This document shows positions 1 to 64,000 of a stretch of 64,000 nt of DNA, in pieces (position 1 is the stretch's first letter; every line of letters begins with the position of its first letter). The stretch is taken from IMG/VR virus record IMGVR_UViG_3300032053_000008; one strand, 5' to 3'. The notes under the pieces are model-generated. The model saw nothing but the letters and a program-made list of their open reading frames with translations, did no database searches and was not told the DNA's origin. The translations under genes were made by a program, and so were the position numbers. Origin of the DNA: a virus.

Positions 1-1534
1 TGATATTGGTGAATTGTTCTCTTTGGCCTAAACTACCCCTTAAGTCAAGGCCAGATCTTTGTCCTTGGCCCAAGAATTGCTCTAGCTTTCCTCTTTGCGT
101 ATCCTTGTCAGACATTGATATTCGACGAAAAAACTCTTCGTTAGCTTGGTTACCTATACCTGTTTCCAGGCCACTTCTTAGCAAAACTGCTCCACCTCTA
201 GCTAGAGATCCCCTGTCAATACCCATACGGCTAGCCATAGCTAGTCCTGAACCAGCTTCATCTAGTCCAATACCCTGCCTTAGTAACAGATCTTCTATTC
301 CTCTGGCGTATCCGTGACCTTTTTCTATGTCCATTCGGCGCATAGTTGGGTTCATAATACTTCTAAGAGCGGCATTAGACGTGGCATTAAAGGCATCTAT
401 TTCTGATTCAGAAGCTTTTGTTGCTTTTTCTTTTAGATAGGTTTGATTTTTCTTGTGAGCTTGTTCTTCGGTAAGCATACCAAGATTTGACCCAATATTA
501 TTAAGTGTTACACCAATAACATTTGACAAACCTTCACCTAGACCCTTACCGGAACCCCAAGCACGACCTACATCACCAAATCCAGCCGAATCGCCCATTT
601 TATCAAATATATTTTTGTCATCTAAGGCACCGAATCTACCCATACCCCTAGATTGCATGTAATATTGACCCATATTACCTTGCATAGCATCACTGTACAT
701 ACTTTTATTTGATCTATAGTAGCTCTGCTCAGCTAGTTCATCTGCCGATCCAACGTAGTCTGCAGCTCTTTTTACGCCGTACCCAACTGCACCAGCCATA
801 CTTACATATCTCATTAATGCCATCATAGCTGCAGGGCTAGCTCCGGCACCCATCATGCTACCCAATATTCCGGTAGCTGGTCCTTGAGGTCCCTGTGGGC
901 CACCTGGGCCACCAAGAGCTGCTGCAGGGTCGCCATGTATGGCATTAGCTACGGTTGTGCCGATAGGCTGGTGCATCATTTGCACCATTCTAGCTTGACC
1001 ATAAAGATATTGATTTCTGGTCATCTCCTGTTGGCTAGCATTCATAAACCCTCTAGCGTCACCTAACTGGCTACGCAAATTTGGGTTACTAGGGTCACTA
1101 GCTAAAGATGTTTCTAGGTCTTTAATTTGGCTTTTAAATTCACCAATATTTAGGGCACTTGCGGCTAAACTTTTCTTTAGATTGTCTACTTGGAGACCAA
1201 GTACCGAAAAGATGCCACCTTTTTGTTCTGCAGCGGAAGCATTAAGCTCACTACGGAACTTGGAAAAAGTGGACATAAAAGAATGAAGTCCACCTTGAGT
1301 TTGGTTTAGTTGCTGGAGGGCTCCGGTAACATCTTTGATAGTCTTAGCTTGTTCTTTAAAGTAATTTAGGCTTTCGTCTTGGCGACCAGCGCCCTGAGGC
1401 TTAGTGATACCTTGCTGAGCTTTTGCCAGTCTTTCGGCAGCGGCAGCGTTTTCATTGAGCAATTTTTGTTGTTGCTCTAAGGCTTTGCTTATTTGTTCAA
1501 AACCGCTCGTGTTTGCTTCAAACGAGATTTTCAT
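1..1534 (-). CDS. Probable tape measure protein, N-terminal part (runs off the left edge)
   Basis: Not in the ORF track because it has no stop in the window. Own translation from ATG 1534 gives MKISFEANTSGFEQISKALEQQQKLLNENAAAAERLAKAQQG..., Ala/Gln/Gly-rich and helical; the same frame is open at the left edge (middle only spot-checked). It follows the two tail-chaperone-like genes. Confidence 0.7.
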   Translation of the reverse strand, partial: MKISFEANTSGFEQISKALEQQQKLLNENAAAAERLAKAQQGITKPQGAGRQDESLNYFKEQAKTIKDVTGALQQLNQTQGGLHSFMSTFSKFRSELNASAAEQKGGIFSVLGLQVDNLKKSLAASALNIGEFKSQIKDLETSLASDPSNPNLRSQLGDARGFMNASQQEMTRNQYLYGQARMVQMMHQPIGTTVANAIHGDPAAALGGPGGPQGPQGPATGILGSMMGAGASPAAMMALMRYVSMAGAVGYGVKRAADYVGSADELAEQSYYRSNKSMYSDAMQGNMGQYYMQSRGMGRFGALDDKNIFDKMGDSAGFGDVGRAWGSGKGLGEGLSNVIGVTLNNIGSNLGMLTEEQAHKKNQTYLKEKATKASESEIDAFNATSNAALRSIMNPTMRRMDIEKGHGYARGIEDLLLRQGIGLDEAGSGLAMASRMGIDRGSLARGGAVLLRSGLETGIGNQANEEFFRRISMSDKDTQRGKLEQFLGQGQRSGLDLRGSLGQREQFTNI

Positions 1535-1556
1535 CTAACTTACCGATTTTATTAGG

Positions 1557-2024
1557 TTATTCACCAGACAAACTAAACTCTACTTCATCATCAAGATTAG
1601 GTGGAATTGCTTCAAACTCTTGTTTTGATTCGACTTTTTTGGCTTTTTCCTTGGCTTCTTTTTCCTCTTTAAGGATCTGTTGCCGCAACTCTTCCGCGTA
1701 GGTATCGTCTTCATTGTCTCTTTGGTCTACATGATCCTTAACTTTATCGTCCATTAAGCACAATATATTTTCACGGACCTTTAGCCAGTCTTCCCTCTTA
1801 GCGGCACTGTCTGGGTCTTGACCTTTGTCATATAAGGTCTTTAAAGTGTGTTCAAAGTAGTGGCGAATGACGTAGTCTTCAGGCAGATTCATTTCTACGT
1901 CATACAAAGGAGTAAAAAAAGTAGTGGAATACCACCTACATATACGGCGGTATTCATGTTCCCAGTCCATACTTTCTGTGGCAGCTAGTGCCAAGATTTG
2001 CATAGCTGCTAGGTCTAGAGTCAT
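1557..2024 (-). CDS. Tail assembly chaperone-like protein (downstream partner)
   Basis: Lies directly upstream of the tape measure gene; ATGA overlap with 2021..2401; acidic C-terminus. Confidence 0.5.
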   Translation of the reverse strand: MTLDLAAMQILALAATESMDWEHEYRRICRWYSTTFFTPLYDVEMNLPEDYVIRHYFEHTLKTLYDKGQDPDSAAKREDWLKVRENILCLMDDKVKDHVDQRDNEDDTYAEELRQQILKEEKEAKEKAKKVESKQEFEAIPPNLDDEVEFSLSGE

Positions 2025-2401
2025 TTGGCTAGTGTCTCTAAAGCTTTTTTAGCTTGTTCACGCAGTTTAGTGTTTTGTTCTTCGATTTTGGTGAGGATCT
2101 CATTATATAGCATATACAAAAGGTTATCGTCACCTTCAGGCAGGTCTAGCCCGTTGCTACTATCAGACCAAAACTTAGGAGCTTTTTCGATACGCACAGC
2201 CAATTGTCCAATAATAAAGGCATCGGTTTGCAGCTTAGGGGCTGGCTCGTTATTAAGTGGACTTGGTCCAAGGACCTCCCGGCGAATGGCATCTGCCCGG
2301 AATTGCTCTTTTTTAGTTAGTTGCAGCTTGACGGTAAAGTCGCCCATATATGGGGTACCGGTTGCTTCGCCTGTAGTATTGATAGATATAACTTCTTGCA
2401 T
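2021..2401 (-). CDS. Tail assembly chaperone-like protein
   Basis: 126 aa; GGGAG RBS; QLAVRIEKAPKFW resembles pre-tape-measure chaperones of large myoviruses; position. Confidence 0.55.
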   Translation of the reverse strand: MQEVISINTTGEATGTPYMGDFTVKLQLTKKEQFRADAIRREVLGPSPLNNEPAPKLQTDAFIIGQLAVRIEKAPKFWSDSSNGLDLPEGDDNLLYMLYNEILTKIEEQNTKLREQAKKALETLAK

Positions 2402-2424
2402 AACGTCTCCCGATTTGGTAAGGT
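2396..2424 (+). promoter_or_regulatory. Possible sigma-70 promoter for 2448..2843
   Basis: TTGCAT-N17-TAAGGT with TGn extension; moderate consensus match only. Confidence 0.3.
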
Positions 2425-2447
2425 TAGATTAACTTTTTGGGTGAGGT

Positions 2448-2843
2448 TTGTCAATGAAACAAATACTGCTAACTGAACATGACAGTTTTGTCATTAAAGG
2501 CAATAAAATCCATTTGATAGTTACCGAAGAAAACGGACTTCAGCTTGATAAAATGGGTATTCCAAGCTATTTAGCGGAACCATCAATTAAATATATCAAT
2601 GGAGAAGATGCTATAAATGACATTAAATGGACTATATCTGACAATTTAGCGGAAAAAGGTTTTGTGCTGTTGAACACTAGCACAGAAGGGTTATATTTGA
2701 AAATGATTTACTATAACCTAGCTAACGGCATAGCTAGGTTAAAAAATGGCGAGACTTTGTTAGTGGGTGAGATTATTGAGCCGATCCGTTTGATTGGGGT
2801 TCAGCCACATCACGCTGAGGCGTATCGGAAGCTTGGACGCTAG
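2448..2843 (+). CDS. Hypothetical protein
   Basis: 131-aa ORF with GGTGAGG RBS-like sequence; no motif recognised. Confidence 0.55.
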   Translation: MSMKQILLTEHDSFVIKGNKIHLIVTEENGLQLDKMGIPSYLAEPSIKYINGEDAINDIKWTISDNLAEKGFVLLNTSTEGLYLKMIYYNLANGIARLKNGETLLVGEIIEPIRLIGVQPHHAEAYRKLGR

Positions 2844-3168
2844 GTTCACTTGAATCAAGTTCAATACTTTTGTTATCTAGATCAATCTTAGCTTTGTCTA
2901 GACTGCGGAACATGTACAAAATAGTCGCTATAGCCCAACACATAGCAGTAGTAATGGTAGCCGTCAGCTGATTGTCATGTTGGTGCAAAGACCACAAACT
3001 AGCTAGAGTGGCCAAAAAGAACCCATAAGCAAAAGTGGTAGTTACGCTAGGGCGGCCAGCTTTTGGGTCAAATATCATAGGCGCTTTAATATCATGGAGC
3101 AAAGTCAGCATGTCAAACAGTTTAGACTGGACAGAAGTTAATAGGGACACTAAAACCTTAGGTAACAT
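2773..3168 (-). CDS. Two-TM membrane protein (holin-like)
   Basis: Two hydrophobic segments (FAYGFFLATLASLW; TITTAMCWAIATILYMF), charged C-terminus, GGAG RBS. Confidence 0.5.
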   Translation of the reverse strand: MLPKVLVSLLTSVQSKLFDMLTLLHDIKAPMIFDPKAGRPSVTTTFAYGFFLATLASLWSLHQHDNQLTATITTAMCWAIATILYMFRSLDKAKIDLDNKSIELDSSEPSVQASDTPQRDVAEPQSNGSAQ

Positions 3169-3324
3169 TTCTTACTCCGAAGCTACGTATGTGTCAAAAG
3201 TCCCTGGAGGGGTTTTGTATAGGGTGGATTGGTTTGTTATTGATATTGCCGGACAATATCTTGATAGCGGCAAAACAGTGACATTTGCACCAAAATCTAC
3301 AAGTAAAATTAGGGAGTTTCAGGT

Positions 3325-3513
3325 ATGACCAAGGATAACTTAATCAAATTGGGCAGTTATAAAAAAGAAGTCCATGAAAAAGAAGAGATCTTACGTTGGC
3401 AAAAAGAACAAAAAACAGCCCAACGTTGGAGATTTGCTGGTGTTTGTATAATGTTTGTCAGCGCTATTGGTGTTACCGTGTCTTTAAGTCTGTTATTTTC
3501 TAAATTGTTCTAA
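3325..3513 (+). CDS. Small membrane-anchored hypothetical protein
   Basis: AGGGAG RBS; C-terminal hydrophobic helix. Confidence 0.55.
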   Translation: MTKDNLIKLGSYKKEVHEKEEILRWQKEQKTAQRWRFAGVCIMFVSAIGVTVSLSLLFSKLF

Positions 3514-3537
3514 AGTTTTTCCAAAAATAGCCGATAA
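3511..3537 (+). promoter_or_regulatory. Sigma-28 (FliA/SigD-type) promoter
   Basis: TAAAGTTT-N11-GCCGATAA, an exact match to the sigma-28 consensus. Confidence 0.85.
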
Positions 3538-3739
3538 GAGTTTTAGAAGCGGTTGAAATATACGCGACACAAGATTTGGTAGCCATATGCGATAAAAGTA
3601 TTGAAATATACAAGAAAGAATACTCAGAGAAGTAAGCCCGTTGGTCTTAAATCAATAGGTGTTGCTGCCTTATTCAGCATTAACCCCGGCCCGAATCCGC
3701 CTTAACCAAATGAGGCTTGCAATTAGCAAAGGAGATAAT

Positions 3740-4438
3740 ATGCTAAAGTTTTTACCGGTTTTTTTGTTTTTGGTTGGATGTCTTGGCACTAATAAAATAA
3801 TTAACAATTATTCCACCTACCCTGCGTATTATAGTCAATATGATTCAGATTTCCGTAATATTGTTATGGATTTTGAAGTTGATGCAGCTATGCAAAACTC
3901 ACCAGCAGATATAAAAAATATCAAATTAATCAAAATGGTAGAGGGTGAAATAGTTGGTAATGATCCAAACAATCCATTACCTATAAACGTTATCGCTATT
4001 TGCCAAAGACAAAATAACAACACCAATAACTATATACATGTAGAAATTAGCTGGTGGTATGATGCTTCAGATTATCAGAGAAAACAGGTTTTGTATCATG
4101 AACTCGGGCACTGTAGCACGCTAAGTCTAGGTCACAATGATACCAAATTTAAATGGTCTTGCGGTATTGGGTATAGCATTATGAAATCTAGTGCTGTTCC
4201 TGGCATTATAATGGAAAAATGTTGGCCAAGTATGGTGCAAGAGCTTTTTGACCCTCAATACAAGGCCATAACCGACAACAATGATTGTAAAAATGATGTA
4301 TGTAGTGTAAAAAAACAAGAAGAACTGAGTCCAGGAGAATTGTTGTGGTGGGCTGTGGTTACTTATGGCTATGGGATCTTTATTATTGTAACTTTGATGT
4401 GGATTTTGGCGATGTTATTTGAAAAGGGAGACCGCTAA
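3740..4438 (+). CDS. Lipoprotein zinc metallopeptidase (metzincin-like) with C-terminal TM helix
   Basis: Start moved to ATG 3740 (AAAGGAG RBS). Lipobox LVG-C; HELGHCSTLSLGH zinc motif; SIM Met-turn; C-terminal hydrophobic helix. Confidence 0.75.
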   Translation: MLKFLPVFLFLVGCLGTNKIINNYSTYPAYYSQYDSDFRNIVMDFEVDAAMQNSPADIKNIKLIKMVEGEIVGNDPNNPLPINVIAICQRQNNNTNNYIHVEISWWYDASDYQRKQVLYHELGHCSTLSLGHNDTKFKWSCGIGYSIMKSSAVPGIIMEKCWPSMVQELFDPQYKAITDNNDCKNDVCSVKKQEELSPGELLWWAVVTYGYGIFIIVTLMWILAMLFEKGDR

Positions 4439-4789
4439 TTTAATGGCTGCTCCAAGGGCTCCAGGAGCCACTGTACCGATAGCTACGGTAAGTATAACTA
4501 ATGTGGCCCTGTGAACCCAAACCTCTTTGGTCCAGCGTTTTGATTGTTCTGCCACTGGTTTAAGTTTTTCGTCTATTGAACGAAAAAATGCTGTATCTTC
4601 TTGAACATGTTGATCTAAACGAAGCTGTACTTGGGGGAATTGTGTGTCAAATTTGGTACTTAGCTCAGCTTGACCTATTTCTACGCCACGAAGGCGGTCG
4701 TCTATTTTTTCCATTTTGGTGTCAACTTTATTAATAGCCGCCATCAAAGTGTCAAACTTTTGTTCATCCATGATTAGTCCCCCTACCAA
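4415..4789 (-). CDS. Coiled-coil membrane protein (XhlA/holin-like)
   Basis: N-terminal coiled coil plus C-terminal TM; start probably at the internal MDEQK. Confidence 0.5.
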   Translation of the reverse strand: MVGGLIMDEQKFDTLMAAINKVDTKMEKIDDRLRGVEIGQAELSTKFDTQFPQVQLRLDQHVQEDTAFFRSIDEKLKPVAEQSKRWTKEVWVHRATLVILTVAIGTVAPGALGAAIKLAVSLFK

Positions 4790-4796
4790 CTAAAAA

Positions 4797-5324
4797 TTAG
4801 GTTTTGGCTATGTAACCAGCTTTTTGAATATTGTTTTCTACCCATGAAGGTCCGCCCTGTTCAGCATAAGATAAATCGATATTTGGTAACAATCTACTTA
4901 CCTTAAGTACGTTTGCACAAAACTCGCTGCAAACCATAGTATCAGGTCCATCTCTAAGCGGGTTTTTTATGTTTTTACCTAAAAATCCCGCAAACTTAAC
5001 CAAAGCCATACCCAACAACTGTTTGTAGCCATATGGATTACCAGACACATTATTGATAAAGATTAAAACATTTTTGATGTCTTTATGGTCAAAAACATCA
5101 AAACAATATTCTTTGATTATGATATTTTTATGAATATTGACAAAGTTGTCTTTAGTTAGTGTATGGATGTTCCATTCAGCGGCCTGCAGAACAATATCTT
5201 GACCAGTTAAAGGGTGGATGTAACTAATATAGCAATGAGAATAAGGCCTTTGTTCGGCCCAACGCAAAAGTTTTGAAAAAAGTAAATTTCTTTTGCTAAA
5301 CCCAACCTTTAGTTGCATGTTCAT
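4797..5324 (-). CDS. Permuted papain-like NlpC/P60 enzyme (YiiX/YaeF-like)
   Basis: YSHC (His) ... PYG ... CSEF (Cys) in circularly permuted order. Confidence 0.75.
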   Translation of the reverse strand: MNMQLKVGFSKRNLLFSKLLRWAEQRPYSHCYISYIHPLTGQDIVLQAAEWNIHTLTKDNFVNIHKNIIIKEYCFDVFDHKDIKNVLIFINNVSGNPYGYKQLLGMALVKFAGFLGKNIKNPLRDGPDTMVCSEFCANVLKVSRLLPNIDLSYAEQGGPSWVENNIQKAGYIAKT

Positions 5325-5827
5325 GTCCTTGGCATTCCAAGATAGTCTTGGATTCGGTTTCTAAAAAAGGCTAATTTAGCTTCTGTGATAAGAGTACCAT
5401 CCGGAACAACTTTTGTTAATTCGTCTAAAGCTACATAAAGAGATCCGGTCGAAATAGCAGCCTGAACGCCAGCTGTAGCTACAACAATAGATTTAATTTG
5501 TTCAATATTGTATCCAGACAAAGTATTTTGAGCACCGTAGTCTGCAATAAGATCTCTACCAAAGTTCATGGCATTGATAATTTTATTTTTAACAGTGTTG
5601 ATCATTATAGTAGAGGTTTGCGCAGTTTGATATGCAGTATACCATGCATGATAAGTATCGCGATGAGTCGCAACATACGCAGAATATTCTGCTTGCGTCA
5701 TAGTAAGCCAACCTGACGCAGCGTTTTCGCCATCAGCCAGCGCTTTAACCTCACACGGCCACACGCCCGGAATATTATCGGGATTTTGGGACGGAGATAA
5801 TTCAGAATAAAGAAGAACTGCTAACAT
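5321..5827 (-). CDS. Hypothetical protein, possibly fibre-associated
   Basis: Follows the fibre genes in the same operon; no motif recognised. Confidence 0.55.
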   Translation of the reverse strand: MLAVLLYSELSPSQNPDNIPGVWPCEVKALADGENAASGWLTMTQAEYSAYVATHRDTYHAWYTAYQTAQTSTIMINTVKNKIINAMNFGRDLIADYGAQNTLSGYNIEQIKSIVVATAGVQAAISTGSLYVALDELTKVVPDGTLITEAKLAFFRNRIQDYLGMPRT

Positions 5828-5837
5828 ATTAATTTCC

Positions 5838-7334
5838 TTATCTTTCTTGTATCCACATACACCAGTCTAGGTTTACTAAACTTGAAGTGGTTGAGTTGCC
5901 GCCAATTTTGTTCACCTTAGCAACCGGTCTCATTACAGCGGCAGCTAATGGGATGTTTGTCGTAGAACTACCAATCAGCACATATCCAGAACCAGAGTCT
6001 ACATAAAAATCTACGTTTGTTCTTGTGGCGTTTACTTCAGCTCTAACTTTATACCAAGCGTTAATTGCTATAGCTATTGTTGAGTTAACGGTTGTAGAGG
6101 TTGATGCGTTTCTTGTAATACCTTGCCATTGACCGGCGTTGATTCCAGATGAATAAACAAAATAAACACCGTTAATAGGATCACCAATAGTTACGGTGTC
6201 TTGAATACCAAGCCGAACTTCGTAAGTAATAGCGCCAGTGGATAATACCGGAACTCTGACTCTCCACTCTATTGTGGTGGGGCCAGTCCCAAGAGAAATT
6301 TTATTTATGTTGTTAAATGCAGATATTGCTGCAGTACCCGTGTTGATATTGTTTGTACCTGTGGCAACTGTTATGATACCAATCGGATCACCAGAAGCGG
6401 CGGCGGCATTAATGGTAGTAGCGCCACCTGCGTTGACTGTAGATGCCCAATCAAAAGGGTTGCCGCCAGCTCCGATAGTTGCCCAATTAAAATCATCGAA
6501 ATTGTATTTAGGAAAGCTTAAGTCGCGCCACGCGCCGCCGCGATAAAAATCAAAACCAACACCATTAAACCTGATGTTTCCATTGGTTGTGTCGGTAGAG
6601 TTACCAGGACGAATAGCATCAGTGGTAGAAATTTGTCCAGATACTTGCAGTTTAGTTGAACCATCATCAATTGTGGTACCAATTAAAACACGGCCAGAGG
6701 CGTGAATTCTTAATCTTTCCGATTCTGCCAAAGAACCGATAGGAGTCGTATAAAGTGCAATATGAGTTCCCATTGCACTATTAGTAAAGGTTTCTGCAGC
6801 AATAAAAGCGATTGAACCAGTTTGATTTGCATTAAATTGCGATGTTCCATATCCAATTGCATCGAACTCAGCAAATACTTGACCGGAAGTAATGGCGGTT
6901 GGGGAACCAACTGTACCGTTGGCTTTTCTTACGGTAATAACTGAAGCATTAGCTCCATAGCCGTCTACAAAAGCGCCATTATCCCCGGCAGTAGTATTAG
7001 CTACCACACTTAATGGCCTTAATGGTGTGTTTGTGCCAATACCAAGTCGGCTGTTAGTTTGGTCCCAAAATAGGTTGGTATTATTTTGGCTTATTGCTCC
7101 GGTAGAATTACTAAAAAGCACAGAGCCAGTAGTAAAAGCGCTAGATTGACTTGCAGTTAAAGACCAGGCAGTGTCGGCTGCTCCAACCTTAAGATAAGAA
7201 AAACCAACACTACCACTATTAAAGAAAGCTCTAGAGCCAATAGGGGCAGATGTTCCTGCTGCAGCGCCAGGATCTGCATCTACTTCTAGTAGCAGTATCT
7301 GGTTAAGAGTAACTTGCCCAGTTATTAAAGCCAT
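5838..7334 (-). CDS. Fibre/adhesin-like virion protein
   Basis: Gly/Thr/Asn-rich; FWDQTNSRLGIGTNTP and ERLRIHASGRVLIGT fibre repeats; beta-rich C-terminal domain. Confidence 0.7.
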   Translation of the reverse strand: MALITGQVTLNQILLLEVDADPGAAAGTSAPIGSRAFFNSGSVGFSYLKVGAADTAWSLTASQSSAFTTGSVLFSNSTGAISQNNTNLFWDQTNSRLGIGTNTPLRPLSVVANTTAGDNGAFVDGYGANASVITVRKANGTVGSPTAITSGQVFAEFDAIGYGTSQFNANQTGSIAFIAAETFTNSAMGTHIALYTTPIGSLAESERLRIHASGRVLIGTTIDDGSTKLQVSGQISTTDAIRPGNSTDTTNGNIRFNGVGFDFYRGGAWRDLSFPKYNFDDFNWATIGAGGNPFDWASTVNAGGATTINAAAASGDPIGIITVATGTNNINTGTAAISAFNNINKISLGTGPTTIEWRVRVPVLSTGAITYEVRLGIQDTVTIGDPINGVYFVYSSGINAGQWQGITRNASTSTTVNSTIAIAINAWYKVRAEVNATRTNVDFYVDSGSGYVLIGSSTTNIPLAAAVMRPVAKVNKIGGNSTTSSLVNLDWCMWIQER

Positions 7335-7361
7335 GTAGAGCTTCCTTTAGTGTATCAATTA

Positions 7362-9389
7362 TTAACCATTAAGAACTTTAACGTGAGCAAACCAGGAATA
7401 GTTGTTTGAGGCTGCTCCAGTGGCTCGTATTCTAAAAGTTGTTCCAGAAACATCAATAATACAATTAGTTGCATTATTAGCCTCAGAAGTAAAGTCCGAC
7501 TGGAGATTAAAAAGACTAACTGTACCTCCAATATTACTTACACGAGCGGTTCTAACATAACTAGATGCGTCACCAGTAGTGCCGCCAGTACCGCCAGTTC
7601 TGCGACCAATTACGCGAGCTTCAACCACAAGAGTTGTGTCGGTTGGAACTGTGTAGGTATATACAGAAGTTACGGTAGCATCGGTTGTATTAACAGTACC
7701 TTGTGCTTCAAAGTAGTTAATACCAGTTACTGCAACTTGTTTGTATATAGATCCGGTACCTAGCAAAACATTACCCTGAACATGCAATGTTTCTGTTGGA
7801 GCATTGATGCCAACACCTAAGCGCTTATTGGTATTGTCCCAGAAAAAGTTGGTGTTGTCTTGAGCTGGTAGGCCAGTAGTAGCTGCACCAAAATAAACGG
7901 AACCTGCTGTAATTGCACCATTTTCTATGATAGTACCAGCACTTGAAATCATTACTCGGTTGTTATTAAGAGCAGTAGAAGAATTGGTACCTCCATTTGC
8001 AATCGGGAGTATACCTGTTACTTCAGATGTCAGCGAGACGTTACTGGTAGATAAAACACCAGAAGTGGCCTTTACTACGCCTGTGCCAGTAAACCAAGTA
8101 GAGGCACCTGTACCGCCAGACAACAAAGCTTGACCAGCAGTACCAACTGCTGACAGAGCAAGACCGGTCGCAGTAGAATAAACATTAGCACCAGCCGCTG
8201 CGGTTAAGGAAGCGTTTGTACCGCCGCGCGTCATGGCTAGTTGCGCTTCAGAAGACATTACACCAGTACCATCATTAATTAAAACGTGGTTGGCTGATCC
8301 AGAAGCAAGCTTTGATCGAGCGATGTTGGCAGCAGCTGCAACTTCAGTGTTAGTAATACCACCAGTAGCAACTTGGAGACCTGAAGCGCCTTTAGACAGA
8401 GTAGTCCCGGCTAAAAGGTGATCCAATTGATTACCTGTAAAAGTAAGGCCAGAGTTAGTGGCCAAAGATACAGCAAATTGAGTACCAGTAAGAGACAAGC
8501 CGTTACCAGCGGTATAAGTACCTGCACCAGCAAATTGAACAAAAACAATATTAGAAGTACCAACAGTAATTGGCGCTGGTGTGGTTTGAACCCAAGCTGT
8601 GTCACCGTTTACAGCTCCTTCGTCAACAAAAACTGCAGCCCCAATAAACTCAGCCGCCAAATCCATGTCAACCGCTCTGGTCCATGCACCAGCCGCAGCA
8701 ACATAAACACCATTATTCGATTGTGTTGTTTGGTTTTTAACCAAAACTCGATCACCAGAAATAACGGTAATCGTATCAATGGTTAACAAACCAGACAAAA
8801 CAGCTAAGTTGGCTGTAGTAGCAACACGAGCCGCTAATTTCCAAGCTAAACCTTGAGCAACTGCATCAACATATGCTTTGGTTGCTGCATCTTGAGCTGC
8901 CGTTGGGTCTGCCATGCTAGTAATTTTTTGGGAACCCATATTAACAGCAGAACTAAAGGTTTTAGATCCTCCAATAGTTTGAGTGCCTTGGCTAAGAATA
9001 AAGTCGGCAGAGGTTACAGCGTCTCCTGGGTTAGGAATATTATAAGTTATACCAGCAGAGCGAGTTGGTTGAGAGGCGACACTGACGTTAATGTTTTGAG
9101 TATTTTGAACATAAACATCATCAACGTTGTTTCCTGAAGCTGGATACAAAGCTAAAGATCCGGCAACACCAGAACTAACCGTACCAGATGAAGCCGTAGT
9201 GGACACAAGTTCCCAAGCCGTGTTACCTGCTCCAGTCTTAACGTAGATTTGTCCAACTGGTGTACCGGAATTATTAATGGTACCAAAAGAACCTATAACA
9301 GCAGCAAATCCACCACCTGTACGAGGATCAGAATCTAGAGACAGTATCGCTACCTCTCCAAGAGTTAAAAGATCAACTAAAACAGCCAT
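7362..9389 (-). CDS. Fibre/adhesin-like virion protein
   Basis: DPTAAQDAATKAYVD, GDRVLVKNQT..NGVY, YTAGNGLSLTG and LPIANGGT motifs typical of phage head/tail fibres. Confidence 0.75.
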   Translation of the reverse strand: MAVLVDLLTLGEVAILSLDSDPRTGGGFAAVIGSFGTINNSGTPVGQIYVKTGAGNTAWELVSTTASSGTVSSGVAGSLALYPASGNNVDDVYVQNTQNINVSVASQPTRSAGITYNIPNPGDAVTSADFILSQGTQTIGGSKTFSSAVNMGSQKITSMADPTAAQDAATKAYVDAVAQGLAWKLAARVATTANLAVLSGLLTIDTITVISGDRVLVKNQTTQSNNGVYVAAAGAWTRAVDMDLAAEFIGAAVFVDEGAVNGDTAWVQTTPAPITVGTSNIVFVQFAGAGTYTAGNGLSLTGTQFAVSLATNSGLTFTGNQLDHLLAGTTLSKGASGLQVATGGITNTEVAAAANIARSKLASGSANHVLINDGTGVMSSEAQLAMTRGGTNASLTAAAGANVYSTATGLALSAVGTAGQALLSGGTGASTWFTGTGVVKATSGVLSTSNVSLTSEVTGILPIANGGTNSSTALNNNRVMISSAGTIIENGAITAGSVYFGAATTGLPAQDNTNFFWDNTNKRLGVGINAPTETLHVQGNVLLGTGSIYKQVAVTGINYFEAQGTVNTTDATVTSVYTYTVPTDTTLVVEARVIGRRTGGTGGTTGDASSYVRTARVSNIGGTVSLFNLQSDFTSEANNATNCIIDVSGTTFRIRATGAASNNYSWFAHVKVLNG

Positions 9390-9399
9390 TTAATACCTC

Positions 9400-10356
9400 T
9401 TAAAAAATTGATTGTAATCTGATAGATCCCGACCATCGATAATTATCTGAAGTTGGGGACTTAACATTAAAAGTTATAGAGCTTGTGCCTAGAGTATACG
9501 ACACATTAAAACCATTACTAGATTTAACCGTAAAATCTGACTGCCAACCTGAACCTTGTAATTGAGCACTAGAGGACTGGCAATAAACAACCATAGACCT
9601 TTTAAAACACGCCCTATCTGTTCCGTCAGTTTTTCTAGCAATAACCTCAAACTCTACACTATTAACAGATGGATCTGGAATATTTATAGTATAGCAAGTT
9701 TGAAAAGTATTGGCATTGGTTTCAACATAAAATGTATCCTGTTGTAATCCCGTAGCATTAGCCGAAACGTGACTTTTTTGTTCAAATTGCATTCCAGGAC
9801 TAGAAGTACCTAAACCAAATCTTTGATTTGTAGTAAATCTAGCGGCTTCAATTGAGTTTGTTTTTAATACAAGCCCTTGAAAATCATTGGTACCTAAAAA
9901 ATTAGGTCCAGCTGTTGTTCCGTAATTGCCGCTTACGTCCCAATTAGCTGGATCTCCAGCTATAGCCAAATCAACACTAGCTACAACATATAAAATACCA
10001 TCAGTAGCGCTTTGCCGAAGAACAACAGCAATAATTGGACCACCAATAACACTAGTTAAATTGCCAGAAGAACTGCAATACAAAGAGGTTCCAACAATCC
10101 AAGAAGAGGTGTTTAGCGATCTCATTAATCCAATACAGGTAACAGTACCTTTGGTTCCGGCTAAAATATCTGATTGAGCTATACCAAAACTAGCGTAAAC
10201 ATTAGAATTTCCCAATTTAACTGTTGGGAATTGTATACCAAACCCGTCAATACGTACCACTTGACCTTTAGTAATAGTTAAAGCTTCCGAGTTTTCAACT
10301 TGTTGACTACTTGGAGCATGTAAGTCTGTATAATCTAACTGTCTATGGTAACTCAA
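9400..10356 (-). CDS. Fibre protein with DUF2190/head-fibre-like N-terminus
   Basis: ITKGQVVRI...FGIA...GTVTCIG...LYCSSSG pattern; FLGTND..L.LKTN..E..R fibre motif; C-terminal domain similar to that of 7362..9389. Confidence 0.6.
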   Translation of the reverse strand: MSYHRQLDYTDLHAPSSQQVENSEALTITKGQVVRIDGFGIQFPTVKLGNSNVYASFGIAQSDILAGTKGTVTCIGLMRSLNTSSWIVGTSLYCSSSGNLTSVIGGPIIAVVLRQSATDGILYVVASVDLAIAGDPANWDVSGNYGTTAGPNFLGTNDFQGLVLKTNSIEAARFTTNQRFGLGTSSPGMQFEQKSHVSANATGLQQDTFYVETNANTFQTCYTINIPDPSVNSVEFEVIARKTDGTDRACFKRSMVVYCQSSSAQLQGSGWQSDFTVKSSNGFNVSYTLGTSSITFNVKSPTSDNYRWSGSIRLQSIF

Positions 10357-10371
10357 TGAAATTGCTCCTAT

Positions 10372-11007
10372 TTATATAACTACTACGTTACCATTATTAT
10401 CAATAACTATAGCTGGATCTTCTTTAATGTAGGTACTGGAATATAGATCATATTGCACTCTTATAGATCCAGCTGGAGTATATTCATGGGTAATTATATC
10501 ATTATAATTTACTAGGTTATCTTGAGTGTGAAAATGGTCCACCCTGTTATATATTATACCCCCCAGTTCTGGTCTAGGTGGGGTAGTGATATTGGCGTTA
10601 AACATACTTCCACCAGTGCTGCTTTGGCGAGCAACAGATGGATCGTTTATGACCACAAACATTCTGCCGTCTAAGGTCGCGGTTCCTACATAGTCCTGTA
10701 TTAAAAATCCTACGTCCCCTGGAACAACCGTTATAGTATTGGTCAAGTTGTCATAGTTAGATACCTTAAATAGTTTACCTGTATTGGGTCCACCAGAGGT
10801 CACCCTAAAGTAACATCCATTTTTAAGCCAATTTGGTATCATAGCAGGACTAGAAAAAGTGATAGTCTGGTTAGCAGCACTAAAAGCCATAGTGCCAGAT
10901 GATATCTCACAATAGTCATCAACGCCAGTTAGCTTTTTAGATCTACCACCCCAAATAACATTTAAACCTATTAATTTTTTAATAAACTGTGGCCATGTTT
11001 CTAGCAT
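10372..11007 (-). CDS. Hypothetical virion protein
   Basis: Beta-rich; shares a P[NE]WLK..G...V..G.N.G module with 11001..12323. Confidence 0.55.
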   Translation of the reverse strand: MLETWPQFIKKLIGLNVIWGGRSKKLTGVDDYCEISSGTMAFSAANQTITFSSPAMIPNWLKNGCYFRVTSGGPNTGKLFKVSNYDNLTNTITVVPGDVGFLIQDYVGTATLDGRMFVVINDPSVARQSSTGGSMFNANITTPPRPELGGIIYNRVDHFHTQDNLVNYNDIITHEYTPAGSIRVQYDLYSSTYIKEDPAIVIDNNGNVVVI

Positions 11008-12323
11008 GGGTTGGTATCTCCGGTATATATATCTGCCCCGTCAACATCACTATATGCAGTAGAGACTCTGGTTACCTCTAGAGCACAGCCGTAACTGAAA
11101 TTAGTGCTTTTAATTTTATCCCCAAGAGATCCGTTTAAATTGGCAATTACATCTACAGTAGCAACAGGTCCAGGCACAACAGAAATAAAAGCAAACCTAC
11201 TGTCTAAATAACCAACACCGCTACCAGCAACAAAAGTATCACCAATTACTATACTGTTATAAATACTGAACTTCAAGTCTATAGTTTCATTGGCCGTTAG
11301 TCCAGTAAAGGTAACCTTTTTCTGGCTGATGTTATAGCTAGTGACAGTTAAAGTAAGCCCAACATTTAAGCCGTTGATTACTTTAATTTTCCTGCCTATC
11401 ACTTTTAGCCACTCTGGTACCGTCTTGAAAACCATGGTACCAAGGCCGCTATTTATCACCACTTGGTCCGAAGACTGGTTAAAGGTGCCGTAGTCCCCAG
11501 ATACTATCTGGTGTATGATACCGTCATTTGCACCGGTTCCCGCTGCCTGGAAATACTTAGCTTTTTTGGCCGTAAGGTATTCTGGAGCTAGAGCATTAAA
11601 GTAGATGGTATTTGTAGTAAAGATCACGTCACCCGATTGAGTTAAATAGGTGTTTTCGTAATCATTAAAGCCAGTTATCGTATAGGTAGTTTCGTTTACT
11701 GGACTACCATCTCCCGCAGTTTCATAATAATACAAAGAGCTTGGGTTAGAGGCCATAAACGGCAAAGGGGTAGTAAAAATGGCTATACCAGCTGGAACAT
11801 CACACAAGCGCATACTACCCAAATAACCCTTAGATTGGTCTCTAACAAATTCCCTTATTTCCCTAAGGTTATATTGGCAATCATAGACAAATCTTGCCTC
11901 AGGGTAGTCGGTGTCTAGGCTGCCTTCTTGGGTGGTAAGGTAATTACCGTGTTGGCTAACCAGTGCGGACCTGACAGCCAATATAGGCTCTTCTGCTAAG
12001 GTCATCTTGCCGGGTTCTGTGCCTACCGGGTAAACCCTGGCTTGTTCTGGAGCATCTAACATACCGCCAGTAAACTGAGCTAGATTCAATGAACTTAGGT
12101 CTTGATTGTTTTCGAGCTTGACCGTTATAAATCTAGCGTCCCAGACCCTAGCTATGACCAGCTCGGTACTAAAAAGACCATTTTTACGCAAAATTAACTT
12201 TTGACCAACAAACAAACCGGTAGTAGTATACACTTCTATGGTGTTACCATTTACTGTTATATTCTCGATGGTTATACGGGGCCAAGTTTGGGCCGTCAAC
12301 CCTGAGCCTATTTGCTTGTCCAC
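11001..12323 (-). CDS. Hypothetical virion protein
   Basis: 440 aa, beta-rich; first gene of the fibre operon. Confidence 0.6.
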   Translation of the reverse strand: MDKQIGSGLTAQTWPRITIENITVNGNTIEVYTTTGLFVGQKLILRKNGLFSTELVIARVWDARFITVKLENNQDLSSLNLAQFTGGMLDAPEQARVYPVGTEPGKMTLAEEPILAVRSALVSQHGNYLTTQEGSLDTDYPEARFVYDCQYNLREIREFVRDQSKGYLGSMRLCDVPAGIAIFTTPLPFMASNPSSLYYYETAGDGSPVNETTYTITGFNDYENTYLTQSGDVIFTTNTIYFNALAPEYLTAKKAKYFQAAGTGANDGIIHQIVSGDYGTFNQSSDQVVINSGLGTMVFKTVPEWLKVIGRKIKVINGLNVGLTLTVTSYNISQKKVTFTGLTANETIDLKFSIYNSIVIGDTFVAGSGVGYLDSRFAFISVVPGPVATVDVIANLNGSLGDKIKSTNFSYGCALEVTRVSTAYSDVDGADIYTGDTNPC

Positions 12324-12349
12324 TTACGCCCCTTTTTGACCACCGGCAC

Positions 12350-12377
12350 TAAAGTTTTCATACAATTGTGCCGATAT
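12350..12377 (+). promoter_or_regulatory. Sigma-28-type promoter
   Basis: TAAAGTTT-N12-GCCGATAT, directly upstream of the plus-strand operon (RBS AGGAGG, start 12416). Confidence 0.75.
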
Positions 12378-12415
12378 AAGATTAAGATTCGGTTAAATTA
12401 CTTAGGAGGTAAAAA

Positions 12416-12646
12416 TTGTCAACAAAAACGGTAGCTAACTCGATACTTCAAGATTTACAGACTATTATAGAAAGGACTCAAAACGAACTACAAGACAAAG
12501 TTGGTATATTCCCAGGAACTATGGTAGCAATAGCTCAATCTAGGGTCAATTCGTTTTTGATAGAATGCGGGTTAAACAAAGTTTATATTATAGTAGATTG
12601 CAACTCAAACGGCAAATTAACACTAGAAACCTTGGAGGGAACATGA
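12416..12646 (+). CDS. Hypothetical protein
   Basis: Strong AGGAGGT RBS, TTG start. Confidence 0.6.
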   Translation: MSTKTVANSILQDLQTIIERTQNELQDKVGIFPGTMVAIAQSRVNSFLIECGLNKVYIIVDCNSNGKLTLETLEGT

Positions 12647-12996
12647 GCGACAGAGAAAAAATTGACAGTTTGGTTGATTTGTTTATGGATGAAATGGATA
12701 GACTTGGTGTCATTTGCATAATTGGCGGAATTGAAACAAAGACAGACACTTTGATCAATATGTCTAATTCATCATCAATAGCAGATTTACTTGAGGTAAT
12801 ATGCTATACTAATGCTGTTGCGTCTGGTGTTATAGCTGAAGCTACATCTTTATTGCCTGAGATAATTGCAGCTGATTTATATGATGTCACGCTAGATATG
12901 ATACAGGAAATGAAAGATGGTCAATTAAATGCCCCAATAAAAGAGTTTGGAGCTAAACTTGCAGTAGTAAAAAAGAAAAACGACGACCTTAACTAA
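12643..12996 (+). CDS. Acidic hypothetical protein
   Basis: Start moved to MSDREK (GGAGG RBS; ATGA overlap with the preceding gene). Confidence 0.6.
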   Translation: MSDREKIDSLVDLFMDEMDRLGVICIIGGIETKTDTLINMSNSSSIADLLEVICYTNAVASGVIAEATSLLPEIIAADLYDVTLDMIQEMKDGQLNAPIKEFGAKLAVVKKKNDDLN

Positions 12997-13007
12997 TTGG
13001 AGTAATA

Positions 13008-13232
13008 ATGTCTAATATTATACCGTTCCCAAAGAAAAACGATCATGGACGTACACCTCTACATGTTAGTCGTATTGATGGCAAACTTAAAGGTAGTCCT
13101 TATTTACATAAAGATGAAGATCAAGATTTTGGCGCTAGAATGGAAAGAATTAAAGCCAGTCTAAAAAGAATTAATGACCTTATGGATGAGCTAAAAAATG
13201 CTTCTAAACCAAGACATGATTCTAACGATTAA
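13008..13232 (+). CDS. Small hypothetical protein (NIIPFP N-terminus, C-terminal coiled coil)
   Basis: GGAG RBS; operon context. Confidence 0.65.
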   Translation: MSNIIPFPKKNDHGRTPLHVSRIDGKLKGSPYLHKDEDQDFGARMERIKASLKRINDLMDELKNASKPRHDSND

Positions 13233-13542
13233 CATTTTGGCTATTTTGTCAGAAAAGCCAATCCCTATGGTGCAAATAGCCAAAGAGGTTGGTACAACGT
13301 ATCACTACGTACACAAAATAACCAAAAAACTCAACAAAAAGAAATGGATAGCTTCTAGGTCTGGGCCTCATGGAGGGATTGTGTGTGTGCCTAGATTTTT
13401 GAATCTAAGAGATATTATTGAACTATGGGAAAGTCCCCATTCTTTGGCTAGGGCTGCCGCTAAAAACAAAGGGGCAGCTATAGCTTATGAAGAATGGCTT
13501 ATAGCTGCCGAACAGGTCAGAGTTAGGACGTTTGGCGGATGA
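13198..13542 (+). CDS. Rrf2-family winged-HTH regulator
   Basis: IAKEVGTTYHYVHKITKKL..WIASRSGPHGG..L.LRDII matches the Rrf2 signature; the Fe-S cysteine cluster is absent. Confidence 0.75.
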   Translation: MLLNQDMILTINILAILSEKPIPMVQIAKEVGTTYHYVHKITKKLNKKKWIASRSGPHGGIVCVPRFLNLRDIIELWESPHSLARAAAKNKGAAIAYEEWLIAAEQVRVRTFGG

Positions 13543-13546
13543 TTAT

Positions 13547-14041
13547 CTAGTCATTATTTGAATCTGATAGAACCTTTGCCCTAAAGGTTCCTGTCATTTT
13601 ATACCATTCTTTATACAAAAAAGCATTAGATTTACCGTAGTTACATCTACTGCAGCAAACTACGCAACTCTTATTGGTATAACCTCCATCATTTTCTTTT
13701 CTGTCTAAAAAGTATTTACCAGAATTAAAAGATTTCCATTCAATTAAATCATAACAATAGTGACATCTTTTTATCTCAACAAACATCAAGAAATCATTAA
13801 AAGTAATATCTATTGGTAAATTTTTCTTTTTGGCGGTATTTACCAATGATTTATACGACTTATTAAATGGTTCCATTCTTTGAGAACAAACAGTACATTT
13901 ATCGGTCACCCTTTTAAAATGTCTTACTCTTAAGACATTGTCGCAGTCGGCGCACTTGAAAATATAAACATGATGTCCAGATGGTTGAAGCTCTTTTCCA
14001 ATAGCCAAATCCTTATTAAACTTAAACACCGCAGACACCAC
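13547..14041 (-). CDS. Free-standing HNH (His-Me finger) endonuclease
   Basis: CxxC pairs, CHYC, LDR..N..GY...VVCCSRCN. Confidence 0.7.
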   Translation of the reverse strand: MVSAVFKFNKDLAIGKELQPSGHHVYIFKCADCDNVLRVRHFKRVTDKCTVCSQRMEPFNKSYKSLVNTAKKKNLPIDITFNDFLMFVEIKRCHYCYDLIEWKSFNSGKYFLDRKENDGGYTNKSCVVCCSRCNYGKSNAFLYKEWYKMTGTFRAKVLSDSNND

Positions 14042-15644
14042 CTACACATTCCATTTCTTTTTCCTCATAAACAACACCCTCAAAACTCATAGCAACATCA
14101 AGAGGAATTCTAGTCAATGGCTGTCCACCTCTCGATGCGTCTGGGTAACAAGTAAACCCTCTTAATCTTTTGGCATACTTCAAAAGAGTTGAGCTGTAGT
14201 CTTCCAGCGTTTCTTCTGAATTTTCTTCCGTTCCCCATTGAGGTAAATTACATGTAGAGCTAATAGACATATCTACATAATTTTGCACATCTGCTTGAAA
14301 TTTAACGCGATCTTTAAATGATATGTCATAAGCATCTTGAATTTGATCTAGCTTGACACCAGAAGCCAAAAGACGCTTAACCGCTCCATCAACCACATAC
14401 TCAAAGTGCCACTCCTTGTCTTTTAGATACCGGCGCTTATAAGCTTTGCAAAACAAAGGCTCTATGCCTGTTGTAGTTTCAGCAATAATACCAATAGTAC
14501 CAGTTGGGGCAATAGCTCTAATACCTTTTGGCATAGCCACACCTAAAGACTTAGACCATATATAAGCCGAGCTATTTGATTCTTGTTCATAAAGGTTAAG
14601 CCATTTATGGAGTTCTGGGGTTACTTCATATTTGTAACCCCTTTGCATTAACCATTCGTGCATTCCACCTAAACCTAAACCTATCCTGTTGTTTTTATTG
14701 CCAACTTCTTTAATTTTATCTGTTGGAACCTGAGAATAGATACCCCCACACAACAAAAAAGCTGTGGCTATATGGCAAATACGCGCAAACTCTTCTTTTG
14801 ATGAACACCTGTTCATCCAAACGGTACCTAGATTACACTTGTCAGAATCATCTGAACTGGTTACTTCAGTGCAAGCGTTTCTCAATGATTCCGAGTCTTT
14901 ACAGAAATTAAAACTCATGCCAGGTTCGGCAGAGGAAAAAGCTTGCTTGCAATTATTGTCCCACACTTTTTTAGCTTTAGTGTGATCTGGATGTAGCGGA
15001 TTTTCAATTGCAACAAAGAAAGAGGTATCATAAATTACTGATATGTTTGTTCCTTCCATTGACATAGCAAAATTGAAATCTTTATCTTTAAGTTCTCTCA
15101 AGTTTTGTGGCCAATCCTTAAGATGAATAAACTTATGAATATCGGCATGGTCCCACTGCAGTCCTGCCCAAATAGCCGATCTTCTTTGCCCACCCTGCAT
15201 TATATATCTACCAGCTTCATTTACCATGTGCATTAAAGCTAGGGGACCGGTAGAAGTTCCACCGGTTTTTCTAATAATAGCCCCCTCTGGACGCAGCAAA
15301 GAATAGTCAAAACCTATACCTCCACCTGACATTAAAGCTGAGGTGGTTTTATACATTGCATCTGCCCATCCTTCACGGCTATCTTCAGCTCTAAAAAGAA
15401 AGCAGTTATTGACCTGATGAAACTCTCTCCCTGATGCGTACAAGTACCTTCCACCAGGGATAAACTTGCGATCTAGCATAGCTTGAAGGATTTCTTGTTT
15501 AAGTTCTTGTGGCAAAAGTTGATTGGTAACTGAATCAACAACCCGTTGACAGGTATCTTTCCATGTCTCCTGGCCGTTCATTGAGTATTTTTGAAGGTAG
15601 ATATTGCTAGCAAAAGAAGAAGAAAACGGTGCAAAATTAGACAT
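14022..15644 (-). CDS. nrdJ: Class II (B12-dependent) ribonucleotide reductase
   Basis: PGGR, NNCF, GGGIG, NACTE, CNLG, APTGT motifs; C-terminal CVGGVCGV; no beta-subunit gene in the window. Start moved to MSNFAPF (AAAGGAG RBS). Confidence 0.85.
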   Translation of the reverse strand: MSNFAPFSSSFASNIYLQKYSMNGQETWKDTCQRVVDSVTNQLLPQELKQEILQAMLDRKFIPGGRYLYASGREFHQVNNCFLFRAEDSREGWADAMYKTTSALMSGGGIGFDYSLLRPEGAIIRKTGGTSTGPLALMHMVNEAGRYIMQGGQRRSAIWAGLQWDHADIHKFIHLKDWPQNLRELKDKDFNFAMSMEGTNISVIYDTSFFVAIENPLHPDHTKAKKVWDNNCKQAFSSAEPGMSFNFCKDSESLRNACTEVTSSDDSDKCNLGTVWMNRCSSKEEFARICHIATAFLLCGGIYSQVPTDKIKEVGNKNNRIGLGLGGMHEWLMQRGYKYEVTPELHKWLNLYEQESNSSAYIWSKSLGVAMPKGIRAIAPTGTIGIIAETTTGIEPLFCKAYKRRYLKDKEWHFEYVVDGAVKRLLASGVKLDQIQDAYDISFKDRVKFQADVQNYVDMSISSTCNLPQWGTEENSEETLEDYSSTLLKYAKRLRGFTCYPDASRGGQPLTRIPLDVAMSFEGVVYEEKEMECVGGVCGV

Positions 15645-15672
15645 ATATACTCCTTTAGTGATTTTTTGGGAT

Positions 15673-15716
15673 AAAAAAACCACAAGCTTACTGATTGTAG
15701 CCAAGTAAGTTTGTGG
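15673..15716 (-). terminator. Intrinsic terminator after the tail tube gene
   Basis: 13-bp inverted repeat with one mismatch (CCACAAGCTTACT/AGTAAGTTTGTGG) followed by T7 on the minus strand. Confidence 0.75.
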
Positions 15717-15722
15717 GGTCAA
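15694..15722 (-). promoter_or_regulatory. Sigma-70 promoter for nrdJ, embedded in the terminator hairpin
   Basis: TTGACC-N17-TACAAT on the minus strand, about 50 nt upstream of the nrdJ start. Confidence 0.7.
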
Positions 15723-15735
15723 TGTGATAAATTAT

Positions 15736-16209
15736 TTAGCCTGGGGTAGAACCGTCAGTCAGATTGACTGCTCCGGTGTCTTCGTCAGACTTCACAGATT
15801 CATCCCAAGCGATAGTACCGATGATGTCAACCCGGATGTCGCTAACGCCGCGTGAAGCAGCTCCAGACGACCAACCAGTGACTCGGCAACCGTTTGCTTG
15901 GAAGATGGACTTCTTAAGTTGACGATCTTCGATAGACACCGAAAAATCCTCTTCGGTCAACAGCTGGTACAAGTGGCTAGCACCTGCAACAGCGTATGGA
16001 CCTGCATCGATAACTCGGTATCCAGTCAAGGTAAGCTGAACAGCTTCTTGAGTGGTAGGTGTGATTTCTGCTGGGTTATAGCGACCAAGGATAAACTGTG
16101 GCACTTTTTCTTGACGGATAGACCAGCTAGCGTTAGAAAAAAGGCCCACAACCTTACCGTTAATGGTAACTTTAGCTCTGGCACCTGTAAAAATTTTAGA
16201 CTGAGCCAT
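15736..16209 (-). CDS. Tail tube protein
   Basis: 157 aa immediately after the sheath; FTGARAKV.INGKVVG..LGRYNPAEI pattern. Confidence 0.8.
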   Translation of the reverse strand: MAQSKIFTGARAKVTINGKVVGLFSNASWSIRQEKVPQFILGRYNPAEITPTTQEAVQLTLTGYRVIDAGPYAVAGASHLYQLLTEEDFSVSIEDRQLKKSIFQANGCRVTGWSSGAASRGVSDIRVDIIGTIAWDESVKSDEDTGAVNLTDGSTPG

Positions 16210-16219
16210 ATTTTATCCC

Positions 16220-18964
16220 TTATTGTACTGCTTCTTGGGTTACTTCGCTGATCGACAATGTGATTGGCACAAAGTAGATCAATCCTGCTAACTTAGCTTC
16301 AACCGTTACAGTCATTACACCGCCAACCAATCTAACAGAAGCATTCTTGTATCCAAGAGGTGCATCATTAGAAGTAGCGATCCACTTGAGTCGGTAAAAG
16401 TTATACATTTGACCTTGAAGGAAGGACAAGGCAGCTGCAGCCGAAACTTCAGCAACTGATTGACCAACCACAACTTTGTCAAAAGCATCGATCAAGCTGA
16501 GGGTCATCAAGTCAGCCAAGTAGACGGCCTGAATGCTGTTGAACACAAAGTTAGAGTCAAGCGTGTAGGTAGTTTGGTCGCTAACGAACCGGAACCCGCC
16601 AGTGTTCACAGATTCCAAAGGAAGGAGACCGGCCTTAAGGGCGGTTTCCTTTTGGCTATAGCTGCGAGCATTGTAACTTCCATCAGCATGGAACAAACCA
16701 GCGATATTAGCGAATTTTTTGACAATACCACGGTAACCAGCAGCTGCTTGCATACCTGATGCGATTACGGCAGCCATCCAAGGCTGGTAAGACACGATCA
16801 GACCGCTAGCGCTGAGGTTTCTAACGTCTTGGAAAGACAAAGAACAACGGAAAGAAGTTAAATCACCTGCAGCTTCTTGTTGTTCAGTAAAGGTGCCAAC
16901 TCGTGACAAAAATGCTTGGCGATTAGCTCTAGACTTAACAGCGCTGCTAGAAATTACGTTAGACTTACAGGCTGCATTAATGGCATCGATTGTATAAGTA
17001 GAGCTAGACGAAGTTTCGCCAGTAGCGATATCGGTCGTAGCATCAGCCGAGAACAAAGGAACCAGGAAGTTCAAAGTAAGGTCTTTGGTTGCCTCAACTG
17101 CTGAGATTACGTCAGCGCCAGTTGTGCCACCCCGAAGTCCGCCGCTAAGGAAGTTAAAAGGTACCAAAACTTCTGGCAAACCAGCTGTTGCTGCCATAAC
17201 AGTAGACACCAAAGTAGACGAAGCCATTTCAGCTGCCCAGTCAAAAGCATCATACTTGATGCGAGCTGCTTCGTATCCAGTGATACTAGAAGCACCAAAG
17301 GTAGCTTTGTCCAAAGACCTGGGTGATACAAAGTTGAATTTGCTAGAACCAATGCTAGCCGACCAACCATTTTGAGCATTAATTGAAGCAACCAAATCAG
17401 CTAGTGTCAAGATTGTGTCAAAACTGAAAGTCAAAACACCGTTTGTGTCAGTAAGAGTCATGGCAGATGAAGAAACTTGAACTGTAGCTGTAGCACTTGT
17501 ACTACCAATACGAACAATAATATCTCCACCAGCTTCAATGGTGTTTGTATTGGAACCTTGGGTTAAGGTCATGCGGTTGATATATTCTGCACTAGAAGTG
17601 TAGAAAGTATCACCAGCATCGCTAGCTGCACCAGCCGAAGTTCTCAAAAAGGCGTCATAGTCACCAAAGGTTTCCATGGACTTACCGGTACCATCGATAG
17701 TCGATTTCAGGACCGTAAAGCCAGCAACCACGGCACTAGCCGAACCACTGGTACCAGCACTGCCGTAGCTCATGCGGAAACAGGTGATAGAAGTAGAGGT
17801 AGAACCAGTTACGCTATAGAAACCAGGCTGAATACCAGCAAAAGCTGCAGTAACTTTAAGGATGTCGCCAACACTAGGTTTGCCAACAAAAGCAACGCTA
17901 GACGTAATAGATACATTAGTACCGTCATTAATAACAGTCCAGTTAGCAGTTCCAGTAGACACAGTGCGAGCTTGGCCGGTTATATTATAGATACTGACCT
18001 GTTCCCACAAAACCAAGTCTTTTTCGCCAGAGTCAATTACACCGCTACCGGCTTCGATTGGTCCAGCAACGTTAATTGGTTTAAGGGTCATAGAGGCGTT
18101 AGAGGCTGTATTGGTTACGCTAAGAACAACATAGCTACCAATATTACCGTTACTTGCACCTTTAACGCAAGAAGAAACAACCGCGCCAAAAGAACCGGCA
18201 GCAGGGATAATTACTGTAGACCCAAGAGCAGGTACAGCGGCAAATGTTTGGCCAGTAGCCAAGGTAATTTTCAGGTTAGTGGATTGGACACTAGCGGTAA
18301 GAGCGATACCTGCCTTACCAGACAAAGAAGCTATAGCTGCTCCACCGGAAACCATAATTCCATTAGAAACGCTACCAACGGCAGCAGCAAAAGCTGCTAC
18401 GTCATCGCCAGCAGACAAGGTAAATGCATGGTTAGATGAACCGTTGATGTTGATAGAGCATCCAGTTGTGCTACCGGTATACAAAGGTGTATAAGCTTTA
18501 AGTAGAATAGTTGGAACAATTTCAGATTGAGCGACTTCGGACTTATAACGAACAAGGTTACCGGAATCTCCACCACGTACTGCTGCCAAAAGAGCATAGT
18601 CGGCAATACCAGATCTAGTCAGGATTGCGGAAGCTTTAGTAGATGCATTGGTTTTGATAATACGGATAGAAGCTGGTGCTCCGGCTACTTGTGGGTCCGA
18701 CGAAGGAGCCACAATAGACCGGTAAGCATCGACAATACGGCCTGAACCGTACTTTTGCAAAACTGCGTCAAATTGGTCTGGTCCAAAGATATTGGCATTT
18801 AGGTCAGTTTCCTGACTAAAGCCAGGACCTTCGGCTGCTTCGCCGACAAGAGCGACAACGCCAGAGGTTGGAATACCGGTTTGGCCAGAAATGACCTTTT
18901 GGGTCACATACGTTCCTGGTACTGTTAGTACAAGTCCGTCTGCGGTGATTGTTTGTTGCGCCAT
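16220..18964 (-). CDS. Tail sheath protein
   Basis: PGTYV, VALVGEAAEGP N-terminus; LSGG; C-terminal sheath domain (DQTTY, IYFVPITL). Confidence 0.9.
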   Translation of the reverse strand: MAQQTITADGLVLTVPGTYVTQKVISGQTGIPTSGVVALVGEAAEGPGFSQETDLNANIFGPDQFDAVLQKYGSGRIVDAYRSIVAPSSDPQVAGAPASIRIIKTNASTKASAILTRSGIADYALLAAVRGGDSGNLVRYKSEVAQSEIVPTILLKAYTPLYTGSTTGCSININGSSNHAFTLSAGDDVAAFAAAVGSVSNGIMVSGGAAIASLSGKAGIALTASVQSTNLKITLATGQTFAAVPALGSTVIIPAAGSFGAVVSSCVKGASNGNIGSYVVLSVTNTASNASMTLKPINVAGPIEAGSGVIDSGEKDLVLWEQVSIYNITGQARTVSTGTANWTVINDGTNVSITSSVAFVGKPSVGDILKVTAAFAGIQPGFYSVTGSTSTSITCFRMSYGSAGTSGSASAVVAGFTVLKSTIDGTGKSMETFGDYDAFLRTSAGAASDAGDTFYTSSAEYINRMTLTQGSNTNTIEAGGDIIVRIGSTSATATVQVSSSAMTLTDTNGVLTFSFDTILTLADLVASINAQNGWSASIGSSKFNFVSPRSLDKATFGASSITGYEAARIKYDAFDWAAEMASSTLVSTVMAATAGLPEVLVPFNFLSGGLRGGTTGADVISAVEATKDLTLNFLVPLFSADATTDIATGETSSSSTYTIDAINAACKSNVISSSAVKSRANRQAFLSRVGTFTEQQEAAGDLTSFRCSLSFQDVRNLSASGLIVSYQPWMAAVIASGMQAAAGYRGIVKKFANIAGLFHADGSYNARSYSQKETALKAGLLPLESVNTGGFRFVSDQTTYTLDSNFVFNSIQAVYLADLMTLSLIDAFDKVVVGQSVAEVSAAAALSFLQGQMYNFYRLKWIATSNDAPLGYKNASVRLVGGVMTVTVEAKLAGLIYFVPITLSISEVTQEAVQ

Positions 18965-18985
18965 TTTATTAATAATCTCCCGTGC

Positions 18986-19207
18986 TTAGCTTTTTATTCC
19001 AAAATCACTCAAACCGTCATCAAAAGAGCCAGATTCGATAAATCCTCTGGCTGTAAAGTGCTTATATAGAACTTCTTTCATGTACGGTTCAAATTTATAC
19101 TTACGCTGAGACATTGCCCACCAGGTATCAAAACTCATAGCAGCCATAATGGGGCTAGGCAGTTGACTTGGCATATATTCGATGTCTGGTTTTTTCTTTT
19201 TAGCCAT
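18986..19207 (-). CDS. Small hypothetical protein preceding the sheath
   Basis: Start moved to MAKKKKPD (AAGGAG RBS). Confidence 0.6.
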   Translation of the reverse strand: MAKKKKPDIEYMPSQLPSPIMAAMSFDTWWAMSQRKYKFEPYMKEVLYKHFTARGFIESGSFDDGLSDFGIKS

Positions 19208-19238
19208 TTCCAGCTCCTTAAAAAAATTAGGCTCAGTC

Positions 19239-20648
19239 TTATTTCTTCTTTGCTTTAGATGCCTTAGCATCTAAAGCAGCTTTCTTTTCTTTAGCTCTTA
19301 CGAAGTTATGTTTGTCGTCTTCAGCAAACTCTTTAGAATCTTCTTGTTCGCTTGAAACAGATTTATCTGGATTCACAGGGTTAGCCCAAGAATTATCCGA
19401 ACCCTTTTTTTTGTAATATTTAGGTTCCCACTCTTCTTTAACTAATGATTTAACCATATCCTTAGACCAGAAAGTACCCTTAGAGTTTTCCTGTTGTCCA
19501 CCTGAACCGTTTTGGCAATCTTTTGGAGCTTCTACAGTTTTAGGTGGGCAATTTGTCAAGTTTTTAGCTAACTTGATTAACAAAAGCTTAGAAGGATTAG
19601 AAATAAGCTTTAAGTCTTTGTTCTTTTTGTCTTTTAATGGCATTGCCATGATTTGCAAAGTCTTTTGCAGACTTTCTGCATATCCGGTACCCATTTCACC
19701 AGCTGCCTTGCTTAAAAGGAGCAGTTCATTTTTCATGAACTCTGGGAAACTGACAGCAAATTGGTCCCATTTAGCAAACTTAGGGATAAACGGGCTAAAA
19801 ATTTCTTTTTTAATAATTTGACGATCTTTTGCCGCAGTAAGATCTTTATCAATCTTTATTGCATGCATGTCTTGAGAATGTGCTTTTATTCTTGCAGTTC
19901 GCAGATCCCAAGGTCTCCCCTTTACTTCACCTCCACGGCTTTTAGCACGGTCTTTTGACTGATTTTTTTCCTCTGTTAAATCTGCATCCGATTCATTAAC
20001 GCTACCCTTGTTCATCATTCCCTCAACTGAAGACTCATTAGAAGGTATCATAGAAGCATCTGCTTTTACAATAGCTTTTTTAGAGGCTTGCTGCCGAGAC
20101 TGAATAGTATCTAGGGCAGTAGTTGGACCTTTAGGGGCGGTTGGTGCTGGAGCTGGAGCAGCTCCTTTACCATACAGTTTAGCCTTAAGGGCTTTAGTGT
20201 TGGCAGCTTGAGCGATAGGATGATTCATGTCTTTATAGTTCAAAACAGGCGCATTGGCTTCATTTGAAGCAGGTTTGGCGTTCATTTGCTGATAATTCAG
20301 AGTATTTCCAGTAGGTTCCGGTTTTTTAGGAGCTGGATTAAGTAAAGACAAGTCAGACTGTGGTTTATTGGTAGCCATGGTTGCTACTGCGGCTTGACCG
20401 GCTGGACTGGCTACGGCAGGCTTAGCTTTATGGGTAAGTGCATCCATAGCACTTTGAGCGGCTGGATTAAGACTAGCTTTAGCCATAGTAGGCTTAGGGG
20501 TAGCCATAGCTGCCGGAGCTTTTGGGGCAGCCGGAGCTTTTATTGCTGGAGCTGCTGCAGGCTTTGGAGCCGACATTTTAGGGGCAGCTGGGGCAGACGG
20601 TGCCGCTGGAGCTGTCGCTTTAGGCATACTTGGTTCTGCGGGTTTCAC
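19239..20648 (-). CDS. Low-complexity Pro/Ala/Lys-rich protein, probable internal head protein
   Basis: GTG start with AGGAG RBS; disordered composition; many hydrophobic-x-K-[A/S/G/N] motifs. Confidence 0.55.
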   Translation of the reverse strand: MKPAEPSMPKATAPAAPSAPAAPKMSAPKPAAAPAIKAPAAPKAPAAMATPKPTMAKASLNPAAQSAMDALTHKAKPAVASPAGQAAVATMATNKPQSDLSLLNPAPKKPEPTGNTLNYQQMNAKPASNEANAPVLNYKDMNHPIAQAANTKALKAKLYGKGAAPAPAPTAPKGPTTALDTIQSRQQASKKAIVKADASMIPSNESSVEGMMNKGSVNESDADLTEEKNQSKDRAKSRGGEVKGRPWDLRTARIKAHSQDMHAIKIDKDLTAAKDRQIIKKEIFSPFIPKFAKWDQFAVSFPEFMKNELLLLSKAAGEMGTGYAESLQKTLQIMAMPLKDKKNKDLKLISNPSKLLLIKLAKNLTNCPPKTVEAPKDCQNGSGGQQENSKGTFWSKDMVKSLVKEEWEPKYYKKKGSDNSWANPVNPDKSVSSEQEDSKEFAEDDKHNFVRAKEKKAALDAKASKAKKK

Positions 20649-20695
20649 GTAAAACTCCTAGAGATAGAAAACCATGGATAAGATTAAGTTAAAAC

Positions 20696-23356
20696 TTAGA
20701 TCTTTGTGGACTTACCAGACGGAAGCATTTTGACCGCCGATAAATCGCTAGTATGTTGATTTTTAACGGGTATTTTGTCGTATAGCATAACTGAGTTAGC
20801 GAAAGTAGGGGACTCATGTCCGCTAGCTTTCCAGCCTTTATACCCCATAGACTTCAGTTCATTGTGGACCAGGTCTGGGTGACTAAGCGCGTGTTCGCTT
20901 GGTCCGTAGTGCTCTTTGTGCTTGTCTTTTACCTTGGCAAACACTTTGTCTGGGTCTTTGGACAAATCGTAGATGTCTTTGTCTTTGACTTGTATATGGT
21001 ACCTGGACAAGTTGTTGAACATTTGTTCAGCGTCTTCTCCATTAGATCCGTAAGTATGCAAATAGTTTGCAGGTTTAAAACCTGGCATATTATGGTTAAG
21101 GTATTCCCGGCTTTGCTGGATACGGGCCTTTTCTTTGCCTGCCTGACCGGTAAACTGGAAAGATGGGTCTAGGGACTGAAGGTCTGGATGCCTACTAAAA
21201 TGGACTAGATCTAGCACCTTAAAATTATCTTCAGCTTTGGATATTTTGTCCCAAACACCCATTGCTGCGGGGGTTTGAAGCGAGGAACCTAAAACCTCTT
21301 TACCGGAAACTTTTTGGGCATGTTGATACATTGCAGTTGCCAGCCCTTTTCTTTGATGTTCAGGGAAAACATTAGTCATACCAGGCATAAGTTTATTTTC
21401 ATGGAGTTCGTGAGGAACAATTATGGTATGGCCAACTATCTGACCTTGTGGACTTTTTGCATAAACGTGAAGTTCATCGTGCTCTTCCTTGTCAGACAAA
21501 TCTTCATCTTGATTTGCCTTCCATTCATGAAAAACATGATAACCTTCTTTTCGCCAATCACCATTTTGGCCTTTTTCTAAGTCTTCAGCTTTAGATATAG
21601 CTTCAGACACCTTGCGATTGTGTTTTGTGTTTGACATCACAGCCAAAACAGCTTCAGTCAGGTTTTGGCCCATACCTGCCGTAAGGTTAATAGAATACTT
21701 TGTTTCCAATTTGGTCATAAAGTCGTAAAGTTCAGATTTTTCGGTAGGCGGCAGTGTAAATATAAAATCGCTACCAGCAAACCCCAGGAAATCTCCTGCG
21801 TGCTCTTCTATAAAAGACTCTATGTCTATTTTGATGTGTTGCAGCTTTTTGATTTTGTCGGTTAGCTCTTTTGTGCTGTTAGATTCCAGGGAGTCAACTA
21901 TGAAATCATATATGTCCTGGAAAGACAAACACACGGTAACCGGTTTGTATTTTTTGTCTTTTGGGTGACTTTTTTCTAGGGACTTAAAAAGCTCTTCGCT
22001 TGGCTTAGGCCAGCCAAGGTTTACCATAGTTTCTATGGCTATTTGCCTTTGTTCGGATTTACCAAAAGGACGATTTTTTTGACCCCATAAAGCATAAGCA
22101 TCCTCTGATTGTTGACCATCAGTACCTCTAATCTTCTTACCAGTTAACTTTTCTGCCATTACATATGCCGATGTTGCTAACCCTTTACGTTGATGTGTAT
22201 CTTCGGTATCACTATTAACAATACCCAGATGTTTTCCAGTATGATCGTGTTCGAAAATATAAAGCCCTGCCAACTTACCGCTTGGATGATAGGCATGAAT
22301 AATTACGCCATATTTATTAACTTTAGGGGTAAGTTTATAGCCTTCTTTTTGCCAATCACCATTTTGACCTTTTTCTAGGTCTTCGGATTTGTTAACAATA
22401 CCTTTACGCTTAGCCATTTCTCCAGCCCATTTGCTGACGTTTCTGTCTGGATCTCTAAGGCCCATCTGAACCGTGGTTTCATCTGCACCAGGATGAGACA
22501 ATAAAAGCTTTTTTATTCCCCACTTAGGATGGTTCATCATAAAGTTAAGTTCAGCAGGTTTATAGTTTTTATGTTTAGCCATATAAGGGGCTGCTGCAGC
22601 ACCATGAGTATGAGGGGCACCAAAGTCACTGTTAACTATGTCGGTAGTTGGGAACTTGGTGTTGTCTCTAGGCACATTTTTGTGGGGGCTTACAATAAAT
22701 TCGTCTTCGTGTCCGTGACCGGCTGGATCTGTGTCAGGGTGACCTAACTCATAGCTGAACCAAACGTTCTTTAAAGGAACGTGCTGGTGATGTTCATGTT
22801 GACCAAATTGTCCTTGAGTTTTGTCGGCTATGGAATACAAAGCATGGTCATCTCCCCTTTGGCTTGGGGTTATGTTCATGTTCCTAGCCAGACGCAAATG
22901 GGGGGTACCATTAAGTTGGTCTACGGCCTTAGGGGCATTTTGGGTAATAGTGTCATGCAAGCTACGCTGGTGAGCTAGTAGCTGCGGAACAATATGAGGG
23001 TTTTGGGCTAGACCGGCGCTAAGGCTATCTGTAGTTATGTGACCAATCTTTTTCGCGGCATTGCCTTGTTGGTGATGACTCAAAAACGCCTGGTCCATCA
23101 TTTTTTGTTGGTCTGGCTTAGATGCCGAATAAGCGTCAGCATTTTCAGATCTGTGGATAGCGTACTTTAGCAAAAGAGATGAAGGTGAATGGGGAGAATG
23201 CTTATAGCTAGAATACATCTCATTTAGTGTAGCATTTGGCTTAAAGTGCGGCGTAGGTGCGCTAATAGGCAAACTAGAATGGACCTGTAGCCCAATTTGC
23301 TTGTCTTGGCTGGTACTAGAAGACAATGCACTTGGGTGTTTAGTCATCGTTATCAT
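20696..23356 (-). CDS. Polyvalent multidomain protein: ART-like, HEAT, GNAT, mCpol-like, GNAT, ART-like
   Basis: Two HQRKGLAT acetyl-CoA motifs; R...S...EDEFIV ART pattern; AGMGQNLTEA mCpol-like motif; C-terminal HFS..LDP..GYKG pattern. The GNAT calls are firmer than the others. Confidence 0.7.
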   Translation of the reverse strand: MITMTKHPSALSSSTSQDKQIGLQVHSSLPISAPTPHFKPNATLNEMYSSYKHSPHSPSSLLLKYAIHRSENADAYSASKPDQQKMMDQAFLSHHQQGNAAKKIGHITTDSLSAGLAQNPHIVPQLLAHQRSLHDTITQNAPKAVDQLNGTPHLRLARNMNITPSQRGDDHALYSIADKTQGQFGQHEHHQHVPLKNVWFSYELGHPDTDPAGHGHEDEFIVSPHKNVPRDNTKFPTTDIVNSDFGAPHTHGAAAAPYMAKHKNYKPAELNFMMNHPKWGIKKLLLSHPGADETTVQMGLRDPDRNVSKWAGEMAKRKGIVNKSEDLEKGQNGDWQKEGYKLTPKVNKYGVIIHAYHPSGKLAGLYIFEHDHTGKHLGIVNSDTEDTHQRKGLATSAYVMAEKLTGKKIRGTDGQQSEDAYALWGQKNRPFGKSEQRQIAIETMVNLGWPKPSEELFKSLEKSHPKDKKYKPVTVCLSFQDIYDFIVDSLESNSTKELTDKIKKLQHIKIDIESFIEEHAGDFLGFAGSDFIFTLPPTEKSELYDFMTKLETKYSINLTAGMGQNLTEAVLAVMSNTKHNRKVSEAISKAEDLEKGQNGDWRKEGYHVFHEWKANQDEDLSDKEEHDELHVYAKSPQGQIVGHTIIVPHELHENKLMPGMTNVFPEHQRKGLATAMYQHAQKVSGKEVLGSSLQTPAAMGVWDKISKAEDNFKVLDLVHFSRHPDLQSLDPSFQFTGQAGKEKARIQQSREYLNHNMPGFKPANYLHTYGSNGEDAEQMFNNLSRYHIQVKDKDIYDLSKDPDKVFAKVKDKHKEHYGPSEHALSHPDLVHNELKSMGYKGWKASGHESPTFANSVMLYDKIPVKNQHTSDLSAVKMLPSGKSTKI
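21539..22390 (-). repeat. Two copies of K[S/A]EDLEKGQNGDW[Q/R]KEGY (22337-22390 and 21539-21592)
   Basis: 16 of 18 residues identical; each copy directly precedes a GNAT domain. Confidence 0.95.
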
Positions 23357-24455
23357 CCCCTATAATAACATGATAAGGGTCTTCTATTGGGCCGTCACCT
23401 AAAGTAGGGAAATCACTAGTAACTTGCCAAGATGGATTGTTTGGCTCGATAGGGTCAGTCAAACTAGTGCGTGGCTTATACCCAGCCCATCTACCTTTGT
23501 TATTGGGTCCATTAGGCCCATCTTCTATAAGAACTTGTCCTGTAATTACTTCCAGTTTAGGGGCAGCATGTTTAATCCAGGTGATTGGTACTACACCAGT
23601 CAAGGTTATATACCTAGAAAAAACAGTGTCGGCCTGGAAAGAATTATTTCTTTGAAGTGCGCTAGATGAAACTTTGGACAGCTCAAAAAGGCGACCTTCT
23701 AGGTAAGACTCTTTATATCGCATCAGGCAATACATCACAACCTGCCACATCCATATACAACATCCAGCATCGCCATTAGCATGACAAGCTATGGTGTAGC
23801 TTTCATTAATAAAAGAGATTTCTTGGTCTAGATTCCATACACCAAATTTGGTTCTGATGTGAGACCTGGAAAAGTTCTCCCTTAGATCAGGAGCTATTCT
23901 AAATGAATTGTTTCCGGTAACTTCGTATATTACATAAGCTTTATTGGTTTTGTTGGCTACCAGAAATTGGCCTTCTCTGATATTAGCCATGCTAACCGTG
24001 CTAGGCACAATAACTATACCAGTTACAGTGTCATAAGACTCTACGCTAAATGTAGGGGTAAGGTTTCTGGCATTTGTGACAATACCAGTTGGGTCAAATG
24101 GATCTATAAGCCTTTGGTCGCCCAAAGAGGTGCGGTCCATAGCTTCACTGTTGTCATTATACGAAACAATAATACATGGCACCGGAACCGTGTCGGCTAT
24201 ACGGTAAGCCAATAAAACAGGGATTTCATTATTTAAAAACCAGTTAGAAGCAGCTTCTACTTCTTTGTATCCATAGTCCTTAGAAGCAAGATAATCTTGA
24301 GCTAAGGTGCTAAATATGTCTTCAACTATCCACTTGTTTTTACGCAAATCCGCAATAGACGCTTCAAGCATCGTTTTTATCAAAATATCACTAGATAAAA
24401 CACCCATTATGCGCCCCTGAAATAGTCTTCTAAAGACTTTACTATTTTGTCCCAT
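23340..24455 (-). CDS. Neck/tail-completion-like structural protein
   Basis: Position in the neck cluster; start probably at the internal MGVLSSD; VFSRYITL resembles tail terminators. Confidence 0.5.
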   Translation of the reverse strand: MGQNSKVFRRLFQGRIMGVLSSDILIKTMLEASIADLRKNKWIVEDIFSTLAQDYLASKDYGYKEVEAASNWFLNNEIPVLLAYRIADTVPVPCIIVSYNDNSEAMDRTSLGDQRLIDPFDPTGIVTNARNLTPTFSVESYDTVTGIVIVPSTVSMANIREGQFLVANKTNKAYVIYEVTGNNSFRIAPDLRENFSRSHIRTKFGVWNLDQEISFINESYTIACHANGDAGCCIWMWQVVMYCLMRYKESYLEGRLFELSKVSSSALQRNNSFQADTVFSRYITLTGVVPITWIKHAAPKLEVITGQVLIEDGPNGPNNKGRWAGYKPRTSLTDPIEPNNPSWQVTSDFPTLGDGPIEDPYHVIIGDDNDD

Positions 24456-25258
24456 TCTTTAGTAGCATAATCGTATGCGGCAGGAATACTGTGAAGAGGT
24501 TTAACTTCGGGGTACATCCACCTTCCCTCTGCCTCATGCTTGCTACTTACAACCCTAAATGTAACTACTTCTTTTTTGACCTTACCTCTTTTAGATGGTC
24601 TTTGGACCACAACTCCACCTGACAGATAGTGAGCACCTTCGTAGTTTGGTAGCCCTAGAGCTTCAGCTTCATCAGCTGTACGCCCTTTAGACCGGTATTG
24701 GTATATGTTGTCGCTAGCCGGGTCATTTAACTGAGGGATGTCTTTTAGCCTGTTAACTATGCCAATCATTGGCATTCCATCGGGGCCTTTTTCGATTTTA
24801 CGCATACTGACGCCATTTGCCTTAAGGGAGGCATCTATAGCTTCTCTCATACCAGAAGGAGTGGTCAGAGCGTTTTTGTCATGGCTAAAAGGTATGACCT
24901 TGAATTTACTGCCATCTTTGGCAGTCTTAAGTCCCGGACCTGGTTTAAGCAGCCAGTCTTCTGTTGCCATACTCACGGCTGGCCTACCGCTCTCGACCCA
25001 CTTAGCTGATTCATCGATTTCTACTACCCACATATTCTTAGAAACTTGTATCCATCTGATATTGCTACCATCTTCACCTAAAAATGCTTCTAGTGGGTAA
25101 CCTTTTAAGTGGTCCTGAGCATACTTGATAATAAAAGCGTGGGTGGAAATAGAAAGGGCCTCTACAGCCCCATTCAATTTCTTTGCTACCTCTTTTTCTA
25201 CAACACCTAGCTTATCAGCTATTTCTTTGTAGTTAGCCCTTATGGTAAAGTCGGTCAC
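24407..25258 (-). CDS. Neck/tail-completion protein
   Basis: KTAKDGSKFKVIPF and TFRVVSSK..W.YP motifs, as in SPO1-like neck proteins. Confidence 0.6.
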   Translation of the reverse strand: MTDFTIRANYKEIADKLGVVEKEVAKKLNGAVEALSISTHAFIIKYAQDHLKGYPLEAFLGEDGSNIRWIQVSKNMWVVEIDESAKWVESGRPAVSMATEDWLLKPGPGLKTAKDGSKFKVIPFSHDKNALTTPSGMREAIDASLKANGVSMRKIEKGPDGMPMIGIVNRLKDIPQLNDPASDNIYQYRSKGRTADEAEALGLPNYEGAHYLSGGVVVQRPSKRGKVKKEVVTFRVVSSKHEAEGRWMYPEVKPLHSIPAAYDYATKEWDKIVKSLEDYFRGA

Positions 25259-26472
25259 TGCTGCTTAGCCTTTTGTTGTTGATTGTTGGCTTTTACCGAT
25301 ATATCAGTACCATCGGTAGCCTGAACTTGGCCTGAGGCCATTGAGCGCCATACTTCTTTACCGTTTACCAGAACTTTTTTGTAGTTGCCCTTGCGGGTTC
25401 CAACAGGGAAACGGATACCAGACATAGCCTGAGGACCAGAAGAACTGACGCCCTTTTTTTCTAGGTCTTGTTCAGATTTTTGAACTTGCTTGGCGCTGGT
25501 GATCAATTTCTGGATCATAGACATAGTTTGCTGGAAAGCTTTAGGGTCCTTGCTGGCCATAGCCATAATCTGAGGTATTTGCGCCTTAACGTCTTTAAGT
25601 TTGTCCATTAATTCTTGGTTGTGGTCGGCGGTAGCTTCTTTGGTAGCATCATCGACTTCTTGAGCTACTTCTTGTGCTGCCTGTTCTTGTTCCTGTCCGT
25701 CACCTTCGCCCTGTTGTTGTCCAGGTGCCTGTTGTTGTTGAGGCTGACCACTAAGTTGACCAAGCAAATCAGTAGTATTGGTATTAGCATGGGCATCTGG
25801 GTCTTCCTGGCCTTGCGGCTGTTGTTGTTGCTGGGCTTGTTGTTGTTGCATCATTTGCTGTTGTTGTTGAGCGGCTTGTTCGATTTCCCCGGCACCAAGC
25901 ATTTCATTTATGGCTTGAATAAACTGGGCTTCAGCGCTAAAACTTTCTTTTAGAGACATACGCTTGGGCACTGGATTAGATTTTTGGTCTATAACTTTTT
26001 GGTAAGGCTTGTCATCTGGCTGTTCTGGGTCAAATAGGTTGGTAGGCAAACTGACGTTTTGATTTATGTTTGTTCTTGAATTGGAAGTTTTTGTAATTTT
26101 TTCTTGGTAAGTATCTGCCGGATTAAAAAGTTCAACTTTACCAGTTTTATAAGATTTCTTGGCAGCCATTGCCGCTTCTTGGAAATCTAATCCAACACCA
26201 ATAGCCAGTCCATCTCCAGCAGTTTCGGTAAAGTTTTCAATTAAATTAGGTAGTTCTGCCGCTACATCAATAGGTATTTCCATAGCTATAAAGTCTGGAT
26301 TACAAAATGGCATAGATCCACCGTGGGATTCCACAGTAGATTTCATTTTGTCTATAAGTCCCTGTAATTCAAACTGATAATGGTTGGCTACGCTAAATCG
26401 GCCCTCTTTGGCCGAATTAATTAGTTTGTCTCTTACTGCATCCGCAAATATAACTGCCCATACCTTACTCAT
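25255..26472 (-). CDS. Protein with N-terminal mCpol/GGDEF-like palm domain and Gln-rich linker
   Basis: AIGVGLDFQEAAMAAKKSYKTGK; polyQ; KSEQDLEKKG motif near the C-terminus. Confidence 0.55.
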   Translation of the reverse strand: MSKVWAVIFADAVRDKLINSAKEGRFSVANHYQFELQGLIDKMKSTVESHGGSMPFCNPDFIAMEIPIDVAAELPNLIENFTETAGDGLAIGVGLDFQEAAMAAKKSYKTGKVELFNPADTYQEKITKTSNSRTNINQNVSLPTNLFDPEQPDDKPYQKVIDQKSNPVPKRMSLKESFSAEAQFIQAINEMLGAGEIEQAAQQQQQMMQQQQAQQQQQPQGQEDPDAHANTNTTDLLGQLSGQPQQQQAPGQQQGEGDGQEQEQAAQEVAQEVDDATKEATADHNQELMDKLKDVKAQIPQIMAMASKDPKAFQQTMSMIQKLITSAKQVQKSEQDLEKKGVSSSGPQAMSGIRFPVGTRKGNYKKVLVNGKEVWRSMASGQVQATDGTDISVKANNQQQKAKQQ

Positions 26473-26476
26473 ACGC

Positions 26477-27592
26477 TCACCTGTATTTTGTATTCAGCTT
26501 GTTTTTTAAGGTTTCGACAAAAGCTTCAATGATTTCTGGATCTGCTTTTGAACTAAAACTTATTTTATATCCACCAGATGTTTTACTCAACCTTAAAAAC
26601 GCTTTATTTTTGTTTTCTTGGGAAGTTACATAAAAACAAGCACAAGGGGAATATTTTGGGCCAGACTCGGACTTAGTAAACTCAGGAGTTTTGCAATGAG
26701 GGCAAGGAGCGTATAAATCTGATTCGCTTATTGTGATTTCCGGCTCTTTTTTCTCTAGTTGAGCTTTAGTAAGATAGTTCCTGAAATAAGTGGCTGGTGT
26801 AGATGTAGGTTTGGCAGGTTTAGTGGCTGCGATGTTGAGTTTGTGTTGGATCATGGCCGGATTTTGTGCGGTATCGGCTTTTGTTTGCCCTTTGGTTTGC
26901 TGGGTAACTTGTTTGGTCATTGCCGCTTTAGGGTCTCTAGATGGAGCTGTTGCTTTAAGTGGAGCTACCGGTCCGTTTGGGGCAGCGTGGCCACTTGGGG
27001 CACCAGTTTCGTGCATTCCAGCTTTTTCAATCTTTTCTTTAGAGTCTTCCACCGCTTTAGCGGTAAACTTTTCGTCCATTATTCGATCAATAACTTTACC
27101 AAGAATTTTAGTAACTTCCACCATTGCATTAATGGCAGTGTCGGACTGTGGCATAACTGGCATATGAATATCTGAGGCAGACATCAAGGCCGCTGGCAAT
27201 TCACTAGAACCAGCTTTTTTGCCGTCATAGTCTTCAGTCATGGACATCAAATGTCCGCCAAAGGCTGGCAAAGTTTGGTTTTCAAAGGAATGGACAATAT
27301 GTCCACCTTTTATGAATTGGGCAGTATAGGCATCTAGGCCAGTTTTATTGACTTGGATCTTTAGGTCGTCTAGGCCAGGATAAGATAAAACCTTTTCGTC
27401 ACCTGGGTGCATAGGCTTAATGGAAGATACTAGCCAGGACAATATGGTTCTAGGGACAGCTAAAATAGGCAGATACATATCAATAGGAGACAAAAGAGAT
27501 TTGCTGTCCCTACGATACATAGTCTTACTTAGCGTTTCAAAGCCGTCATCGCCAAGCAAGCTTTTTAGTAGTTTTTCTGCCTTAGTGTGCAT
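26477..27592 (-). CDS. Hypothetical head-cluster protein with C-terminal Zn-finger
   Basis: CPHC...CAC; disordered linker bounded by IEKAG and LTKAQLEKKE. Confidence 0.6.
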   Translation of the reverse strand: MHTKAEKLLKSLLGDDGFETLSKTMYRRDSKSLLSPIDMYLPILAVPRTILSWLVSSIKPMHPGDEKVLSYPGLDDLKIQVNKTGLDAYTAQFIKGGHIVHSFENQTLPAFGGHLMSMTEDYDGKKAGSSELPAALMSASDIHMPVMPQSDTAINAMVEVTKILGKVIDRIMDEKFTAKAVEDSKEKIEKAGMHETGAPSGHAAPNGPVAPLKATAPSRDPKAAMTKQVTQQTKGQTKADTAQNPAMIQHKLNIAATKPAKPTSTPATYFRNYLTKAQLEKKEPEITISESDLYAPCPHCKTPEFTKSESGPKYSPCACFYVTSQENKNKAFLRLSKTSGGYKISFSSKADPEIIEAFVETLKNKLNTKYR

Positions 27593-27595
27593 TTA

Positions 27596-27991
27596 TTACC
27601 CAAGGTAAGAAGAGTCTGCCACGTCAAAAATAGCGGCACCAGAACCAGATACCTTGTAAGCATAAATTCCAGGAGGAACTATCAAATAAGTATAGTCTAA
27701 GGGACGCAAAGGGTAGCCTGTTCCAAGAGCGGCCACAGCCGTACTTGTTCCATCATCAAAAGCCACATAAAGAGCGGTAGCCAATGAATTGAAAAAGCAA
27801 ACCATTTGACCTGGAACTGCAGTTAAAGTGGTAAAACTAGTTGAAGCTAGCCCAACAGGAATCATTAACCCTTCAGAATTAATGGATTTTGAGGCACCAG
27901 CTTCATCGTTATAGCGCATTTCAGTGTTGCTATAACCACCAGAAATCTTGTCTGTTAGTTTTTTTCTTTTTAAATCAGTAGTATACGACAT
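27596..27991 (-). CDS. Hypothetical virion protein
   Basis: GGGAG RBS; preceded by the AATCTTACCCTTA element. Confidence 0.6.
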   Translation of the reverse strand: MSYTTDLKRKKLTDKISGGYSNTEMRYNDEAGASKSINSEGLMIPVGLASTSFTTLTAVPGQMVCFFNSLATALYVAFDDGTSTAVAALGTGYPLRPLDYTYLIVPPGIYAYKVSGSGAAIFDVADSSYLG

Positions 27992-28007
27992 TTAGATAAA
28001 CTCCCTA

Positions 28008-28021
28008 TAAGGGTAAGATTA
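28008..28021 (-). promoter_or_regulatory. Candidate phage late promoter TAATCTTACCCTTA
   Basis: 14-nt identical copy at 38618-38631; both sit just upstream of an RBS; shorter AATCTT cores precede other structural genes. Confidence 0.55.
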
Positions 28022-28987
28022 CGTTTTTGGGCCTTTAGTGGGTGGAGCGCCGAAATTTCCTACAGTATTATTAGTAGCTTCCGGGTAAATACCGCTATAT
28101 TGACGAGGAGCCAAATCGCTTCTTGGGTCATCCCCCTGAAGAGGTCTAGCTGGATCATTGCGGTTTTTATCCATAAAGATATTTTCCCTTAGTGCCAAAA
28201 CCTCAAAAGGCATTCTTTCAAGCTTTCTTTCATAGGTTAAGGGATCGGTAACATTTGTAACTCTGATTTCATGTAAGATCTTATCAACTATGAAAAAAGG
28301 AGTATACAAATAACGTACCGCATAAACAGTTTCTCTTCCTATTGTTGGATTATACCCAGGTCTTCTTTGGGTGGTCCATTTAAGCCAGCCCTCAGAAGTA
28401 ATGACAAAATCTTTGTCTTGGGTATATTCTTCGCCATTAGCATCTACAAGGTCCACAACCTTTAGAGCAGGGAATTGCAAACGATCTATTCCAGTTGAAC
28501 TGGCTTCCATGTATTGCATACAAGATACATACATTTCTATGTCAGCTAAATAGAATCTATCCCAAGCTTGCAAAATTACTGGCTCTAAACTATCTTCGTA
28601 ATACCTTGTAACTGTTAAATAAACTGAAGCAAAAGACAGGTTTCCCATATCTTCAGCTTTTGTGTCTTTAGTATTATTATGGAACCAAGCATACACATGT
28701 CCGGAATTTTTGTAAATATATCCATCAGAGTTGCGCGGTCTAAGATTCATTACATCTCTATTGTCACCACGGCTGGCCATACCTCTTGGGTCTGGCAAAG
28801 CTCTTTGATGAACAAGCCTTACTCCGTGAGTTTTGATCAAAAAATCGAATTTGTCTGCATCAAAACTGACCTGAGATTTAGTTAGGTCAATAATGCTTTG
28901 AGGACCTTCAAGAGGCCTATCTACTCTTGGTCTTGGACCATTGTCTGTATGGTCGGTACGACCTTTAGGTGGCTTAGGTGGCTTCAT
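28019..28987 (-). CDS. Head closure/neck protein
   Basis: Neck-cluster position; FD..KFD.LI..HG, WDRFYL, YAVRY patterns of SPO1-like neck proteins. Confidence 0.55.
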   Translation of the reverse strand: MKPPKPPKGRTDHTDNGPRPRVDRPLEGPQSIIDLTKSQVSFDADKFDFLIKTHGVRLVHQRALPDPRGMASRGDNRDVMNLRPRNSDGYIYKNSGHVYAWFHNNTKDTKAEDMGNLSFASVYLTVTRYYEDSLEPVILQAWDRFYLADIEMYVSCMQYMEASSTGIDRLQFPALKVVDLVDANGEEYTQDKDFVITSEGWLKWTTQRRPGYNPTIGRETVYAVRYLYTPFFIVDKILHEIRVTNVTDPLTYERKLERMPFEVLALRENIFMDKNRNDPARPLQGDDPRSDLAPRQYSGIYPEATNNTVGNFGAPPTKGPKT

Positions 28988-29457
28988 CTGAAGTCCTTGT
29001 GACTAAGCAATACGTCAGGTAGAGAGTTAAGGGAAATATTACGTACAACCATTTTACTTTTGTCGGTATATGACAGTTTTTGCAAGTCTTCTTTTTTAGA
29101 CAAACCAATGTCATCTGTTTCCGTGTTGAAAGTGACGTACAAGGGCGAGTCTGGGAAATCTGTTTGAATAGGGGTAGCAAAATATGCCAATAGCTTAGAA
29201 TAAAGATCTATGTCAGATTTCATTAGATCTTCGCTTTTAACCATGTCTTCATTCCACTTGATCTTTGGCTCAGCTTTTTCAGCCATCCACTTAGCTACGG
29301 CTTTGTGGGGAGCCATCGACAGGGTTTTAACCTCAGACTTAGACTTTTGAAAAAAGCAATGCAAACCGCCATGAGTCAAAATGTACATAATAGGGTCTTT
29401 GTCGAAAGTAGCCCCTACGATCTTTTTTTCTGACACTTGATCTAGATCAATTTTCAT
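28984..29457 (-). CDS. Hypothetical protein with KSEDLMKS motif
   Basis: Overlapping start/stop coupling with neighbours. Confidence 0.6.
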   Translation of the reverse strand: MKIDLDQVSEKKIVGATFDKDPIMYILTHGGLHCFFQKSKSEVKTLSMAPHKAVAKWMAEKAEPKIKWNEDMVKSEDLMKSDIDLYSKLLAYFATPIQTDFPDSPLYVTFNTETDDIGLSKKEDLQKLSYTDKSKMVVRNISLNSLPDVLLSHKDFR

Positions 29458-29858
29458 AAAGTAAACATCCTTTTGATTCTATCAAGGAAAGTCGGCTTGT
29501 TGTGTTCTGGTTCGATTTCCTTGTCTTCAAAGGCATTGTCTCTAATAATATGCTCTTTTTGATCTTCTCTGGCCCGATACTCTAACCACTTATAAAAATC
29601 AAAAGAAAAATCAATGCTTTTAGGTAGCTGCAATTGAGTTTTAATTAATGGTTTTTCTTTATTAAAATGGGCCGCCAAATAAGAAGTACTGTTAAAATAC
29701 CTCAATAAGAAAACTTTTGCTTCATCAAGATCTTTTGCTTTGTCTAGCATAAGGCTTATGGATGGGTAACTTTCAACAATTGGTTCCATGTCAGACCAGT
29801 TGTTAACTTTAAACTGTTTTTCTTCATTGCTCATGGTGTTTTTAACTATTAATATCAC
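29454..29858 (-). CDS. Hypothetical protein
   Basis: Operon context. Confidence 0.55.
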   Translation of the reverse strand: MILIVKNTMSNEEKQFKVNNWSDMEPIVESYPSISLMLDKAKDLDEAKVFLLRYFNSTSYLAAHFNKEKPLIKTQLQLPKSIDFSFDFYKWLEYRAREDQKEHIIRDNAFEDKEIEPEHNKPTFLDRIKRMFTL

Positions 29859-31164
29859 CTAAGAATTTCCTTACCTTGTGTGACATAAACGGAGTTAAAT
29901 GTTTGGCCCCATTTGGCATCTTGTCGTCATGGGCAAGTATATCACGGAGTTTAAGTTTGTCTAGGTGTTTATGGTAGTCAGTTTTTTTGCCGTTGTCTTG
30001 CATAAGAGCTTTAGTTATATGAAGTTTGGCTTGGATTCCATTGTCGTTATGTGGAAAATTACCTAATATTTCTAACAATTTATCTTTAGGTATATCATTA
30101 AACTGCTCTTTGCCTGTAGCTGAGCCAACAGCTTCAGATATATCCCATGGATTATGAGTTTTTCCATGCAAAGATTTAGCTACGTGATTTAAAGCTTTGT
30201 CTGGGGTACCATCAAGATATAGAACATTACTTTTGTTTTTTGGTTGATCTGCGGAAATATCCGAAAAGAATGGTTCATGCCCAGCTAAAGTGTCATTTGC
30301 CCATTTAGTCATGGCATCGTGTCTGGATTTATAAGAAGATACTATGTGATTTTTCCAGTCATCATGTTTAATGCCGTTAGCTTCATCAATCAAAGAGCCT
30401 TTAACTTTTGGAGCACTATTTAACCACCAAGATGCTAAATTTTTAGCATGTTGGTGGTCTCTATCGGCCTCTGGAGTAAAACGATATAAAGCACTGTTAC
30501 GCGTTAAGTCTTCCATTGAGTTAGTACCACGATCATAACCAAAAGCGAAAGAGTGATCAATAGCTAGTGGACTGTGATACCCTTTTTGGTCTGGAAGATT
30601 ATTGGCCATTATATTGCCAGAATGTCTGTCAATATTACCTGTAAGGTAGTCCATTACATTAATTTTATTAGCAACAAGTGGATCTATTTGATGTTTTTGA
30701 TGGTTATATTCTTCAGTATTATCAGCAAACTTGTGGACCATTACCGGCATTTCACCAATAGAAGTGCTTAGAGTGTGGTGTTTTACATCTTCGATGTTGT
30801 GGTGTAGGCCAGCCGCTTCGTACATTCTTTTTGTGGCTGAGGTAGCAAATCCACCTAAACCGTTGTTTACTTTAGAGTTATAAGGCTTAACCATAAACGT
30901 ACTGTTTGGCGTTTTGTATACCAGCTTGTCTTCATACCCTTCAGCCATATTTTTAGGCTTGTGGTGTTCGCTAGAAGACACGGCTTGATCAAAGTCCGCA
31001 TGACCGCCAGCAGATTGGGTAGGTTTCAGATATGACGCAGATTCTTCATTGTGGGCCTTACTAGCAAAATCAGTCAATGAGGGCTGGTCTAGCTTTTTAG
31101 CCAGCAACTGTTCAGTAGGTAAGTACTCAGGTTGAGTCCTTAGTGTATACCACGCCTTTATCAT
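29842..31164 (-). CDS. PI3K/PI4K/HipA-like kinase
   Basis: FMVKP catalytic Lys; DYLTGNIDRHSGN catalytic loop; LAIDHSFAF Mg-binding motif. Confidence 0.75.
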   Translation of the reverse strand: MIKAWYTLRTQPEYLPTEQLLAKKLDQPSLTDFASKAHNEESASYLKPTQSAGGHADFDQAVSSSEHHKPKNMAEGYEDKLVYKTPNSTFMVKPYNSKVNNGLGGFATSATKRMYEAAGLHHNIEDVKHHTLSTSIGEMPVMVHKFADNTEEYNHQKHQIDPLVANKINVMDYLTGNIDRHSGNIMANNLPDQKGYHSPLAIDHSFAFGYDRGTNSMEDLTRNSALYRFTPEADRDHQHAKNLASWWLNSAPKVKGSLIDEANGIKHDDWKNHIVSSYKSRHDAMTKWANDTLAGHEPFFSDISADQPKNKSNVLYLDGTPDKALNHVAKSLHGKTHNPWDISEAVGSATGKEQFNDIPKDKLLEILGNFPHNDNGIQAKLHITKALMQDNGKKTDYHKHLDKLKLRDILAHDDKMPNGAKHLTPFMSHKVRKFLGDINS

Positions 31165-32060
31165 ACATGTCCGCTAAAGAATTTGCTGGAAGTTATCTGC
31201 TTGATTCTTTTGATATATTTTTGAGCTTGTTCGTCTGCATTTTTGCGCTTTTCTTGGAGCAAAGAAAACATGTTGTCGTTAACTGATTGGCTAAGACCAT
31301 CGATGCCTAAGGACTGAGTAGCGTACCGGAACTGCGGTATAAGATTATCCAAGACAAGCATGGTAGCCATGCACCCAACAGCTTCATTGATAATAACCGG
31401 CACTTGGCCTTCGGCAGTACCAAAACCGCACACAACTTCAGTGTTCCAATAAGATGGAACCCAGCCGGACTGGCCGATGAACTGCATAATGGTTGCCCCA
31501 CCAGCCGGAGCCGATACGTCAGCTCCAATAGCCGAAAAGGCAGGGTTCAGGGGATTAACAATAAGGGTACCTCTAGAAGCATTAGCCATATCAATCCATT
31601 GATTAGGTATCTTATAGATCAAATTGGTAGCAGGGTACTGGGATGTTTCTTGGTCTGGATTGCTATTATATGCAGCAGCCCTAATAGACAAATCAATAAC
31701 GGTCTGGATGGGTTTATTTGGTACTTCCAGTGTCATAAAAGAGAAGTATAAGTTAGGGTCAAAAGGCAAACGGTACCGGCGCACAACCTGGAATATTTCT
31801 ACCTGACACATCAATTCAAAGTCATTGGCAGCTCTCTGGATAAAGTCCTTAAGCATGGCATTAGTTATTTTTTGCTTAGTTACAGGTGAAGTAAGTGGAA
31901 TACCCCACAAAAAACGATCCATAAGTACATCTGGGGTAATGAATGGCTCAACTCGGGTTAAGCCACTAGCACCCTCCAAGACTTTTTCTGGATATACGGA
32001 ACTAATACCCTTTTTAGAGTTCGGAGCACCATAGTCATTAGTCCCTTTGATCTTGGCCAT
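31161..32060 (-). CDS. Head-tail adaptor protein
   Basis: VPVIINEAVG and SLGIDGLSQS motifs of SPO1-like adaptors. Confidence 0.65.
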   Translation of the reverse strand: MAKIKGTNDYGAPNSKKGISSVYPEKVLEGASGLTRVEPFITPDVLMDRFLWGIPLTSPVTKQKITNAMLKDFIQRAANDFELMCQVEIFQVVRRYRLPFDPNLYFSFMTLEVPNKPIQTVIDLSIRAAAYNSNPDQETSQYPATNLIYKIPNQWIDMANASRGTLIVNPLNPAFSAIGADVSAPAGGATIMQFIGQSGWVPSYWNTEVVCGFGTAEGQVPVIINEAVGCMATMLVLDNLIPQFRYATQSLGIDGLSQSVNDNMFSLLQEKRKNADEQAQKYIKRIKQITSSKFFSGHV

Positions 32061-32062
32061 AA

Positions 32063-32500
32063 TTACACCCTATAAGATTTTTGACCGCTAAGATGTATAG
32101 CCAGGTCTGTAGCTGTTTTAAAGAAAGTCATTTTAGTTTGAGTAGGGGTTAGGTTAGGTGGGGTAACCATGCTAATTTCATCTAGCTGCACCTCAAATCC
32201 GCCAAAGGAAATGCAGTCAGATGGGCCAACAGTTACTTTATAGATAGACTGGTCACCAGCAAAAGCTTGTACACCAACACGCTCAAAAGCATCGGCTTCA
32301 TCTAAACTAGCAAAAAGAACAGTAACTGTGTTGCTGATATCGCCCTGGGGTATATAACGAATAAGCTCACCACTACAGTTTGTTTTGTAGAGTTGAAAAT
32401 ATAGATCCTGGGTGTTGGTCTTTTGGAAATGAAGTTCGTCTTCTACGCAATATTCATTAGGACCACAAACGTTGCTTAGGAACTTGAAATAATACATCAT
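32063..32500 (-). CDS. Hypothetical virion protein
   Basis: Operon context. Confidence 0.55.
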   Translation of the reverse strand: MMYYFKFLSNVCGPNEYCVEDELHFQKTNTQDLYFQLYKTNCSGELIRYIPQGDISNTVTVLFASLDEADAFERVGVQAFAGDQSIYKVTVGPSDCISFGGFEVQLDEISMVTPPNLTPTQTKMTFFKTATDLAIHLSGQKSYRV

Positions 32501-33096
32501 TACTTTGGCCCTTTTTGCATAGGACGATTAAACCCTAAAACAGTTGTGGAAGGTAAAAAACAAAACTCTGGCATACCAATATGGTCTACTAGACCGTATT
32601 TTTTAGCTTGCATAGGAGTCATAAAAAGATCTACGTTGCCTTGACCTTTTATTAATTCTTTCCATTCATCTGCACTAAGTTTGGTATCTTCACCTAGCTG
32701 TTTAATCATCTTTTTATTAAGGTTATCTAGCATTTTAGCTGAATTTTGAAATTCAGCGTTTTTACCCCCTATTTCACTTAGGGAAACTTCATGAACCATA
32801 AAATCTGATTCATGGGTAGCAAAACGATATCCAGCAGAACCGGAAGAGGCTAAAAGAGCACCGCAAGACATTGCTTTACCTACTACAACAGTTGCTACAG
32901 GTTTAGAGGCTCTTTTAATAAGAGATCTCATTGCTTGGCAATTATGATATTGTCCGCCGTAACTATTTATAAATATAGTGATTTCATTAGAGTCTGAAAA
33001 GAACTCTAAAGCATAAAAATGCTGGTAAAACTTTTCTACATCCTCATCTTCAAATTCATTTACCCAAATATAAGGCAGAACGTCTGGGGATGTCAT
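32500..33096 (-). CDS. clpP: ClpP-family serine protease
   Basis: FINSYGG, AMSCG (Ser), MVHE (His), DLFM (Asp), AKKYGLVDHI. Confidence 0.9.
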   Translation of the reverse strand: MTSPDVLPYIWVNEFEDEDVEKFYQHFYALEFFSDSNEITIFINSYGGQYHNCQAMRSLIKRASKPVATVVVGKAMSCGALLASSGSAGYRFATHESDFMVHEVSLSEIGGKNAEFQNSAKMLDNLNKKMIKQLGEDTKLSADEWKELIKGQGNVDLFMTPMQAKKYGLVDHIGMPEFCFLPSTTVLGFNRPMQKGPK

Positions 33097-33104
33097 AAAA
33101 ACTC

Positions 33105-33899
33105 CTAGTCCAGTGATACTGGTTCACCTATGGTAATATTAGGGTCTGATTCGTCTTTTTGTGGGATTTTAACAATAATTTCGGTATGTTGGTGCTCTTT
33201 AAGAGTTCTTTTTAAGAGACCTTCTACAGTTTTCTTTAGCTTAGCCTCAGAAGGGGATTGCTTAAGGTGCTCTTGACGTTTTTTCCTTAAATTGCCGCGC
33301 TTTACGGCTGGAACTAAGTCATCAGCTAAACCTAGATTCACTGCATCTTGGGCTGACATCCAGGCGTCTCTACCTGAACTAAGGAGTTGTTTATAGAATT
33401 TTTCATCCATGATAGAATTGTCAGCATAAAACTTACACATCTTGTCGTGTAACAGGTCGCCTTCAATCATATCAATCTTATTGTTGGTATATTTGTCTTG
33501 CATAAACGAGCTGTGTTCATGCAGCATTATTCTGGTGTTTGGATACAAATACCTTTCATCACACGCAACCATCAAAAGACTGGCAGCAGAACATATCCAG
33601 CCGCCGCCATAGAACTTGATTTGACAACTAGAGGCCAAGATAAAGTCAATAAGATAAAAGGCATCGGCGGTACTTCCACCGCTAGAGTTCATGTACAAAG
33701 AAATTGGGGCTTTGGGGCTATCATGGATCATCCTGTTCATGCCACGTATAGCTGTTTCCACAGTTTTGGAATTAAATGAAGTAAAGTCGTCTTCGTCAAT
33801 ATTGTCAGGGGAAATACCAAAATGAATAATACGATTTTTAGTGTCTATTCCATAGACTAGAAAGTCATCTATTGCTGTCTTTTCTTTCTGTGTCGCCAT
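33105..33899 (-). CDS. clpP: ClpP-family serine protease (second, divergent paralogue)
   Basis: YMNSSGG, CSAA (Ser), MLHE (His), DAWM (Asp), AVNLGLAD; C-terminal extension. Confidence 0.88.
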   Translation of the reverse strand: MATQKEKTAIDDFLVYGIDTKNRIIHFGISPDNIDEDDFTSFNSKTVETAIRGMNRMIHDSPKAPISLYMNSSGGSTADAFYLIDFILASSCQIKFYGGGWICSAASLLMVACDERYLYPNTRIMLHEHSSFMQDKYTNNKIDMIEGDLLHDKMCKFYADNSIMDEKFYKQLLSSGRDAWMSAQDAVNLGLADDLVPAVKRGNLRKKRQEHLKQSPSEAKLKKTVEGLLKRTLKEHQHTEIIVKIPQKDESDPNITIGEPVSLD

Positions 33900-34239
33900 T
33901 AGAATAAACCTTTACCTTAACGGATGTTTCATCTAGCTTGTATGGACTAAGCAACCCGTAACTAAAACATTCTATCCGATTCATTCCAGTTAGGCAAGAA
34001 TCTTTGTTCGTAATAGACTTAAGCGATTGATTATAATAGGTAAAGTATACCGGCTGGTCTGTGTCTATTTCAAGCTTAAAAGAAACATCCTTAGATATCC
34101 AACACTTAAGGTTTTGGTCAAACACCGAACATACACCTATAATCTTGTTTGACTGACATTCCTTTAGTGGGTATAGTGTATTCGAGTCGGCATAAGCCGA
34201 TGGTAGATCTACATCAAAGAAAAAGGTAGCTACGTCCAT
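33865..34239 (-). CDS. Hypothetical protein
   Basis: Start moved to MDVATFF (AGGTG RBS). Confidence 0.45.
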   Translation of the reverse strand: MDVATFFFDVDLPSAYADSNTLYPLKECQSNKIIGVCSVFDQNLKCWISKDVSFKLEIDTDQPVYFTYYNQSLKSITNKDSCLTGMNRIECFSYGLLSPYKLDETSVKVKVYSNGDTERKDSNR

Positions 34240-34247
34240 TTTACACC

Positions 34248-34274
34248 TAAAGTTTTTTGCCAAAGTGCCGATAA
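34248..34274 (+). promoter_or_regulatory. Sigma-28 promoter
   Basis: TAAAGTTT-N11-GCCGATAA exact consensus, 25 nt upstream of ATG 34300. Confidence 0.85.
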
Positions 34275-34299
34275 GGATCTTAACACAGCGAGGTACACC

Positions 34300-34473
34300 A
34301 TGCAACACCTAAGCAAAAATGATCTTTACCTTTTAGCTAGAATTTTAAAAGCTTTTGAAGATATGGGAGCTAGCCCTGAGGATCTGGTCAAAGAAGCGGC
34401 AAATTTGGCCACAAAGCCAAATCTTATATATGACTGGGCTATTACCCTTGATTTGTGGTGGGAAGCTATATGA
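34300..34473 (+). CDS. 57-aa hypothetical protein (below the ORF-track cutoff)
   Basis: GAGGT RBS; MQHLSKNDLYLLARIL...DLWWEAI*; ATGA overlap with the deaminase. Confidence 0.65.
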   Translation: MQHLSKNDLYLLARILKAFEDMGASPEDLVKEAANLATKPNLIYDWAITLDLWWEAI

Positions 34474-34892
34474 GACCTGATTTCCACAGTATTTATATGG
34501 ACCTGGCTAAGTCTATAGCTAAAAGATCTACTTGCTGCCGTAAACAAGTAGGTTCGGTTATCACAACAACCGATCACCGTAAGGTGCTAGCTGTTGGCTA
34601 TAATGGAAATGCAACAGGTTTGGCCAATGGATGCGATGATCCCGAAAAGTCCGGTAGCTGCGGATGCCTACATGCGGAAAACAACAGCGTTATTAACTGT
34701 GATGCCCCAAGAGGGACTGAAAAATACGTTTACGTAACTCTTTTGCCATGTAAGATGTGTGCTAAGACGTTGATTAACCTGGGCAATATCAAAACCGTGT
34801 TTTATTGGGAAGACTACAGAGACAAAACTAGCTTAGATCTCTTTAAGCAAGTTGGAATAGAAGTGATAAAAATGGGGGACGCAAATGAGTGA
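34470..34892 (+). CDS. dCMP deaminase
   Basis: RSTC..KQVG, GYNG, HAE, PCKMC motifs; start moved to MRPDF. Confidence 0.9.
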   Translation: MRPDFHSIYMDLAKSIAKRSTCCRKQVGSVITTTDHRKVLAVGYNGNATGLANGCDDPEKSGSCGCLHAENNSVINCDAPRGTEKYVYVTLLPCKMCAKTLINLGNIKTVFYWEDYRDKTSLDLFKQVGIEVIKMGDANE

Positions 34893-35061
34893 AGTAATTG
34901 AACTGAAAAAGAAAAAAGAAGAAAAAGCTGTGGAAGTTAAGCCTACCGAAGAGCTGTCTTTTGAGGAAGTAGTCAAAAGAAACAAAGAAAACGCTGAAAG
35001 AATGAAAAAAGATCGTGAAAAAGCCAACAAAGGTGTGATCCGCTCTTATCGCCTTAAGTAA
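34885..35061 (+). CDS. 58-aa charged hypothetical protein (below the ORF-track cutoff)
   Basis: GGGGGA RBS; MSEVIELKKK...SFEEVVKRNKENAERMKKDREKANKGVIRSYRLK*. Confidence 0.7.
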   Translation: MSEVIELKKKKEEKAVEVKPTEELSFEEVVKRNKENAERMKKDREKANKGVIRSYRLK

Positions 35062-35089
35062 AAAGAAACGGCTACCACGAAGGTAGCCG
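35060..35089 (-). terminator. Intrinsic terminator, possibly bidirectional
   Basis: CGGCTACC-acgaa-GGTAGCCG stem, followed by TTTCTTTTT on the minus strand. Confidence 0.65.
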
Positions 35090-35153
35090 CCATAAAAGGA
35101 GCGTTGATACACCAAGGGGTTAAACCCCTAATAAAGATTAGACTTTTGACAAT

Positions 35154-35183
35154 AAAAAAGGCCGGGGTTTTAACTCGGCCTTT
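35154..35183 (-). terminator. Intrinsic terminator after the major capsid gene
   Basis: AAAGGCCGGG...CTCGGCCTTT inverted repeat with a T6 tract on the minus strand. Confidence 0.75.
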
Positions 35184-35202
35184 AGCTTATCTGCTGGGCA
35201 GA

Positions 35203-36612
35203 TTAGCTCAAGTTTTGGATCAAGACGTTTTTACGTGGCTCATAGCCAGCAAGTGTCAAGAAGCGGAAGTGAGCTTCTGGGACGCTCAAGTCAGCTACAG
35301 CCAGTTTCAAGCGGCTATATGGTGCAAGTTCACCCATACCCCAGGTGTCTTTCTGGACAAGGTGACCAGTAACGAAGCCTGGGATGCGGTTGCCCAAGTC
35401 AACAAACGCAGTCGAAGCTGGTGTGTCGATTTTGACGCGACCGATATACTTAGCGTCAGAACCATCGGTTTTGAAACCACGGTATACGCTGAAGAACAAA
35501 GTGCCAGCGCCTGGGGAAGCGATAGTAAGGGTGATTTTTTGACCAGCAGTAGCAGCTTGGGTTACAGTAGAGCTACGTGGGGATTCGCCGCGCTCGTTAG
35601 AAGCGGTAACGAAGTAAACGTAGGTAGCAGCAGCCAAAGATCCGCCAGCAGCAGCAGCAGCCGTTGGAACAACAGGAGCATTAGGGGAACCGATGGATGG
35701 ACGCAGTGGAGCAGTTTTACCCGACAAGAATCGGCTGTCTTCCAGAGCGATCGTACCATTAGAAACCCACTGACGACGAAGGTCAGCACCGGAAGCGTCT
35801 TGAGCCGAACCGGCCAAGTGAATACGCTGGATAGAAGCACCGGCATTAGAGCCACCGTTCAAAGCAACAGCTTTGTTATAACCAGCAAGAACGATTGGGT
35901 CAACAAGCAGCAATTCTGCTTTACCCATGTTCATACGGCTACGAACAGCGGAATCTTCAATGATGCCTTGGCTGAGGGAACCGTTTTGGTTGAGGACAAC
36001 CGACTGGTTCGAGCCGTAGGAATCAAACATTAAGTCTTGAGTGTTGAGCAAGTAGTCAGATTGCGTAACTTGGCACTCAACGCCAAGGATGTTTGGCAAT
36101 TCTGGCATAGCAAGTGGGTTACAGTCAAACACACCAGCATTGCTGAAGTCGGCTTTTCCACGGAAAAGATCGAATTCGATGTCGCCAGCCAGTTTCATAG
36201 CTGCGTTTTCAGCTTCACGGTCGGAACCGCCTTTGCCGTCAAACGTGTCAACCATGTTAGCTGCAACAGTTACCCGACGAACGGTCGAGTAAAAGCACAT
36301 TGGCACAGTTGCTCGGATGTAATCACCCGTGTCAACATCACCAATAGCGCCTTCGCGCATAGCCGTTCCACCGAAATGACCGTAGCTTAGCTGACGGTTA
36401 AATTGCATCAAAAGTGTTTTGACTTTTTTAGAGCCAAACATTTTTTGCAATTTAATGTGACTGTCATCGAAAGTCACGTTGTACATAACCGAAGACAGAT
36501 CTTCGATTTGAAGGGCCGAGCCTTGTACAAGCGTACTAGGAGCAGCATTGTACTGACCAGCCGTCAAGGTCTTGACGAGTGATTCTAGTTGTTGATTGAG
36601 ATTGTCAAACAT
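35203..36612 (-). CDS. Major capsid protein (SPO1/Herelleviridae-like)
   Basis: KTLTAG..GSALQIEDL N-terminus, IEFDLFRG, C-terminal L..YEPRKNVLIQNL; Ig-like insertion; follows the scaffold; terminator downstream. Confidence 0.9.
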   Translation of the reverse strand: MFDNLNQQLESLVKTLTAGQYNAAPSTLVQGSALQIEDLSSVMYNVTFDDSHIKLQKMFGSKKVKTLLMQFNRQLSYGHFGGTAMREGAIGDVDTGDYIRATVPMCFYSTVRRVTVAANMVDTFDGKGGSDREAENAAMKLAGDIEFDLFRGKADFSNAGVFDCNPLAMPELPNILGVECQVTQSDYLLNTQDLMFDSYGSNQSVVLNQNGSLSQGIIEDSAVRSRMNMGKAELLLVDPIVLAGYNKAVALNGGSNAGASIQRIHLAGSAQDASGADLRRQWVSNGTIALEDSRFLSGKTAPLRPSIGSPNAPVVPTAAAAAGGSLAAATYVYFVTASNERGESPRSSTVTQAATAGQKITLTIASPGAGTLFFSVYRGFKTDGSDAKYIGRVKIDTPASTAFVDLGNRIPGFVTGHLVQKDTWGMGELAPYSRLKLAVADLSVPEAHFRFLTLAGYEPRKNVLIQNLS

Positions 36613-37520
36613 TATTTTTTACTCCTAAGTATTTCGATTACTTTGTCTTTGCCTGCATAATTCAAAATGTAGTTATTAACGAGATCACGTTCTGATTTGT
36701 TCAGTGTACCCGATCGGCACACGTCATTCAGACTAGCTTTCAAAGCTTCATCCGACATTTCAGCAAAGTTTGGCTGAGCTGCAGCTTGCGCGGCAGGAGC
36801 TTCGCTTTTTGAGATGTACTGGATTTCAGAAGTGATTGCTTTTCTTACTGGTTGGGCAAGAATTTTAACCGCTTGCAGAGCTTTATCAAGGCCAGCTTTG
36901 AGTTCGTCATTGCTTTTCTTTAAGTCTGCAACTTCCTTGGCCAAACCATTGGTTTCTGATTTTTTCATAGCTGGTGAACTCATTTCACCGCATTTGTCCA
37001 TTTCTTCTTTAGCTATCCCAGCCTTAATTTGGCCGCCGTTTGCTTCAGGAGCTTTTTCGGCTTTGGAGTATTGCTGCTGGAGCAATCCACGGATAACCAT
37101 ATAGTGGCGCTCTAGCTCTTCTGGAGCCATAGAGCTATACACTTGCTGAAGTTCTTCATCAGACAAATTCTGGTCTTGAGCAGGATCTTGGCCTTCTTGA
37201 CCTGGTTCCTGTTGTTCTTGACCTGGCTGTTCTTGTCCTTCTTGACCTTCAGCTCCTTCTGCCATTCCTTCACCAGCTTCTGGCGCTTCTTGTACTGAAG
37301 CTTGATCTTCAGCACCAGCAGCGGCTGGAGCTTGGGCTCCAGCATCAGCGGCGGGGGCGGCAGGTGCAGCTGGGGCCGGGGCAGCAGCAGCTTGGTCGGC
37401 TGGAGCTTCCTGGTCGTCGCCAAAACCCTTAGACAGATCTTCAGACTTTTTCATGGCTTCAGCAAAAGCTGAGTCAAGGTCTGCAAGAAGATCGTCCAGG
37501 CTCACCTGTACGTTTTTCAT
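36612..37520 (-). CDS. Capsid scaffold protein
   Basis: Acidic, Ala/Gln/Glu-rich coiled coil directly upstream of the capsid gene; several KSE motifs. Confidence 0.7.
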   Translation of the reverse strand: MKNVQVSLDDLLADLDSAFAEAMKKSEDLSKGFGDDQEAPADQAAAAPAPAAPAAPAADAGAQAPAAAGAEDQASVQEAPEAGEGMAEGAEGQEGQEQPGQEQQEPGQEGQDPAQDQNLSDEELQQVYSSMAPEELERHYMVIRGLLQQQYSKAEKAPEANGGQIKAGIAKEEMDKCGEMSSPAMKKSETNGLAKEVADLKKSNDELKAGLDKALQAVKILAQPVRKAITSEIQYISKSEAPAAQAAAQPNFAEMSDEALKASLNDVCRSGTLNKSERDLVNNYILNYAGKDKVIEILRSKK

Positions 37521-37538
37521 GCTACGCGCTCCTTAAAC

Positions 37539-38006
37539 TTACATTTGTTGTGTAAGTGGGTTGATATAATCGCTTGGGATAGTAGCATCAAGTGTAGGTG
37601 TCAAGGCCAACACAGCAGCAAAATCAGCAGCAGACTCAACGCCTGTAGCCGAATACATTTGAATTTTTGTTCCAAGTTGGCCGATAGCAGCCAAAACTTG
37701 GCCAGCCAAAGCAGCTTGAGCAGCGCTAGAAGTAGCAAAGGCTTCTTGGTAGAATTTGCAAACGTGTGGGGTGTACACAGTTTGTGGCATGCCTAAAGAA
37801 TTGACAGTGCCTTGAGCTTCACTTTGAGCAAAGTCTGTTTCGATCAACAGCCACTCAAAAGCGCCAGTCGTGCCAAGCTGAAGAACCGGGAAGCCTTTAG
37901 CATCCAAGGTAGCGCTAGCAACAGGAACGCCGGTCAATTTAAGACGAACAGCCAAGTCACGAGACATCGCTTTGGCTTTGTCTACTACGTAAGTTTCAAG
38001 TGCCAT
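37539..38006 (-). CDS. Hypothetical virion protein (possible head decoration)
   Basis: Start moved to MALETYV (GGAG RBS); first gene of the scaffold-capsid operon. Confidence 0.55.
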   Translation of the reverse strand: MALETYVVDKAKAMSRDLAVRLKLTGVPVASATLDAKGFPVLQLGTTGAFEWLLIETDFAQSEAQGTVNSLGMPQTVYTPHVCKFYQEAFATSSAAQAALAGQVLAAIGQLGTKIQMYSATGVESAADFAAVLALTPTLDATIPSDYINPLTQQM

Positions 38007-38135
38007 TTTTTTACTCCGTAAAATGGTTATATAGAAAAACGAATAAAAGCTTTCCATACGGCATAACGCCAATAGAAAGCTTAGGTTATTTTTTTTATTT
38101 TGATGAAAAAGCTATATAAGACTATGATTTTACTG

Positions 38136-38606
38136 TTAAAAAGACCATCTATATTGATCAATTACTAAGTCAGGTGATGTACTTAATCCGGCTGCAAACA
38201 CATGACTAGCTGGGTTATTTTGGCTTTTAGCTATTTTCATATCTACAGGACTGAGGCCACGTCTCTTGGCCCATGACAAAGCCGCCTTTTTTACGTCTTC
38301 AGGTACATCTGCTCCAAATTCCATTTTAACTACGCCATTTTTATGGGTAGTTACTCCCATCTCATTTTTAGCTAAAGGTGCGTTTTCTGTAAGTCTTTTT
38401 ACTAAAAGATCTCTAAATTCTTGATATATTTCATGTTTTTTTGCTGGTTCTAAAGTATTGATTTTAGTTGACATTAAATGTTTCATCCAGGCATGAAACT
38501 TTGATTTAAGCTTTGGGGGGAGGTTGGTTACTCCAGCGTGACCTTTTGATCCTGCTTTACCTGTCCAAGCTTTAACTAGTTCCATACTCAAGCTATCTAT
38601 ATCCAT
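38136..38606 (-). CDS. Hypothetical head-cluster protein
   Basis: GAGGT RBS, upstream AATCTTACCCTTA; LVKA, LAKNE and IAKSQ motifs. Confidence 0.6.
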   Translation of the reverse strand: MDIDSLSMELVKAWTGKAGSKGHAGVTNLPPKLKSKFHAWMKHLMSTKINTLEPAKKHEIYQEFRDLLVKRLTENAPLAKNEMGVTTHKNGVVKMEFGADVPEDVKKAALSWAKRRGLSPVDMKIAKSQNNPASHVFAAGLSTSPDLVIDQYRWSF

Positions 38607-38628
38607 TAAGCACCTCTTAAGGGTAAGA

Positions 38629-41600
38629 TTAAGTAACTGGCTTTTTCCACATCATAAGACTGTTCTTACCAAACGGTCTTTTACTAACTTTTTTGGCCGT
38701 ACCGCTGTCAAAATTCTTTAGCTTATGGTAGTCGGTCTTAGTCCAGCCATTTTCTGGTGGATAGTGGATGTACATATGCTGCAGCCATTGCGGGTAAGGC
38801 TTAGGGTCATTCATACCAGACATATAAGCTCTAACATCGTGTCCATGCATATACAAACCTTTGACACCGGCCTTTTTGGCTGTGTCATTAACGGCTTGGT
38901 GCGCGGCATCTAACCACCCAGAAGTTAAGTCTTGGATTTTTTTAGCATATTTGCCAAACTCTTCTATTGAGTAACTTTTACCGTTTATTACAATAGATTT
39001 ATGGCCTTTTTTGGCTATATCATCCAGCTCTTTTCTTAGACCAGCCGAAAAGTCTGATTGAGTCTCTTCAATTAGCCAGTTTTCTGGATCTGATGTATCC
39101 ACCCTAGCCCAACCTACTGTATAAGGACCATTAGGGTGATCGCTGTATCTGCCAGATTCATTTATGTAGTCGTAAACGTTCTTTAGGTCTTTGTCTTCAA
39201 TAATAGCTTTTTGGAGTTTTTCGTTAGCATTAACCTGAACTACTAAATTGTTTTGGTCAGAGTGTCTTTGGGCTCCATCCCATTTAGTGTAAGTAACTTT
39301 GTAATTGTCCTGGTTATTAACTATAGCTTTGTTGACTAGCTCTGGAGTCATTGTGTGCTTTGGTGATGCCAAAAAAGCGTCTTGTATCTTTTTGTTGTTG
39401 GCTAACTTAGGAGCAGTCCGTTTAAAAGTGCCCCAATCCATACCTTCAGGTGGAATGATGGAACTAAGCTCCTGGAACAGGTGCCCCGTCTTAGATGCAT
39501 TTACCGACGAAACAGTTGGTTGCCCTTTGATGTTTAGATTTTTTGTGTCAGGTATCCTTGGAGTAAGGTCGTTAAACATGTTGAGGCCATGAGGAACAAC
39601 ATTAAAAACTGGGCTCCACTCTTTTCCAACTTCAAAAACATGGTCATAGGTTGGATTGTTTCTCAGTCTGGTCCTTAAATAGTCAAATTCTGTTTTTGTC
39701 AATTTAGGGTTTTGGATAAGTGTATGGGTGTCATAGCTACGGTCAAAAAGGTCAGCTATAGATTGTTTGGACAGCTTATCGGATATTACTAAATCTTTTA
39801 AATTTACATCAGGGATATCGTAAAGGTTCTTATGGAAAAAAGCTTCCGATTCTGGTGAATCTTTTACAAATTTATAAGTTGACGGGTCAAGATCGCTTAG
39901 ATGCTCTGCTTGAAACTGTGGGCTACCGCCACCAGCCTGAACTATATCATCAATAGCTTCCGGAAGCTGATCGATTTGTTTATCTGTTAAGTGAGGGGCT
40001 ATTCCCTTCAAAGATCCAGTATAAAGATGTCCTACCGTTTTACTTCTTAGAGTTTTAGCCCATTGAACCCATTTGTCTATAGCTTCCGAGATATGACTTG
40101 GGTCCATTTTTCTGACTACATCGGAAACATGTGACATCATTTCATTAGCTTCTGATGCACTCATGTCTATGCCACTAATAACATCAGGTATGGGCATGTT
40201 GTCTGGATGAATCTTTTGGTGTCTTAGCAAAAACATACCGTTTGGTTCACTAGCCATCTTACGATGGACAGACGGACTAAACTCTGCATTTGATGCAAAT
40301 TTTATATTAAAATCGGGATCATAGTGATTTTTTGTAGCTTCTAGAAGTTTATCGGTATTAGGACCTGTCAATTTCACATCATTGAGTTCTAGTTCTCTGT
40401 CAAAAATGTTTTCGTAAATTTCATCCGATATGCCGTCATTTCGGATATGATCGGCAATATGACCCAGAAGATCGTTAGATGTCTGAGCGTTTGTTTGGCT
40501 TTGTTTACCATTACCAGACTTTTGCAGATACTGGAAAAGGTAGTCCATGCTTTGGTCATACAAAAGTCTTTGTCTTTTATCTTTGTCGTTTACCATTTGG
40601 GAAACAACATGGTCCATAACTGTTCCCTGATTAGCTTTTTCATCTGAGGCGCTATTGATAAGTCTGGTTAAACTTCCTGCGTCAAGTTTGGAGTTAAGAT
40701 GACTAGCTAGTTTGGTAGAATACTCTGGACCCATTTTGTCAGCATTTTGTTTAAGCAATGGATGAATATCGTCCCACTGCATTAGGTCTGCAGGCAAAAT
40801 GTCTATGGTTTTGTCTACTAATTGGGCAAAACCGTCTTTACTTAGTTTAGAATAGCCAGAGTGGATTACACTAAGAGCCTGATTAGCGTTGTTTATATGA
40901 GGTATCAACTTAATGGCCAAAGAAGGGTTAATGTTTTTAGCTATAGGGCTGTTGTTATTAATTTCCTGAAAAATATCATTAAGTTGGCCAAATTGTTTTT
41001 CGTTAGCATTGGCAGCTTGGCTTGAACCTAGCAACTTAGATGCAGCAAAAGACTCCAATTCACTCTTATTGGGCAAACCTGTACCTTCCGAAGAACCTAA
41101 AAGGCGACTGGTTACATCCAGGGAAGTAGAATAAGACTTACCGGTAATTTCCCCAGGCTTGTTCATAATAGCTTCGGCGGTGTCTTCTGGGTTCATTTTG
41201 CCGCTAGTATGAAGCATAGACAAAGCTTTAGACCACTGGTCATCATCAGACATTACATTAAGAAATGACTTAAGCTGAACCGAGTTTGATTTTTTCTTTG
41301 TTTCAAGTATCTTAGGGATATCTTTGACAAATTTTGCTTGAGCTTCTGGCGAGGCAGTTCCATCTGGAGTGTGGCTAGCCATTTTGGCTGCTGTGCCATA
41401 GTCTCCTAGTTCTAGTGCTTTGTCGGTCATATGACTAAAAACCGGTCCTTTGGATGCTTCTGGCAATTTGTCTACTATATTAGCCACTAAGCTGATTTTC
41501 TTAGGGTGTTTTGCTATAAATTGGTTAATAGCATCCATAGCAACAGCATGGTGCTTTTGTTCTGAATAGTTTCCTTCTACATCAGTAAAAGCCTCTTTGT

Positions 41601-44418
41601 TGCTTAAGGATTTGGCTACCAGTTTAGAGGCATCTAGTTCAGTTTTACCGGCACCAATAAGTTGACCTATTGTTTGGGAAATTTCTTGGTCACTGGCTCC
41701 CTTAAAGACATCGTTATTGCGTAAAATATCGTCAAGATATTCTGTTCCGGTGTCTTGTTTGTGGAACTTCATCAAAGAGTCTAAATACGGCTTTATGTGA
41801 CCAAAAGGTTTATCGGATTTAAAAGATCTACGGAGTTCTGTTGCAAGCATGTCTTCGTTTTGATGAACATGCTTGGCTGTTTGTTGGTCATTTAAAATGC
41901 CATACTTGTGCATTTGCTGTATAATCGGATGACCTTCTGGTGCTGTGTCTATAAGATCTGACAACAAGTTTTGATGTTCTGGTTTCGGATCATATCTATT
42001 AAAAACAGCTGAATAAGCATCATGCCGATTTTGACCAGAACTGTCCAAAAAGTCATGTAAAAACTGCTTTTTTTCTTGATCAGGCAAGTTACTTTCATGC
42101 AAATTTGGAATCAAATTTCTAGTATATGCGCTAAGCTGTTGAGTTCCTGGCATAAATTCGTCTTTGTCGGCACCAGCCTTTTGGCTAAGCGACTTTAAAT
42201 GTTCCCGGTATTGCGGGTCTTCCAATACGCCTGGAATTTCAGTCATCTTACTAGCAAGACGAGATGCACTTTGGGTGTCACCGTTTTGGATTTCTTGGGC
42301 CATAACTGAGTTAATATGGTGCATCAGTTGAGGAGTTGGCTTGTTGTCCTGGATCATGCCAGACTGTTCAAGGTTTTTAATAAGGTAGTATTCGTTAAGG
42401 TTGTGACCTTCGGTGTTGCTCAAAACCTTGGTAATCTCTTGGTCGTTAAGTTTGTGTGGGTATTCATTTTCATGGTATTGGTCTATCCATGCGTCAGAAT
42501 TTTGGCGAATTTTTTGGTGATGATCTTCGTTTAGGTAGTCAATATTGGCAATAGCAGACATGGGCAACCCATATCTTGGGCCATGCTTAATTGTTGTGTC
42601 TATGGCGTCATGTATGAGATCGTCTCTTTTTTGGCCACGGTCCATGTTGTCCATATGACTAACAAATGATCTATGAACGGTAGGACTAGCTAAGGTTTGT
42701 CTCATAAAACCTTCACCCTTTTGTGCGTCAACTTTTTTAGCTATTTCAGCCCTAACGCTTGGAGGAAGATTATTGTTTTCCATCATTGTGTGTAACAGTC
42801 TAGGCAATACAGAATAGTCGTCTTTTTGCAACGCCGCGTCTGTTAGGTCGTTGGCTACTTTTGGTGAATAATTACCAAATCTTATTACTTTATGGCTTAA
42901 ATCATAGTCATGTTCACCAAATTTAGTAACAATATCAGACATATTGTCCTTGATGCCCTTGTCAACTACTTCTTGGACTCCTGGATAAGAGTTGATCATT
43001 TCTAAATCTGATAAGTTTCCGTCTTTTTTAATAGTTTCCAAGCTTTTGTGTAGCTTGTCACCAGATAAAAGGCCGCTTTTAATGGCGTGATTCAAAATGT
43101 TATATTTGTCATTTGAGGTGCCATGAGGCATAGACAGAGCTTTGTCTACTCCAGCTATAACAGTTTCTTTGTGGTCAGGATTTTCTGCTATTCTTTCACT
43201 TATATCATATAGATCAGGTTTGCCGGTTTTAATATGATCGGCTGCTACACTATCTGGCAAATGTTTGCTGTGAAAAGCTTGTAGGGCTATTTCTTGGTCA
43301 TCTCCATCTAAAGCTTTTCTAAGATGATCTTGGTTGTCTGTAGTTCTAATTATCCTAGATCTAGTTTCTTTGTCGCCATGGTTAAAGGCGTGGTCAACAA
43401 TATAAGAAGGTGATTCTTTATAATATTTTTTGAATGCATGCTTGTCCTGGATTTCTCTAGGTAACGTCTGGAAAAGCTGCTCTTTGTCTTGGTCAGATAG
43501 CTTAGGGTGTTCGGTGACGCTATTATAACCGTGCCGATAAAGCTCCGCCTCTTGGTCTTTTGTTAGATTTTCGTTTTCCTGGAAGTTTCTAATGGCTTTT
43601 TCGTCGCCGTTGCGTAAAAAACCCTTAAACATTTCGTCAGGTATTCTGGCGTGAGCCTGGGCTGCTGAAGAAATGTCTTGTCTGTCACTTTTAAGTGATT
43701 TGGCTACATAGTTTGCTGGCAAGTTTGGGTGCGCAATTAACGAATTGAATCCCCTTGTTTCACCTTTGTCAATAGCTTTGTCGGCTACGCTAGTTAAAAT
43801 CTCTGGCGGCGAGTTTTGCTGTTCACCGAAAAATCTCATGGGGCTATAGTGGTGCTGTTCTACGAAATCTTTGTGATCTGCTAGCTCTTGGGCCGTGTGT
43901 TGAATTTTTGGTCCAAGGCTTTCATCTATTATGGTTGAGATGTGTTCAGGGTAAGAATATGCAGGTCCAGCTTCGCCAGCAGCTAACCTTTGGGTAAAGG
44001 TGCGTAGCTCTGGTAGTGGCATATGTAGGGTATCAATTTGTGTGTTATTGTCTTCAGATTCTTGGTTTTTTTTCATAAAAGCTATAAGCTTGTCATGATC
44101 CAAGCCAGGGGTATCCGCAACTCTTTTAACGGTTCTTGTTACAACATCTTTAGGTTCTATTGCACCGCTATTATACTGATCCATAAAATGGTTAGAATGG
44201 TCAGCATCATGCAAGCCACTATTAAAAGCGTGAAAAAGTAAAGAAGGTTGAATTTCTTTATTTTCAGGCTTCCAGGCGGCAGTATATAGTTTTTGGGTGT
44301 GGCTTTTGTCCCAATTGTCGGAACCAGAAACGGCTATTAAATGTGAGCTATTTTTTGTTTGAATATATTTGTCAATAATGTCGTGAATCTTTTCGCTTTT
44401 TTCTGGTGTATCAGTCAT
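38629..44418 (-). CDS. Giant helical-repeat protein with C-terminal EETQSD (GNAT-fold-like) domain; probable internal virion protein
   Basis: 1929 aa, His/Asp-rich; HPNLP/HPKLS/NPKLT helical repeats; C-terminal GWARVD..LIEETQSD..AKKAGVKGLYM. Confidence 0.55.
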   Translation of the reverse strand: MTDTPEKSEKIHDIIDKYIQTKNSSHLIAVSGSDNWDKSHTQKLYTAAWKPENKEIQPSLLFHAFNSGLHDADHSNHFMDQYNSGAIEPKDVVTRTVKRVADTPGLDHDKLIAFMKKNQESEDNNTQIDTLHMPLPELRTFTQRLAAGEAGPAYSYPEHISTIIDESLGPKIQHTAQELADHKDFVEQHHYSPMRFFGEQQNSPPEILTSVADKAIDKGETRGFNSLIAHPNLPANYVAKSLKSDRQDISSAAQAHARIPDEMFKGFLRNGDEKAIRNFQENENLTKDQEAELYRHGYNSVTEHPKLSDQDKEQLFQTLPREIQDKHAFKKYYKESPSYIVDHAFNHGDKETRSRIIRTTDNQDHLRKALDGDDQEIALQAFHSKHLPDSVAADHIKTGKPDLYDISERIAENPDHKETVIAGVDKALSMPHGTSNDKYNILNHAIKSGLLSGDKLHKSLETIKKDGNLSDLEMINSYPGVQEVVDKGIKDNMSDIVTKFGEHDYDLSHKVIRFGNYSPKVANDLTDAALQKDDYSVLPRLLHTMMENNNLPPSVRAEIAKKVDAQKGEGFMRQTLASPTVHRSFVSHMDNMDRGQKRDDLIHDAIDTTIKHGPRYGLPMSAIANIDYLNEDHHQKIRQNSDAWIDQYHENEYPHKLNDQEITKVLSNTEGHNLNEYYLIKNLEQSGMIQDNKPTPQLMHHINSVMAQEIQNGDTQSASRLASKMTEIPGVLEDPQYREHLKSLSQKAGADKDEFMPGTQQLSAYTRNLIPNLHESNLPDQEKKQFLHDFLDSSGQNRHDAYSAVFNRYDPKPEHQNLLSDLIDTAPEGHPIIQQMHKYGILNDQQTAKHVHQNEDMLATELRRSFKSDKPFGHIKPYLDSLMKFHKQDTGTEYLDDILRNNDVFKGASDQEISQTIGQLIGAGKTELDASKLVAKSLSNKEAFTDVEGNYSEQKHHAVAMDAINQFIAKHPKKISLVANIVDKLPEASKGPVFSHMTDKALELGDYGTAAKMASHTPDGTASPEAQAKFVKDIPKILETKKKSNSVQLKSFLNVMSDDDQWSKALSMLHTSGKMNPEDTAEAIMNKPGEITGKSYSTSLDVTSRLLGSSEGTGLPNKSELESFAASKLLGSSQAANANEKQFGQLNDIFQEINNNSPIAKNINPSLAIKLIPHINNANQALSVIHSGYSKLSKDGFAQLVDKTIDILPADLMQWDDIHPLLKQNADKMGPEYSTKLASHLNSKLDAGSLTRLINSASDEKANQGTVMDHVVSQMVNDKDKRQRLLYDQSMDYLFQYLQKSGNGKQSQTNAQTSNDLLGHIADHIRNDGISDEIYENIFDRELELNDVKLTGPNTDKLLEATKNHYDPDFNIKFASNAEFSPSVHRKMASEPNGMFLLRHQKIHPDNMPIPDVISGIDMSASEANEMMSHVSDVVRKMDPSHISEAIDKWVQWAKTLRSKTVGHLYTGSLKGIAPHLTDKQIDQLPEAIDDIVQAGGGSPQFQAEHLSDLDPSTYKFVKDSPESEAFFHKNLYDIPDVNLKDLVISDKLSKQSIADLFDRSYDTHTLIQNPKLTKTEFDYLRTRLRNNPTYDHVFEVGKEWSPVFNVVPHGLNMFNDLTPRIPDTKNLNIKGQPTVSSVNASKTGHLFQELSSIIPPEGMDWGTFKRTAPKLANNKKIQDAFLASPKHTMTPELVNKAIVNNQDNYKVTYTKWDGAQRHSDQNNLVVQVNANEKLQKAIIEDKDLKNVYDYINESGRYSDHPNGPYTVGWARVDTSDPENWLIEETQSDFSAGLRKELDDIAKKGHKSIVINGKSYSIEEFGKYAKKIQDLTSGWLDAAHQAVNDTAKKAGVKGLYMHGHDVRAYMSGMNDPKPYPQWLQHMYIHYPPENGWTKTDYHKLKNFDSGTAKKVSKRPFGKNSLMMWKKPVT

Positions 44419-45013
44419 TTTTTGCCCCGTAAACCATGTCGTTAAGGAGTTTGCGCATTAGCTTTTGATTGTTCTGGTCCAGTTCGCTAAAGTAAGCTTT
44501 TTCGATATGTGGGTCATGTCCATGGGAATAGCTGCCAAGTTCGGTCTTAGACATTTTTTGACTAGCCAAAGAATAGTCATTAAACTGCTGCTGTCTGGCG
44601 TTTCCTACATGGTCTTCAACTGGTCTTGGTATACCCTGAAGCTCATTTGGCATGTCAAGGTTAGCTTTGGATGCCACCTTAAGCTTGCCGGTAGCCAACA
44701 ACTCATGGACGCGCTTGAACTCATCTTGACTAAGCATTCGATTATTAAGGGCAGCGGTTAGTCCATCGGAGGTAATTTCAATTGTGTCGCCATTAGTTAA
44801 ACTATAGGTATGAGATTTTACATTAGGGTTGCTAATGATCTCTAAGCTGTCACTTTCGTCAATAGCGTTGATGCCTGCCATTACACCTTTGGCAAACATC
44901 TTTTGGATCTTACCGCCAGTTTTGTCGTAAGTAAAAAGTAAAGTTTTACCATCAGTGCGAATTTCGGCCAAAGCTTCATTCGTATGAGGAGATTTGATTA
45001 TCAGAGCCTGCAT
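44411..45013 (-). CDS. Hypothetical protein
   Basis: Overlap-coupled between the protease and the giant gene. Confidence 0.6.
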   Translation of the reverse strand: MQALIIKSPHTNEALAEIRTDGKTLLFTYDKTGGKIQKMFAKGVMAGINAIDESDSLEIISNPNVKSHTYSLTNGDTIEITSDGLTAALNNRMLSQDEFKRVHELLATGKLKVASKANLDMPNELQGIPRPVEDHVGNARQQQFNDYSLASQKMSKTELGSYSHGHDPHIEKAYFSELDQNNQKLMRKLLNDMVYGAKND

Positions 45014-46643
45014 TGTTTAACTCTTCAAAAAGCTGGTTGAAAGTCCTGCCGTGAGACTTTTGTTTGATATGGTCCAAATTTCTCTGAGCTTTAGCGGCGT
45101 TAGCTGGCGATGCGCCAGTATTATTAATAAGATACACGTAAAGCTGGGAAGGGTCAAGCTGGTCTAGCCATTCTTGGGTCTGGGGTACTAGCATATCTTC
45201 CCCTAAACCGGAATTTTCCTGGTCGTCATAATAGTCTGAAGGATTTCCGTTAGAAAACTTGTACAAAGGCCCGTTATTGACGTGGGTAATTTGGCCACCA
45301 TTTGCAGCCGTGTCTCCCCAGGTCCTAGATGGATGACCTAGACACAAATCAACTATAGCCATTTGTTGAAGTCGGCCAGTTTGCCTAGCTTGTTGCAAGG
45401 CATTTTGGTAGCCTTCGGTGCCCATTGGCTCATAGTCGTTACAAGAATTGATGCCCAAAACCGTGTTGTATAGACTTGGGTGGTCACACCATGCCGTATT
45501 TGGAGTAATATCTGGTAACTTAAAGAAATTCTTAGCAATTTCATGGTACTTAGTGGCGTCTTTGAATTTGTCTGCCGCCTTTGGGTTGACCGACAGTTTG
45601 ATCAACATTGTGCCATGAGTAGGGCTATTATACAAAAACTTGCTATTTTTGCTTTGCAGTCTTTTCAGTTTTCCAGGTACGTCCTTTTTCATGTCTATCA
45701 TAGGTACAGCCTGCAGGGCTGCATGAGCCAGACTGTCCTGGCTAAATGATGCATTGCCATTAGACAAAGCCGACAAACTAGGTTCAGTTTTCTTTAGGTG
45801 GAGTTCTTGGGTGACGCCTTCAAAGTGATCCAAGTAGTCATCACTTACTTCAGGTAAAGCTGCTTTGAGGATTGGTCGAAGAGGTGATTTTCCATCCCAA
45901 CTGGCTACTATCTTAGCAAGTTTTTTGCGTCTTTCGGGTGACAACCCGGCAAGACTTTCTCTTTGCAAGGCTGAGCCTTGAGTCAAGGTAGATGGAGCTG
46001 CATTGTAGCTGCCAGCCGTAAGAGTTTTCTTAAGGGCCAACACCGCTTCTTTGATTGTTTCTAGTGGGGTAACGGTTTTAGCTATGTCTTCAAAGATAGC
46101 ATCTTCGACTTCAATAGTTCTATAGGAAGGTTCGGTGTCCCATCCCATAGTTTTTTCTATGTCGTCGCCTTCGTAAATATCTGATATTGCTGACTTATTG
46201 CACGGACGAGCGGTTAGTGCAAGTCTTCTACCAACAGATCTCTTTAACTCATATCCTTGTCTTTCTAATGTGGAACCTTCAATAGAAAACCCAACAACCA
46301 TTGGAGTTTTTCTTTTTTGGCAATATCTAAACATTGCCGCACAGGCAACCGCACCTGGATGTTTTTCATCATCAAATAGTTCCGATATTACATACACAAA
46401 AGGAGTTTTGACCTTGTCCCAAAACATTTCCTGGCGCTTGTTATCACAGTCAGACTTTTTCATTATCTTTTTTGCAAAAATAATCTTGCCAACTATATCT
46501 TCTGGTGAGTCATTTTGGTGCTCCCAGTTCACCAAACCACGACCTTCAACTAAGTCAGAGATGTCATGCCCTTCAATATGGAGCATTTCTCCTGAAGAAT
46601 CAATATGTTGCGATGCAGCAATTCCATCGATTTTTAATCCCAA
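44976..46643 (-). CDS. Prohead protease with C-terminal kinase-like extension
   Basis: GIAA..DSSGE, NWEH, GFSIEG, ALTARPCN (HK97/SPO1-type protease), followed by a capsid-arm copy and a degenerate kinase domain. Confidence 0.85.
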   Translation of the reverse strand: MGLKIDGIAASQHIDSSGEMLHIEGHDISDLVEGRGLVNWEHQNDSPEDIVGKIIFAKKIMKKSDCDNKRQEMFWDKVKTPFVYVISELFDDEKHPGAVACAAMFRYCQKRKTPMVVGFSIEGSTLERQGYELKRSVGRRLALTARPCNKSAISDIYEGDDIEKTMGWDTEPSYRTIEVEDAIFEDIAKTVTPLETIKEAVLALKKTLTAGSYNAAPSTLTQGSALQRESLAGLSPERRKKLAKIVASWDGKSPLRPILKAALPEVSDDYLDHFEGVTQELHLKKTEPSLSALSNGNASFSQDSLAHAALQAVPMIDMKKDVPGKLKRLQSKNSKFLYNSPTHGTMLIKLSVNPKAADKFKDATKYHEIAKNFFKLPDITPNTAWCDHPSLYNTVLGINSCNDYEPMGTEGYQNALQQARQTGRLQQMAIVDLCLGHPSRTWGDTAANGGQITHVNNGPLYKFSNGNPSDYYDDQENSGLGEDMLVPQTQEWLDQLDPSQLYVYLINNTGASPANAAKAQRNLDHIKQKSHGRTFNQLFEELNNAGSDNQISSYE

Positions 46644-46645
46644 AA

Positions 46646-47401
46646 TTAACCTCTTTGTTCGGAGTATTCATCATACCCAAAACCCTTGAAAGTTATAGTA
46701 CCGCGAGCATTAAATCCATAGCCTGGCGGCAACATTGACAAAACGTGTCTACAGTGAGGGTGAGTGCAGCCAACAGTGGCTACCGGATTACGCCAGTCTT
46801 TGTTGTAGCCATCTTTAAGTTCCGACAGTTTATATACTTTTGGCACATAAAGGTCATCGGTGTGCCACAGCTTTTTGCAATTTACGCACAACTTAGCGTC
46901 TACTACACCAAGTTTCATTACGGTTGGGTCATCTTCCCCAATAGAAGCTCCAAGCTGTTCAATACCGGCTCTTTCGGCGTAAGCTTGGACGTTCTTTATT
47001 TCTGTGTTAAGGACGGTGCTGACATACTTAGAAGCTTTGTCCATACCGTCTCTGACTAAGCCTTCAACCTGGTCTAATTCTATGCCTTGTTCTGCAGCCA
47101 TAGTCAGATTGTTGATGGTCTTCAGGCGCTCTGCGTCCAGGTAGTTGGCGGTGATTTTTGCCATGCTTTTGATGCGCTTTACGTCTACTTTGGCATCTGG
47201 ACCGTACATCATGCCGATAGTATAGCGATAAATTCCTTCCATAGAATCAATCGGGTCTTGATCACGGATTATTTCAAAATAGATCGCTGGGCCACGGAAA
47301 AACCTTCCTAACAGTCTCGCCTTGAGTCTGTTAAAAAGGTCGTTTACGTGGGCTTCGATTGCCTTTTTTTGATTATCCGTCAACATCATGGTCGTGGTCA
47401 C
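46646..47401 (-). CDS. MuF-like head morphogenesis protein
   Basis: TE..., CVNC, HPHCRH; directly follows the portal. Confidence 0.7.
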   Translation of the reverse strand: MTTTMMLTDNQKKAIEAHVNDLFNRLKARLLGRFFRGPAIYFEIIRDQDPIDSMEGIYRYTIGMMYGPDAKVDVKRIKSMAKITANYLDAERLKTINNLTMAAEQGIELDQVEGLVRDGMDKASKYVSTVLNTEIKNVQAYAERAGIEQLGASIGEDDPTVMKLGVVDAKLCVNCKKLWHTDDLYVPKVYKLSELKDGYNKDWRNPVATVGCTHPHCRHVLSMLPPGYGFNARGTITFKGFGYDEYSEQRG

Positions 47402-49475
47402 AATCTTCGTGGTCTTCGTTTTTAGCTAAGGTGCCGTTTTGGATATCTGCTACAATCTTTCGTACAGCTTTTTCCGAATCTTTACGCCACGCTAGAAGAT
47501 TTTTGTCCACAATTTGATTGTGTCTAGCTAGAAGCATTTTGCTGATAGCTGTATGGTTGGTTTCCACAGACTTGTTAAGTTCAAAAAAGGTAGCGGCCAG
47601 TTCGCTTTTTTGAGCTGGTTGACCAGTATCCTGGTCACCAGAGGCTTCCTGACCACTATCCTGTCCATCTTGGCCAGGTTGCGGCTGTTGCTGAGGCTGT
47701 TGCATCTGCATAGCCATTTGTTGGTTTTGCATGGCCATTTGGGATTTCTGGATAGCTAATTGCATCTGTTGGAAATAGAAAGGATCTCTGATGTAGTCGT
47801 ATCTTGGATCTTGGGCTGCCCCTTCAATGCCAAAAAATGCTTCCATCATAAAACCGACTGTAAGGTATGGAGCAACACTGGTTTGCCATTGCTGGTTCAT
47901 GATAAATTGACCGCCAAGCTCTTTACCGAGAACTGGCTTTTCTACAGTCTTAAGGATATCATCCATGGTCATATGGACGTTCATATCCTGGCTAAGACGA
48001 GTAGATTCTTTTTCTGGATCGTCTTGTTCCAAACCAGCTAAAATAAGCTGGAACTCTTTACTGAACTCTTCATCAAACTTAGGCAAAATGTGTGTGTTTA
48101 GTAAGTCCTGGATATCATACATCAAAGGACGTAAACCTACGTCACGAGCGGCGATAAGTTTGTATTCATTGCTGGTTTCTGACAAAGTCTGAGAGTTAGA
48201 GCCACGGCTAAGGTGGGCATAACCTGGCAATTCTTCTGGTGACATTTGGAATGCACCAAGAACTATTCGAGCCGTGTCGTCAGACAAAAACTGGAACTCT
48301 TTGTCTCTACCAGCAGAATCTGTGGTCTGGAAAATAATGTCGTCTTCGCTGCCGATACCAAAAACTGGCATACGGTAACTGTTTTTGACCGAGTTAATAC
48401 TGGCATGGAACTGGTTACGGATCTTTTGGATCGTGCCTTCGTCTATGTCATCAGACTTAAAGACCAACATACCCCTAGCAGCTCGACCGTTTTCAAAGAA
48501 CAGTTTATTCTGGAGGGAAATGCTGATATGGGTAATAACGGCGTTAAGGGCCTGGTCGATAGGGGTTAAAGGGTAGCCGTTGTATTCAATATTGGTTGTT
48601 GGAAATATGTTGTACACAACCAATTCTTTTTCGGTGAACACTTGAACTGGGGTACCATTGATAACCTGGACCCATTTGTATTCATCTTTTTCATATTTGG
48701 AAATATCGAACTTTTTGTCATCAAGTTTTTCCAACATACGCATAGCAGCAATACGCTGTTCTTGGTCATGGCTAGCGCTTGGGATAATACGGTAGATAGT
48801 ACCAGCATCTACTGCCCTAAATGCCACGCAAACGTTTTCACCACGGTCGGTGTCATTAGCGTAAATAAATTCGGTAGCTGACCGACCAAAAAGGAGGGCA
48901 TCCCTGGTGGTCATCTTAAGGAACTGAGACAAGTTTGGATGCCAGTCTTCTATGACTCTGTTTGACCCACAGTTCCACATCACTTCTTTGATTTTTTCGA
49001 TGCGTTTTTGAATTTCTTTTTGCTGGTCTGGAGTTTCATGTGGTTCTGGATGCATTTGCTGGAATTCAAAGCCAACGCTAAAGCGGCTAGTTCTAGGACG
49101 ACCAAAAGACGCCAGAGTATTAGATCTAGCTTGCAAAATTTGGTTAACCAGGTCATCACCTTGAGGACCAGCAATACGCTTAAGGATAGGATCTGGGGTT
49201 AGGTTGGTTTTTTGGCGGTAAGTAGATACAGTTCCAAGGTTGGCATCCCTTGGGTCAAGAGTAAAAGCTAGGCGAATGTCATGTTCCCTGGCTTTTTCAC
49301 TCTTACGCAAAGAATCTAGAATCAACTTAAGGCTTCCACCTTTGTCGTCTTGAGGTTCTTTTTCGTCAGCTTCCATAGCTTTAGCTATTTTGTAGCTATT
49401 AGCATCCAAGGCAAACACCTGGGTTTGATCTTCCTTAGCTTTTTTAGATTTATTCAGGAAGTCCGAGCTATCCAT
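47373..49475 (-). CDS. Portal protein
   Basis: VDAGTI, GYPLTPI, FFENGRAARG, AFQMSPEEL, GLRPL motifs; between terminase and protease. Confidence 0.88.
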   Translation of the reverse strand: MDSSDFLNKSKKAKEDQTQVFALDANSYKIAKAMEADEKEPQDDKGGSLKLILDSLRKSEKAREHDIRLAFTLDPRDANLGTVSTYRQKTNLTPDPILKRIAGPQGDDLVNQILQARSNTLASFGRPRTSRFSVGFEFQQMHPEPHETPDQQKEIQKRIEKIKEVMWNCGSNRVIEDWHPNLSQFLKMTTRDALLFGRSATEFIYANDTDRGENVCVAFRAVDAGTIYRIIPSASHDQEQRIAAMRMLEKLDDKKFDISKYEKDEYKWVQVINGTPVQVFTEKELVVYNIFPTTNIEYNGYPLTPIDQALNAVITHISISLQNKLFFENGRAARGMLVFKSDDIDEGTIQKIRNQFHASINSVKNSYRMPVFGIGSEDDIIFQTTDSAGRDKEFQFLSDDTARIVLGAFQMSPEELPGYAHLSRGSNSQTLSETSNEYKLIAARDVGLRPLMYDIQDLLNTHILPKFDEEFSKEFQLILAGLEQDDPEKESTRLSQDMNVHMTMDDILKTVEKPVLGKELGGQFIMNQQWQTSVAPYLTVGFMMEAFFGIEGAAQDPRYDYIRDPFYFQQMQLAIQKSQMAMQNQQMAMQMQQPQQQPQPGQDGQDSGQEASGDQDTGQPAQKSELAATFFELNKSVETNHTAISKMLLARHNQIVDKNLLAWRKDSEKAVRKIVADIQNGTLAKNEDHEDCDHDHDVDG

Positions 49476-49478
49476 ATT

Positions 49479-50462
49479 TTACTCTGCTACAAAATATTTG
49501 ATTGTCGCTACGCTAACTGACAAATTTACTATAACTAGTGAATAAACCAAGCCAACTTTTGACATAAAACCAATTAAATCTGGTTTTCCTGATGCAATTG
49601 GGTCAACCGTGTTTCTGTTGCTGGTTTCGCCGTTTAACTTAACAGCAACCATCTGATTTGACTCCAGGTAAATGAAATTCTTAGCACCACTATAGATCAT
49701 AATGGTATCTAAAACATAAGTCAACCCAGTTTCAGTAGGGATAGGAGCAGTAGATATATAGTATACAGTATACGGTGTACTATCTACTATGTTATACGAA
49801 CCAATAGAGGCGGCACTTAGTGTGCCATAAATAGCTATAGTATTGCCAGCCTGGACGCCGTCTTGTACGTAAAACTGAACCTGGCCACTAGGGATAGGTC
49901 CAACTATCGTTTCTGACACGCCATTACAAGGATTACCTTGTCCGCGATTAACTTGAACCGTTTTTGCTGTGTTATTTACCGCTAAAACGATCCAAATACC
50001 TGAATTGATTGCATTAAATGAAAACGGACCAGTTTCAAAGGTACCAGTACCGGCAATTCTCATCACATCGCCAACCTGAACAGCGCTAAGGTCGGCACCA
50101 GGGAATGTAAAAACGGCTATGGCATTGTTGTTCATTTGAACAGTAGCCGAGGATATTCCAGTGGCTACATGGGCAGTTTTAAAGCTACCTGGTCCAGAAG
50201 TAATAGACAAAGCATAAGTAGATGTTTTTACTTGACTATTAGACAACACCGAAGATCCGGTTAACCCTGTGGAAATCAAAGAGTTAACTATGGAGTATTG
50301 TTGTCCTGGAGCTATGGTTATGGTGTTGTGGGCTGGATTTTCAATAGCTAAAGCCGATAAACGCCTGGTCCAGTCATAGTCCTTGTATTGAGGATTGTCT
50401 GTATTTCCAGAAGGATCTGAATAGGCTAAAAGCTGATTTGTAATGTTAAGTATTGAAGTCAT
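49479..50462 (-). CDS. Hypothetical beta-rich virion protein
   Basis: Between terminase and portal; AATCTT element upstream. Confidence 0.6.
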   Translation of the reverse strand: MTSILNITNQLLAYSDPSGNTDNPQYKDYDWTRRLSALAIENPAHNTITIAPGQQYSIVNSLISTGLTGSSVLSNSQVKTSTYALSITSGPGSFKTAHVATGISSATVQMNNNAIAVFTFPGADLSAVQVGDVMRIAGTGTFETGPFSFNAINSGIWIVLAVNNTAKTVQVNRGQGNPCNGVSETIVGPIPSGQVQFYVQDGVQAGNTIAIYGTLSAASIGSYNIVDSTPYTVYYISTAPIPTETGLTYVLDTIMIYSGAKNFIYLESNQMVAVKLNGETSNRNTVDPIASGKPDLIGFMSKVGLVYSLVIVNLSVSVATIKYFVAE

Positions 50463-50506
50463 TGACTTTTTTCTCCATTAGGCTCATAAAAGATTAGGGG
50501 ACGGAC

Positions 50507-52399
50507 TTAGTCGTTTGAAAAGTCCCAAAAAACTGAACCAGTTGCGGACTTTCCTTTACCTTTTGAGTCTACTTCATTAGATGCTATCTCGAAGATCTCA
50601 TTAAAATAGTTCCTTTGGCCAGGACCGGGCTGAAACTGAGGTAAAGATGATCTGGTTTTCAGGATGTCTTGTTCTCTTTCGCGTAGATCTGGGGCAACTA
50701 AGCCACCTTTAGTGGCAAAAAGGTTCTGACCCATATAACGCAAACTATCGAGGGCATCGGCATGATTTTCATCATCCGGTTCGGCAGTTATATTGCCTGC
50801 TGCATCGGTTCTAAAGTGATGGCTATGGAAACCTTTAATAATGTGCCTGTTTTCTTCAGTAAGAAGAACCTTTAACCTACGACGACCGGAAGCATCAATT
50901 ATTTGTCCCCTAATTGAAGATATGCCACCAGATACATCTTTTTTAAACTCTTTGCATGGCATTCCAGCTTTTTTAAATGATTTAATGAACATAGGCTGGG
51001 CAGTGTCCATAAACCATTTTCTTGGCATATATTTGTCACGTATATATTCGGAATATTTCATCATTTCCGGGAACTCTAAACCAGCCATAACAAAACACTC
51101 TACAATCCAAAAGTCCCCACTAGGAAGTATAGCCCCAACTATTAGGGCAAAGTTATGCCTAAAGCCCCAGTCACCGCCTACATAAAATTGTATACCAAGT
51201 TCAGACATTTTAAGGATAAGTTCTGGTAGAGTTACGTCTGGTTTTTCATCGCCCATAAGCTGATAATAAGCGTTACTAACCGTTATAGTATTTTCTCCTT
51301 CAGTTTGATCAAAGCGAGGATATACAAGACCTGTACTGCTCGGTTTCCAGCAAAGTAACTGAGCCTCAGCCATATCGGGTTCAATTTTAGAAAACTGGTT
51401 AATAGTAAAATCTATTGGCTTCCACAGTCCACCTCTATCGTTTTCTGGTCTATTGGCTAGGCGAGTTTTACACACAGGTAAAAGTTTACAGTCAACGCAC
51501 CCGACATAAGCCTCTATTGCTTCATATCCGTCTCTTTTTTCTTCTGGTAGAGACAAGTGTTCTTCTGGGGATATTTGCAAAAGAGGCAGGTTTTTTGCTA
51601 TATACCTTTTAACGGTACCTTGATCTTTTTTGTTGCGCTTTGGTGAGCAGTGCTCAGTTACATCTAATATGTTCCAGTGTCTTATTGGGTGACCATTTTC
51701 CTGGGCTCTTTCTATTTCTTTTTGCATCAAACCGAAAGCAAATTTACGAGTAGAGGTGTAAAGAGTAATTGGGAATTTACCATTTTGTACCCCAGGAATC
51801 ATCTTAGCCTCTTCAAAAGCCTGAGGATACTGGACAACATCTACCTCATCGCATGCAAAAAAAAGTGTATGGTTACTGTTACTTCCCTGAAGCGTGGCGA
51901 CAATAACTTGAACGTAAACTTCATCTCCGTTGGCATTTTTAATAGAAATGTTGCGCACGTTTTTGGATGTAACTGCTCCACCGTGATGCTCTAGGTATGG
52001 TTCTATTTTACGTACAAAAGAGTTGATATATTGAATAGCTTTAGCGGACTGAGAAGTAATTGCTGCCATGTGAGCCACGGTAGCATTCAAATGGACCATT
52101 AAAATAACTTCAAGTGCCGAACATCCCAAGGTTTTGTATGCGTCTCTGGCGCTGTATACAACATATACAGGCTTTTCATTTCCTTCGTTATTTCTCATTG
52201 CAGTATAAACTTCAAACATCCATTCAACTGGAGATGTATTGCTATCTGGGTCTACCGTACCCATAGGGAAATCTATGTCAAAAAAATTACACATCCAATC
52301 GCGCATTTGTTGTGGCGTTTCAAAAGGCTTTAGAAATGTTTCGGCTAAAGCTAACTGAATAGCTGTCATGGGTTTGGCAGTGTCAGGTTTTTTAGCCAT
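50507..52399 (-). CDS. terL: Terminase large subunit
   Basis: SARDAYKT Walker A-like, CDEVD Walker B, TST motif III, GGDWG and HADALDSLRY nuclease motifs. Confidence 0.9.
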   Translation of the reverse strand: MAKKPDTAKPMTAIQLALAETFLKPFETPQQMRDWMCNFFDIDFPMGTVDPDSNTSPVEWMFEVYTAMRNNEGNEKPVYVVYSARDAYKTLGCSALEVILMVHLNATVAHMAAITSQSAKAIQYINSFVRKIEPYLEHHGGAVTSKNVRNISIKNANGDEVYVQVIVATLQGSNSNHTLFFACDEVDVVQYPQAFEEAKMIPGVQNGKFPITLYTSTRKFAFGLMQKEIERAQENGHPIRHWNILDVTEHCSPKRNKKDQGTVKRYIAKNLPLLQISPEEHLSLPEEKRDGYEAIEAYVGCVDCKLLPVCKTRLANRPENDRGGLWKPIDFTINQFSKIEPDMAEAQLLCWKPSSTGLVYPRFDQTEGENTITVSNAYYQLMGDEKPDVTLPELILKMSELGIQFYVGGDWGFRHNFALIVGAILPSGDFWIVECFVMAGLEFPEMMKYSEYIRDKYMPRKWFMDTAQPMFIKSFKKAGMPCKEFKKDVSGGISSIRGQIIDASGRRRLKVLLTEENRHIIKGFHSHHFRTDAAGNITAEPDDENHADALDSLRYMGQNLFATKGGLVAPDLREREQDILKTRSSLPQFQPGPGQRNYFNEIFEIASNEVDSKGKGKSATGSVFWDFSND

Positions 52400-53087
52400 T
52401 TTCCCCTCTAGCTTTTTTACGTTTTTCTTCTGCCATGATGTTCAGAATTTGCTGGGTAGCGTCAGTTTGAACCTCTACCTTACCTGCTTCAAGGGTTATT
52501 GGGTTGGCAGATTTGCCCTGTAGAGCTTCTCTTTCGTCTTTGATGGTAAAGGTGCGGTCCTGGCCGCTAAGCTTTTGCAGAGACTCTATAACCTTTGCCA
52601 GATCGCTGATACTGTTGATCGACAAAGCATCTTTAAGGTAAGATTCGTCTCCGGTTTGGATATACTTTTTCAGCCTGTCGCCATGTTTTTTGTTGGCGGC
52701 AGCTATCATGTCGGTATAAATACTGGTGGCCTCTATGGCGGCTTTAGTGATTTTGTTAATGACCCTTTGGTTCATAGTAACCATAGCATCATGGTACATT
52801 TGGTCCCAGCTATAACGTAGTCTAGCCAGGTAAATGCAACCTTTTGGAAAAGAAGGATTTAACCTGTGGATCTCATTGACATCATACCCATTTAAGTAAA
52901 GGTCAAAAAACTTTTGGGCAGTGACCAAAGCTAATGGCGCACCACCCTTTAAAATATAGTCGCTAAGTTCCTGGAACTCTTCAGAAGTCAGATAGATCTT
53001 AGCTCGATCAATAATTAGCTGACCATCACTCAGTTTCTGTTTGATCTGGGTTTCTAACTGGATCTGGTTTGTCAATTCTACTGTCAT
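52392..53087 (-). CDS. Putative terminase small subunit
   Basis: Directly upstream of terL; helical with an HTH-like segment. Confidence 0.45.
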   Translation of the reverse strand: MTVELTNQIQLETQIKQKLSDGQLIIDRAKIYLTSEEFQELSDYILKGGAPLALVTAQKFFDLYLNGYDVNEIHRLNPSFPKGCIYLARLRYSWDQMYHDAMVTMNQRVINKITKAAIEATSIYTDMIAAANKKHGDRLKKYIQTGDESYLKDALSINSISDLAKVIESLQKLSGQDRTFTIKDEREALQGKSANPITLEAGKVEVQTDATQQILNIMAEEKRKKARGENG

Positions 53088-53385
53088 AAATCTTCTTGTC
53101 GTTTAGTATATACACACATTCAGAGTCATTCCAAAGTATGTATTGTGTCCAATCAGATATAAGATTAAGTAATTCCTGGGTTTTCTTGGATTTACGGTAC
53201 TTGCCAGTAGATTTGGCATTAAAGGTAACTACGTGAGTATTGGGCTCTATTTTGATCTCAACTGCATTTACATTTGGCAATAAAACCCCATAACACTGGA
53301 GCTGATACACTTGGAACTCATGGACAGAGCCGAAGCGCTCGGTCATACCCTTTAGCCAATACAACTGGTCTTTTGGTGACTTCAC
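53026..53385 (-). CDS. Hypothetical protein
   Basis: Operon context. Confidence 0.55.
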   Translation of the reverse strand: MKSPKDQLYWLKGMTERFGSVHEFQVYQLQCYGVLLPNVNAVEIKIEPNTHVVTFNAKSTGKYRKSKKTQELLNLISDWTQYILWNDSECVYILNDKKIYDSRIDKPDPVRNPDQTETE

Positions 53386-54368
53386 CCTACTACCCCTGGC
53401 AACAGGTCTTTAAACATGGAATTCAAAGCAACCACCTCTTTTTTCCCAAGGTCCTTGGAGGTAACATAGTCTATGAAATAAGAATTAAATGCAACAGGTA
53501 TACCGTTTGATTCGGTAACTTCGGTCTGGATTACGTCATTTTGGATTGTAGTTCTAACCTTAGCAGATGTCCAGCTCTTTTTAAGGCAGTCCGATACGAA
53601 CTTTTTGTTTCCAGTGATGTCGATATATACCCGGTCTGGTGACAAAGACTTCAAAGCTTTTTGGGCTTCTGCTAGCTCTTGATCATTTGAAACCTTGATC
53701 AAAACCATAAGCTCCGACACACTTGCAGGAGTTGGTATAAACTCAAAAGAACCGTTATCAAAGATATGTATACCTTTGATTTCATTGGCATCAGACCTGG
53801 TTAGTGCGCGAGGTGTACCTGGGTAGAAGATATTGCCAAACTCTTGTTTCATATGAATATGACCGGAGATCACTTTAAGGTGTGACGGCAATAAAGCTGG
53901 GTCTACTCCATGAGGAGCATAAAAACCGTTTTCAAACTGGCATCCATTAAACTCTTGGTGACAAAACAGGTACTTGGTGTCTGGCAAAACGATGTCATTT
54001 ACGATCCTTACAAAATCATCAGAGTTACGCACAAAAGGCACATAAAGGGTGTCGCCATATAGACTTGGCTTGTTGAAAACTACGGTACCCAAGAAGGAGG
54101 GGAAATCGTGAGTACCGTCTGGTGACATGTCATGATTGCCAACCAATATTTCTATTTGCACACCTCTGTTTTTGGCTGACTCGATTGATTTATGCCAGAA
54201 GTTGAGCACTTCAATATTACACACACCAAAATCGTTAAAAATATCACCAAGCACCAAAACAAATCTTTCATTAAGTTCTGCAACATCTAGTATCCACTCC
54301 CAGAGCCGCCGAGACTCTTCTATATTGGTCTTTTTGACGTGCATGTCACCTACAATAACCTTAGCCAT
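53382..54368 (-). CDS. Mre11/SbcD-like metallophosphoesterase nuclease
   Basis: GDMH, GDIF, GNHD, HQE, SGHIH, YPGTP. Confidence 0.88.
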   Translation of the reverse strand: MAKVIVGDMHVKKTNIEESRRLWEWILDVAELNERFVLVLGDIFNDFGVCNIEVLNFWHKSIESAKNRGVQIEILVGNHDMSPDGTHDFPSFLGTVVFNKPSLYGDTLYVPFVRNSDDFVRIVNDIVLPDTKYLFCHQEFNGCQFENGFYAPHGVDPALLPSHLKVISGHIHMKQEFGNIFYPGTPRALTRSDANEIKGIHIFDNGSFEFIPTPASVSELMVLIKVSNDQELAEAQKALKSLSPDRVYIDITGNKKFVSDCLKKSWTSAKVRTTIQNDVIQTEVTESNGIPVAFNSYFIDYVTSKDLGKKEVVALNSMFKDLLPGVVG

Positions 54369-54663
54369 CGACTTCTACCCCTACAATGTAGTCCATTGGA
54401 GCTAACACAAACTCTAGGTCACCGATATGCCAGATTTCTTTGTTCCAAGGACTAAAGCCTGCATCGGGTCTAAGGTAGACCGTGGTACCCTTTTTCATAC
54501 CGCCAACACCGTCAATCAGAACAACGGACTTAGATAGTTCTCTCTTTTGTTTGGTAATAGCTAGGCCACCCTTAAGCATTGTATCAACTTGAGTGGCAAC
54601 TATTGGCTTAATTGGCAAAAACTTGGTATCATGAAGGTACATTAAAGACATGTTCGGCTCCAT
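54361..54663 (-). CDS. GroES-like co-chaperonin
   Basis: About 100 aa; KGGLAI mobile-loop-like segment, KKGTTVY, EFVLAPMDYIVGV. Confidence 0.55.
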   Translation of the reverse strand: MEPNMSLMYLHDTKFLPIKPIVATQVDTMLKGGLAITKQKRELSKSVVLIDGVGGMKKGTTVYLRPDAGFSPWNKEIWHIGDLEFVLAPMDYIVGVEVDG

Positions 54664-56200
54664 TTTCTATTGTTTCTATTTCGTCTGGGATCATTGCATC
54701 ATGTATTGCACCAATCTTAAGTGCGCTATAAATAAGGGTATCTTCTTTAGGTGACCCTTCATCGTAAGTAGTAGAGTTGTTTAAGACTGAATGCGTTGTT
54801 GACATTGCATAATTGGTTTTAGATACAAAAACCTTAGCTGTAGCGGAAGATCTTGATTTTGCTATTAAAAAACGAACTATTTGAGCGTTTTTATCTTTAC
54901 CGCTGGCATTTAAGGTTATGATATTAGAGGCTCTTTGTACGATATTATAGGCATCAGCTACGTCAGCCTGGTCGATCATGGAAGAACCCTCTTTAAGATT
55001 CTTGGCCTTTTGGAAACCTCCACGGTTGGCCTGCAGAGGGGTTATGACGTGGAACTGTTCCTCAATAGCCATAGTAACAAACTGGTCATAAATGAAGGTC
55101 TTAACCGCATGATCTGCCAGATCTTTTCCAGTATTACGGCTAGACAATTTACCGGGATAGTCATCTATAACTAGATCATACCCTTTATTATTTGAACTAT
55201 TGCCCCTCATAAAGGCATTCTTTTCTTTAATCATATCGATAACATCTTCAACAAACATAGATCCAGCCTTAACCCATGGAACATAAGTTAAGTGATCATT
55301 AATGAACTTAGCGTAAGCATTAGCTCTTTCTGCTTTTAGCATTTCTGGGTCCATCAGTTGTTGTCTTGTCATTTGAAAATAACACTGATAGATCTTGTCT
55401 GCAATATCTCTAGCGTTTTGTTCATGAGTAACCAATAAACACTTTTTACCAGAAATCATATTGGCAACCAATATACTAATAACAGCCGTAGTTTTACCAC
55501 CGTTGGATGGGGCAATTATCATTGTGGTGTCACCTCTAGCAAGAGACCCTTTGCTATAGTGTTTTTGATGTCTAGCTACAAACTTATTGGTAGGCAATAC
55601 GGCATTGATTTTAGATCCAGGAAGTAAAAGTTCATCTAAATCTGGATGACCAAGAGTTAAACAGTCACTCATTTCCGTATTGAAACCTTCGTAAAACTTT
55701 TCTGGATTAGAAAAGTCGAAACTTTCATTGTGTAAAAATGAACACTCTTTAACTTTAGCTATGGCCCTATCTACCCAGTCTATGGTATCCAAGCTTTTCT
55801 TTGTGTTGTACATGTGAGCAGCTTCGGCCAGATAATTCCTAAACATAACCATCTTAAGCCAGCCAGTTGCGCTTTTACTAACATAGTCTCTACTTTGATT
55901 ATTAGAACTGGCAATACAGTGATCTATTTTTGTATGAAGTGTTGTATAGGTAGTAAAATGAGTGCTATATACATAACCCTTTAACTCTTCAGGTGTAGGA
56001 GAAATCTTAAACTCAGTGTGATATTTTTGAACACAGGCAAATAAAACAGACAAATTGGCATCAGTAAAGTAACCGGGCTTTAACAAAGATATCGACTTTG
56101 AAGCAAACCATCCAGCTTGAAGCATATGACCAATCATAGCTTCTTGAAAGCTATTATCAAATTTGTCCATAGTTATCGGTACTGAAAGTTCGCTAGTCAT
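54629..56200 (-). CDS. DnaB-like replicative helicase
   Basis: APSNGGKT, THEQ, VIDDY, QANR, IAKSR. Confidence 0.85.
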   Translation of the reverse strand: MTSELSVPITMDKFDNSFQEAMIGHMLQAGWFASKSISLLKPGYFTDANLSVLFACVQKYHTEFKISPTPEELKGYVYSTHFTTYTTLHTKIDHCIASSNNQSRDYVSKSATGWLKMVMFRNYLAEAAHMYNTKKSLDTIDWVDRAIAKVKECSFLHNESFDFSNPEKFYEGFNTEMSDCLTLGHPDLDELLLPGSKINAVLPTNKFVARHQKHYSKGSLARGDTTMIIAPSNGGKTTAVISILVANMISGKKCLLVTHEQNARDIADKIYQCYFQMTRQQLMDPEMLKAERANAYAKFINDHLTYVPWVKAGSMFVEDVIDMIKEKNAFMRGNSSNNKGYDLVIDDYPGKLSSRNTGKDLADHAVKTFIYDQFVTMAIEEQFHVITPLQANRGGFQKAKNLKEGSSMIDQADVADAYNIVQRASNIITLNASGKDKNAQIVRFLIAKSRSSATAKVFVSKTNYAMSTTHSVLNNSTTYDEGSPKEDTLIYSALKIGAIHDAMIPDEIETIENGAEHVFNVPS

Positions 56201-56201
56201 A

Positions 56202-57215
56202 CTATCCTTTGAGATGAAAAATTAGTTCCATACCGCTATACAGCTTAGCTTCTTTCATAGCAACAACACATTCATCTTCGGTGCACTCTCCAAAATCGGC
56301 CTTTTTTGACATACCGTGACATCTGTTCTTTGCCGACTCCGGTACCTCCATAAGATACACTTTTTTCCCAGCAGAATACAAGCTTCGAGCTAAAGAATCT
56401 GTTTCTTGATAGGCATCATCATCTAGTCCCAAGAAAACTGACGATGCACTGGTGTCTATTAAAAGCTTTATTTGCTTTTCTGATAAGGTTTTGCCCATTG
56501 TTGCCACGTAATGATGACATTTATTAAACTTTAAAGCATCAAATGGCCCCTCAGCAACAACAAAAAAGGGGGAATCTTTGATAGTGTCGTAAAACATCAC
56601 CAATGAGTCTCTACGAAACCCTATATTATTTCTCATTCGGTCTTTTTGGTCTACTTTGTCAATAGCTCTTCCTTGCCAGCCATAACAAACTTCATCTATA
56701 AAGATTGGCATAATAAGCCTGCGAGTAATCATATTGAACATAAAACCGTGATTTATGGCCAAATCCAAAGAAACGTTTCTGGACGCTAAATATAAAACTG
56801 CATCTTCAGCTATTGGATGATCCAGGCTGAACAGTCCAGCTTCAGGCCATTCTATTGATTCTATGTAGTTTTCTGGGGCAACGGTAGTGTCATCTTCATC
56901 TATAAAGTGCAAAATCAGAGGGTTATCTAGTGATACCTCTTTATTGCCATATACCACAGACCGAGCTTCAGCCAGTGGAATGTTTGCTGTCAAGGCTATC
57001 CAATCTGGCATCCATCTGCGACCATAGGTACAGCTTCCGTGGAAACACACAGAAGATCCATTAGCTTTAAGGACAAAGAATTTGTCTGATCTGCCGCACA
57101 AAGGGCATCTGGTAAGGAGGGAGCGCCGGTTTTCACCAGCAAGCTCCCCGTAAGTAGAAAGGAGGGATCGTATGAACTCCTCAGATAAATCCGAGGCTTT
57201 TTGCGTCTTTTTCAT
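56202..57215 (-). CDS. DNA primase (Zn-binding domain plus TOPRIM)
   Basis: CPLC..CFHGSC; EGPFD; LDDD. Confidence 0.85.
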   Translation of the reverse strand: MKKTQKASDLSEEFIRSLLSTYGELAGENRRSLLTRCPLCGRSDKFFVLKANGSSVCFHGSCTYGRRWMPDWIALTANIPLAEARSVVYGNKEVSLDNPLILHFIDEDDTTVAPENYIESIEWPEAGLFSLDHPIAEDAVLYLASRNVSLDLAINHGFMFNMITRRLIMPIFIDEVCYGWQGRAIDKVDQKDRMRNNIGFRRDSLVMFYDTIKDSPFFVVAEGPFDALKFNKCHHYVATMGKTLSEKQIKLLIDTSASSVFLGLDDDAYQETDSLARSLYSAGKKVYLMEVPESAKNRCHGMSKKADFGECTEDECVVAMKEAKLYSGMELIFHLKG

Positions 57216-58269
57216 AGATCTTGTCCAAAATCTGATTTTGTAGTTGCTGGTTGTCTCTGATTGCTATAAGGCAATTCTTAGATCCATGCCATTTTTGGTC
57301 ACCAAACTGGTACCAACTCTGGTTTGGCTTTTCAATAACTCCAAAGTTAGTTCCAAGGATAAAGATCTCTTCATACTGGTTAATGATACCTTTTTGGTAA
57401 TCTAAGGTAAACTCAGCTACCCGACCATCTGGACCCATAGAGTTACCATCAACAGTGAATCGGATACGGTGGCCTGTTTTAGTGCCATGATCCAAAAAGT
57501 CCTGTAGTTCTGGGTTACTAAGGGACTCTTCAAGCAGGGTGTTTGAACCTGCTTTACCTACAACCCGCTGAACCTTACAAAAGTATTCAGCAAAGTGTTT
57601 AAGAGCAAACGCACCTGCCATTTTTTCTGTTTTACCGCGTTTCTGTTCTCCCATGTCCAGCTCGGCTCTGGCATGAGTAGTAAGGAACAAAGAGATACGG
57701 CGGCGGCGACAACCTGCCTGGATACGCTTAAGACCGTCTTGCAAAGTGGCTGCAAGGTCACCAATAAGGTGCTGGTTAACAGTGTCTGCGTTTGCCAATT
57801 TACGACCAACAATATTGGTAACTGAATCAATGATAATCATTTTCAGTTTCAAACCTTGGTCAACTGCTGGCCACAGTTCTTTTTCAATACGGTCAAAAAT
57901 CAATTCAGGCTCATTTACGTCAAAAGTGATATGACGCTCTGGATCAATCCCAAACATTACACTAGCATCATCGCTTTGCTGAAGTTCGCCGCGTAATTCC
58001 GTATTAAAGGTAACTGTATAAGCTTCCGTGTCAGCTTTGTGGCATTCACCAATAAATGTATTGCACAAAATTGATTTACCGGACTTTGGAGGTCCCCACA
58101 AGATCATTGAATAACCCAAAGGAAGTCCGTAACCTTTGTTTGCCAAAGCAATGTTAATGCTGGGGGAGTTTGTCCTAAGAACATTTGTAAAGGGATCGTA
58201 AGTTCTGTCAACTGTTCCCATAAGTTTACGTAACTTGTTGAAAACCTTACTAGTATCAACTTCTGCCAT
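57181..58269 (-). CDS. recA: RecA/UvsX recombinase
   Basis: GPPKSGKS, IIDSV, GAFALKH, WYQFG. Confidence 0.85.
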   Translation of the reverse strand: MAEVDTSKVFNKLRKLMGTVDRTYDPFTNVLRTNSPSINIALANKGYGLPLGYSMILWGPPKSGKSILCNTFIGECHKADTEAYTVTFNTELRGELQQSDDASVMFGIDPERHITFDVNEPELIFDRIEKELWPAVDQGLKLKMIIIDSVTNIVGRKLANADTVNQHLIGDLAATLQDGLKRIQAGCRRRRISLFLTTHARAELDMGEQKRGKTEKMAGAFALKHFAEYFCKVQRVVGKAGSNTLLEESLSNPELQDFLDHGTKTGHRIRFTVDGNSMGPDGRVAEFTLDYQKGIINQYEEIFILGTNFGVIEKPNQSWYQFGDQKWHGSKNCLIAIRDNQQLQNQILDKIYEKDAKSLGFI

Positions 58270-58278
58270 AAAAACTCC

Positions 58279-58878
58279 TTAAAATTTGCTTGTACCTACG
58301 GCTATTGTTCCAATAACCGTGACTGATGGTTTTACATAAAACTCATCCTTAAAGACATTTTCTTCAACATTGCCGCTGTTGTGACTGCGGTTGTTGTTGA
58401 CCTTCATAAGGTCTTCCAGGTTAGACCTGCAGTCCCAGTATGCCCGTTCAAGTGTTTTGTTCTTAGCTTCCAAGAAAGATGTAAGAGCATCTAAGTGATT
58501 AGCTATGGTTTGCCAATGCCTATAGTCTGGATCTCTAGCGATATAAGACTCTCGTATATCAGCATTGTCTTTCATGCCAGTTTCTTTAAGAATATCCCTA
58601 AAGTAGACCGGGTATTTATCCAATAAAGCTTCAGCTTTAGCAAACTCAAGTTGTTGCTTGGCTTGCAGGTGCTCATATCGTACTAGAGAAAGGTACCGAC
58701 CAAGATCGGCCATTCCAGCAGCAAACACAGATTTAAGGTCAGCTACGACACCGATGTTCAGCATCTTAACTTCCTGAAGTCTTGACTCTGCCTGGTCAAC
58801 CTTTGTCATATCTAGACGCAACCTTGGTTGATTTGGCGTACCTCTTGGGGCTTCAATGACTTCCTGTGTAATATCCAT
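58279..58878 (-). CDS. UvsY-like recombination mediator
   Basis: Helical; RESYIARDPDY; lies between the SSB and RecA genes. Confidence 0.45.
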   Translation of the reverse strand: MDITQEVIEAPRGTPNQPRLRLDMTKVDQAESRLQEVKMLNIGVVADLKSVFAAGMADLGRYLSLVRYEHLQAKQQLEFAKAEALLDKYPVYFRDILKETGMKDNADIRESYIARDPDYRHWQTIANHLDALTSFLEAKNKTLERAYWDCRSNLEDLMKVNNNRSHNSGNVEENVFKDEFYVKPSVTVIGTIAVGTSKF

Positions 58879-58881
58879 TAC

Positions 58882-59904
58882 TTATCCTTCCATCAACTTA
58901 GTAAAGAAATCGTCAGACATAGAGCTTGCCGTTGGCTGTGCTGCCACTGGAGCAATAGAAGGACTTGATACCCAAGGAGGAGTTTCGGCTGGAGCTGGTG
59001 CCGTATAGGCTGGCTTAACTACTACATCGTTAGATGTTACGACGATAGGACTAACAGCAATAACGTTTGTTCCACCAACTGTTGTTTCAACGGTAGATGT
59101 AACCTTAGTTGACCGGGAAAAGATCTTGTCACATAAAAGCTTCAAATCAGAAGGATTGTTGGCCTTGATACCAGAAACCAAAGCCTGAGCTTCATTAAAG
59201 GTAATGTCGCTGTACAAGGTAGCTAAGTCCTTACCGCCGCCAGCCGCAACCTTGCTCAAAAGTTCTGGTGTAAGGGTATGGTTAACGTAACGTGCAGTAA
59301 ACGTTCCATCTGGGTTCTGGGTTACAGCCTGGTAGAACTCCACAGAATAAGAGGTATTGCGGTCACCCTTAAACGCCTGCGTTTTCTTGAAGTTAAGGAA
59401 CAGACCATTTGTTCCGGTGGCGTCTACGCCGTTTTTGTTATAAAATTCAGTCAAAAGGCTTCTAATAGATTCAAAAAGCTTAAAGCCGACAGGTAACAAT
59501 CCAGGAACGTTACCTTGGTTTACTGCGTTCATGTAAACCTTTTTGTTGGCCTGGAAAGGCTTAATTTGAGCCTCTTCAAAGGCCATCAACTGCTCTTTAG
59601 ATAAAGAACCTTTAACAGATTCAAGCTTAGCTTTTGCTACCGTTTCTGCTGTGCAAAATGGACATTCTTGCAAAATATTTTTGTCACGATCTTTTTTGAG
59701 CATACATTGGAAATGGTATGGTCTTTTGTCGATCCAGATGGTATGAGTGGCGTAGTATTGGTTCCATTTGCCGGTACTAGCATAGCTAAACAAAGGGGGC
59801 AAAATACGATAAACGTTATCTTTGCCTGCTTCAATCTTAAAGTATTCAGACTTAACAAAACTACCGCTATCAAAACTAGATACACCAACTTTCATCTGTT
59901 CCAT
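58882..59904 (-). CDS. gp32-like single-stranded DNA-binding protein
   Basis: YRILPP, H..C..CPFC Zn site, acidic tail DDFFTKLMEG. Confidence 0.75.
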   Translation of the reverse strand: MEQMKVGVSSFDSGSFVKSEYFKIEAGKDNVYRILPPLFSYASTGKWNQYYATHTIWIDKRPYHFQCMLKKDRDKNILQECPFCTAETVAKAKLESVKGSLSKEQLMAFEEAQIKPFQANKKVYMNAVNQGNVPGLLPVGFKLFESIRSLLTEFYNKNGVDATGTNGLFLNFKKTQAFKGDRNTSYSVEFYQAVTQNPDGTFTARYVNHTLTPELLSKVAAGGGKDLATLYSDITFNEAQALVSGIKANNPSDLKLLCDKIFSRSTKVTSTVETTVGGTNVIAVSPIVVTSNDVVVKPAYTAPAPAETPPWVSSPSIAPVAAQPTASSMSDDFFTKLMEG

Positions 59905-59907
59905 AAA

Positions 59908-60642
59908 TCACTCCTCAATGTTGCTTTCTGTTGTAGCCTTGTTTTTGATCTTTGTCAACGTTTCTGATACAAACTCTTTTGTGATCTTCTTTTTACCAAT
60001 ATTAATTGGTCTTGGGTTAGGAAAAAGATTTTCATTTAGACCTAGATCACTGTCAAAATTATAGATAATAACAGGCAGACGGTTGCCATCAAATTCAACG
60101 CTAAGAGCATAGCGGCTAGCTTCGTTTCTAATAGCAATGGTATAAAGTTCATTACCATAAGCCTTAGTAAATTGTTCCCTCATAGCCTCTTTTAGAGGAT
60201 GGCCATACCAATCAGCACTAAGTTGAAGCATATAAGGCAGGCGCTGAATGCCATATAACCGCCTAATAGCATAAATATCGTCAATAGAAGCGTTGTATGC
60301 TGAAGGTGAATACACATCACCAATACGACGATCAATCACGTTTTTGGCTGTTGCATCAGGTAGGGAATAGTAGTTGATACTAAATACCCCAAATTCATTA
60401 GACGCCAATTCAGCAAACTCTTGCGCGTTTTCGCCAATCAATGGAATAGCAAACACGTTTTTGGCGATTTCATCTGTGTATTCTTTTTCAAGGACTGGCA
60501 AAAGGTTCTGGGCACTTCTGATTTGACCCTCCATGCCAGCTCTAATAGACAAAGGGAAAGACAGCAGTTCTTGCTGTGACAATTCCCTGGTTTCTTTGAT
60601 TTTCTTCAATAATTCTCTAGTGCTAGACATATTACACCTCAC
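59908..60642 (-). CDS. Hypothetical protein
   Basis: Operon context in the replication module. Confidence 0.6.
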   Translation of the reverse strand: MRCNMSSTRELLKKIKETRELSQQELLSFPLSIRAGMEGQIRSAQNLLPVLEKEYTDEIAKNVFAIPLIGENAQEFAELASNEFGVFSINYYSLPDATAKNVIDRRIGDVYSPSAYNASIDDIYAIRRLYGIQRLPYMLQLSADWYGHPLKEAMREQFTKAYGNELYTIAIRNEASRYALSVEFDGNRLPVIIYNFDSDLGLNENLFPNPRPINIGKKKITKEFVSETLTKIKNKATTESNIEE

Positions 60643-63600
60643 TGTACATCTGGTTTTTCCGCATCTTCCGGTCGGTAAGTATGCTCTACCGAAGATACAT
60701 TAAGCTTCCCTTTGCGTAAAGTAAATTCAACTACAACTACCATTTTCTTAAAGCCGGTTGGAGCCACGTTTTCTCCCCATGGCGGCCAGTAGATCAACTC
60801 CATAAGAGATCCATTGATGTCGGCTACCAGCCTTGTGAACTGCTTGGTGTTATTTTGGTACTTTTTATAAGTTTCTTCTGTGATATAGGCCAGGGCCCAT
60901 ATCTTTTCTTCGGCGTCTTTGTATTTGTGGGCATTAGACATAAGCTTTTCTATTTGAGGTCCGTCAACAAAAGTCATGGTTTTTTTATATTTATGACCAT
61001 CACTTTCATACTCTTTGGTCCACACCCATAGGTCATTGGATAGATGTTTACCACCTCTAGGCGGCAATATTAAAGTTCTAAGGTCTTCAAAGTAAGTATG
61101 GATAACTGCCTTTTTGGCCAAATATTTGCCAAGTGGTCTATATTCTGAATAAGAGCTGTCTTCTGGCTTTCGTTTTTCTTTCTTTACTTCAGCTTTTGTT
61201 TTTTCAAAAAGCTTGATTTTGTGTTCAATTTCCATGTCTGACTCTGGCATCAAACTGTCCAAAACGCCAGATACAATCAACTTATGAGCAATACCGGAAT
61301 GTACTGCTGACTTTTCAGCTTTTTGGCCTTTAATTTTTTCCTTAAAATGGCATTCAATAAAATGTCTAAAGTCTTTATATGGCTTATTGGCTACCAGTTG
61401 ATGGTAGGCCGCAGGTCCAACTCCAATGATCATTCCCAGTGGAGCTATAAGCTTGTTGTCCTTGATTACAAAATCCTCTTCGCTCAGGTTAATGTCTGGT
61501 AATGTCACGTATTTTTTGACATCTTTCCAGAATTTACTGATAATATCGTCCTTGGTACTATGGGACAGTACACTAGCCCACCATTCAATAGGGAAATGGC
61601 ACTTGAGCCACATGCAAGCATAGGCTACCTGGGCATAAGAGGTAGAATGGGACTTGTTAAAGCTATAGTTTGAGCTAGCTTTGATCTGCTGGACTAGTAG
61701 ATCTACCTGGTGGTCAGACCAGCCCCTTTTCTTACAGCCGTTGTGCAAATCTTTAAGACATTCAACCATCAAAACAGGGTCTTTTTTACCAATAGCTCTT
61801 CGGGCTTTTTCGGTTTCTCCGTCACTGTATCCAACCAAAAGCTTAAAAGCTGAAAGAGTTTGCTCCTGATACAGAGCAATACCAAAAGAGTTACCTGTAA
61901 TCTGTTCCATGTCTGGGTGGATATACCGGACTCTTTCCCCTTGGGCTCGAGCACAATAAACCTCAGCTAGAGTTCTGCCGTCATCATCCAAGGCGTCCAA
62001 GGTACCTGGACGACCAAGAGCCGTGATGTTACTTAACTCTGGTATCGACATCGGCTTGGTCTTTTTGAGCAAAGGCACGACCGTAGCAGAGTCAAACTGG
62101 AACACGCTTACCGTATTTCCTCTGCCAAACTCCTCAAACACCTTTGGGTTATAAGGTAAGTCCCAAGGATTATAGGTTTTGTTGTGCCTTTTTTTGATAA
62201 GGTTAAGACATTCTTCGATATCGTACAAGGTTTTTACACCAAGAAAGTCAAACTTAAGCAAACCTCTTTCTTCAACCCATTTTGGGTTAAATCCAGTGAC
62301 AAGACTTTCACCTTTACCGACCCGGATCAAAGGAACGTATTCCTGTATTGGCTTGTCAGCTATCACCACACCACAAGGATGCTGGGACTTTTGCCTTTGG
62401 ACTCCAAGCATCTGGACCACTGTATCCCAAATGTTCTTGTTGGCTAGGTTTTCAGAGTAAGATTTTAATTCTTCATATTCATTGATAATACCTACACCCT
62501 TTTTGCCGCCAAAGACAAATTCATATTCATTTGATCCTTGAGGGGAAGTGGGCAGCTTTTTACACATATCTTCGGTAGATTTTCTGACTTCACCTAAAAG
62601 AGACCTTTCGGCATCCTTTATAGAAGACTTGATCTTAAGCATCACATCGATACTGATTGGAGCAAAATTGTCCCCATATTTTTTCCTAAGATAGTCCAAA
62701 ACTTCATCTTTCCTGCCAAAGTCCATGTCAACATCCGGCAAGACATTTTCATTGATACGGCCCAGAGTAAGGAAACGTGGCAGGGACAGCCCATAAAGTA
62801 TCGGGTCAGTAGCAGACACACCAAGGACGTAAAGCATCAAGCTGCCGCCAGCAGAGCCCCTAGTGGTCATCAAAATGCCAGCTTCTCGGCAAAAGTTGGC
62901 TATATCCTCTACCGTAAAGAAATAAGGCATTAGGTTCAGTTTACCGTTATTGGTAAATAGATCGATTTCTTCCTTTAGTCTAGCTACATATATAGGATTG
63001 TCCCATTTCATTCTGCCGTGACGGTCGATAGCCAGCTTGAGCTTTTTCATCCAGTCTGGGTCCAATGGAGGTAAAACCCACCGGTCTTTGTTGGTCTTAA
63101 GCTTGAAGCTGTCAAACTTGCTAGCCCAATAATAGCTGTTGTCTACCCACTCTTCGATATCTCTGTCAGATACATCTAAGGTGTGCTTTAGGCATTTAGC
63201 TGCTTCTTGTGTTGTAAGTATATGATATGAGTTAGAAAACTTCCATTGCTCTAGGCCATTACCAAGTTTAGACTCTTGGACCAGTTGCTGTTCTGGGTAA
63301 GCAAAATGGCTATCCAGGCTAATCAAAACTTTGTCGCCGTTTTGCTTAGCTAGGTCAAGCACAAACTGATTGGCCTTTTTTTGTAAGTCACCGTCCGGGA
63401 ACCAAGGTGTACATTCGTTTGGCTTGAAATAGCCTTCAGTAAGCTTTTGCTTAGTGGCTTTGTCGTAAGTAGGTTTCACCCAATCTTTAACGATTTCATG
63501 GGGGAATACTTCAACAAAAAAGTCGTCTTTACCTACTAAGTCTCTTAATAAATAATATGACTTGGTAGCTCTTTCTGGGTAAACTTTGCCAGTTACCCTG

Positions 63601-64000
63601 TCTACCAGTAGGTACTTCTGGACTACCCCCACAAGACAGCTAGAGCACACCGTAATGTGACCAGCAGCTCCAGCTACCTCTTCTAGGGTGGCAATAGGCT
63701 TGGTTTCTCCCCACAACACCACAGCCCTTTGTTCCATTTTGGGAGTTAAGTTGGAAAAGTATTCAAAAGCCCATTCATCTTTGAAGTGAACGGTCAAATG
63801 CACATACATTTCACGCAACTTTTTGCGTATTTTAGGGGTATCTCCTGATGCCTGTATGTATTCTTGGGTGATTTCATCTATAAACGGTGGCTGCATATAC
63901 AGCTCTATCCCAAGGATAGGCTTGATACCTGCCTTCTTAGAAGCTGAATAAAGGTGCATAAGGCTGTTCATGTTGCCATGATCAGTAAGGGCAAGGTAAG
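60639..64000 (-). CDS. dnaE: DNA polymerase III alpha subunit (5' end outside the window)
   Basis: The frame is open to the edge (ALTDHG); GIELY, DSH, RGSAGGSL, PDVDMD, KFDFLG, YSFNKSH. Confidence 0.95.
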   Translation of the reverse strand, partial: YLALTDHGNMNSLMHLYSASKKAGIKPILGIELYMQPPFIDEITQEYIQASGDTPKIRKKLREMYVHLTVHFKDEWAFEYFSNLTPKMEQRAVVLWGETKPIATLEEVAGAAGHITVCSSCLVGVVQKYLLVDRVTGKVYPERATKSYYLLRDLVGKDDFFVEVFPHEIVKDWVKPTYDKATKQKLTEGYFKPNECTPWFPDGDLQKKANQFVLDLAKQNGDKVLISLDSHFAYPEQQLVQESKLGNGLEQWKFSNSYHILTTQEAAKCLKHTLDVSDRDIEEWVDNSYYWASKFDSFKLKTNKDRWVLPPLDPDWMKKLKLAIDRHGRMKWDNPIYVARLKEEIDLFTNNGKLNLMPYFFTVEDIANFCREAGILMTTRGSAGGSLMLYVLGVSATDPILYGLSLPRFLTLGRINENVLPDVDMDFGRKDEVLDYLRKKYGDNFAPISIDVMLKIKSSIKDAERSLLGEVRKSTEDMCKKLPTSPQGSNEYEFVFGGKKGVGIINEYEELKSYSENLANKNIWDTVVQMLGVQRQKSQHPCGVVIADKPIQEYVPLIRVGKGESLVTGFNPKWVEERGLLKFDFLGVKTLYDIEECLNLIKKRHNKTYNPWDLPYNPKVFEEFGRGNTVSVFQFDSATVVPLLKKTKPMSIPELSNITALGRPGTLDALDDDGRTLAEVYCARAQGERVRYIHPDMEQITGNSFGIALYQEQTLSAFKLLVGYSDGETEKARRAIGKKDPVLMVECLKDLHNGCKKRGWSDHQVDLLVQQIKASSNYSFNKSHSTSYAQVAYACMWLKCHFPIEWWASVLSHSTKDDIISKFWKDVKKYVTLPDINLSEEDFVIKDNKLIAPLGMIIGVGPAAYHQLVANKPYKDFRHFIECHFKEKIKGQKAEKSAVHSGIAHKLIVSGVLDSLMPESDMEIEHKIKLFEKTKAEVKKEKRKPEDSSYSEYRPLGKYLAKKAVIHTYFEDLRTLILPPRGGKHLSNDLWVWTKEYESDGHKYKKTMTFVDGPQIEKLMSNAHKYKDAEEKIWALAYITEETYKKYQNNTKQFTRLVADINGSLMELIYWPPWGENVAPTGFKKMVVVVEFTLRKGKLNVSSVEHTYRPEDAEKPDVQ

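Follow-up and report, generated by a model that had tools for sequence, protein, structure and literature searches.

At the start of infection, textbook phages use sigma-70-type promoters or a polymerase of their own. In T4, gp55 is a late sigma factor without region 4 that serves a single-box promoter, TATAAATA. Among bacterial alternative sigma factors, sigma-28 (FliA) recognizes class 3 promoters, which have their counterpart in the SigD promoters of Bacillus. The E. coli sigma-28 consensus, determined by experiment, is TAAAGTTT-n11-GCCGATAA (PMC2859248), and the attack-phase motif of B. bacteriovorus was published as TTAAG-N16-CCGATA, the FliA motif being present at 92 of 140 attack-phase promoters (Karunker et al. 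2013, PMC3627812). Here, we describe sites of this type in a large, uncultured phage related to Myxococcus phage Mx1 (IMG/VR record IMGVR_UViG_3300032053_000008), starting from a 64,000-nt stretch analyzed over its whole length (the window) and extending to the 137-kb contig, which represents 84% of the ~159-kb phage genome. No published report of such phage promoters was found. The non-structural genes of this phage are probably switched on by the host's own sigma-28.

Sigma-28-type sites in the phage genome

Within the 64,000-nt window, TAAAGTTT-N(10-13)-GCCGATA has three exact matches, all on the plus strand, at 3511, 12350 and 34248, bearing out the original observation of three sigma-28 consensus sites. 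The first and the third combine N11 with GCCGATAA, the second N12 with GCCGATAT, and the window motif matches the E. coli consensus letter for letter (PMC2859248). None of 100 dinucleotide-preserving shuffles of the window contained a two-box match; a base-frequency estimate of the chance expectation is ~0.001 such sites, versus three observed, and GCCGATA alone occurs 14 times versus 3.2 expected. A motif scan of the fuller genome, proposed along with that observation, yielded 11 sites at up to one mismatch in the 136,843-bp contig. All eight bases of the -35 box are intact at each window site and at 10 of the 11 contig sites, spacers measure 11 nt in nine cases and 12 nt in two, and CCGATAA is present at 10 sites, the exception being CCGATAT at 12370. 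The -10 box varies in its first base, giving nCCGATAA. When 21 sites were compared, conservation was confined to the two boxes, with the -35 box (~2 bits per position) as the best conserved element. The -10 box is followed by a conserved G and by a T-rich stretch. The density of sites in the phage amounts to ~80 per Mb versus few exact copies per bacterial genome, and clusters of exact sigma-28 sites also occur in other IMG/VR contigs.

The sites precede non-structural genes

A ribosome-binding site (RBS) and the start of an open reading frame of at least 45 aa lie 5–80 nt downstream at eight of the 11 sites (background 7–14%, p ~2e-5), and three of the 11 are located directly 3' of intrinsic terminators. 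The first genes behind all 11 sites are non-structural, and none of the sites heads a virion gene. In the window, the sites precede plus-strand units amid minus-strand virion operons (Table 1). Contig-wide, the genes under such sites comprise small early or accessory genes, regulators (Rrf2, Fis-type HTH), the dCMP deaminase, a ThyX unit, a recombination unit (SbcC, RuvC) and envelope-acting proteins. With 11 copies placed before RBS and start codons, and with orthologous positions kept in relatives, the sites behave as a promoter class.

Each window site had been described as the head of its own co-oriented gene or operon, and the downstream genes are as described for all three. Site 3511 is nevertheless not the head of an isolated island, as a plus-strand 62-aa ORF located upstream (3325–3513) terminates with the TAA of the site and the metallopeptidase ATG follows at a distance of ~200 nt; the fold of the leader is not significant (z -0.32). 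The encoded HExxH lipoprotein has only a weak match to PF18894 (PhageMetallopep), and its structural look-alikes in the Atlas are PhageMetallopep and M10 families. Promoter 2 is followed by AGGAGG and a start codon 38 nt past the -10 box, and the last gene of its unit encodes an Rrf2-family regulator (Pfam E 1.6e-11). At promoter 3, an ATG lies 25 nt past the -10 box; the deaminase of this unit is assigned by Pfam (dCMP_cyt_deam_1, E 4e-18) and PHROG (dCMP deaminase, E 2e-39), and independent gene prediction on further contigs of this phage agrees with the calls for 34300–35061.

Table 1 Predicted promoters, late-type motifs, genes and terminators in the window
Feature	Position	Strand	Details
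Sigma-28-type promoter 1 (predicted)	3511..3537	+	-35 TAAAGTTT 3511-3518, 11-nt spacer, -10 GCCGATAA 3530-3537
232-aa HExxH lipoprotein, phage metallopeptidase-like	3740..4438	+	RBS + ATG, lipobox LVGC; ~200 nt after promoter 1
Sigma-28-type promoter 2 (predicted)	12350..12377	+	-35 TAAAGTTT 12350-12357, 12-nt spacer, -10 GCCGATAT 12370-12377
Late-type motif TAATCTTA	12377..12384	-	61 nt before minus-strand 440-aa gene
Four-gene unit: 76 aa, 117 aa, 74 aa, 114-aa Rrf2-family regulator	12416..13542	+	gene 4 at 13198-13542
Terminator-like hairpin	13570-13590		after Rrf2 unit
Late-type motif TAATCTTA	20679..20686	-	38 nt before start of 469-aa head-module gene (19239-20648)
Late-type motif TAATCTTA	28014..28021	-	~30 nt before ATG at 27991
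Sigma-28-type promoter 3 (predicted)	34248..34274	+	-35 TAAAGTTT 34248-34255, 11-nt spacer, -10 GCCGATAA 34267-34274
Three-gene unit: 57 aa, dCMP deaminase, 58 aa	34300..35061	+	deaminase at 34470-34892
Strong terminator hairpin	35067..35091	-	3' of capsid gene, at 3' border of island 3
Late-type motif TAATCTTA	38624..38631	-	~25 nt before ATG at 38606
Late-type motif TAATCTTT	50489..50496	-	~34 nt before ATG at 50462

A single-box motif and a phage sigma factor without region 4.2

A second motif, TAATCTTA/T, is found 20–60 nt upstream of minus-strand structural genes. Searched as TAATCTT[AT], it has a gene start within 80 nt at nine of 23 sites (p 0.003) and lies on the late-gene coding strand at 18 of 23; the 8-mer itself shows no over-representation. 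The copy at 12377–12384 (minus strand) faces promoter 2 and overlaps its -10 box. In Mx1, CAATCTTA occurs six times in forward and never in reverse orientation, four copies being located 15–35 nt before annotated starts, including that of the portal gene, and the late-type motif also heads genes in the relatives L090 and L092.

The sole sigma-like gene of the phage (TIGR02937, 36.7 bits; Sigma70_r2, 18–21 bits) encodes a protein that aligns with E. coli RpoD from region 2 to region 4.1, ending at RpoD residue 564, which precedes the helix-turn-helix of region 4.2. This architecture is uniform in the family: all 18 homologs measure 325–359 aa and end 2–17 residues past the region-4.1 motif LKLKxG, with region 2 present and the region-4.2 helix-turn-helix absent. 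The most likely reader of the TAATCTTA box is this phage-encoded sigma, which has no -35-reading region 4.2; a sigma devoid of region 4 and a late promoter of one box together offer a testable temporal switch.

Six-frame searches of the 137 kb returned no match to FliA/WhiG (TIGR02479) or Sigma70_r4 (PF04545) and nothing convincing for r4_2 (PF08281), with E 0.055 in a head-module ORF only. About 22 kb of the genome lie outside the contig; gene lists covered the 10 kb adjoining either end of it, and precomputed Pfam matches record no sigma family among the genes called there. A 64-aa phage protein considered as a detached sigma region 4 was rejected, having no sigma match. The suggestion that the phage might encode a sigma-28-like factor consequently finds no support in these searches, and the one sigma of the phage lacks region 4.2 and goes with another motif.

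Conservation of the sites among relatives

Two close relatives, L095 and L099, with capsids 89% and 69% identical to that of this phage, carry TAAAGTTT-N11/12-nCCGATAA at the head of a counter-strand island beside the capsid gene, orthologous to promoter 3. Both boxes are kept in these islands, the spacers are unrelated, the leader differs, and in L099 the cargo differs as well. L090 and L092 share with this phage a sigma-28-type site before the Zn-ribbon/SbcC unit. The entire 169,621-bp record of Mx1 contains no sigma-28-type site, and the same holds for three IMG/VR relatives, including one of 99% completeness. The host of Mx1, Myxococcus, is non-flagellate. Mx1 nevertheless encodes an orthologous sigma (28% identity), despite having no such site, and on these sequences the presence of the motif does not follow that of the phage sigma.

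It is unlikely that a phage factor reads the sites in place of host FliA, be it the sigma aided by a second protein that binds the -35 box (split sigma or appropriator) or an undetectably divergent sigma. The phage does encode a sigma-70-family protein, the ~22 kb outside the contig DNA hold small early genes, many small phage proteins have no family assignment, and the sigma of closer relatives in the motif-bearing subclade is 44–64% identical to that of this phage, closer than that of Mx1, from which it could differ in specificity. However, the -35 box is best conserved although the sigma family uniformly lacks the helix-turn-helix to read it, a distinct single-box motif common to Mx1 fits the phage sigma, no Sigma70_r4 or FliA signal emerged in six frames, and recognition by an unrelated factor would require convergence on both sigma-28 boxes and their spacing.

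Host leads

The named best matches of the dCMP deaminase belong to Oligoflexia, Bdellovibrionia and Bdellovibrionales. Of 201 Bdellovibrionota genomes, 23 contain a deaminase with 63–69% identity to it, compared with at most 40% in 301 Pseudomonadota genomes and no more than 45% in the second control phylum, sampled as 151 genomes around a Geoanaerobacter MAG; every one of the 23 encodes a FliA that scores above the curated cut-off. For the Rrf2 gene, the 201 Bdellovibrionota genomes yielded no match, the capsid protein gave a single match (1/401) at 30% identity, and exact motif counts, 0–14 per Bdellovibrionota genome, fail to separate candidate hosts. The phage probably infects a member of Bdellovibrionota, a link made via one gene, the deaminase, for which transfer in either direction is possible. 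The earlier guess of a Bdellovibrio-like host thereby gains one line of evidence, a deaminase closest to that of FliA-encoding Bdellovibrionota, but it does not extend to B. bacteriovorus itself, in which a close deaminase is absent. Because of this absence, the candidate lineage may be non-predatory.

Host sigma-28 could also read the sites without any life-stage meaning, either because the factor is present in all infectable cells or because the sites are add-on accessory promoters, in which case the essential early programme would be run by other promoters. We regard this as improbable. A candidate lineage that leaves out B. bacteriovorus is in line with it, as are the dispensable-looking cargo of two of the three window units, the variation of cargo among relatives, and the replication genes (DnaE, primase, helicase), for which no recognizable promoter of either class was found, leaving a gap in the transcription map. 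Against it, core functions are also placed under the sites (the SbcC/RuvC unit, the ThyX-containing unit and the dCMP deaminase), and the window contains no excess of sigma-70-like sites (34 versus 34.2 expected; 13 versus 8.3).

That a phage DNA-binding protein uses the boxes as operators, and that they are not promoters, is very hard to credit: phage-encoded Rrf2 and Fis-type HTH regulators adjoin such sites, a conserved G and a T-rich stretch come after the -10 box, and the reverse complement of the -10 box with its following bases resembles the late motif, yet these are asymmetric two-box elements in fixed orientation towards the gene and at fixed RBS distance, they follow terminators and equal a known sigma consensus, and operators of dimeric regulators are palindromic as a rule.

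Discussion

We consider it fairly probable that the host sigma-28 polymerase reads the sites and starts the non-structural genes, that the phage's own sigma serves the virion genes, and that the host belongs to Bdellovibrionota. The host FliA-type holoenzyme would recognize the sites without phage help and start the non-structural programme, whose units in the window would be the counter-oriented islands inside virion operons, whereas the virion genes would use the second promoter type, the single box read by the phage sigma. In the best-studied Bdellovibrionota species, FliA runs most of the free-swimming attack-phase programme, and a phage of such a host would therefore meet a ready sigma-28 polymerase in the one stage of the cell open to it. 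As the boxes are those of the E. coli consensus, standard fliA+ and fliA-deleted strains would allow the central claim to be tested.

A broader reading is possible, if doubtful: a large and widespread clade of Mx1-like phages of ~160 kb, infecting Bdellovibrionota, might conduct all pre-late transcription via host sigma-28, the putative master sigma of a free-swimming, non-growing attack stage that would be the sole stage open to phage, and then switch to the region-4-less phage sigma at AATCTTA single-box promoters. In that case an alternative sigma, and not sigma-70, would tie phage development to the predator life cycle.

If a host alternative sigma is needed for the non-structural genes, development would be restricted to cells in which this factor is active, and infection success would hence depend on host physiology, for example on motility or, in predators, on the attack phase. 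The sigma-28 promoter strategy may be common yet undescribed, since the capsid protein family counts ~1,500 metagenome members at E < 1e-50 and clusters of sigma-28 sites are present in other IMG/VR contigs.

Among known systems, Mx1 (OR576727.2; PMC10720576) shares with this phage a 55% identical capsid, a syntenic helicase-sigma pair and an AATCTTA-type motif before structural genes; it differs in having no sigma-28-type site in its 169,621 bp and a host without flagella. The likeness to the T4 gp55 type concerns the second, late promoter class, where the phage sigma likewise lacks region 4.2 and a single short box, TAATCTTA, precedes virion genes; unlike gp55, the factor of this phage retains regions 3 and 4.1. 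In E. coli and Salmonella, the class 3 flagellar promoters read by FliA have the same -35 and -10 boxes and the same 11-nt spacing (PMC2859248), whereas the phage sites lie in a lytic-type genome before non-flagellar genes, with the first -10 base free. The FliA-type attack-phase promoters of B. bacteriovorus are chromosomal with mapped start sites, while the phage sites are known from sequence alone; the two have in common the motif type and a broad non-flagellar programme (PMC3627812), and the phage deaminase points to the same phylum.

Sigma-28-type sites form a genome-wide class

A search for the exact motif TAAAGTTT-N(10-13)-GCCGATA returned three matches in the window, all on the plus strand (promoters 1-3, see table), and no shuffled sequence contained a match. 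Every letter agrees with the E. coli sigma-28 consensus TAAAGTTT-n11-GCCGATAA (PMC2859248), in line with the original prediction of flagellar-type promoters. The genes said to lie downstream were likewise recovered, namely an HExxH lipoprotein (the metallopeptidase), a four-gene unit with a terminal Rrf2-family regulator and a three-gene unit including a dCMP deaminase (island 3). One point needs correcting: promoter 1 overlaps the stop codon of a preceding plus-strand ORF. A 200-nt leader separates promoter 1 from the metallopeptidase gene; a riboswitch or other structured leader was rejected here, with no structure detectable in the leader (fold z-score -0.32) and no Rfam family found across the genome.

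Scanning the full contig, as had been proposed, and allowing up to one mismatch yielded 11 sites, located on both strands. For eight of them, a ribosome-binding site and an ORF start (ORFs of 45 aa or more) follow within 80 nt, compared with a background of 7-14% for random positions (p about 2e-5), and three come right after an intrinsic terminator. The units behind these sites are without exception non-structural; they code for a Fis-type HTH protein, for small membrane proteins and for an SLT transglycosylase, and further ones are a unit with ThyX (read by eye) and a Zn-ribbon/SbcC/RuvC/phosphoesterase recombination unit. Sigma-70-like sites show no enrichment in the window, which is why sigma-70-type promoters were rejected as the predominant early class. 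Judged by sequence, the sigma-28-type sites look in every testable respect as sigma-28 promoters would be expected to look.

One perfect site located before the window carries the usual GGTTTAAGTAA leader without a ribosome-binding site or ORF, and is directed into a convergent late gene of the minus strand, at the 3' end of that gene. Its product may be an antisense or small RNA.

Genome organization

The window corresponds to bases 40815-104814 of a single, linear IMG/VR virus contig of 136,843 bp (41% G+C; completeness 84%, CheckV). Its major capsid protein is 55% identical to the counterpart in Myxococcus phage Mx1, a 170-kb phage with a contractile tail (PMC10720576). Other assemblies of the studied phage exist as ENA contigs of 145,284 and 158,575 bp, the latter (ERZ27247916) being the longest. 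The source material is sediment (JGI samples 3300031707, 3300031746 and 3300032046; Logan run SRR9651337). Judging by the genes listed for the 10 kb that follow either contig end, the ~22 kb absent from the contig consist of small genes (roughly 30-250 aa) in a block on one strand, which is typical of an early region. Genes are tightly packed, with just 30 intergenic gaps >35 bp, and the window is nearly all minus strand, comprising genes for head, tail and replication. Genes for a RecA-like protein, a primase and a helicase are present as well. Two further intergenic features were observed outside the window: tandem copies of a ~41-bp unit in the gap preceding a 437-aa tail-fibre-like gene, and an ORF-free stretch of higher G+C, flanked by genes for an 81-aa protein and a lipoprotein, which has no Rfam match.

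Coordinates of promoters, genes and other elements of the phage genome
Feature	Coordinates	Strand	Remark
Promoter 1	window 3511	plus	ahead of metallopeptidase lipoprotein gene
Promoter 2	window 12350	plus	ahead of Rrf2 unit
Promoter 3	window 34248	plus	ahead of dCMP deaminase unit
Perfect sigma-28-type site	contig 21273-21299 (L007:1273-1299)	plus	before window
Overlap of promoter 2 -10 box and TAATCTTAT box	window 12370-12384	plus/minus	face to face
TAATCTTA/T boxes	window 12377-12384, 20679-20686, 28014-28021, 38624-38631, 50489-50496, 53160-53167	minus	25-80 nt ahead of structural gene starts
Major capsid protein	window 35203-36612	minus	
DnaE-type Pol III alpha subunit	window 60639-63971		>1,100 aa
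Divergent GroEL-like chaperonin	contig 111240-113036		598 aa
Phage sigma-70-family protein	contig 115710-116705 (L001:1021-2016)	plus	331 aa; 10.9 kb past window end; ends just after region 4.1
~41-bp tandem unit	contig 7639-7852 (L006:7639-7852)		3-4 copies, ~82-91% identical (self-BLAST)
ORF-free stretch	contig about 9790-10135 (L006)		~345 nt
Short stretch with Bdellovibrionota matches	window 25814-25869		~55 nt, inside 405-aa head-module gene

The two boxes are conserved in relatives

Searching with the phage sigma factor and the capsid protein identified relatives closer than those in IMG/VR. In two of them (L095 and L099, capsid identity 89% and 69%), the counter-strand island adjoining the capsid gene likewise has TAAAGTTT-N11/12-nCCGATAA at its head; spacer and leader are unrelated to those of the studied phage, and in L099 the cargo differs. 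The site ahead of the Zn-ribbon/SbcC unit is retained in two other relatives, L090 and L092, the latter with a G+C content of only 32%, and two more (L093, L094) contain one site each. Across 21 sites compared, information is confined to the two boxes, the pattern expected for a functional two-box promoter under selection. No sigma-28-type site is present in Mx1, whose record was searched in full, or in three more relatives, of which one is 99% complete.

The extended promoter (boxes plus GGTTTA leader) had no match in genome-contig or viral-contig collections, and matches in metagenomes were limited to two contigs, an unrelated one of 1.4 kb and one of 10 kb that belongs to another phage and stems from the sample series of the phage studied here. 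The latter (Ga0315289_10016827, 10,060 bp), from a distantly related phage, holds two sigma-28-type sites that share both the GGTTTA leader and the spacer flavour (TTTTCCAAAAACA) of the sites described above, a likeness that suggests a common host or a common promoter style. Exact consensus sites cluster in further IMG/VR contigs, too.

The phage sigma factor and a candidate single-box late motif

The only sigma-like gene on the contig encodes a protein with a weak Sigma70_r2 match and a score of 36.7 bits versus the general sigma-70 model. Aligned to RpoD, it extends from region 2 through residue 564 and ends five residues on, ahead of the region-4.2 helix-turn-helix, the reader of -35 boxes. 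This end point is no truncation artefact, since the end lies at the same place in the orthologue from Mx1 and in each of the 18 database homologues (325-359 aa). Judged from these alignments, the family is naturally devoid of a -35-reading domain.

A TAATCTTA/T box is found 20-60 nt ahead of many minus-strand structural genes, with a gene start within 80 nt for 9 of 23 copies (p 0.003) and 18 of the 23 on the late-gene strand. Mx1 shares the core: CAATCTTA occurs six times in forward and never in reverse orientation, four copies lying just upstream of annotated starts, including that of the portal gene. The motif precedes genes in L090 and L092 as well, the form common to these two and Mx1 being AATCTTA. 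We consider this box a candidate late promoter, and a single-box motif fits a sigma factor without region 4.2. At promoter 2, the -10 box overlaps a minus-strand TAATCTTAT box; more generally, the reverse complement of the sigma-28-type -10 box plus following bases (cTTAAaCCTTATCGG) resembles the late motif (cTTAATCTTATCC).

The host holoenzyme as putative reader of the sigma-28-type sites

The alternative that the phage brings its own sigma-28-like factor, raised in the original prediction, found no backing: six-frame analysis of the contig gave no FliA/WhiG or region-4 signal, and none is on record among genes called 10 kb beyond each end. A 64-aa HTH protein was rejected as a detached region 4, having no matches to sigma families. 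The phage sigma factor itself is also an unlikely reader, because Mx1 combines an orthologue of it with the single-box motif but lacks sigma-28-type sites; the single-box motif travels with this factor, the sigma-28-type motif does not. Perfect sigma-28 promoters in a phage for which these searches revealed no FliA-type factor would most simply be read by the host's sigma-28 holoenzyme.

A possible host among Bdellovibrionota

Named best database matches of the island-3 dCMP deaminase are from Oligoflexia, Bdellovibrionia and Bdellovibrionales. Of 201 Bdellovibrionota genomes sampled, 23 have a chromosomal gene 63-69% identical to it; the best identities elsewhere were 40% (301 Pseudomonadota) and 45% (151 genomes of a control phylum, chosen around a Geoanaerobacter MAG). 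The kinship is visible at the DNA level, too, when 20 kb of phage DNA are compared with 401 Bdellovibrionota genomes, and all 23 genomes with a close deaminase encode FliA above the curated cut-off. In B. bacteriovorus, a FliA motif is found at 92 of 140 mapped attack-phase promoters (PMC3627812), making the Bdellovibrio-like host originally proposed attractive. Here, the probable Bdellovibrionota link is carried by a single gene, that of the deaminase; B. bacteriovorus lacks a close deaminase, so the candidate host lineage would be a different branch of the phylum.

Other sources gave little. Apart from the deaminase gene, the 20 kb of phage DNA produced only short repetitive matches and no spacer-like exact match in the 401 genomes. 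One short stretch resembles, at 79-91% identity, brief segments of several Bdellovibrionota genomes, some of them in tandem, probably reflecting a repetitive coding motif rather than spacers. The capsid protein had a single match in the 401 genomes (30% identity, on a 3.9-kb contig) and Rrf2 none in the 201. No tRNAs were found in the phage, and neither these, Atlas structure look-alikes of the metallopeptidase and a HODM-like protein, nor names of cluster members offered a host clue. Exact-motif counts in Bdellovibrionota genomes did not discriminate between hosts. The published Bdellovibrio spacing (N16) was rejected as a difference from the phage, because in B. bacteriovorus TAAAG-N15-CCGATA (14 copies) is commoner than TTAAG-N16-CCGATA (8 copies).

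Comparison with known phage promoters

A full-text literature search, with most subscription journals outside its coverage, brought up no phage promoters reported to be read by sigma-28; given this incomplete coverage, the absence of reports is not proof of novelty. We place the sites among phage promoters that depend on host polymerase, here with the apparent use of an alternative sigma factor.

Follow-up and report, generated by a model that had tools for sequence, protein, structure and literature searches.

A lysine-centred motif in head-cluster proteins of an Mx1-like phage is a candidate site for its prohead protease

In an uncultured phage related to Myxococcus phage Mx1, proteins of the head gene cluster share a short lysine-centred motif. 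It is probably recognized and cleaved by the phage's own prohead protease, a 555-aa protein with an assemblin/HK97-gp4/T4-gp21-fold domain, which would cut after the Lys. The core site would read hydrophobic(P3)-x(P2)-Lys(P1)↓Ser/Ala(P1')-Glu(P2'); in the protease linker and in the capsid protein it takes the variant form K↓T/A-L. The window, i.e. the whole stretch of viral DNA analysed, measures 64,000 nucleotides; the record examined comprises 136.8 kb (137-kb genome). The peptides listed in an earlier sequence-only reading were all present in the genes to which it had assigned them, and their coordinates were confirmed by back-translation (Table 1).

Table 1. Genes and predicted or candidate motif sites in the window
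Feature	Position	Strand	Remarks
886-aa protein	20696..23356	-	N-domain, GNAT 1, mCpol-like middle, GNAT 2, C-domain
886-aa protein, junction sites	22367-22396; 22052-22066; 21569-21598; 21230-21244		K323 (VNKSEDLEKG, residues 321-330); K433; K589 (ISKAEDLEKG, residues 587-596); K707
405-aa protein	25255..26472	-	mCpol-like N-terminus, Q-rich linker
405-aa protein, long-form site	25450-25485	-	VQKSEQDLEKKG, residues 330-341; one-residue insertion
371-aa protein	26477..27592	-	FTKSE 26666-26680; weaker IEKAG 27017-27031
157-aa protein	28984..29457	-	Tandem MVKSEDLMKS, residues 72-81, 29215-29244
440-aa PI3/4-kinase-like protein	29842..31164	-	PF00454 below Pfam cut-off
ClpP-family genes	32500-33096; 33105-33899		Clp_protease matches, E 3e-28 and 7e-22
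Major capsid protein, 469 aa	35203..36612	-	phrog_752; homologous to SPO1 gp6.1 (9vel) and phi812 capsid protein (5lii)
Capsid, predicted maturation site	36568-36579	-	L12-V-K14↓T15 (LVKT, residues 12-15)
Scaffolding protein, 302 aa	36612..37520	-	Directly upstream of capsid gene
Scaffold sites	37425-37454; 37056-37070; 36954-36968; 36801-36815; 36690-36704		K25 (tandem MKKSEDLSKG, residues 23-32); K153; K187; K238; K275
156-aa protein	38136..38606	-	Only degenerate LAKNE 38361-38375 and IAKSQ 38220-38234
Predicted prohead (capsid-maturation) protease, 555 aa	44976..46643	-	Predicted fold and clade conservation
Protease linker sites	46149-46160; 46074-46085; 46023-46034; 45786-45797	-	IEKT; IAKT; LKKT; LKKT
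Portal protein, 700 aa	47373..49475	-	Matches portal PHROGs
Portal sites	49296-49310; 47601-47615; 47415-47429	-	LRKSE (N-terminal extension); AQKSE and LAKNE (C-terminal tail)

Enrichment was measured against per-protein shuffles in 25 head-cluster genes (9,761 aa) and in the remaining 113 genes of that record (33,810 aa). The form [LIVMF]xK[SA]E occurred 13 times in the head cluster (1.7 expected) and five times elsewhere (3.8 expected). KSE itself was found 15 times (3.3 expected) against seven in the rest of the genome (7.0 expected), and ranked third among the over-represented head-cluster tripeptides, below only the low-complexity QQQ and QQM; for [LIVMF]xK[ST] the counts were 54 (26 expected) and 72 (73 expected). 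The long form, K[SA]E.?DL.K, occurred five times in the head cluster (0.02 expected) and nowhere else; scanned in all six frames, the complete record yielded just these five named sites. The earlier reading had not noticed it in replication, tail or fibre proteins. Synonymous codon positions vary among the five, so that the constraint lies on the protein and not on the DNA. The loosest forms (hydrophobic-x-K-T/G/N/Q) were enriched only about two-fold, and around half of such single matches are expected by chance. The motif was in clear excess in the head cluster but does not tag all of it: the 1929-aa, 251-aa and neck proteins showed no excess over shuffles. Some strict matches fall in folded, conserved segments (an LVFKSDD-type segment in the portal; MGKAE in the capsid protein, where the K is not conserved) and are probably not cut.

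The motif was specific in both residue and order, reaching 7.05 times the shuffled expectation; the excess fell to 1.56 times when K was replaced by R and to 1.6 times when E was replaced by D, while permuted residue orders (0.66-0.89 times) and a charged residue at -2 (0.69 times) gave none. Information was confined to the five positions from -2 to +2. A second site lay exactly six residues downstream of 50 of the 687 first sites, against 10-14 for each of the spacings 5, 7, 8 and 9; the long form KSEDLxKG can therefore be read as a tandem of two predicted sites with a spacing of six residues (hydrophobic-x-K↓S-E-D-L-x-K↓G), no separate tag being required. The residue after the Lys is Ala in 27% of the sites, and Gly and Thr are also enriched there, which indicates that a small residue is needed rather than a hydroxyl. 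Phosphorylation of K-S-E by the phage's PI3/4-kinase/HipA-like kinase is therefore scarcely credible, even though the cluster encodes that kinase and an acidic residue follows the Ser; moreover, in the capsid site this position is A or T, with L next to it.

The enzyme proposed to cut these sites consists of an N-terminal assemblin/gp21-fold domain (approximately residues 1-160), a site-bearing linker and a C-terminal extension. Its AF2 model (pLDDT 89.9) had herpesvirus proteases and T4 gp21 (5jbl) as top Foldseek matches, with probabilities of 0.99-1.0 for the protease domain against herpesvirus assemblins. Two of its residues, H42 and S120, do not vary among 41 homologues; K206 and K285 are likewise unchanged throughout a four-way alignment including Mx1, and the protein weakly matches phrog_1028, a head maturation protease. 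Cutting by the two ClpP-family proteases of the cluster instead was also considered: both genes give clear Clp_protease matches, and ClpP/S49-type prohead proteases occur in other phages. However, their homologues lie near the capsid gene in just five and three of ∼80 loci, whereas the motif occurs throughout the clade and the gene for the assemblin-fold protease was found in 70 of the roughly 80 related loci; the annotated Mx1 head module has no ClpP, and it is the assemblin-fold protein that itself carries conserved sites. Cutting by ClpP was accordingly judged highly improbable.

The position of the bond was taken from the capsid protein. L(-2) and K(0) of the predicted capsid site are invariant in 50 distinct N-termini, in which the leader upstream is variable and the N-arm downstream conserved. 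The alignment pairs K14 with Lys24 in the capsid protein of Staphylococcus phi812, and a deposited 439-aa chain of that 463-aa protein (PDB 9row_B) begins at S25; it is the start of this one chain that places the predicted scissile bond after the Lys. SPO1 gp6.1 reads ALNK-ALEAG at the same position. The competing possibility is that the same protease recognizes the same motif but cleaves behind its Glu (K-S-E↓), like the enzymes of T4 (L/I-x-E↓) and of phiKZ/SPN3US (S/A/G-x-E↓). The Glu is as invariant as the Lys in scaffold and cargo sites, most capsid proteins of the clade read K-A-L-E-A-G, which would fit A-x-E↓, and the T4 protease of the same fold is Glu-specific. The studied capsid protein and protease, however, read K-T-L-T-A-G and have no Glu, the phi812 mature chain opens directly after the Lys with S-F-Q, again lacking Glu, scaffold sites of the Herelleviridae read K-S-L/F, and P3 would be inconsistent (Lys in the scaffold, Ala in the capsid). 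A cut after the Glu was therefore considered decidedly unlikely. Cutting after the Lys does oblige us to assume two classes of site, since those of the capsid protein and protease read K-T-L and not K-S-E.

The sites are densest in the scaffold, where hydrophobic-x-K-[ST] occurred five times (0.4 expected), and K238-S-E and K275-S are invariant in an alignment with two related loci (L003 and L005) and Mx1. The portal had six such matches (1.4 expected), and roughly half of the related portals, as well as that of Mx1, also have x-S/T-K-S-E sites in their C-terminal part. Among the accessory proteins, the 157-aa protein had three hydrophobic-x-K-[ST] matches (0.9 expected) and the 371-aa protein five sites (1.7 expected); its family has 10 against 1.7, with sites at matching positions (approximately residues 240-300) in relatives and Mx1. 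The 440-aa kinase-like protein itself has no strict site, while its kinase-bearing relatives have 10 (1.1 expected), directly upstream of the kinase domain. The 156-aa protein had also been put forward as a carrier; the two peptides named are there, but one site against 0.7 expected, and none of the strict form in its family, make its membership doubtful. That the carriers are unrelated to one another was upheld: an all-versus-all BLAST of the motif-bearing proteins detected no mutual similarity other than that between the capsid N-arm and the protease.

In the 886-aa protein (Pfam: GNAT at residues 604-685, mCpol weakly at 481-575) four sites were found where 0.17 were expected. Its 41 metagenome homologues are mosaics with 94 sites (7.1 expected); their GNAT modules start (K↓SE)(D/E)LxK↓GxxGDW and finish ...PFGK↓SE, a site lying no more than six residues from the N-terminal border of the GNAT match in 49 of 50 cases and exactly at the C-terminal border in 44 of 50. 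The motif brackets the reshuffled modules of these mosaic GNAT/kinase/NUDIX proteins. The L-x-K-G at the head of each GNAT module may belong to the structure of the domain and be no site. The motif might alternatively be left uncut and act in docking or structure to bring proteins into the prohead, for example as a tag that binds capsid or scaffold, or as a repeat that caps helices in coiled-coil scaffolds. Its E-, K- and L-rich flanks look helical, its density in scaffolds would fit, and around the motif 17 of 19 residues are still shared between the two GNAT repeats of the 886-aa protein, although BLAST does not detect the remainder of the repeat. Docking nevertheless appears unlikely: in the capsid protein the motif also occupies the homologous counterpart of a known maturation point, it carries information in five positions only, and its placement in the end-extensions of the portal, in the linker behind the protease domain and at the exact borders of reshuffled modules is typical of cut sites.

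A protease site is further favoured by comparison of cultured Mx1 with 80 uncultured loci, whose capsid proteins are 50-69% identical. The motif was found 146 times in scaffolds (6.7 expected; 6-17 sites per scaffold), 93 times in the protease family (12.2 expected), 13 times in the portal family (2.3 expected) and nine times in the 886-aa family (0.7 expected). No excess was seen in the capsid body (four against 2.8) or terminase (three against 1.8), and neck and tail families had about none. The motif is thus kept clade-wide in exactly those proteins that prohead proteases usually cut, which supports the protease-site reading. The earlier suggestion of a common protease-recognition code is, then, well supported by comparison, through its specificity, its conservation in the clade, its position in the capsid protein and the adjacent assemblin-fold protease.

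T4 offers a close parallel in design. Its assemblin-fold protease gp21 recognizes one short shared motif (L/I-x-E) in the capsid protein gp23, the scaffold core (gp22, gp67, gp68), internal proteins and Alt. P1 is Glu in T4 and, by prediction, Lys in the Mx1-like phage, whose sites also lie between the modules of long mosaic enzymes. T4 cargo additionally requires a separate N-terminal capsid-targeting sequence. No such sequence was detected in the Mx1-like phage, in which no leader is conserved beyond positions -2 to +2; given also the tandem nature of the long form and the head-cluster proteins that lack an excess of the motif, the capsid-targeting code that had been offered as an alternative finds no support. 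In phiKZ, 201phi2-1 and SPN3US, many head, ejection and inner-body proteins are described as trimmed at S/A/G-x-E by one prohead protease (gp175/gp245); these giant phages differ in motif and lineage, and their cuts are reported as backed by mass spectrometry, whereas the Mx1-like case is comparative. The capsid and scaffold proteins of Staphylococcus phage 80alpha share a short N-terminal cleavage signal for one protease, but there the protease is host-encoded and only two N-termini are involved.

The Herelleviridae (SPO1 gp6.1, Staphylococcus phi812/K, Listeria A511) have a homologous capsid protein with L/V-x-K↓A/S at its mature start. LysYB2 (Herelleviridae, Spounavirinae) carries the same Lys motif, its scaffold (11 against 1.7 expected) and protease (eight against 1.3) being rich in hydrophobic-x-K-[S/G/A] and its capsid protein reading LNK↓ALSAG. 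No published consensus motif for the Herelleviridae was found in the literature. HK97 gp5 is cut at K103↓S104, with a hydrophobic P3 and Ser at P1'. Unlike the Herelleviridae and HK97, the Mx1-like clade has almost always Glu at P2', often has its sites in tandem, and has proteases with long C-terminal extensions and large multi-enzyme proteins that carry sites. Herpesvirus assemblins, the best structural matches to the protease domain, cut (V/L/I)-x-A↓S and so share the hydrophobic P3 and the Ser at P1'; their P1 is Ala where Lys is predicted here, and host range and capsid context are wholly different.

Inside the prohead, the protease would remove the 14-residue capsid leader, chop the scaffold at about five places, which would let it exit, trim the N- and C-terminal portal extensions and release itself from its own C-terminal extension; co-assembled accessory proteins would be cut at module borders, the 886-aa GNAT/mCpol protein in particular. 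Polyvalent proteins, as described by Iyer et al. (2017; PMC5512222), are long mosaics in which enzymatic modules of unrelated kinds (GNAT, NUDIX, kinase, ParB and others) are combined, and are believed to be delivered along with the DNA; some contain assemblin-like peptidase domains, and processing during virion assembly was proposed. In that account the assemblin-like domain is C-terminal, while in Mx1-like phages the protease is either N-terminal or a separate protein, and the modules are bracketed by a defined motif; a term search of PMC5512222 returned no mention of a junction motif or of Mx1-like phages. The enzyme-bearing proteins of the Mx1-like clade would, we infer, be packaged in the head, and the predicted site would be a new, lysine-based version of the trick used by T4 and phiKZ.

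The sequence-only reading had proposed that a lysine-centred tag (KSE, with a long form of the KSEDLxKG type) is shared by proteins of the head cluster, and the peptides it listed were all found, each in the gene named. Motif frequencies were measured against per-protein shuffles, with the 25 genes of the head cluster set beside the 113 others in the record. The strict site (hydrophobic residue, any residue, Lys, Ser or Ala, and Glu; [LIVMF]xK[SA]E) occurred 13 times in the head cluster against 1.7 expected, while the rest of the genome had 5 against 3.8, which bears out the enrichment. The same was true for KSE alone (15 observed and 3.3 expected in the head cluster; 7 and 7.0 elsewhere) and for the looser [LIVMF]xK[ST] (54 and 26; 72 and 73). 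The long form, searched as K[SA]E.?DL.K, was found five times in the head cluster, where 0.02 were expected, and never in the rest of the genome; across all six reading frames of the complete record it matched only at the five places where it had been reported. Per protein, the excess was centred on the scaffold (5 observed, 0.4 expected), the protease (5 and 1.3), the portal (6 and 1.4) and a few small proteins. The tag is shared by part of the head cluster only: the 1929-aa protein (6 and 5.2), the 251-aa protein, the 469-aa P/A-rich protein and the neck proteins showed no excess, and in the 156-aa protein all the forms are degenerate and no commoner than chance.

A DNA-level repeat behind the long form was excluded, since its five sites differ in synonymous codons and lie in unrelated flanks; the constraint thus acts on the protein. 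Paralogy was also excluded: in all-versus-all BLAST the only similarity between tagged proteins was that of the capsid N-arm to the protease, in agreement with the view that they are otherwise unrelated. An artefact of composition or low complexity was excluded by the per-protein shuffles, together with permuted and substituted control patterns. Low-complexity linkers, Q-rich or P/A-rich, lie just upstream of several sites (in the portal C-terminal tail, the 405-aa protein and the middle of the scaffold), and QQQ occurs 15 times in the head cluster (2.5 expected).

The window, which derives from a large myovirus, corresponds to bases 40815-104814 of a 136,843-bp IMG/VR record with an estimated completeness of 84%. 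Among the phages of the collection, Myxococcus phage Mx1 is the sole cultured relative; its capsid protein is 55% identical, and its head module is syntenic with that of the window and includes a "nucleotide cyclase", a 1479-aa "NUDIX hydrolase" and a "kinase". A capsid-protein profile search recovered 80 related viral loci (identity 50-69%) on contigs of up to 182 kb. The gene order terminase, portal, 251-aa protein, protease, ..., scaffold, capsid protein is identical in the window, in the loci L003 and L005 and in Mx1, and the protease gene sits within the head module, with the portal gene on one side and the capsid gene on the other. Only the C-terminal ~350 residues of the 1929-aa protein are kept in its relatives, which are 2000-2200 aa long.

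Features of the head module and its surroundings (positions in the window)
Feature	Position	Strand	Remark
Terminase	50507-52399	minus	
Portal	47373-49475	minus	
Portal C-terminal tail	47600-47700		low-complexity linker
555-aa protease	44976-46643	minus	
Protease residues 206-231	45951-46028		copy of capsid N-arm
1929-aa protein	38629-44418	minus	between protease and scaffold-side genes
156-aa protein	38136-38606		
Scaffold	36612-37520	minus	low-complexity linker in its middle
Major capsid protein	35203-36612	minus	
Capsid residues 14-39	36496-36573		mature N-arm
Two ClpP-like genes	32500-33096 and 33105-33899	minus	between neck and capsid genes
Neck genes		minus	
Accessory gene block	19239-31164	minus	
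405-aa protein	25255-26472		low-complexity linker
Tail sheath	16220-18964	minus	

The specificity of the motif was then examined in 1,539 non-redundant proteins of the related loci, again against shuffles. The exact pattern was 7.05 times as frequent as in shuffles, and the excess fell to 1.56 times when Lys was replaced by Arg and to 1.6 times when Glu was replaced by Asp; three permuted orders (0.66-0.89 times) and a charged residue at -2 (0.69 times) gave values below the baseline. In a logo of 540 distinct sites, information was confined to four positions, namely -2 (L.45, M.23, I.15, V.11), Lys, the following residue (S.73, A.27) and Glu. Scaffolds of the related loci have 6-17 sites each. 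Summed over families, sites were in excess in the scaffold (146 observed, 6.7 expected), the protease (93 and 12.2), the portal (13 and 2.3), the relatives of the 886-aa protein (9 and 0.7) and of the 371-aa protein at 26477-27592 (10 and 1.7), and the PI3/4-kinase-like family (10 and 1.1). There was no such excess in the capsid body (4 and 2.8), the terminase (3 and 1.8), the 1929-aa family (1 and 2.8) or the families of neck and tail proteins (about 0). When four sequences, Mx1 among them, were aligned, the scaffold sites K238-S-E and K275-S and the protease sites K206 and K285 were invariant over a background identity of about 30%. Mx1 itself has two sites in the portal, three in the scaffold, three in the NUDIX protein and one or two each in the kinase and several others; the 38 genes of its 40-90-kb region contain one (1.4 expected). 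Some strict matches, such as the portal segment of the L-V-F-K-S-D-D type and the capsid M-G-K-A-E, in which Lys is not conserved, probably lie within folded domains.

The capsid protein indicates where the chain would be cut. Leu(-2) and Lys(0) never vary among 50 distinct N-termini of the capsid protein, and the N-arm after Lys (A/T-L-E-A-G-x-Y-N-A-A-P...) is strongly conserved, while the preceding 8-13 residues vary. The window protein is homologous by phmmer to the capsid proteins of SPO1 (gp6.1; 9vel, E 5e-16) and phi812 (5lii, E 1e-5), and its K14 aligns with K24 of the latter (V-V-K-S-F-Q). The phi812 protein has also been deposited in the PDB as 9row_B, a chain of 439 rather than 463 residues whose first residue is S25; this is indirect evidence that the mature N-terminus would lie directly after the homologous Lys. 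No published cleavage sites for Mx1, SPO1, phi812, A511, T5 or Herelleviridae were found in the literature searched. A cut after Glu, as made by the head proteases of T4 and phiKZ, was weighed against this; the capsid and protease sites of the window both read K-T-L-T, with no Glu, which counts against it.

Since Pfam and PDB sequence searches with the 555-aa protein returned nothing, its identification came from a fold search only. Residues 1-185 gave an AF2 model with a pLDDT of 89.9, and the Foldseek hits listed for the protease model down to rank 25 were herpesvirus proteases without exception (probabilities 0.87-1.0 as listed, E from 7.5e-4), with modest TM-scores (0.36-0.46); T4 gp21 (5jbl) was the hit at rank 27. 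H42 and S120, candidates for the catalytic His and Ser, do not vary among 41 homologues, S120 being part of an S-x-E-G motif, and model confidence drops past about residue 160, where the protein's own sites start. The modelled assemblin-type fold and the position of the gene in the head module make a prohead protease the best reading of this protein. The adjacent ClpP-family pair (E 3e-28 and 7e-22), both members of which keep Ser/His/Asp-like motifs, might be thought an alternative source of proteolysis. Homologues of these genes were present in only 3-5 of about 80 loci, and the 555-aa protease gene in 70, so the pair is unlikely to be the source of a clade-wide code. Across the clade, the protease gene encodes ~400 to 1573 aa, with a conserved N-terminal domain and a highly variable C-terminal extension (1239 aa in Mx1, L006 12880-16599; another example is L055 2037-6758), and it lies on the opposite strand from the capsid gene in roughly half of the loci. 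Directly after K206, residues 206-231 of the window protease copy residues 14-39 of the capsid protein, the mature N-arm (K-T-L-T-A-G-x-Y-N-A-A-P-S-T-L-x-Q-G-S-A-L-Q; BLAST 56% identity over 41 aa, E 2e-8). Mx1 and many other clade members have the copy too, always preceded by Lys; through mimicry of a capsid subunit, the copy may serve as an anchor in the shell for the protease or for its C-terminal extension.

The long form was clarified by homologues (P0002-P0041) of the 886-aa protein, which is encoded at 20696-23356. Each homologue covers only 12-45% of the query; they are mosaics of GNAT, PI3/4-kinase, NUDIX, mCpol, PF18905 and ParB modules and contain 94 sites where 7.1 were expected. 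Their GNAT module starts with (K|S-E)-(D/E)-L-x-K|G-x-x-G-D-W and ends with ...Q-P-N-R-P-F-G-K|S-E; a site lies within 6 residues of the N-terminal border in 49 of 50 GNAT hits, and exactly at the C-terminal border in 44 of the 50. In the pooled data, a second hydrophobic-x-K-[SAGT] follows exactly six residues on at 50 of 687 first sites, while spacings of 5, 7, 8 and 9 account for 10-14 each. Several relatives have this tandem arrangement at their first scaffold site too (e.g. K-S-E-G-L-S-K-A and K-A-E-S-L-A-K-S). From the tandem forms at module borders and the six-residue peak, the long tag is best read as a pair of putative sites, hydrophobic-x-K|S-E-D-L-x-K|G, rather than as a separate targeting signal. 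The long form had seemed an oddity of the window, being found at 4 of 540 sites in the ±10-kb loci; this was overturned by the spacing peak and by the 886-aa homologues, in which 25 of 85 sites read K[SA]E[ED]LxK, some of them at junctions where the sequence that follows is not GNAT. In the 886-aa protein itself, the two GNAT repeats share 17 of 19 residues at the N-terminal tag and have no further BLAST similarity.

The tag had been proposed to be a common protease-recognition or capsid-targeting code. Sequence and fold comparison agree with the first in the features that could be checked, those of an assemblin-fold prohead protease with Lys at P1. The second found no support, as the 540-site logo has no information outside -2 to +2, and no conserved leader of ~10 residues or other targeting element was found. 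The N-terminal capsid-targeting sequence of T4 likewise has no detectable counterpart in the Mx1-like proteins, whose leaders ahead of the capsid site vary. The proposed Mx1-like code follows the same principle as those of T4 gp21 and of phiKZ/SPN3US gp175/gp245 but differs in its letters. Where T4 has L/I-x-E, with Glu at P1, it is Lys and a hydrophobic residue two positions before it that stay invariant; in place of the phiKZ/SPN3US S/A/G-x-E (small P3, Glu at P1), K-[S/A]-E has the small residue directly beside Glu, and S/A/G-x-E would fit only the capsid K-A-L-E variant, which is missing from the window. The capsid proteins of HK97 and A511 are reportedly cut at a lysine, and such Lys|Ser cuts, said to occur in HK97 and Herelleviridae, are the closest in chemistry. 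The Herelleviridae (SPO1/Twort-like phages) have a homologous capsid protein with a Lys site at the same N-terminal position. In one of them, Lysinibacillus phage LysYB2 (L085, 5412-6939; Spounavirinae/Herelleviridae), hydrophobic-x-K-[SAGT] was found 11 times in the scaffold (1.7 expected) and 8 in the protease (1.3 expected), and the capsid protein reads L-N-K|A-L-S-A-G. With the Lys motif in all three proteins, lysine specificity looks ancestral to SPO1-like and Mx1-like head modules, and by this comparison the lysine code may be general to SPO1-like head modules. The Mx1-like clade differs from Herelleviridae in its near-obligatory Glu at P2', its tandem sites and its tagged multi-enzyme proteins.

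These multi-enzyme proteins fit the concept of polyvalent proteins (Iyer et al. 2017, PMC5512222): the 886-aa homologues are mosaics of unrelated enzymatic modules in combinations that vary among relatives, and their packaging in the virion and delivery to the host are predictions. Assemblin-like peptidase domains are mentioned in that paper, and a term search of it for a junction motif found none. It is conceivable, if rather doubtful, that the motif serves as a portable "cut-here" junction for interchangeable host-takeover or anti-defence enzymes. Acetyltransferase, kinase, NUDIX and cyclase-like modules would be joined in long late proteins and loaded into the prohead, the maturation protease would cut these into single enzymes, and the freed enzymes would be injected along with the viral DNA. 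In this scheme the paired sites would serve as a high-efficiency junction, or as the source of a defined hexapeptide.

The proposed code is directly testable in Mx1, which can be grown on Myxococcus xanthus. With Lys at P1, ordinary tryptic digests would be blind to the natural ends. The head-protease code shared by T4 and phiKZ would be extended to a predicted lysine-specific protease of assemblin fold, apparently common to Herelleviridae, and would be tied to mosaic "polyvalent" enzymes, whose way of module separation had been unclear. If the motif is a cut site, it provides a sequence-only rule for mature protein ends, and probably for packaged cargo too, in a large clade of 150-180-kb myoviruses that is nearly all uncultured, Mx1 being its sole cultured member. 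Were it also a junction between enzymes, the injected effector set of this whole clade could be predicted from the motif alone.

Follow-up and report, generated by a model that had tools for sequence, protein, structure and literature searches.

A polyvalent protein of an uncultured myovirus carries exchangeable modules between linkers that share a K-[S/A]-E motif with phage head proteins

Polyvalent proteins are regarded as the weapons that a phage delivers first, and the locus described here bears on how a chain of unrelated enzymes comes to function once it has entered the host. In published work such chains are proposed to process themselves through built-in metallopeptidases, with maturation attributed to zincin-like or assemblin-like peptidase domains within the chain (PMC5512222; Iyer, Burroughs, Anand, de Souza, Aravind 2017); the protein studied here, P0001, and its relatives suggest a route in which the head maturation protease acts at a standard linker, one that also marks the points of cassette exchange.

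P0001, a polyvalent protein made up of several enzyme-like domains, is the product of a late structural-operon gene in an uncultured myovirus whose relatives include Myxococcus phage Mx1 and Bacillus phage SPO1; the gene lies within the 64,000-nucleotide stretch of viral DNA analysed here (the window; Table 1). As is typical of the late virion genes that encode polyvalent proteins, it has neck/head genes on one side and the tail sheath on the other, in an operon that carries the terminase, portal, protease, scaffold and capsid genes on one strand and that is syntenic at this locus in two relatives, L002 and L003; the database copy of the protein begins at Met4 and is 883 residues long. Enzyme-like kinase and ClpP genes are also inserted in the structural operon. 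When compared with 50,697 phage records the gene found no match at the DNA level and the protein a single one, confined to a GNAT, with no other close sequence relative, and a PHROGs search returned nothing. The chain combines biochemically disparate domains, namely an ADP-ribosyltransferase (ART)-like domain, two GNATs, an mCpol-like domain and an ART-fold domain. Its fixed frame consists of the R-S-ExE ART-like domain and the helical repeat next to it, the degenerate mCpol-like domain and the C-terminal ART-fold domain, into which two exchangeable cassette slots are set, both occupied here by GNAT acetyltransferases. The original prediction, made from the letters of the DNA alone, had read the protein as five segments; Pfam searches, models and conserved residues bear out its domain assignments, with corrections of detail to the mCpol-like and C-terminal domains.

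Table 1. Positions in the window of P0001, its modules and junctions, and the head genes discussed in the text.
Feature	Position	Strand	Remark
P0001 gene, polyvalent protein	20696..23356	-	886-aa ORF; start possibly Met4, giving 883 aa
R-S-ExE ADP-ribosyltransferase-like core, residues 40-232	22661..23239	-	R158, S175, E217, E219; 105 representative clusters
Helical repeat (HEAT/PPR-like), residues 252-322	22391..22603	-	five helices in model
Junction 1: K323-S-E-D-L-E-K-G	22367..22390	-	
Cassette slot 1: GNAT 1, residues 326-432	22061..22381	-	homology to GNAT 2
Junction 2: K433-S-E, end of ...NRPFGKSE	22052..22060	-	
Spacer and mCpol-like palm, residues 436-588	21593..22051	-	degenerate catalytic motifs; conserved candidate site L-F-K458-S
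Junction 3: K589-A-E-D-L-E-K-G	21569..21592	-	
Cassette slot 2: GNAT 2, residues 592-706	21239..21583	-	PF00583 above cut-off
Junction 4: K707-A-E	21230..21238	-	K-[SA]-E kept in 4/4 orthologues
Predicted C-terminal ART-superfamily-fold domain, residues 710-886	20699..21229	-	model and structure matches
405-aa protein	25255..26472	-	degenerate mCpol-like N-terminus, Q-rich middle, conserved Q-K-S-E-Q-D-L-E-K-K-G
Head-module protein, 157 aa	28984..29457	-	conserved V-K-S-E-D-L-M-K linker copy
ClpP pair, two paralogues	32500-33899		in structural operon
Major capsid protein	35203..36612	-	N-terminus ...S-L-V-K14-T-L-T-A-G aligns with SPO1 ...L-N-K23-A-L-E-A-G
Scaffold-like acidic protein, 302 aa	36612..37520	-	directly upstream of major capsid gene
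Candidate prohead maturation protease, 555 aa	44976..46643	-	N-terminal ~250 aa SPO1 gp3.2-like

The N-terminal domain is, as judged from its predicted structure (pLDDT 86.7), R-S-ExE ADP-ribosyltransferase-like. Four residues, R158, S175, E217 and E219, are nearly invariant (at least 90% conserved among 34 family sequences) and map to strands 1, 2 and 5 of the model (151-160, 174-177 and 219-222), in the Arg-Ser-[Q/E]-x-E pattern of R-S-E ADP-ribosyltransferases (Alt/VIP2/C3-like); the pattern first noticed in the sequence is thus found on the expected strands, with weak structure matches. All 11 entries with Z of at least 2 in the structure comparison are R-S-E ARTs, at low scores (Z 2.7-4.1, rmsd 4.3-6.7 Å). 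The module recurs in large multidomain proteins, and is followed in P0001 by residues that match helical-repeat proteins at Z of about 5, a position at which the homologue P0008 carries LRV_2 repeats.

At the other end of the chain the C-terminal domain is modelled (pLDDT 84.2) as an ART-superfamily fold. H719-x-S721 and Y786 are invariant in its family, Y769, Y796 and D797 nearly so, and G838-Y-x-G841 is likewise conserved. In ARTs of the H-Y-[E/D] type a His closes strand 1, a further strand bears a Tyr and the third residue is acidic. When the model was compared with 48,161 chains, almost every one of the 50 best matches was an ART-superfamily fold (Z 6.7-3.4). First among them is a solved cyanophage A4 ejection protein (Z 6.7); they also include the anti-CRISPR entry 6kyf, presumably AcrIF11, an ART, for which the match (Z 6.2 over 117 residues, 12% identity) denotes likeness of fold only. 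A word-indexed search with this region retrieved only P0001 itself and its orthologue P0003. The suggestion that the domain resembles the His-type ARTs of polyvalent proteins agrees with the predicted superfamily fold and fails as to membership of ART-PolyVal (PF18760), for which there is no hmmscan match at E ≤ 1 and an hhalign probability of 0.1% against the ART-PolyVal region of Mx1. For neither the N- nor the C-terminal domain was there a Pfam family at E ≤ 1 or anything relevant when the family profile was run against PDB sequences, and Foldseek searches of the two models against the PDB gave nothing at E ≤ 0.001 (best E ≥ 0.39 for the former, all E > 0.1 for the latter), so that for both domains the ART assignment depends on conserved residues and on the matches listed by VIA-align.

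Between these two domains the second GNAT matches PF00583 at 26-28.7 bits (cut-off 20.7), and the first, which has no Pfam match of its own, is recognized as a GNAT through its identity to the second (39%, E 2e-17); both carry the acetyl-CoA motif Q/R-x-x-G-x-G/A as Q-R-K-G-L-A, in keeping with the two acetyltransferases proposed from the sequence. The mCpol-like domain (residues 481-575), searched alone, scores 26.3 bits against PF18182, where the cut-off is 26.4, and iterative searches connect it to proteins with precomputed PF18182 assignments. It appears homologous to true mCpol modules, in keeping with the mCpol-like palm of the original prediction; the acids of the DxD and GGDD motifs are absent, with S-F-Q and A-G-S-D where D-G-D and G-G-D-[DE] are expected, and the same loss is seen in the orthologues P0004 and P0005. 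The "about five separate enzymes" envisaged at the outset are consequently five modules, comprising at most four enzymes and one domain, the mCpol-like one, that is probably non-catalytic.

Every boundary between these modules carries the same short peptide, [hydrophobic]-x-K-[S/A]-E, often continued as -[D/Q]-L-x-K-G, and the lysines K323, K433, K589 and K707 coincide with the module edges, just as the original prediction of a K-[S/A] motif at each boundary would have it. Five copies of K-[SA]-E occur in P0001 where 0.76 are expected (p = 0.0008), and KSE ranks third in tripeptide over-representation among the window's proteins; the broader motif [LIVMFY]-x-K-[SAT] is not enriched over P0001 as a whole (7 copies vs. 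4.5 expected) and reaches significance in the scaffold, portal and protease. We rejected as a site the fifth copy, K540 (P-T-E-K-S-E-L), which falls inside the mCpol fold and is missing from the orthologues P0004 and P0005, as well as the non-conserved candidates K634 and K462. Residues 1-322 contain no K-[SA]-E, and there is hence no removable leader of the T4 kind; the linker that follows helix 307-317 is of low pLDDT.

The placement of the motif at module edges extends to about 140 metagenomic relatives. In 133 of these it lies within 25 residues of a domain edge four times more often than under random placement, with 11 copies inside annotated domains (which cover 19% of residues) and 222 outside, and the extended form is present in 36 copies where 1.5 would be expected. 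Furthermore, it flanks not only GNATs but also ParB-like, DUF5661, mCpol and C-terminal-domain modules. Among the relatives, only 4-6% of the copies of the N-terminal domain family have the motif near their edges, which indicates that the linker rule is specific to the lineage of P0001.

Comparison with orthologues shows that the same linkers delimit what is exchanged. In four of them, two of which are shown to be syntenic, the variable slots start and stop at K-[SAT]-E: slot 1 holds a different GNAT in P0003 and is absent from P0004 and P0005, whereas slot 2 holds a ParB-like module in P0003 and DUF5661 in P0004 and is absent from P0005. Whether homologues swap domains exactly at the motifs had been put forward as a check on the original prediction, and the GNAT slots are indeed replaced or deleted there. 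DNA homology with the L002 orthologue covers residues 3-329, 430-595 and 706-887 and breaks at K323, K433, K589 and K707, no more than 6 residues from each motif. At the DNA level the conserved linker also amounts to a brief stretch of common sequence where phages exchange cassettes.

Such exchange exactly at the linkers, along with the 44 of 48 nucleotides that two junction copies share (including an identical run of 16), also fits a chain that acts or is delivered intact, as many polyvalent proteins are, its linker being an uncut flexible recombination joint or a peptide that docks to the scaffold, to the portal or to the inside of the capsid. Recombination alone could maintain a conserved linker, and both the virion RNA polymerase of N4 and plasmid polyvalent proteins are transferred uncut (PMC5512222). 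We nevertheless consider an intact chain unlikely: recombination alone leaves unexplained the motif in the scaffold (five copies in 302 residues) and in unrelated head proteins, its persistence at the amino-acid level in Mx1, and a solo GNAT, P0142, that is preceded by a leader and the motif.

These head proteins connect the linker to head maturation. The scaffold exceeds its expected 0.66 copies of K-[SA]-E significantly (p = 0.0006) and its Mx1 counterpart (WNM70326.1) has four. The 157-aa protein has three against 0.15 expected (p < 0.0002), and its V-K-S-E-D-L-M-K copy is conserved in L002 and L003; the motif is common to the scaffold and the 157-aa and 405-aa proteins and is kept in the orthologues of all three. 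SPO1 carries K-S-E-D just ahead of its protease domain and also in its scaffold. A short motif that recurs in exposed linkers and is shared with the scaffold and other head proteins is what a substrate of a prohead protease would have, and a K-[A/S/T] position is conserved in the capsid N-termini of SPO1, Mx1 and the window; capsid proteins of A511 and K are reportedly matured by cleavage at a Lys-Ser bond. In P0007, whose gene adjoins the capsid gene, a single polypeptide runs from the protease through these same linkers to three GNATs, and P0142, encoded among neck genes, consists of a 68-aa leader, N-K-S-E-E-L-D-K-G, the GNAT and a terminal ...R-P-F-G-K-P.

A candidate for the protease itself is present in the operon. 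Its product is 27% identical (E 2e-12) to gp3.2, the protease of SPO1 head maturation, and 35% identical to the N-terminal part of P0007, in which protease and GNATs are fused; it also shows a weak match to phrog_1028 and language-model features of Peptidase_S78/S77, with nothing found in Pfam or among PDB sequences. The gene order runs portal, 251-aa ORF, candidate protease, 200-aa ORF, 1929-aa ORF, two small ORFs, scaffold and capsid, and both homology and this portal-to-scaffold/capsid position are those of an SPO1/HK97-type prohead serine protease. It is also important to note that the operon includes a ClpP pair and that Mx1 likewise encodes ClpP, elsewhere in its genome, so that the responsible enzyme could be either the SPO1-type prohead protease or the ClpP pair.

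In light of these observations, we propose, with a probability of roughly 0.6, that P0001 is packed into the head, cut there at its linkers by the head protease and injected. The chain would be co-assembled into the prohead, where the SPO1-type prohead serine protease would cut the linkers, most likely between the Lys and the Ser or Ala because of the analogy with the capsid N-terminal site, to give predicted pieces of about 36, 12, 18, 13 and 20 kDa, with an optional further cut at K458. The folded pieces would remain in the head and be injected along with the DNA, and after injection the modules of ART-like and GNAT type may modify host proteins in the service of takeover or anti-defence.

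The linkers might instead be cut in some other manner: after the Glu of K-[S/A]-E, or by the ClpP-like pair or a host protease, possibly after injection. The linker Glu is as conserved as the Lys, the proteases of T4 and phiKZ/SPN3US cut after Glu (PMC10052503), P0010 starts with M-D-L-S-K-G-Q, directly past the K-S-E position, and two ClpP paralogues reside in the structural operon; however, the capsid N-terminal site of the window, Mx1 and SPO1 reads K-[T/A]-[L/M] and lacks a Glu two residues past the Lys, P0008 has F-A-K-S-T ahead of its C-terminal domain, P0142 ends in F-G-K-P and most of the many K-S dipeptides of the SPO1 scaffold lack a Glu. We consider such alternative cutting improbable. 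Less probable still is that P0001 is a late cytoplasmic enzyme array that modifies phage or host components during assembly and whose likeness to the scaffold is coincidental or compositional, as might befit one of several enzyme-like genes (kinase, ClpP) within a structural operon, given the motif statistics and domain-edge placement, the physical fusion of GNAT modules to the prohead protease in P0007 and a best C-terminal structure match that is a solved ejection protein.

Returning to cleavage by the head protease, we tentatively extend this reading, at a little short of even odds, to the Mx1/SPO1-related lineage, in which the linker h-x-K-[S/A]-E-D-L-x-K-G, as the recognition peptide of the prohead protease, would be both the cut site that frees individually folded effectors within the capsid and the standard joint for swapping cassettes (GNAT, ParB-like, DUF5661, ART-fold, mCpol, kinase, NUDIX) between phages, yielding a plug-and-play injected anti-host array, among its members an R-S-ExE ART family not modelled before and a further, new family with the ART fold. 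If confirmed, the motif alone could find injected effectors in uncultured phages, the specificity of SPO1/Mx1-type prohead proteases would be defined, phage heads could be loaded with foreign proteins by a design rule taken from nature, and two uncatalogued ART-like families, one with at least 105 representative clusters, would gain a context.

Phages use GNAT and ART chemistry against CRISPR. They also direct it at host RNA polymerase (PMC7824862), and ART and GNAT domains occur in injected polyvalent proteins, of which T4 Alt is the packaged prototype (PMC5512222, PMC7824862). Of the single-domain anti-defence enzymes (6kyf; GNATs such as Rac), 6kyf resembles the C-terminal domain of P0001 in fold only, and no target can be inferred from that likeness. 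In T4, Alt (an R-S-E ART) and IPI-III are host-modifying proteins that are loaded into the prohead, cut by gp21 at a short motif and injected, and P0142, with its leader, motif and cargo, has the same layout. There, however, what is cut off is one short targeting leader at the N-terminus, after L/I-x-E, whereas the internal sites of P0001 would part several folded modules, at K-[S/A]-E rather than the T4 motif and with an SPO1/HK97-like protease in place of gp21.

A further parallel is found in phiKZ, 201phi2-1 and SPN3US, in which gp175/gp245 cut many internal head proteins at a three-residue motif and scaffold-like propeptides contain multiple motif copies, as does the scaffold in the window (PMC10052503). 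In SPN3US, the protease itself aside, all cleavages remove N-terminal propeptides that are mostly lost; they occur after the Glu of A-x-E and are not described as releasing separate enzymes in series (PMC10052503). Nearer to the window is Mx1, whose capsid protein is 55% identical and whose 1479-aa "NUDIX hydrolase" (WNM70333.1) is a polyvalent protein (GNAT, ART-PolyVal and NUDIX) at the same operon position with copies of K-[SA]-E, although its set of modules differs from that of P0001.

The polyvalent proteins described previously share with P0001 their unrelated enzymatic domains (ART, GNAT, nucleotide-related), late virion genes, mosaicism and predicted injection (PMC5512222). No conserved inter-domain junction peptide is described for them, whereas P0001 has one, and P0001 further differs in the R-S-ExE type of the N-terminal domain in its frame and in that neither of its ART-like domains is represented in Pfam. 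P0001 can be placed among the polyvalent proteins already known, to which it adds cassettes flanked by protease-type sites.

The 886-aa polyvalent protein P0001 consists of five segments, as originally predicted, and the reading frame and its modules are substantiated by Pfam matches, paralogy, residue conservation and structure models. The N-terminal module (core, residues 40-232), followed by a helical repeat at residues 252-322, belongs to a family of 105 representative clusters, mostly at variable positions within proteins of 500-2400 aa, in which R158, S175, E217 and E219, the proposed R-S-ExE ADP-ribosyltransferase (ART) pattern, are kept almost without exception. In an AlphaFold model of the domain (pLDDT 86.7) these residues lie on strands 1, 2 and 5, with a helical subdomain ahead of the strands like that of C3/VIP2-type ARTs, and in a second-look structure comparison all 11 entries at Z ≥ 2 are R-S-E ARTs, with matches to Tre1, ART2.2, C2-I, HopU1, C3, ExoS/T, Vis and XopAI at low Z values of 2.7-4.1. 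Because the assignment draws on residue pattern and modeled fold combined, and not on the fold score alone, we call the module ART-like.

GNAT 2 scores above the Pfam cut-off, and GNAT 1 is its paralogue (39% identity). The presumed mCpol-like palm scores at its Pfam cut-off of 26.4 bits (22.1 within the whole protein, 26.3 when scanned alone). It is indeed homologous to genuine mCpol modules in relatives, but here and in the orthologues S-F-Q and A-G-S-D stand in place of D-G-D and G-G-D-[DE]; activity as a nucleotide cyclase or polymerase is unlikely. The C-terminal 177 residues (predicted fold, pLDDT 84.2) had been likened to ARTs of phage polyvalent proteins: against 48,161 chains, ART-superfamily folds make up nearly all of the best 50 matches, headed by an ejection protein of cyanophage A4 (Z 6.7), MbcT (6.5) and the anti-CRISPR entry 6kyf (AcrIF11; 6.2), and further including NatT, diphtheria toxin, ParT and PARPs. 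By sequence, the domain falls outside ART-PolyVal. H719, S721 and Y786 are invariant in the domain's family and Y769, Y796 and D797 nearly so. The best structural match, PDB 9k3a chain B, residues 1418-1608, is a region of the A4 pre-ejectosome protein; the term ADP-ribosyl is absent from the A4 paper, so an ART-fold domain may have gone unnoticed in this ejection protein.

The architecture of P0001 is one of cassettes exchanged at a short motif, K-[SA]-E. The motif occurs at K323, K433, K540, K589 and K707, five copies against 0.76 expected (p = 0.0008), and among the tripeptides of the window's proteins KSE ranks third in over-representation, behind two Q-rich low-complexity words. Four of the five copies are module boundaries; K540 lies within the mCpol fold and lacks conservation. 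At two boundaries the long form K-[SA]-E-D-L-E-K-G-Q-N-G-D-W is found, with 44 of 48 nt in common. The domain swaps anticipated at these motifs are visible among homologues. P0001, its syntenic orthologues P0003 and P0005 (loci L002 and L003) and a third orthologue, P0004, known solely from a 9-kb contig, have the N-terminal, mCpol-like and C-terminal domains in common, and two slots flanking the mCpol-like module, each bounded at both ends by K-[SAT]-E, vary: slot 1 holds a GNAT in P0001 and a different GNAT-like module in P0003 and is empty in P0004 and P0005, and slot 2 holds a GNAT, a ParB-like module and DUF5661 in P0001, P0003 and P0004, respectively, and is empty in P0005. DNA homology between the P0001 and L002 genes covers aa 3-329, 430-595 and 706-887, breaking at most 6 residues from K323, K433, K589 and K707. 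In distant relatives a junction ...N-R-P-F-G-K-S-E-[DE]-L-x-K-[GA]... is repeated between modules, separating GNAT, ParB-like, NUDIX, kinase, mCpol and C-domain modules. In a set of 133 relatives, 20-22% of motif copies lie no more than 25 aa from an annotated domain edge, versus ~5% when placed at random (never above 11% in 500 trials), and only 11 of 233 copies lie inside annotated domains, which comprise 19% of residues. Of the extended form there are 36 occurrences, against 1.5 expected.

The source record (136.8 kb, IMG/VR, completeness estimate 84%) contributes a window with nearly all long ORFs on the minus strand.

Operon features in gene order, from terminase to tail sheath
Feature	Position	Strand	Remark
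Terminase	50507-52399
Portal	47373-49475
555-aa protein	44976-46643	(-)	candidate protease
1929-aa ORF	38629-44418	(-)	between protease and scaffold genes
302-aa protein	36612-37520		acidic, scaffold-like
Major capsid protein	35203-36612	(-)
Two tandem ClpP-family genes	32500-33096 + 33105-33899	(-)	within structural operon; PF00574, E 3e-28 + 7e-22
440-aa protein	29842-31164	(-)	among neck genes; weak PI3/PI4-kinase/HipA-like match
405-aa protein	25255-26472	(-)	degenerate mCpol-like N-terminus
P0001, 886 aa	20696-23356	(-)
469-aa protein	19239-20648	(-)	Ala/Pro/Lys-rich, low complexity; immediately downstream of P0001 gene
Tail sheath	16220-18964		follows 469-aa protein gene

The capsid protein shares 55% identity with its counterpart in Myxococcus phage Mx1 and is distant kin of the SPO1-group capsid. 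The 1929-aa ORF is without a Pfam or PHROG match, and its counterpart region in Mx1 encodes a 1239-aa protease fusion. The ClpP pair is kept in L002 and L003, and Mx1 has one ClpP, distant from its head genes; after the pair come neck and virion genes interspersed with enzyme-like genes, then the P0001 gene. The slot of the 440-aa kinase-like gene is occupied in locus L008 by P0142, a solo leader plus GNAT, and in Mx1 a 619-aa kinase comes next after the polyvalent protein. The 405-aa protein has F-A-D and N-P-D where the mCpol catalytic motifs stand, then a long Q-rich low-complexity middle, a conserved K-S-E-Q-D-L-E-K-K-G and a basic C-terminal tail. The 469-aa protein varies in length (469, 410, 355 aa) and shares just 30% identity with its L003 counterpart.

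That P0001 is processed by the prohead protease, packaged and injected is well motivated, if unproven, and we place its probability at about 0.6. The scaffold-like protein carries five motif copies (p = 0.0006), the first being M-K-K-S-E-D-L-S-K-G, a 157-aa protein three (p < 0.0002), one being V-K-S-E-D-L-M-K, and the 405-aa protein Q-K-S-E-Q-D-L-E-K-K-G; the long-form copies of the latter two are kept in L002 and L003. The Mx1 scaffold has four copies, and at the equivalent operon position Mx1 encodes a motif-bearing 1479-aa polyvalent protein (GNAT + ART-PolyVal + NUDIX). Over its first ~250 residues the 555-aa protein shows homology to gp3.2, the head maturation protease of SPO1 (E 2e-12), and shares 35% identity with the P0007 N-terminus; its language-model features indicate Peptidase_S78/S77. 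P0007 (L009:8001-11282), whose gene adjoins and diverges from a capsid gene, joins an SPO1-type prohead protease, a scaffold-like region with K-S-E copies and three GNATs in a single 1093-aa chain. In SPO1, K-S-E-D stands right before the protease domain and again in the scaffold, where K-S dipeptides are abundant as well. The stand-alone P0142, its gene flanked by the same two neck-gene families as the window's kinase gene, comprises a 68-aa leader, N-K-S-E-E-L-D-K-G, the GNAT and a terminal ...R-P-F-G-K-P, a layout like that of T4 internal proteins.

A511-type capsids are shortened by 23 residues through cleavage at a Lys-Ser bond. This cleavage, the P0142 end ...F-G-K-P and the aligned capsid N-termini S-L-V-K14-T-L-T-A-G (window), E-L-R-K14-A-M-E-A-G (Mx1) and A-L-N-K23-A-L-E-A-G (SPO1) lead us to favor a cut after Lys in h-x-K-[S/A/T], with predicted P0001 pieces of 35.8, 12.3, 17.8, 13.4 and 20.4 kDa. 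A cut after the Glu is possible, since that residue is strongly conserved and P0010, another relative, begins M-D-L-S-K-G. L-F-K458-S, noted earlier as FKSLEKS, is a further candidate site; the pattern h-x-K-[SA] is conserved there throughout the four orthologues. The capsid N-terminal peptide is repeated after the protease domain in the window, Mx1 and SPO1, and may be a docking or cleavage element common to protease and capsid; in the window the post-protease peptide reads L-K-K-T-L-T-A-G-S-Y-N-A-A-P-S-T-L-T-Q-G-S-A-L-Q and its near-repeat in the capsid L-V-K-T-L-T-A-G-Q-Y-N-A-A-P-S-T-L-V-Q-G-S-A-L-Q.

P0001 fits the definition of polyvalent proteins, whose processing has been attributed to built-in metallopeptidase or assemblin-like domains in a paper where the word "linker" appears nowhere (PMC5512222). 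Head cargo is processed by a protease in T4 (Alt, IPI-III) and in the phiKZ/SPN3US group, and in SPN3US every cleavage of non-protease substrates takes off an N-terminal propeptide (PMC10052503). In contrast to both, the arrangement proposed for P0001 would have internal protease-type sites bounding swappable, separately folding enzymes.
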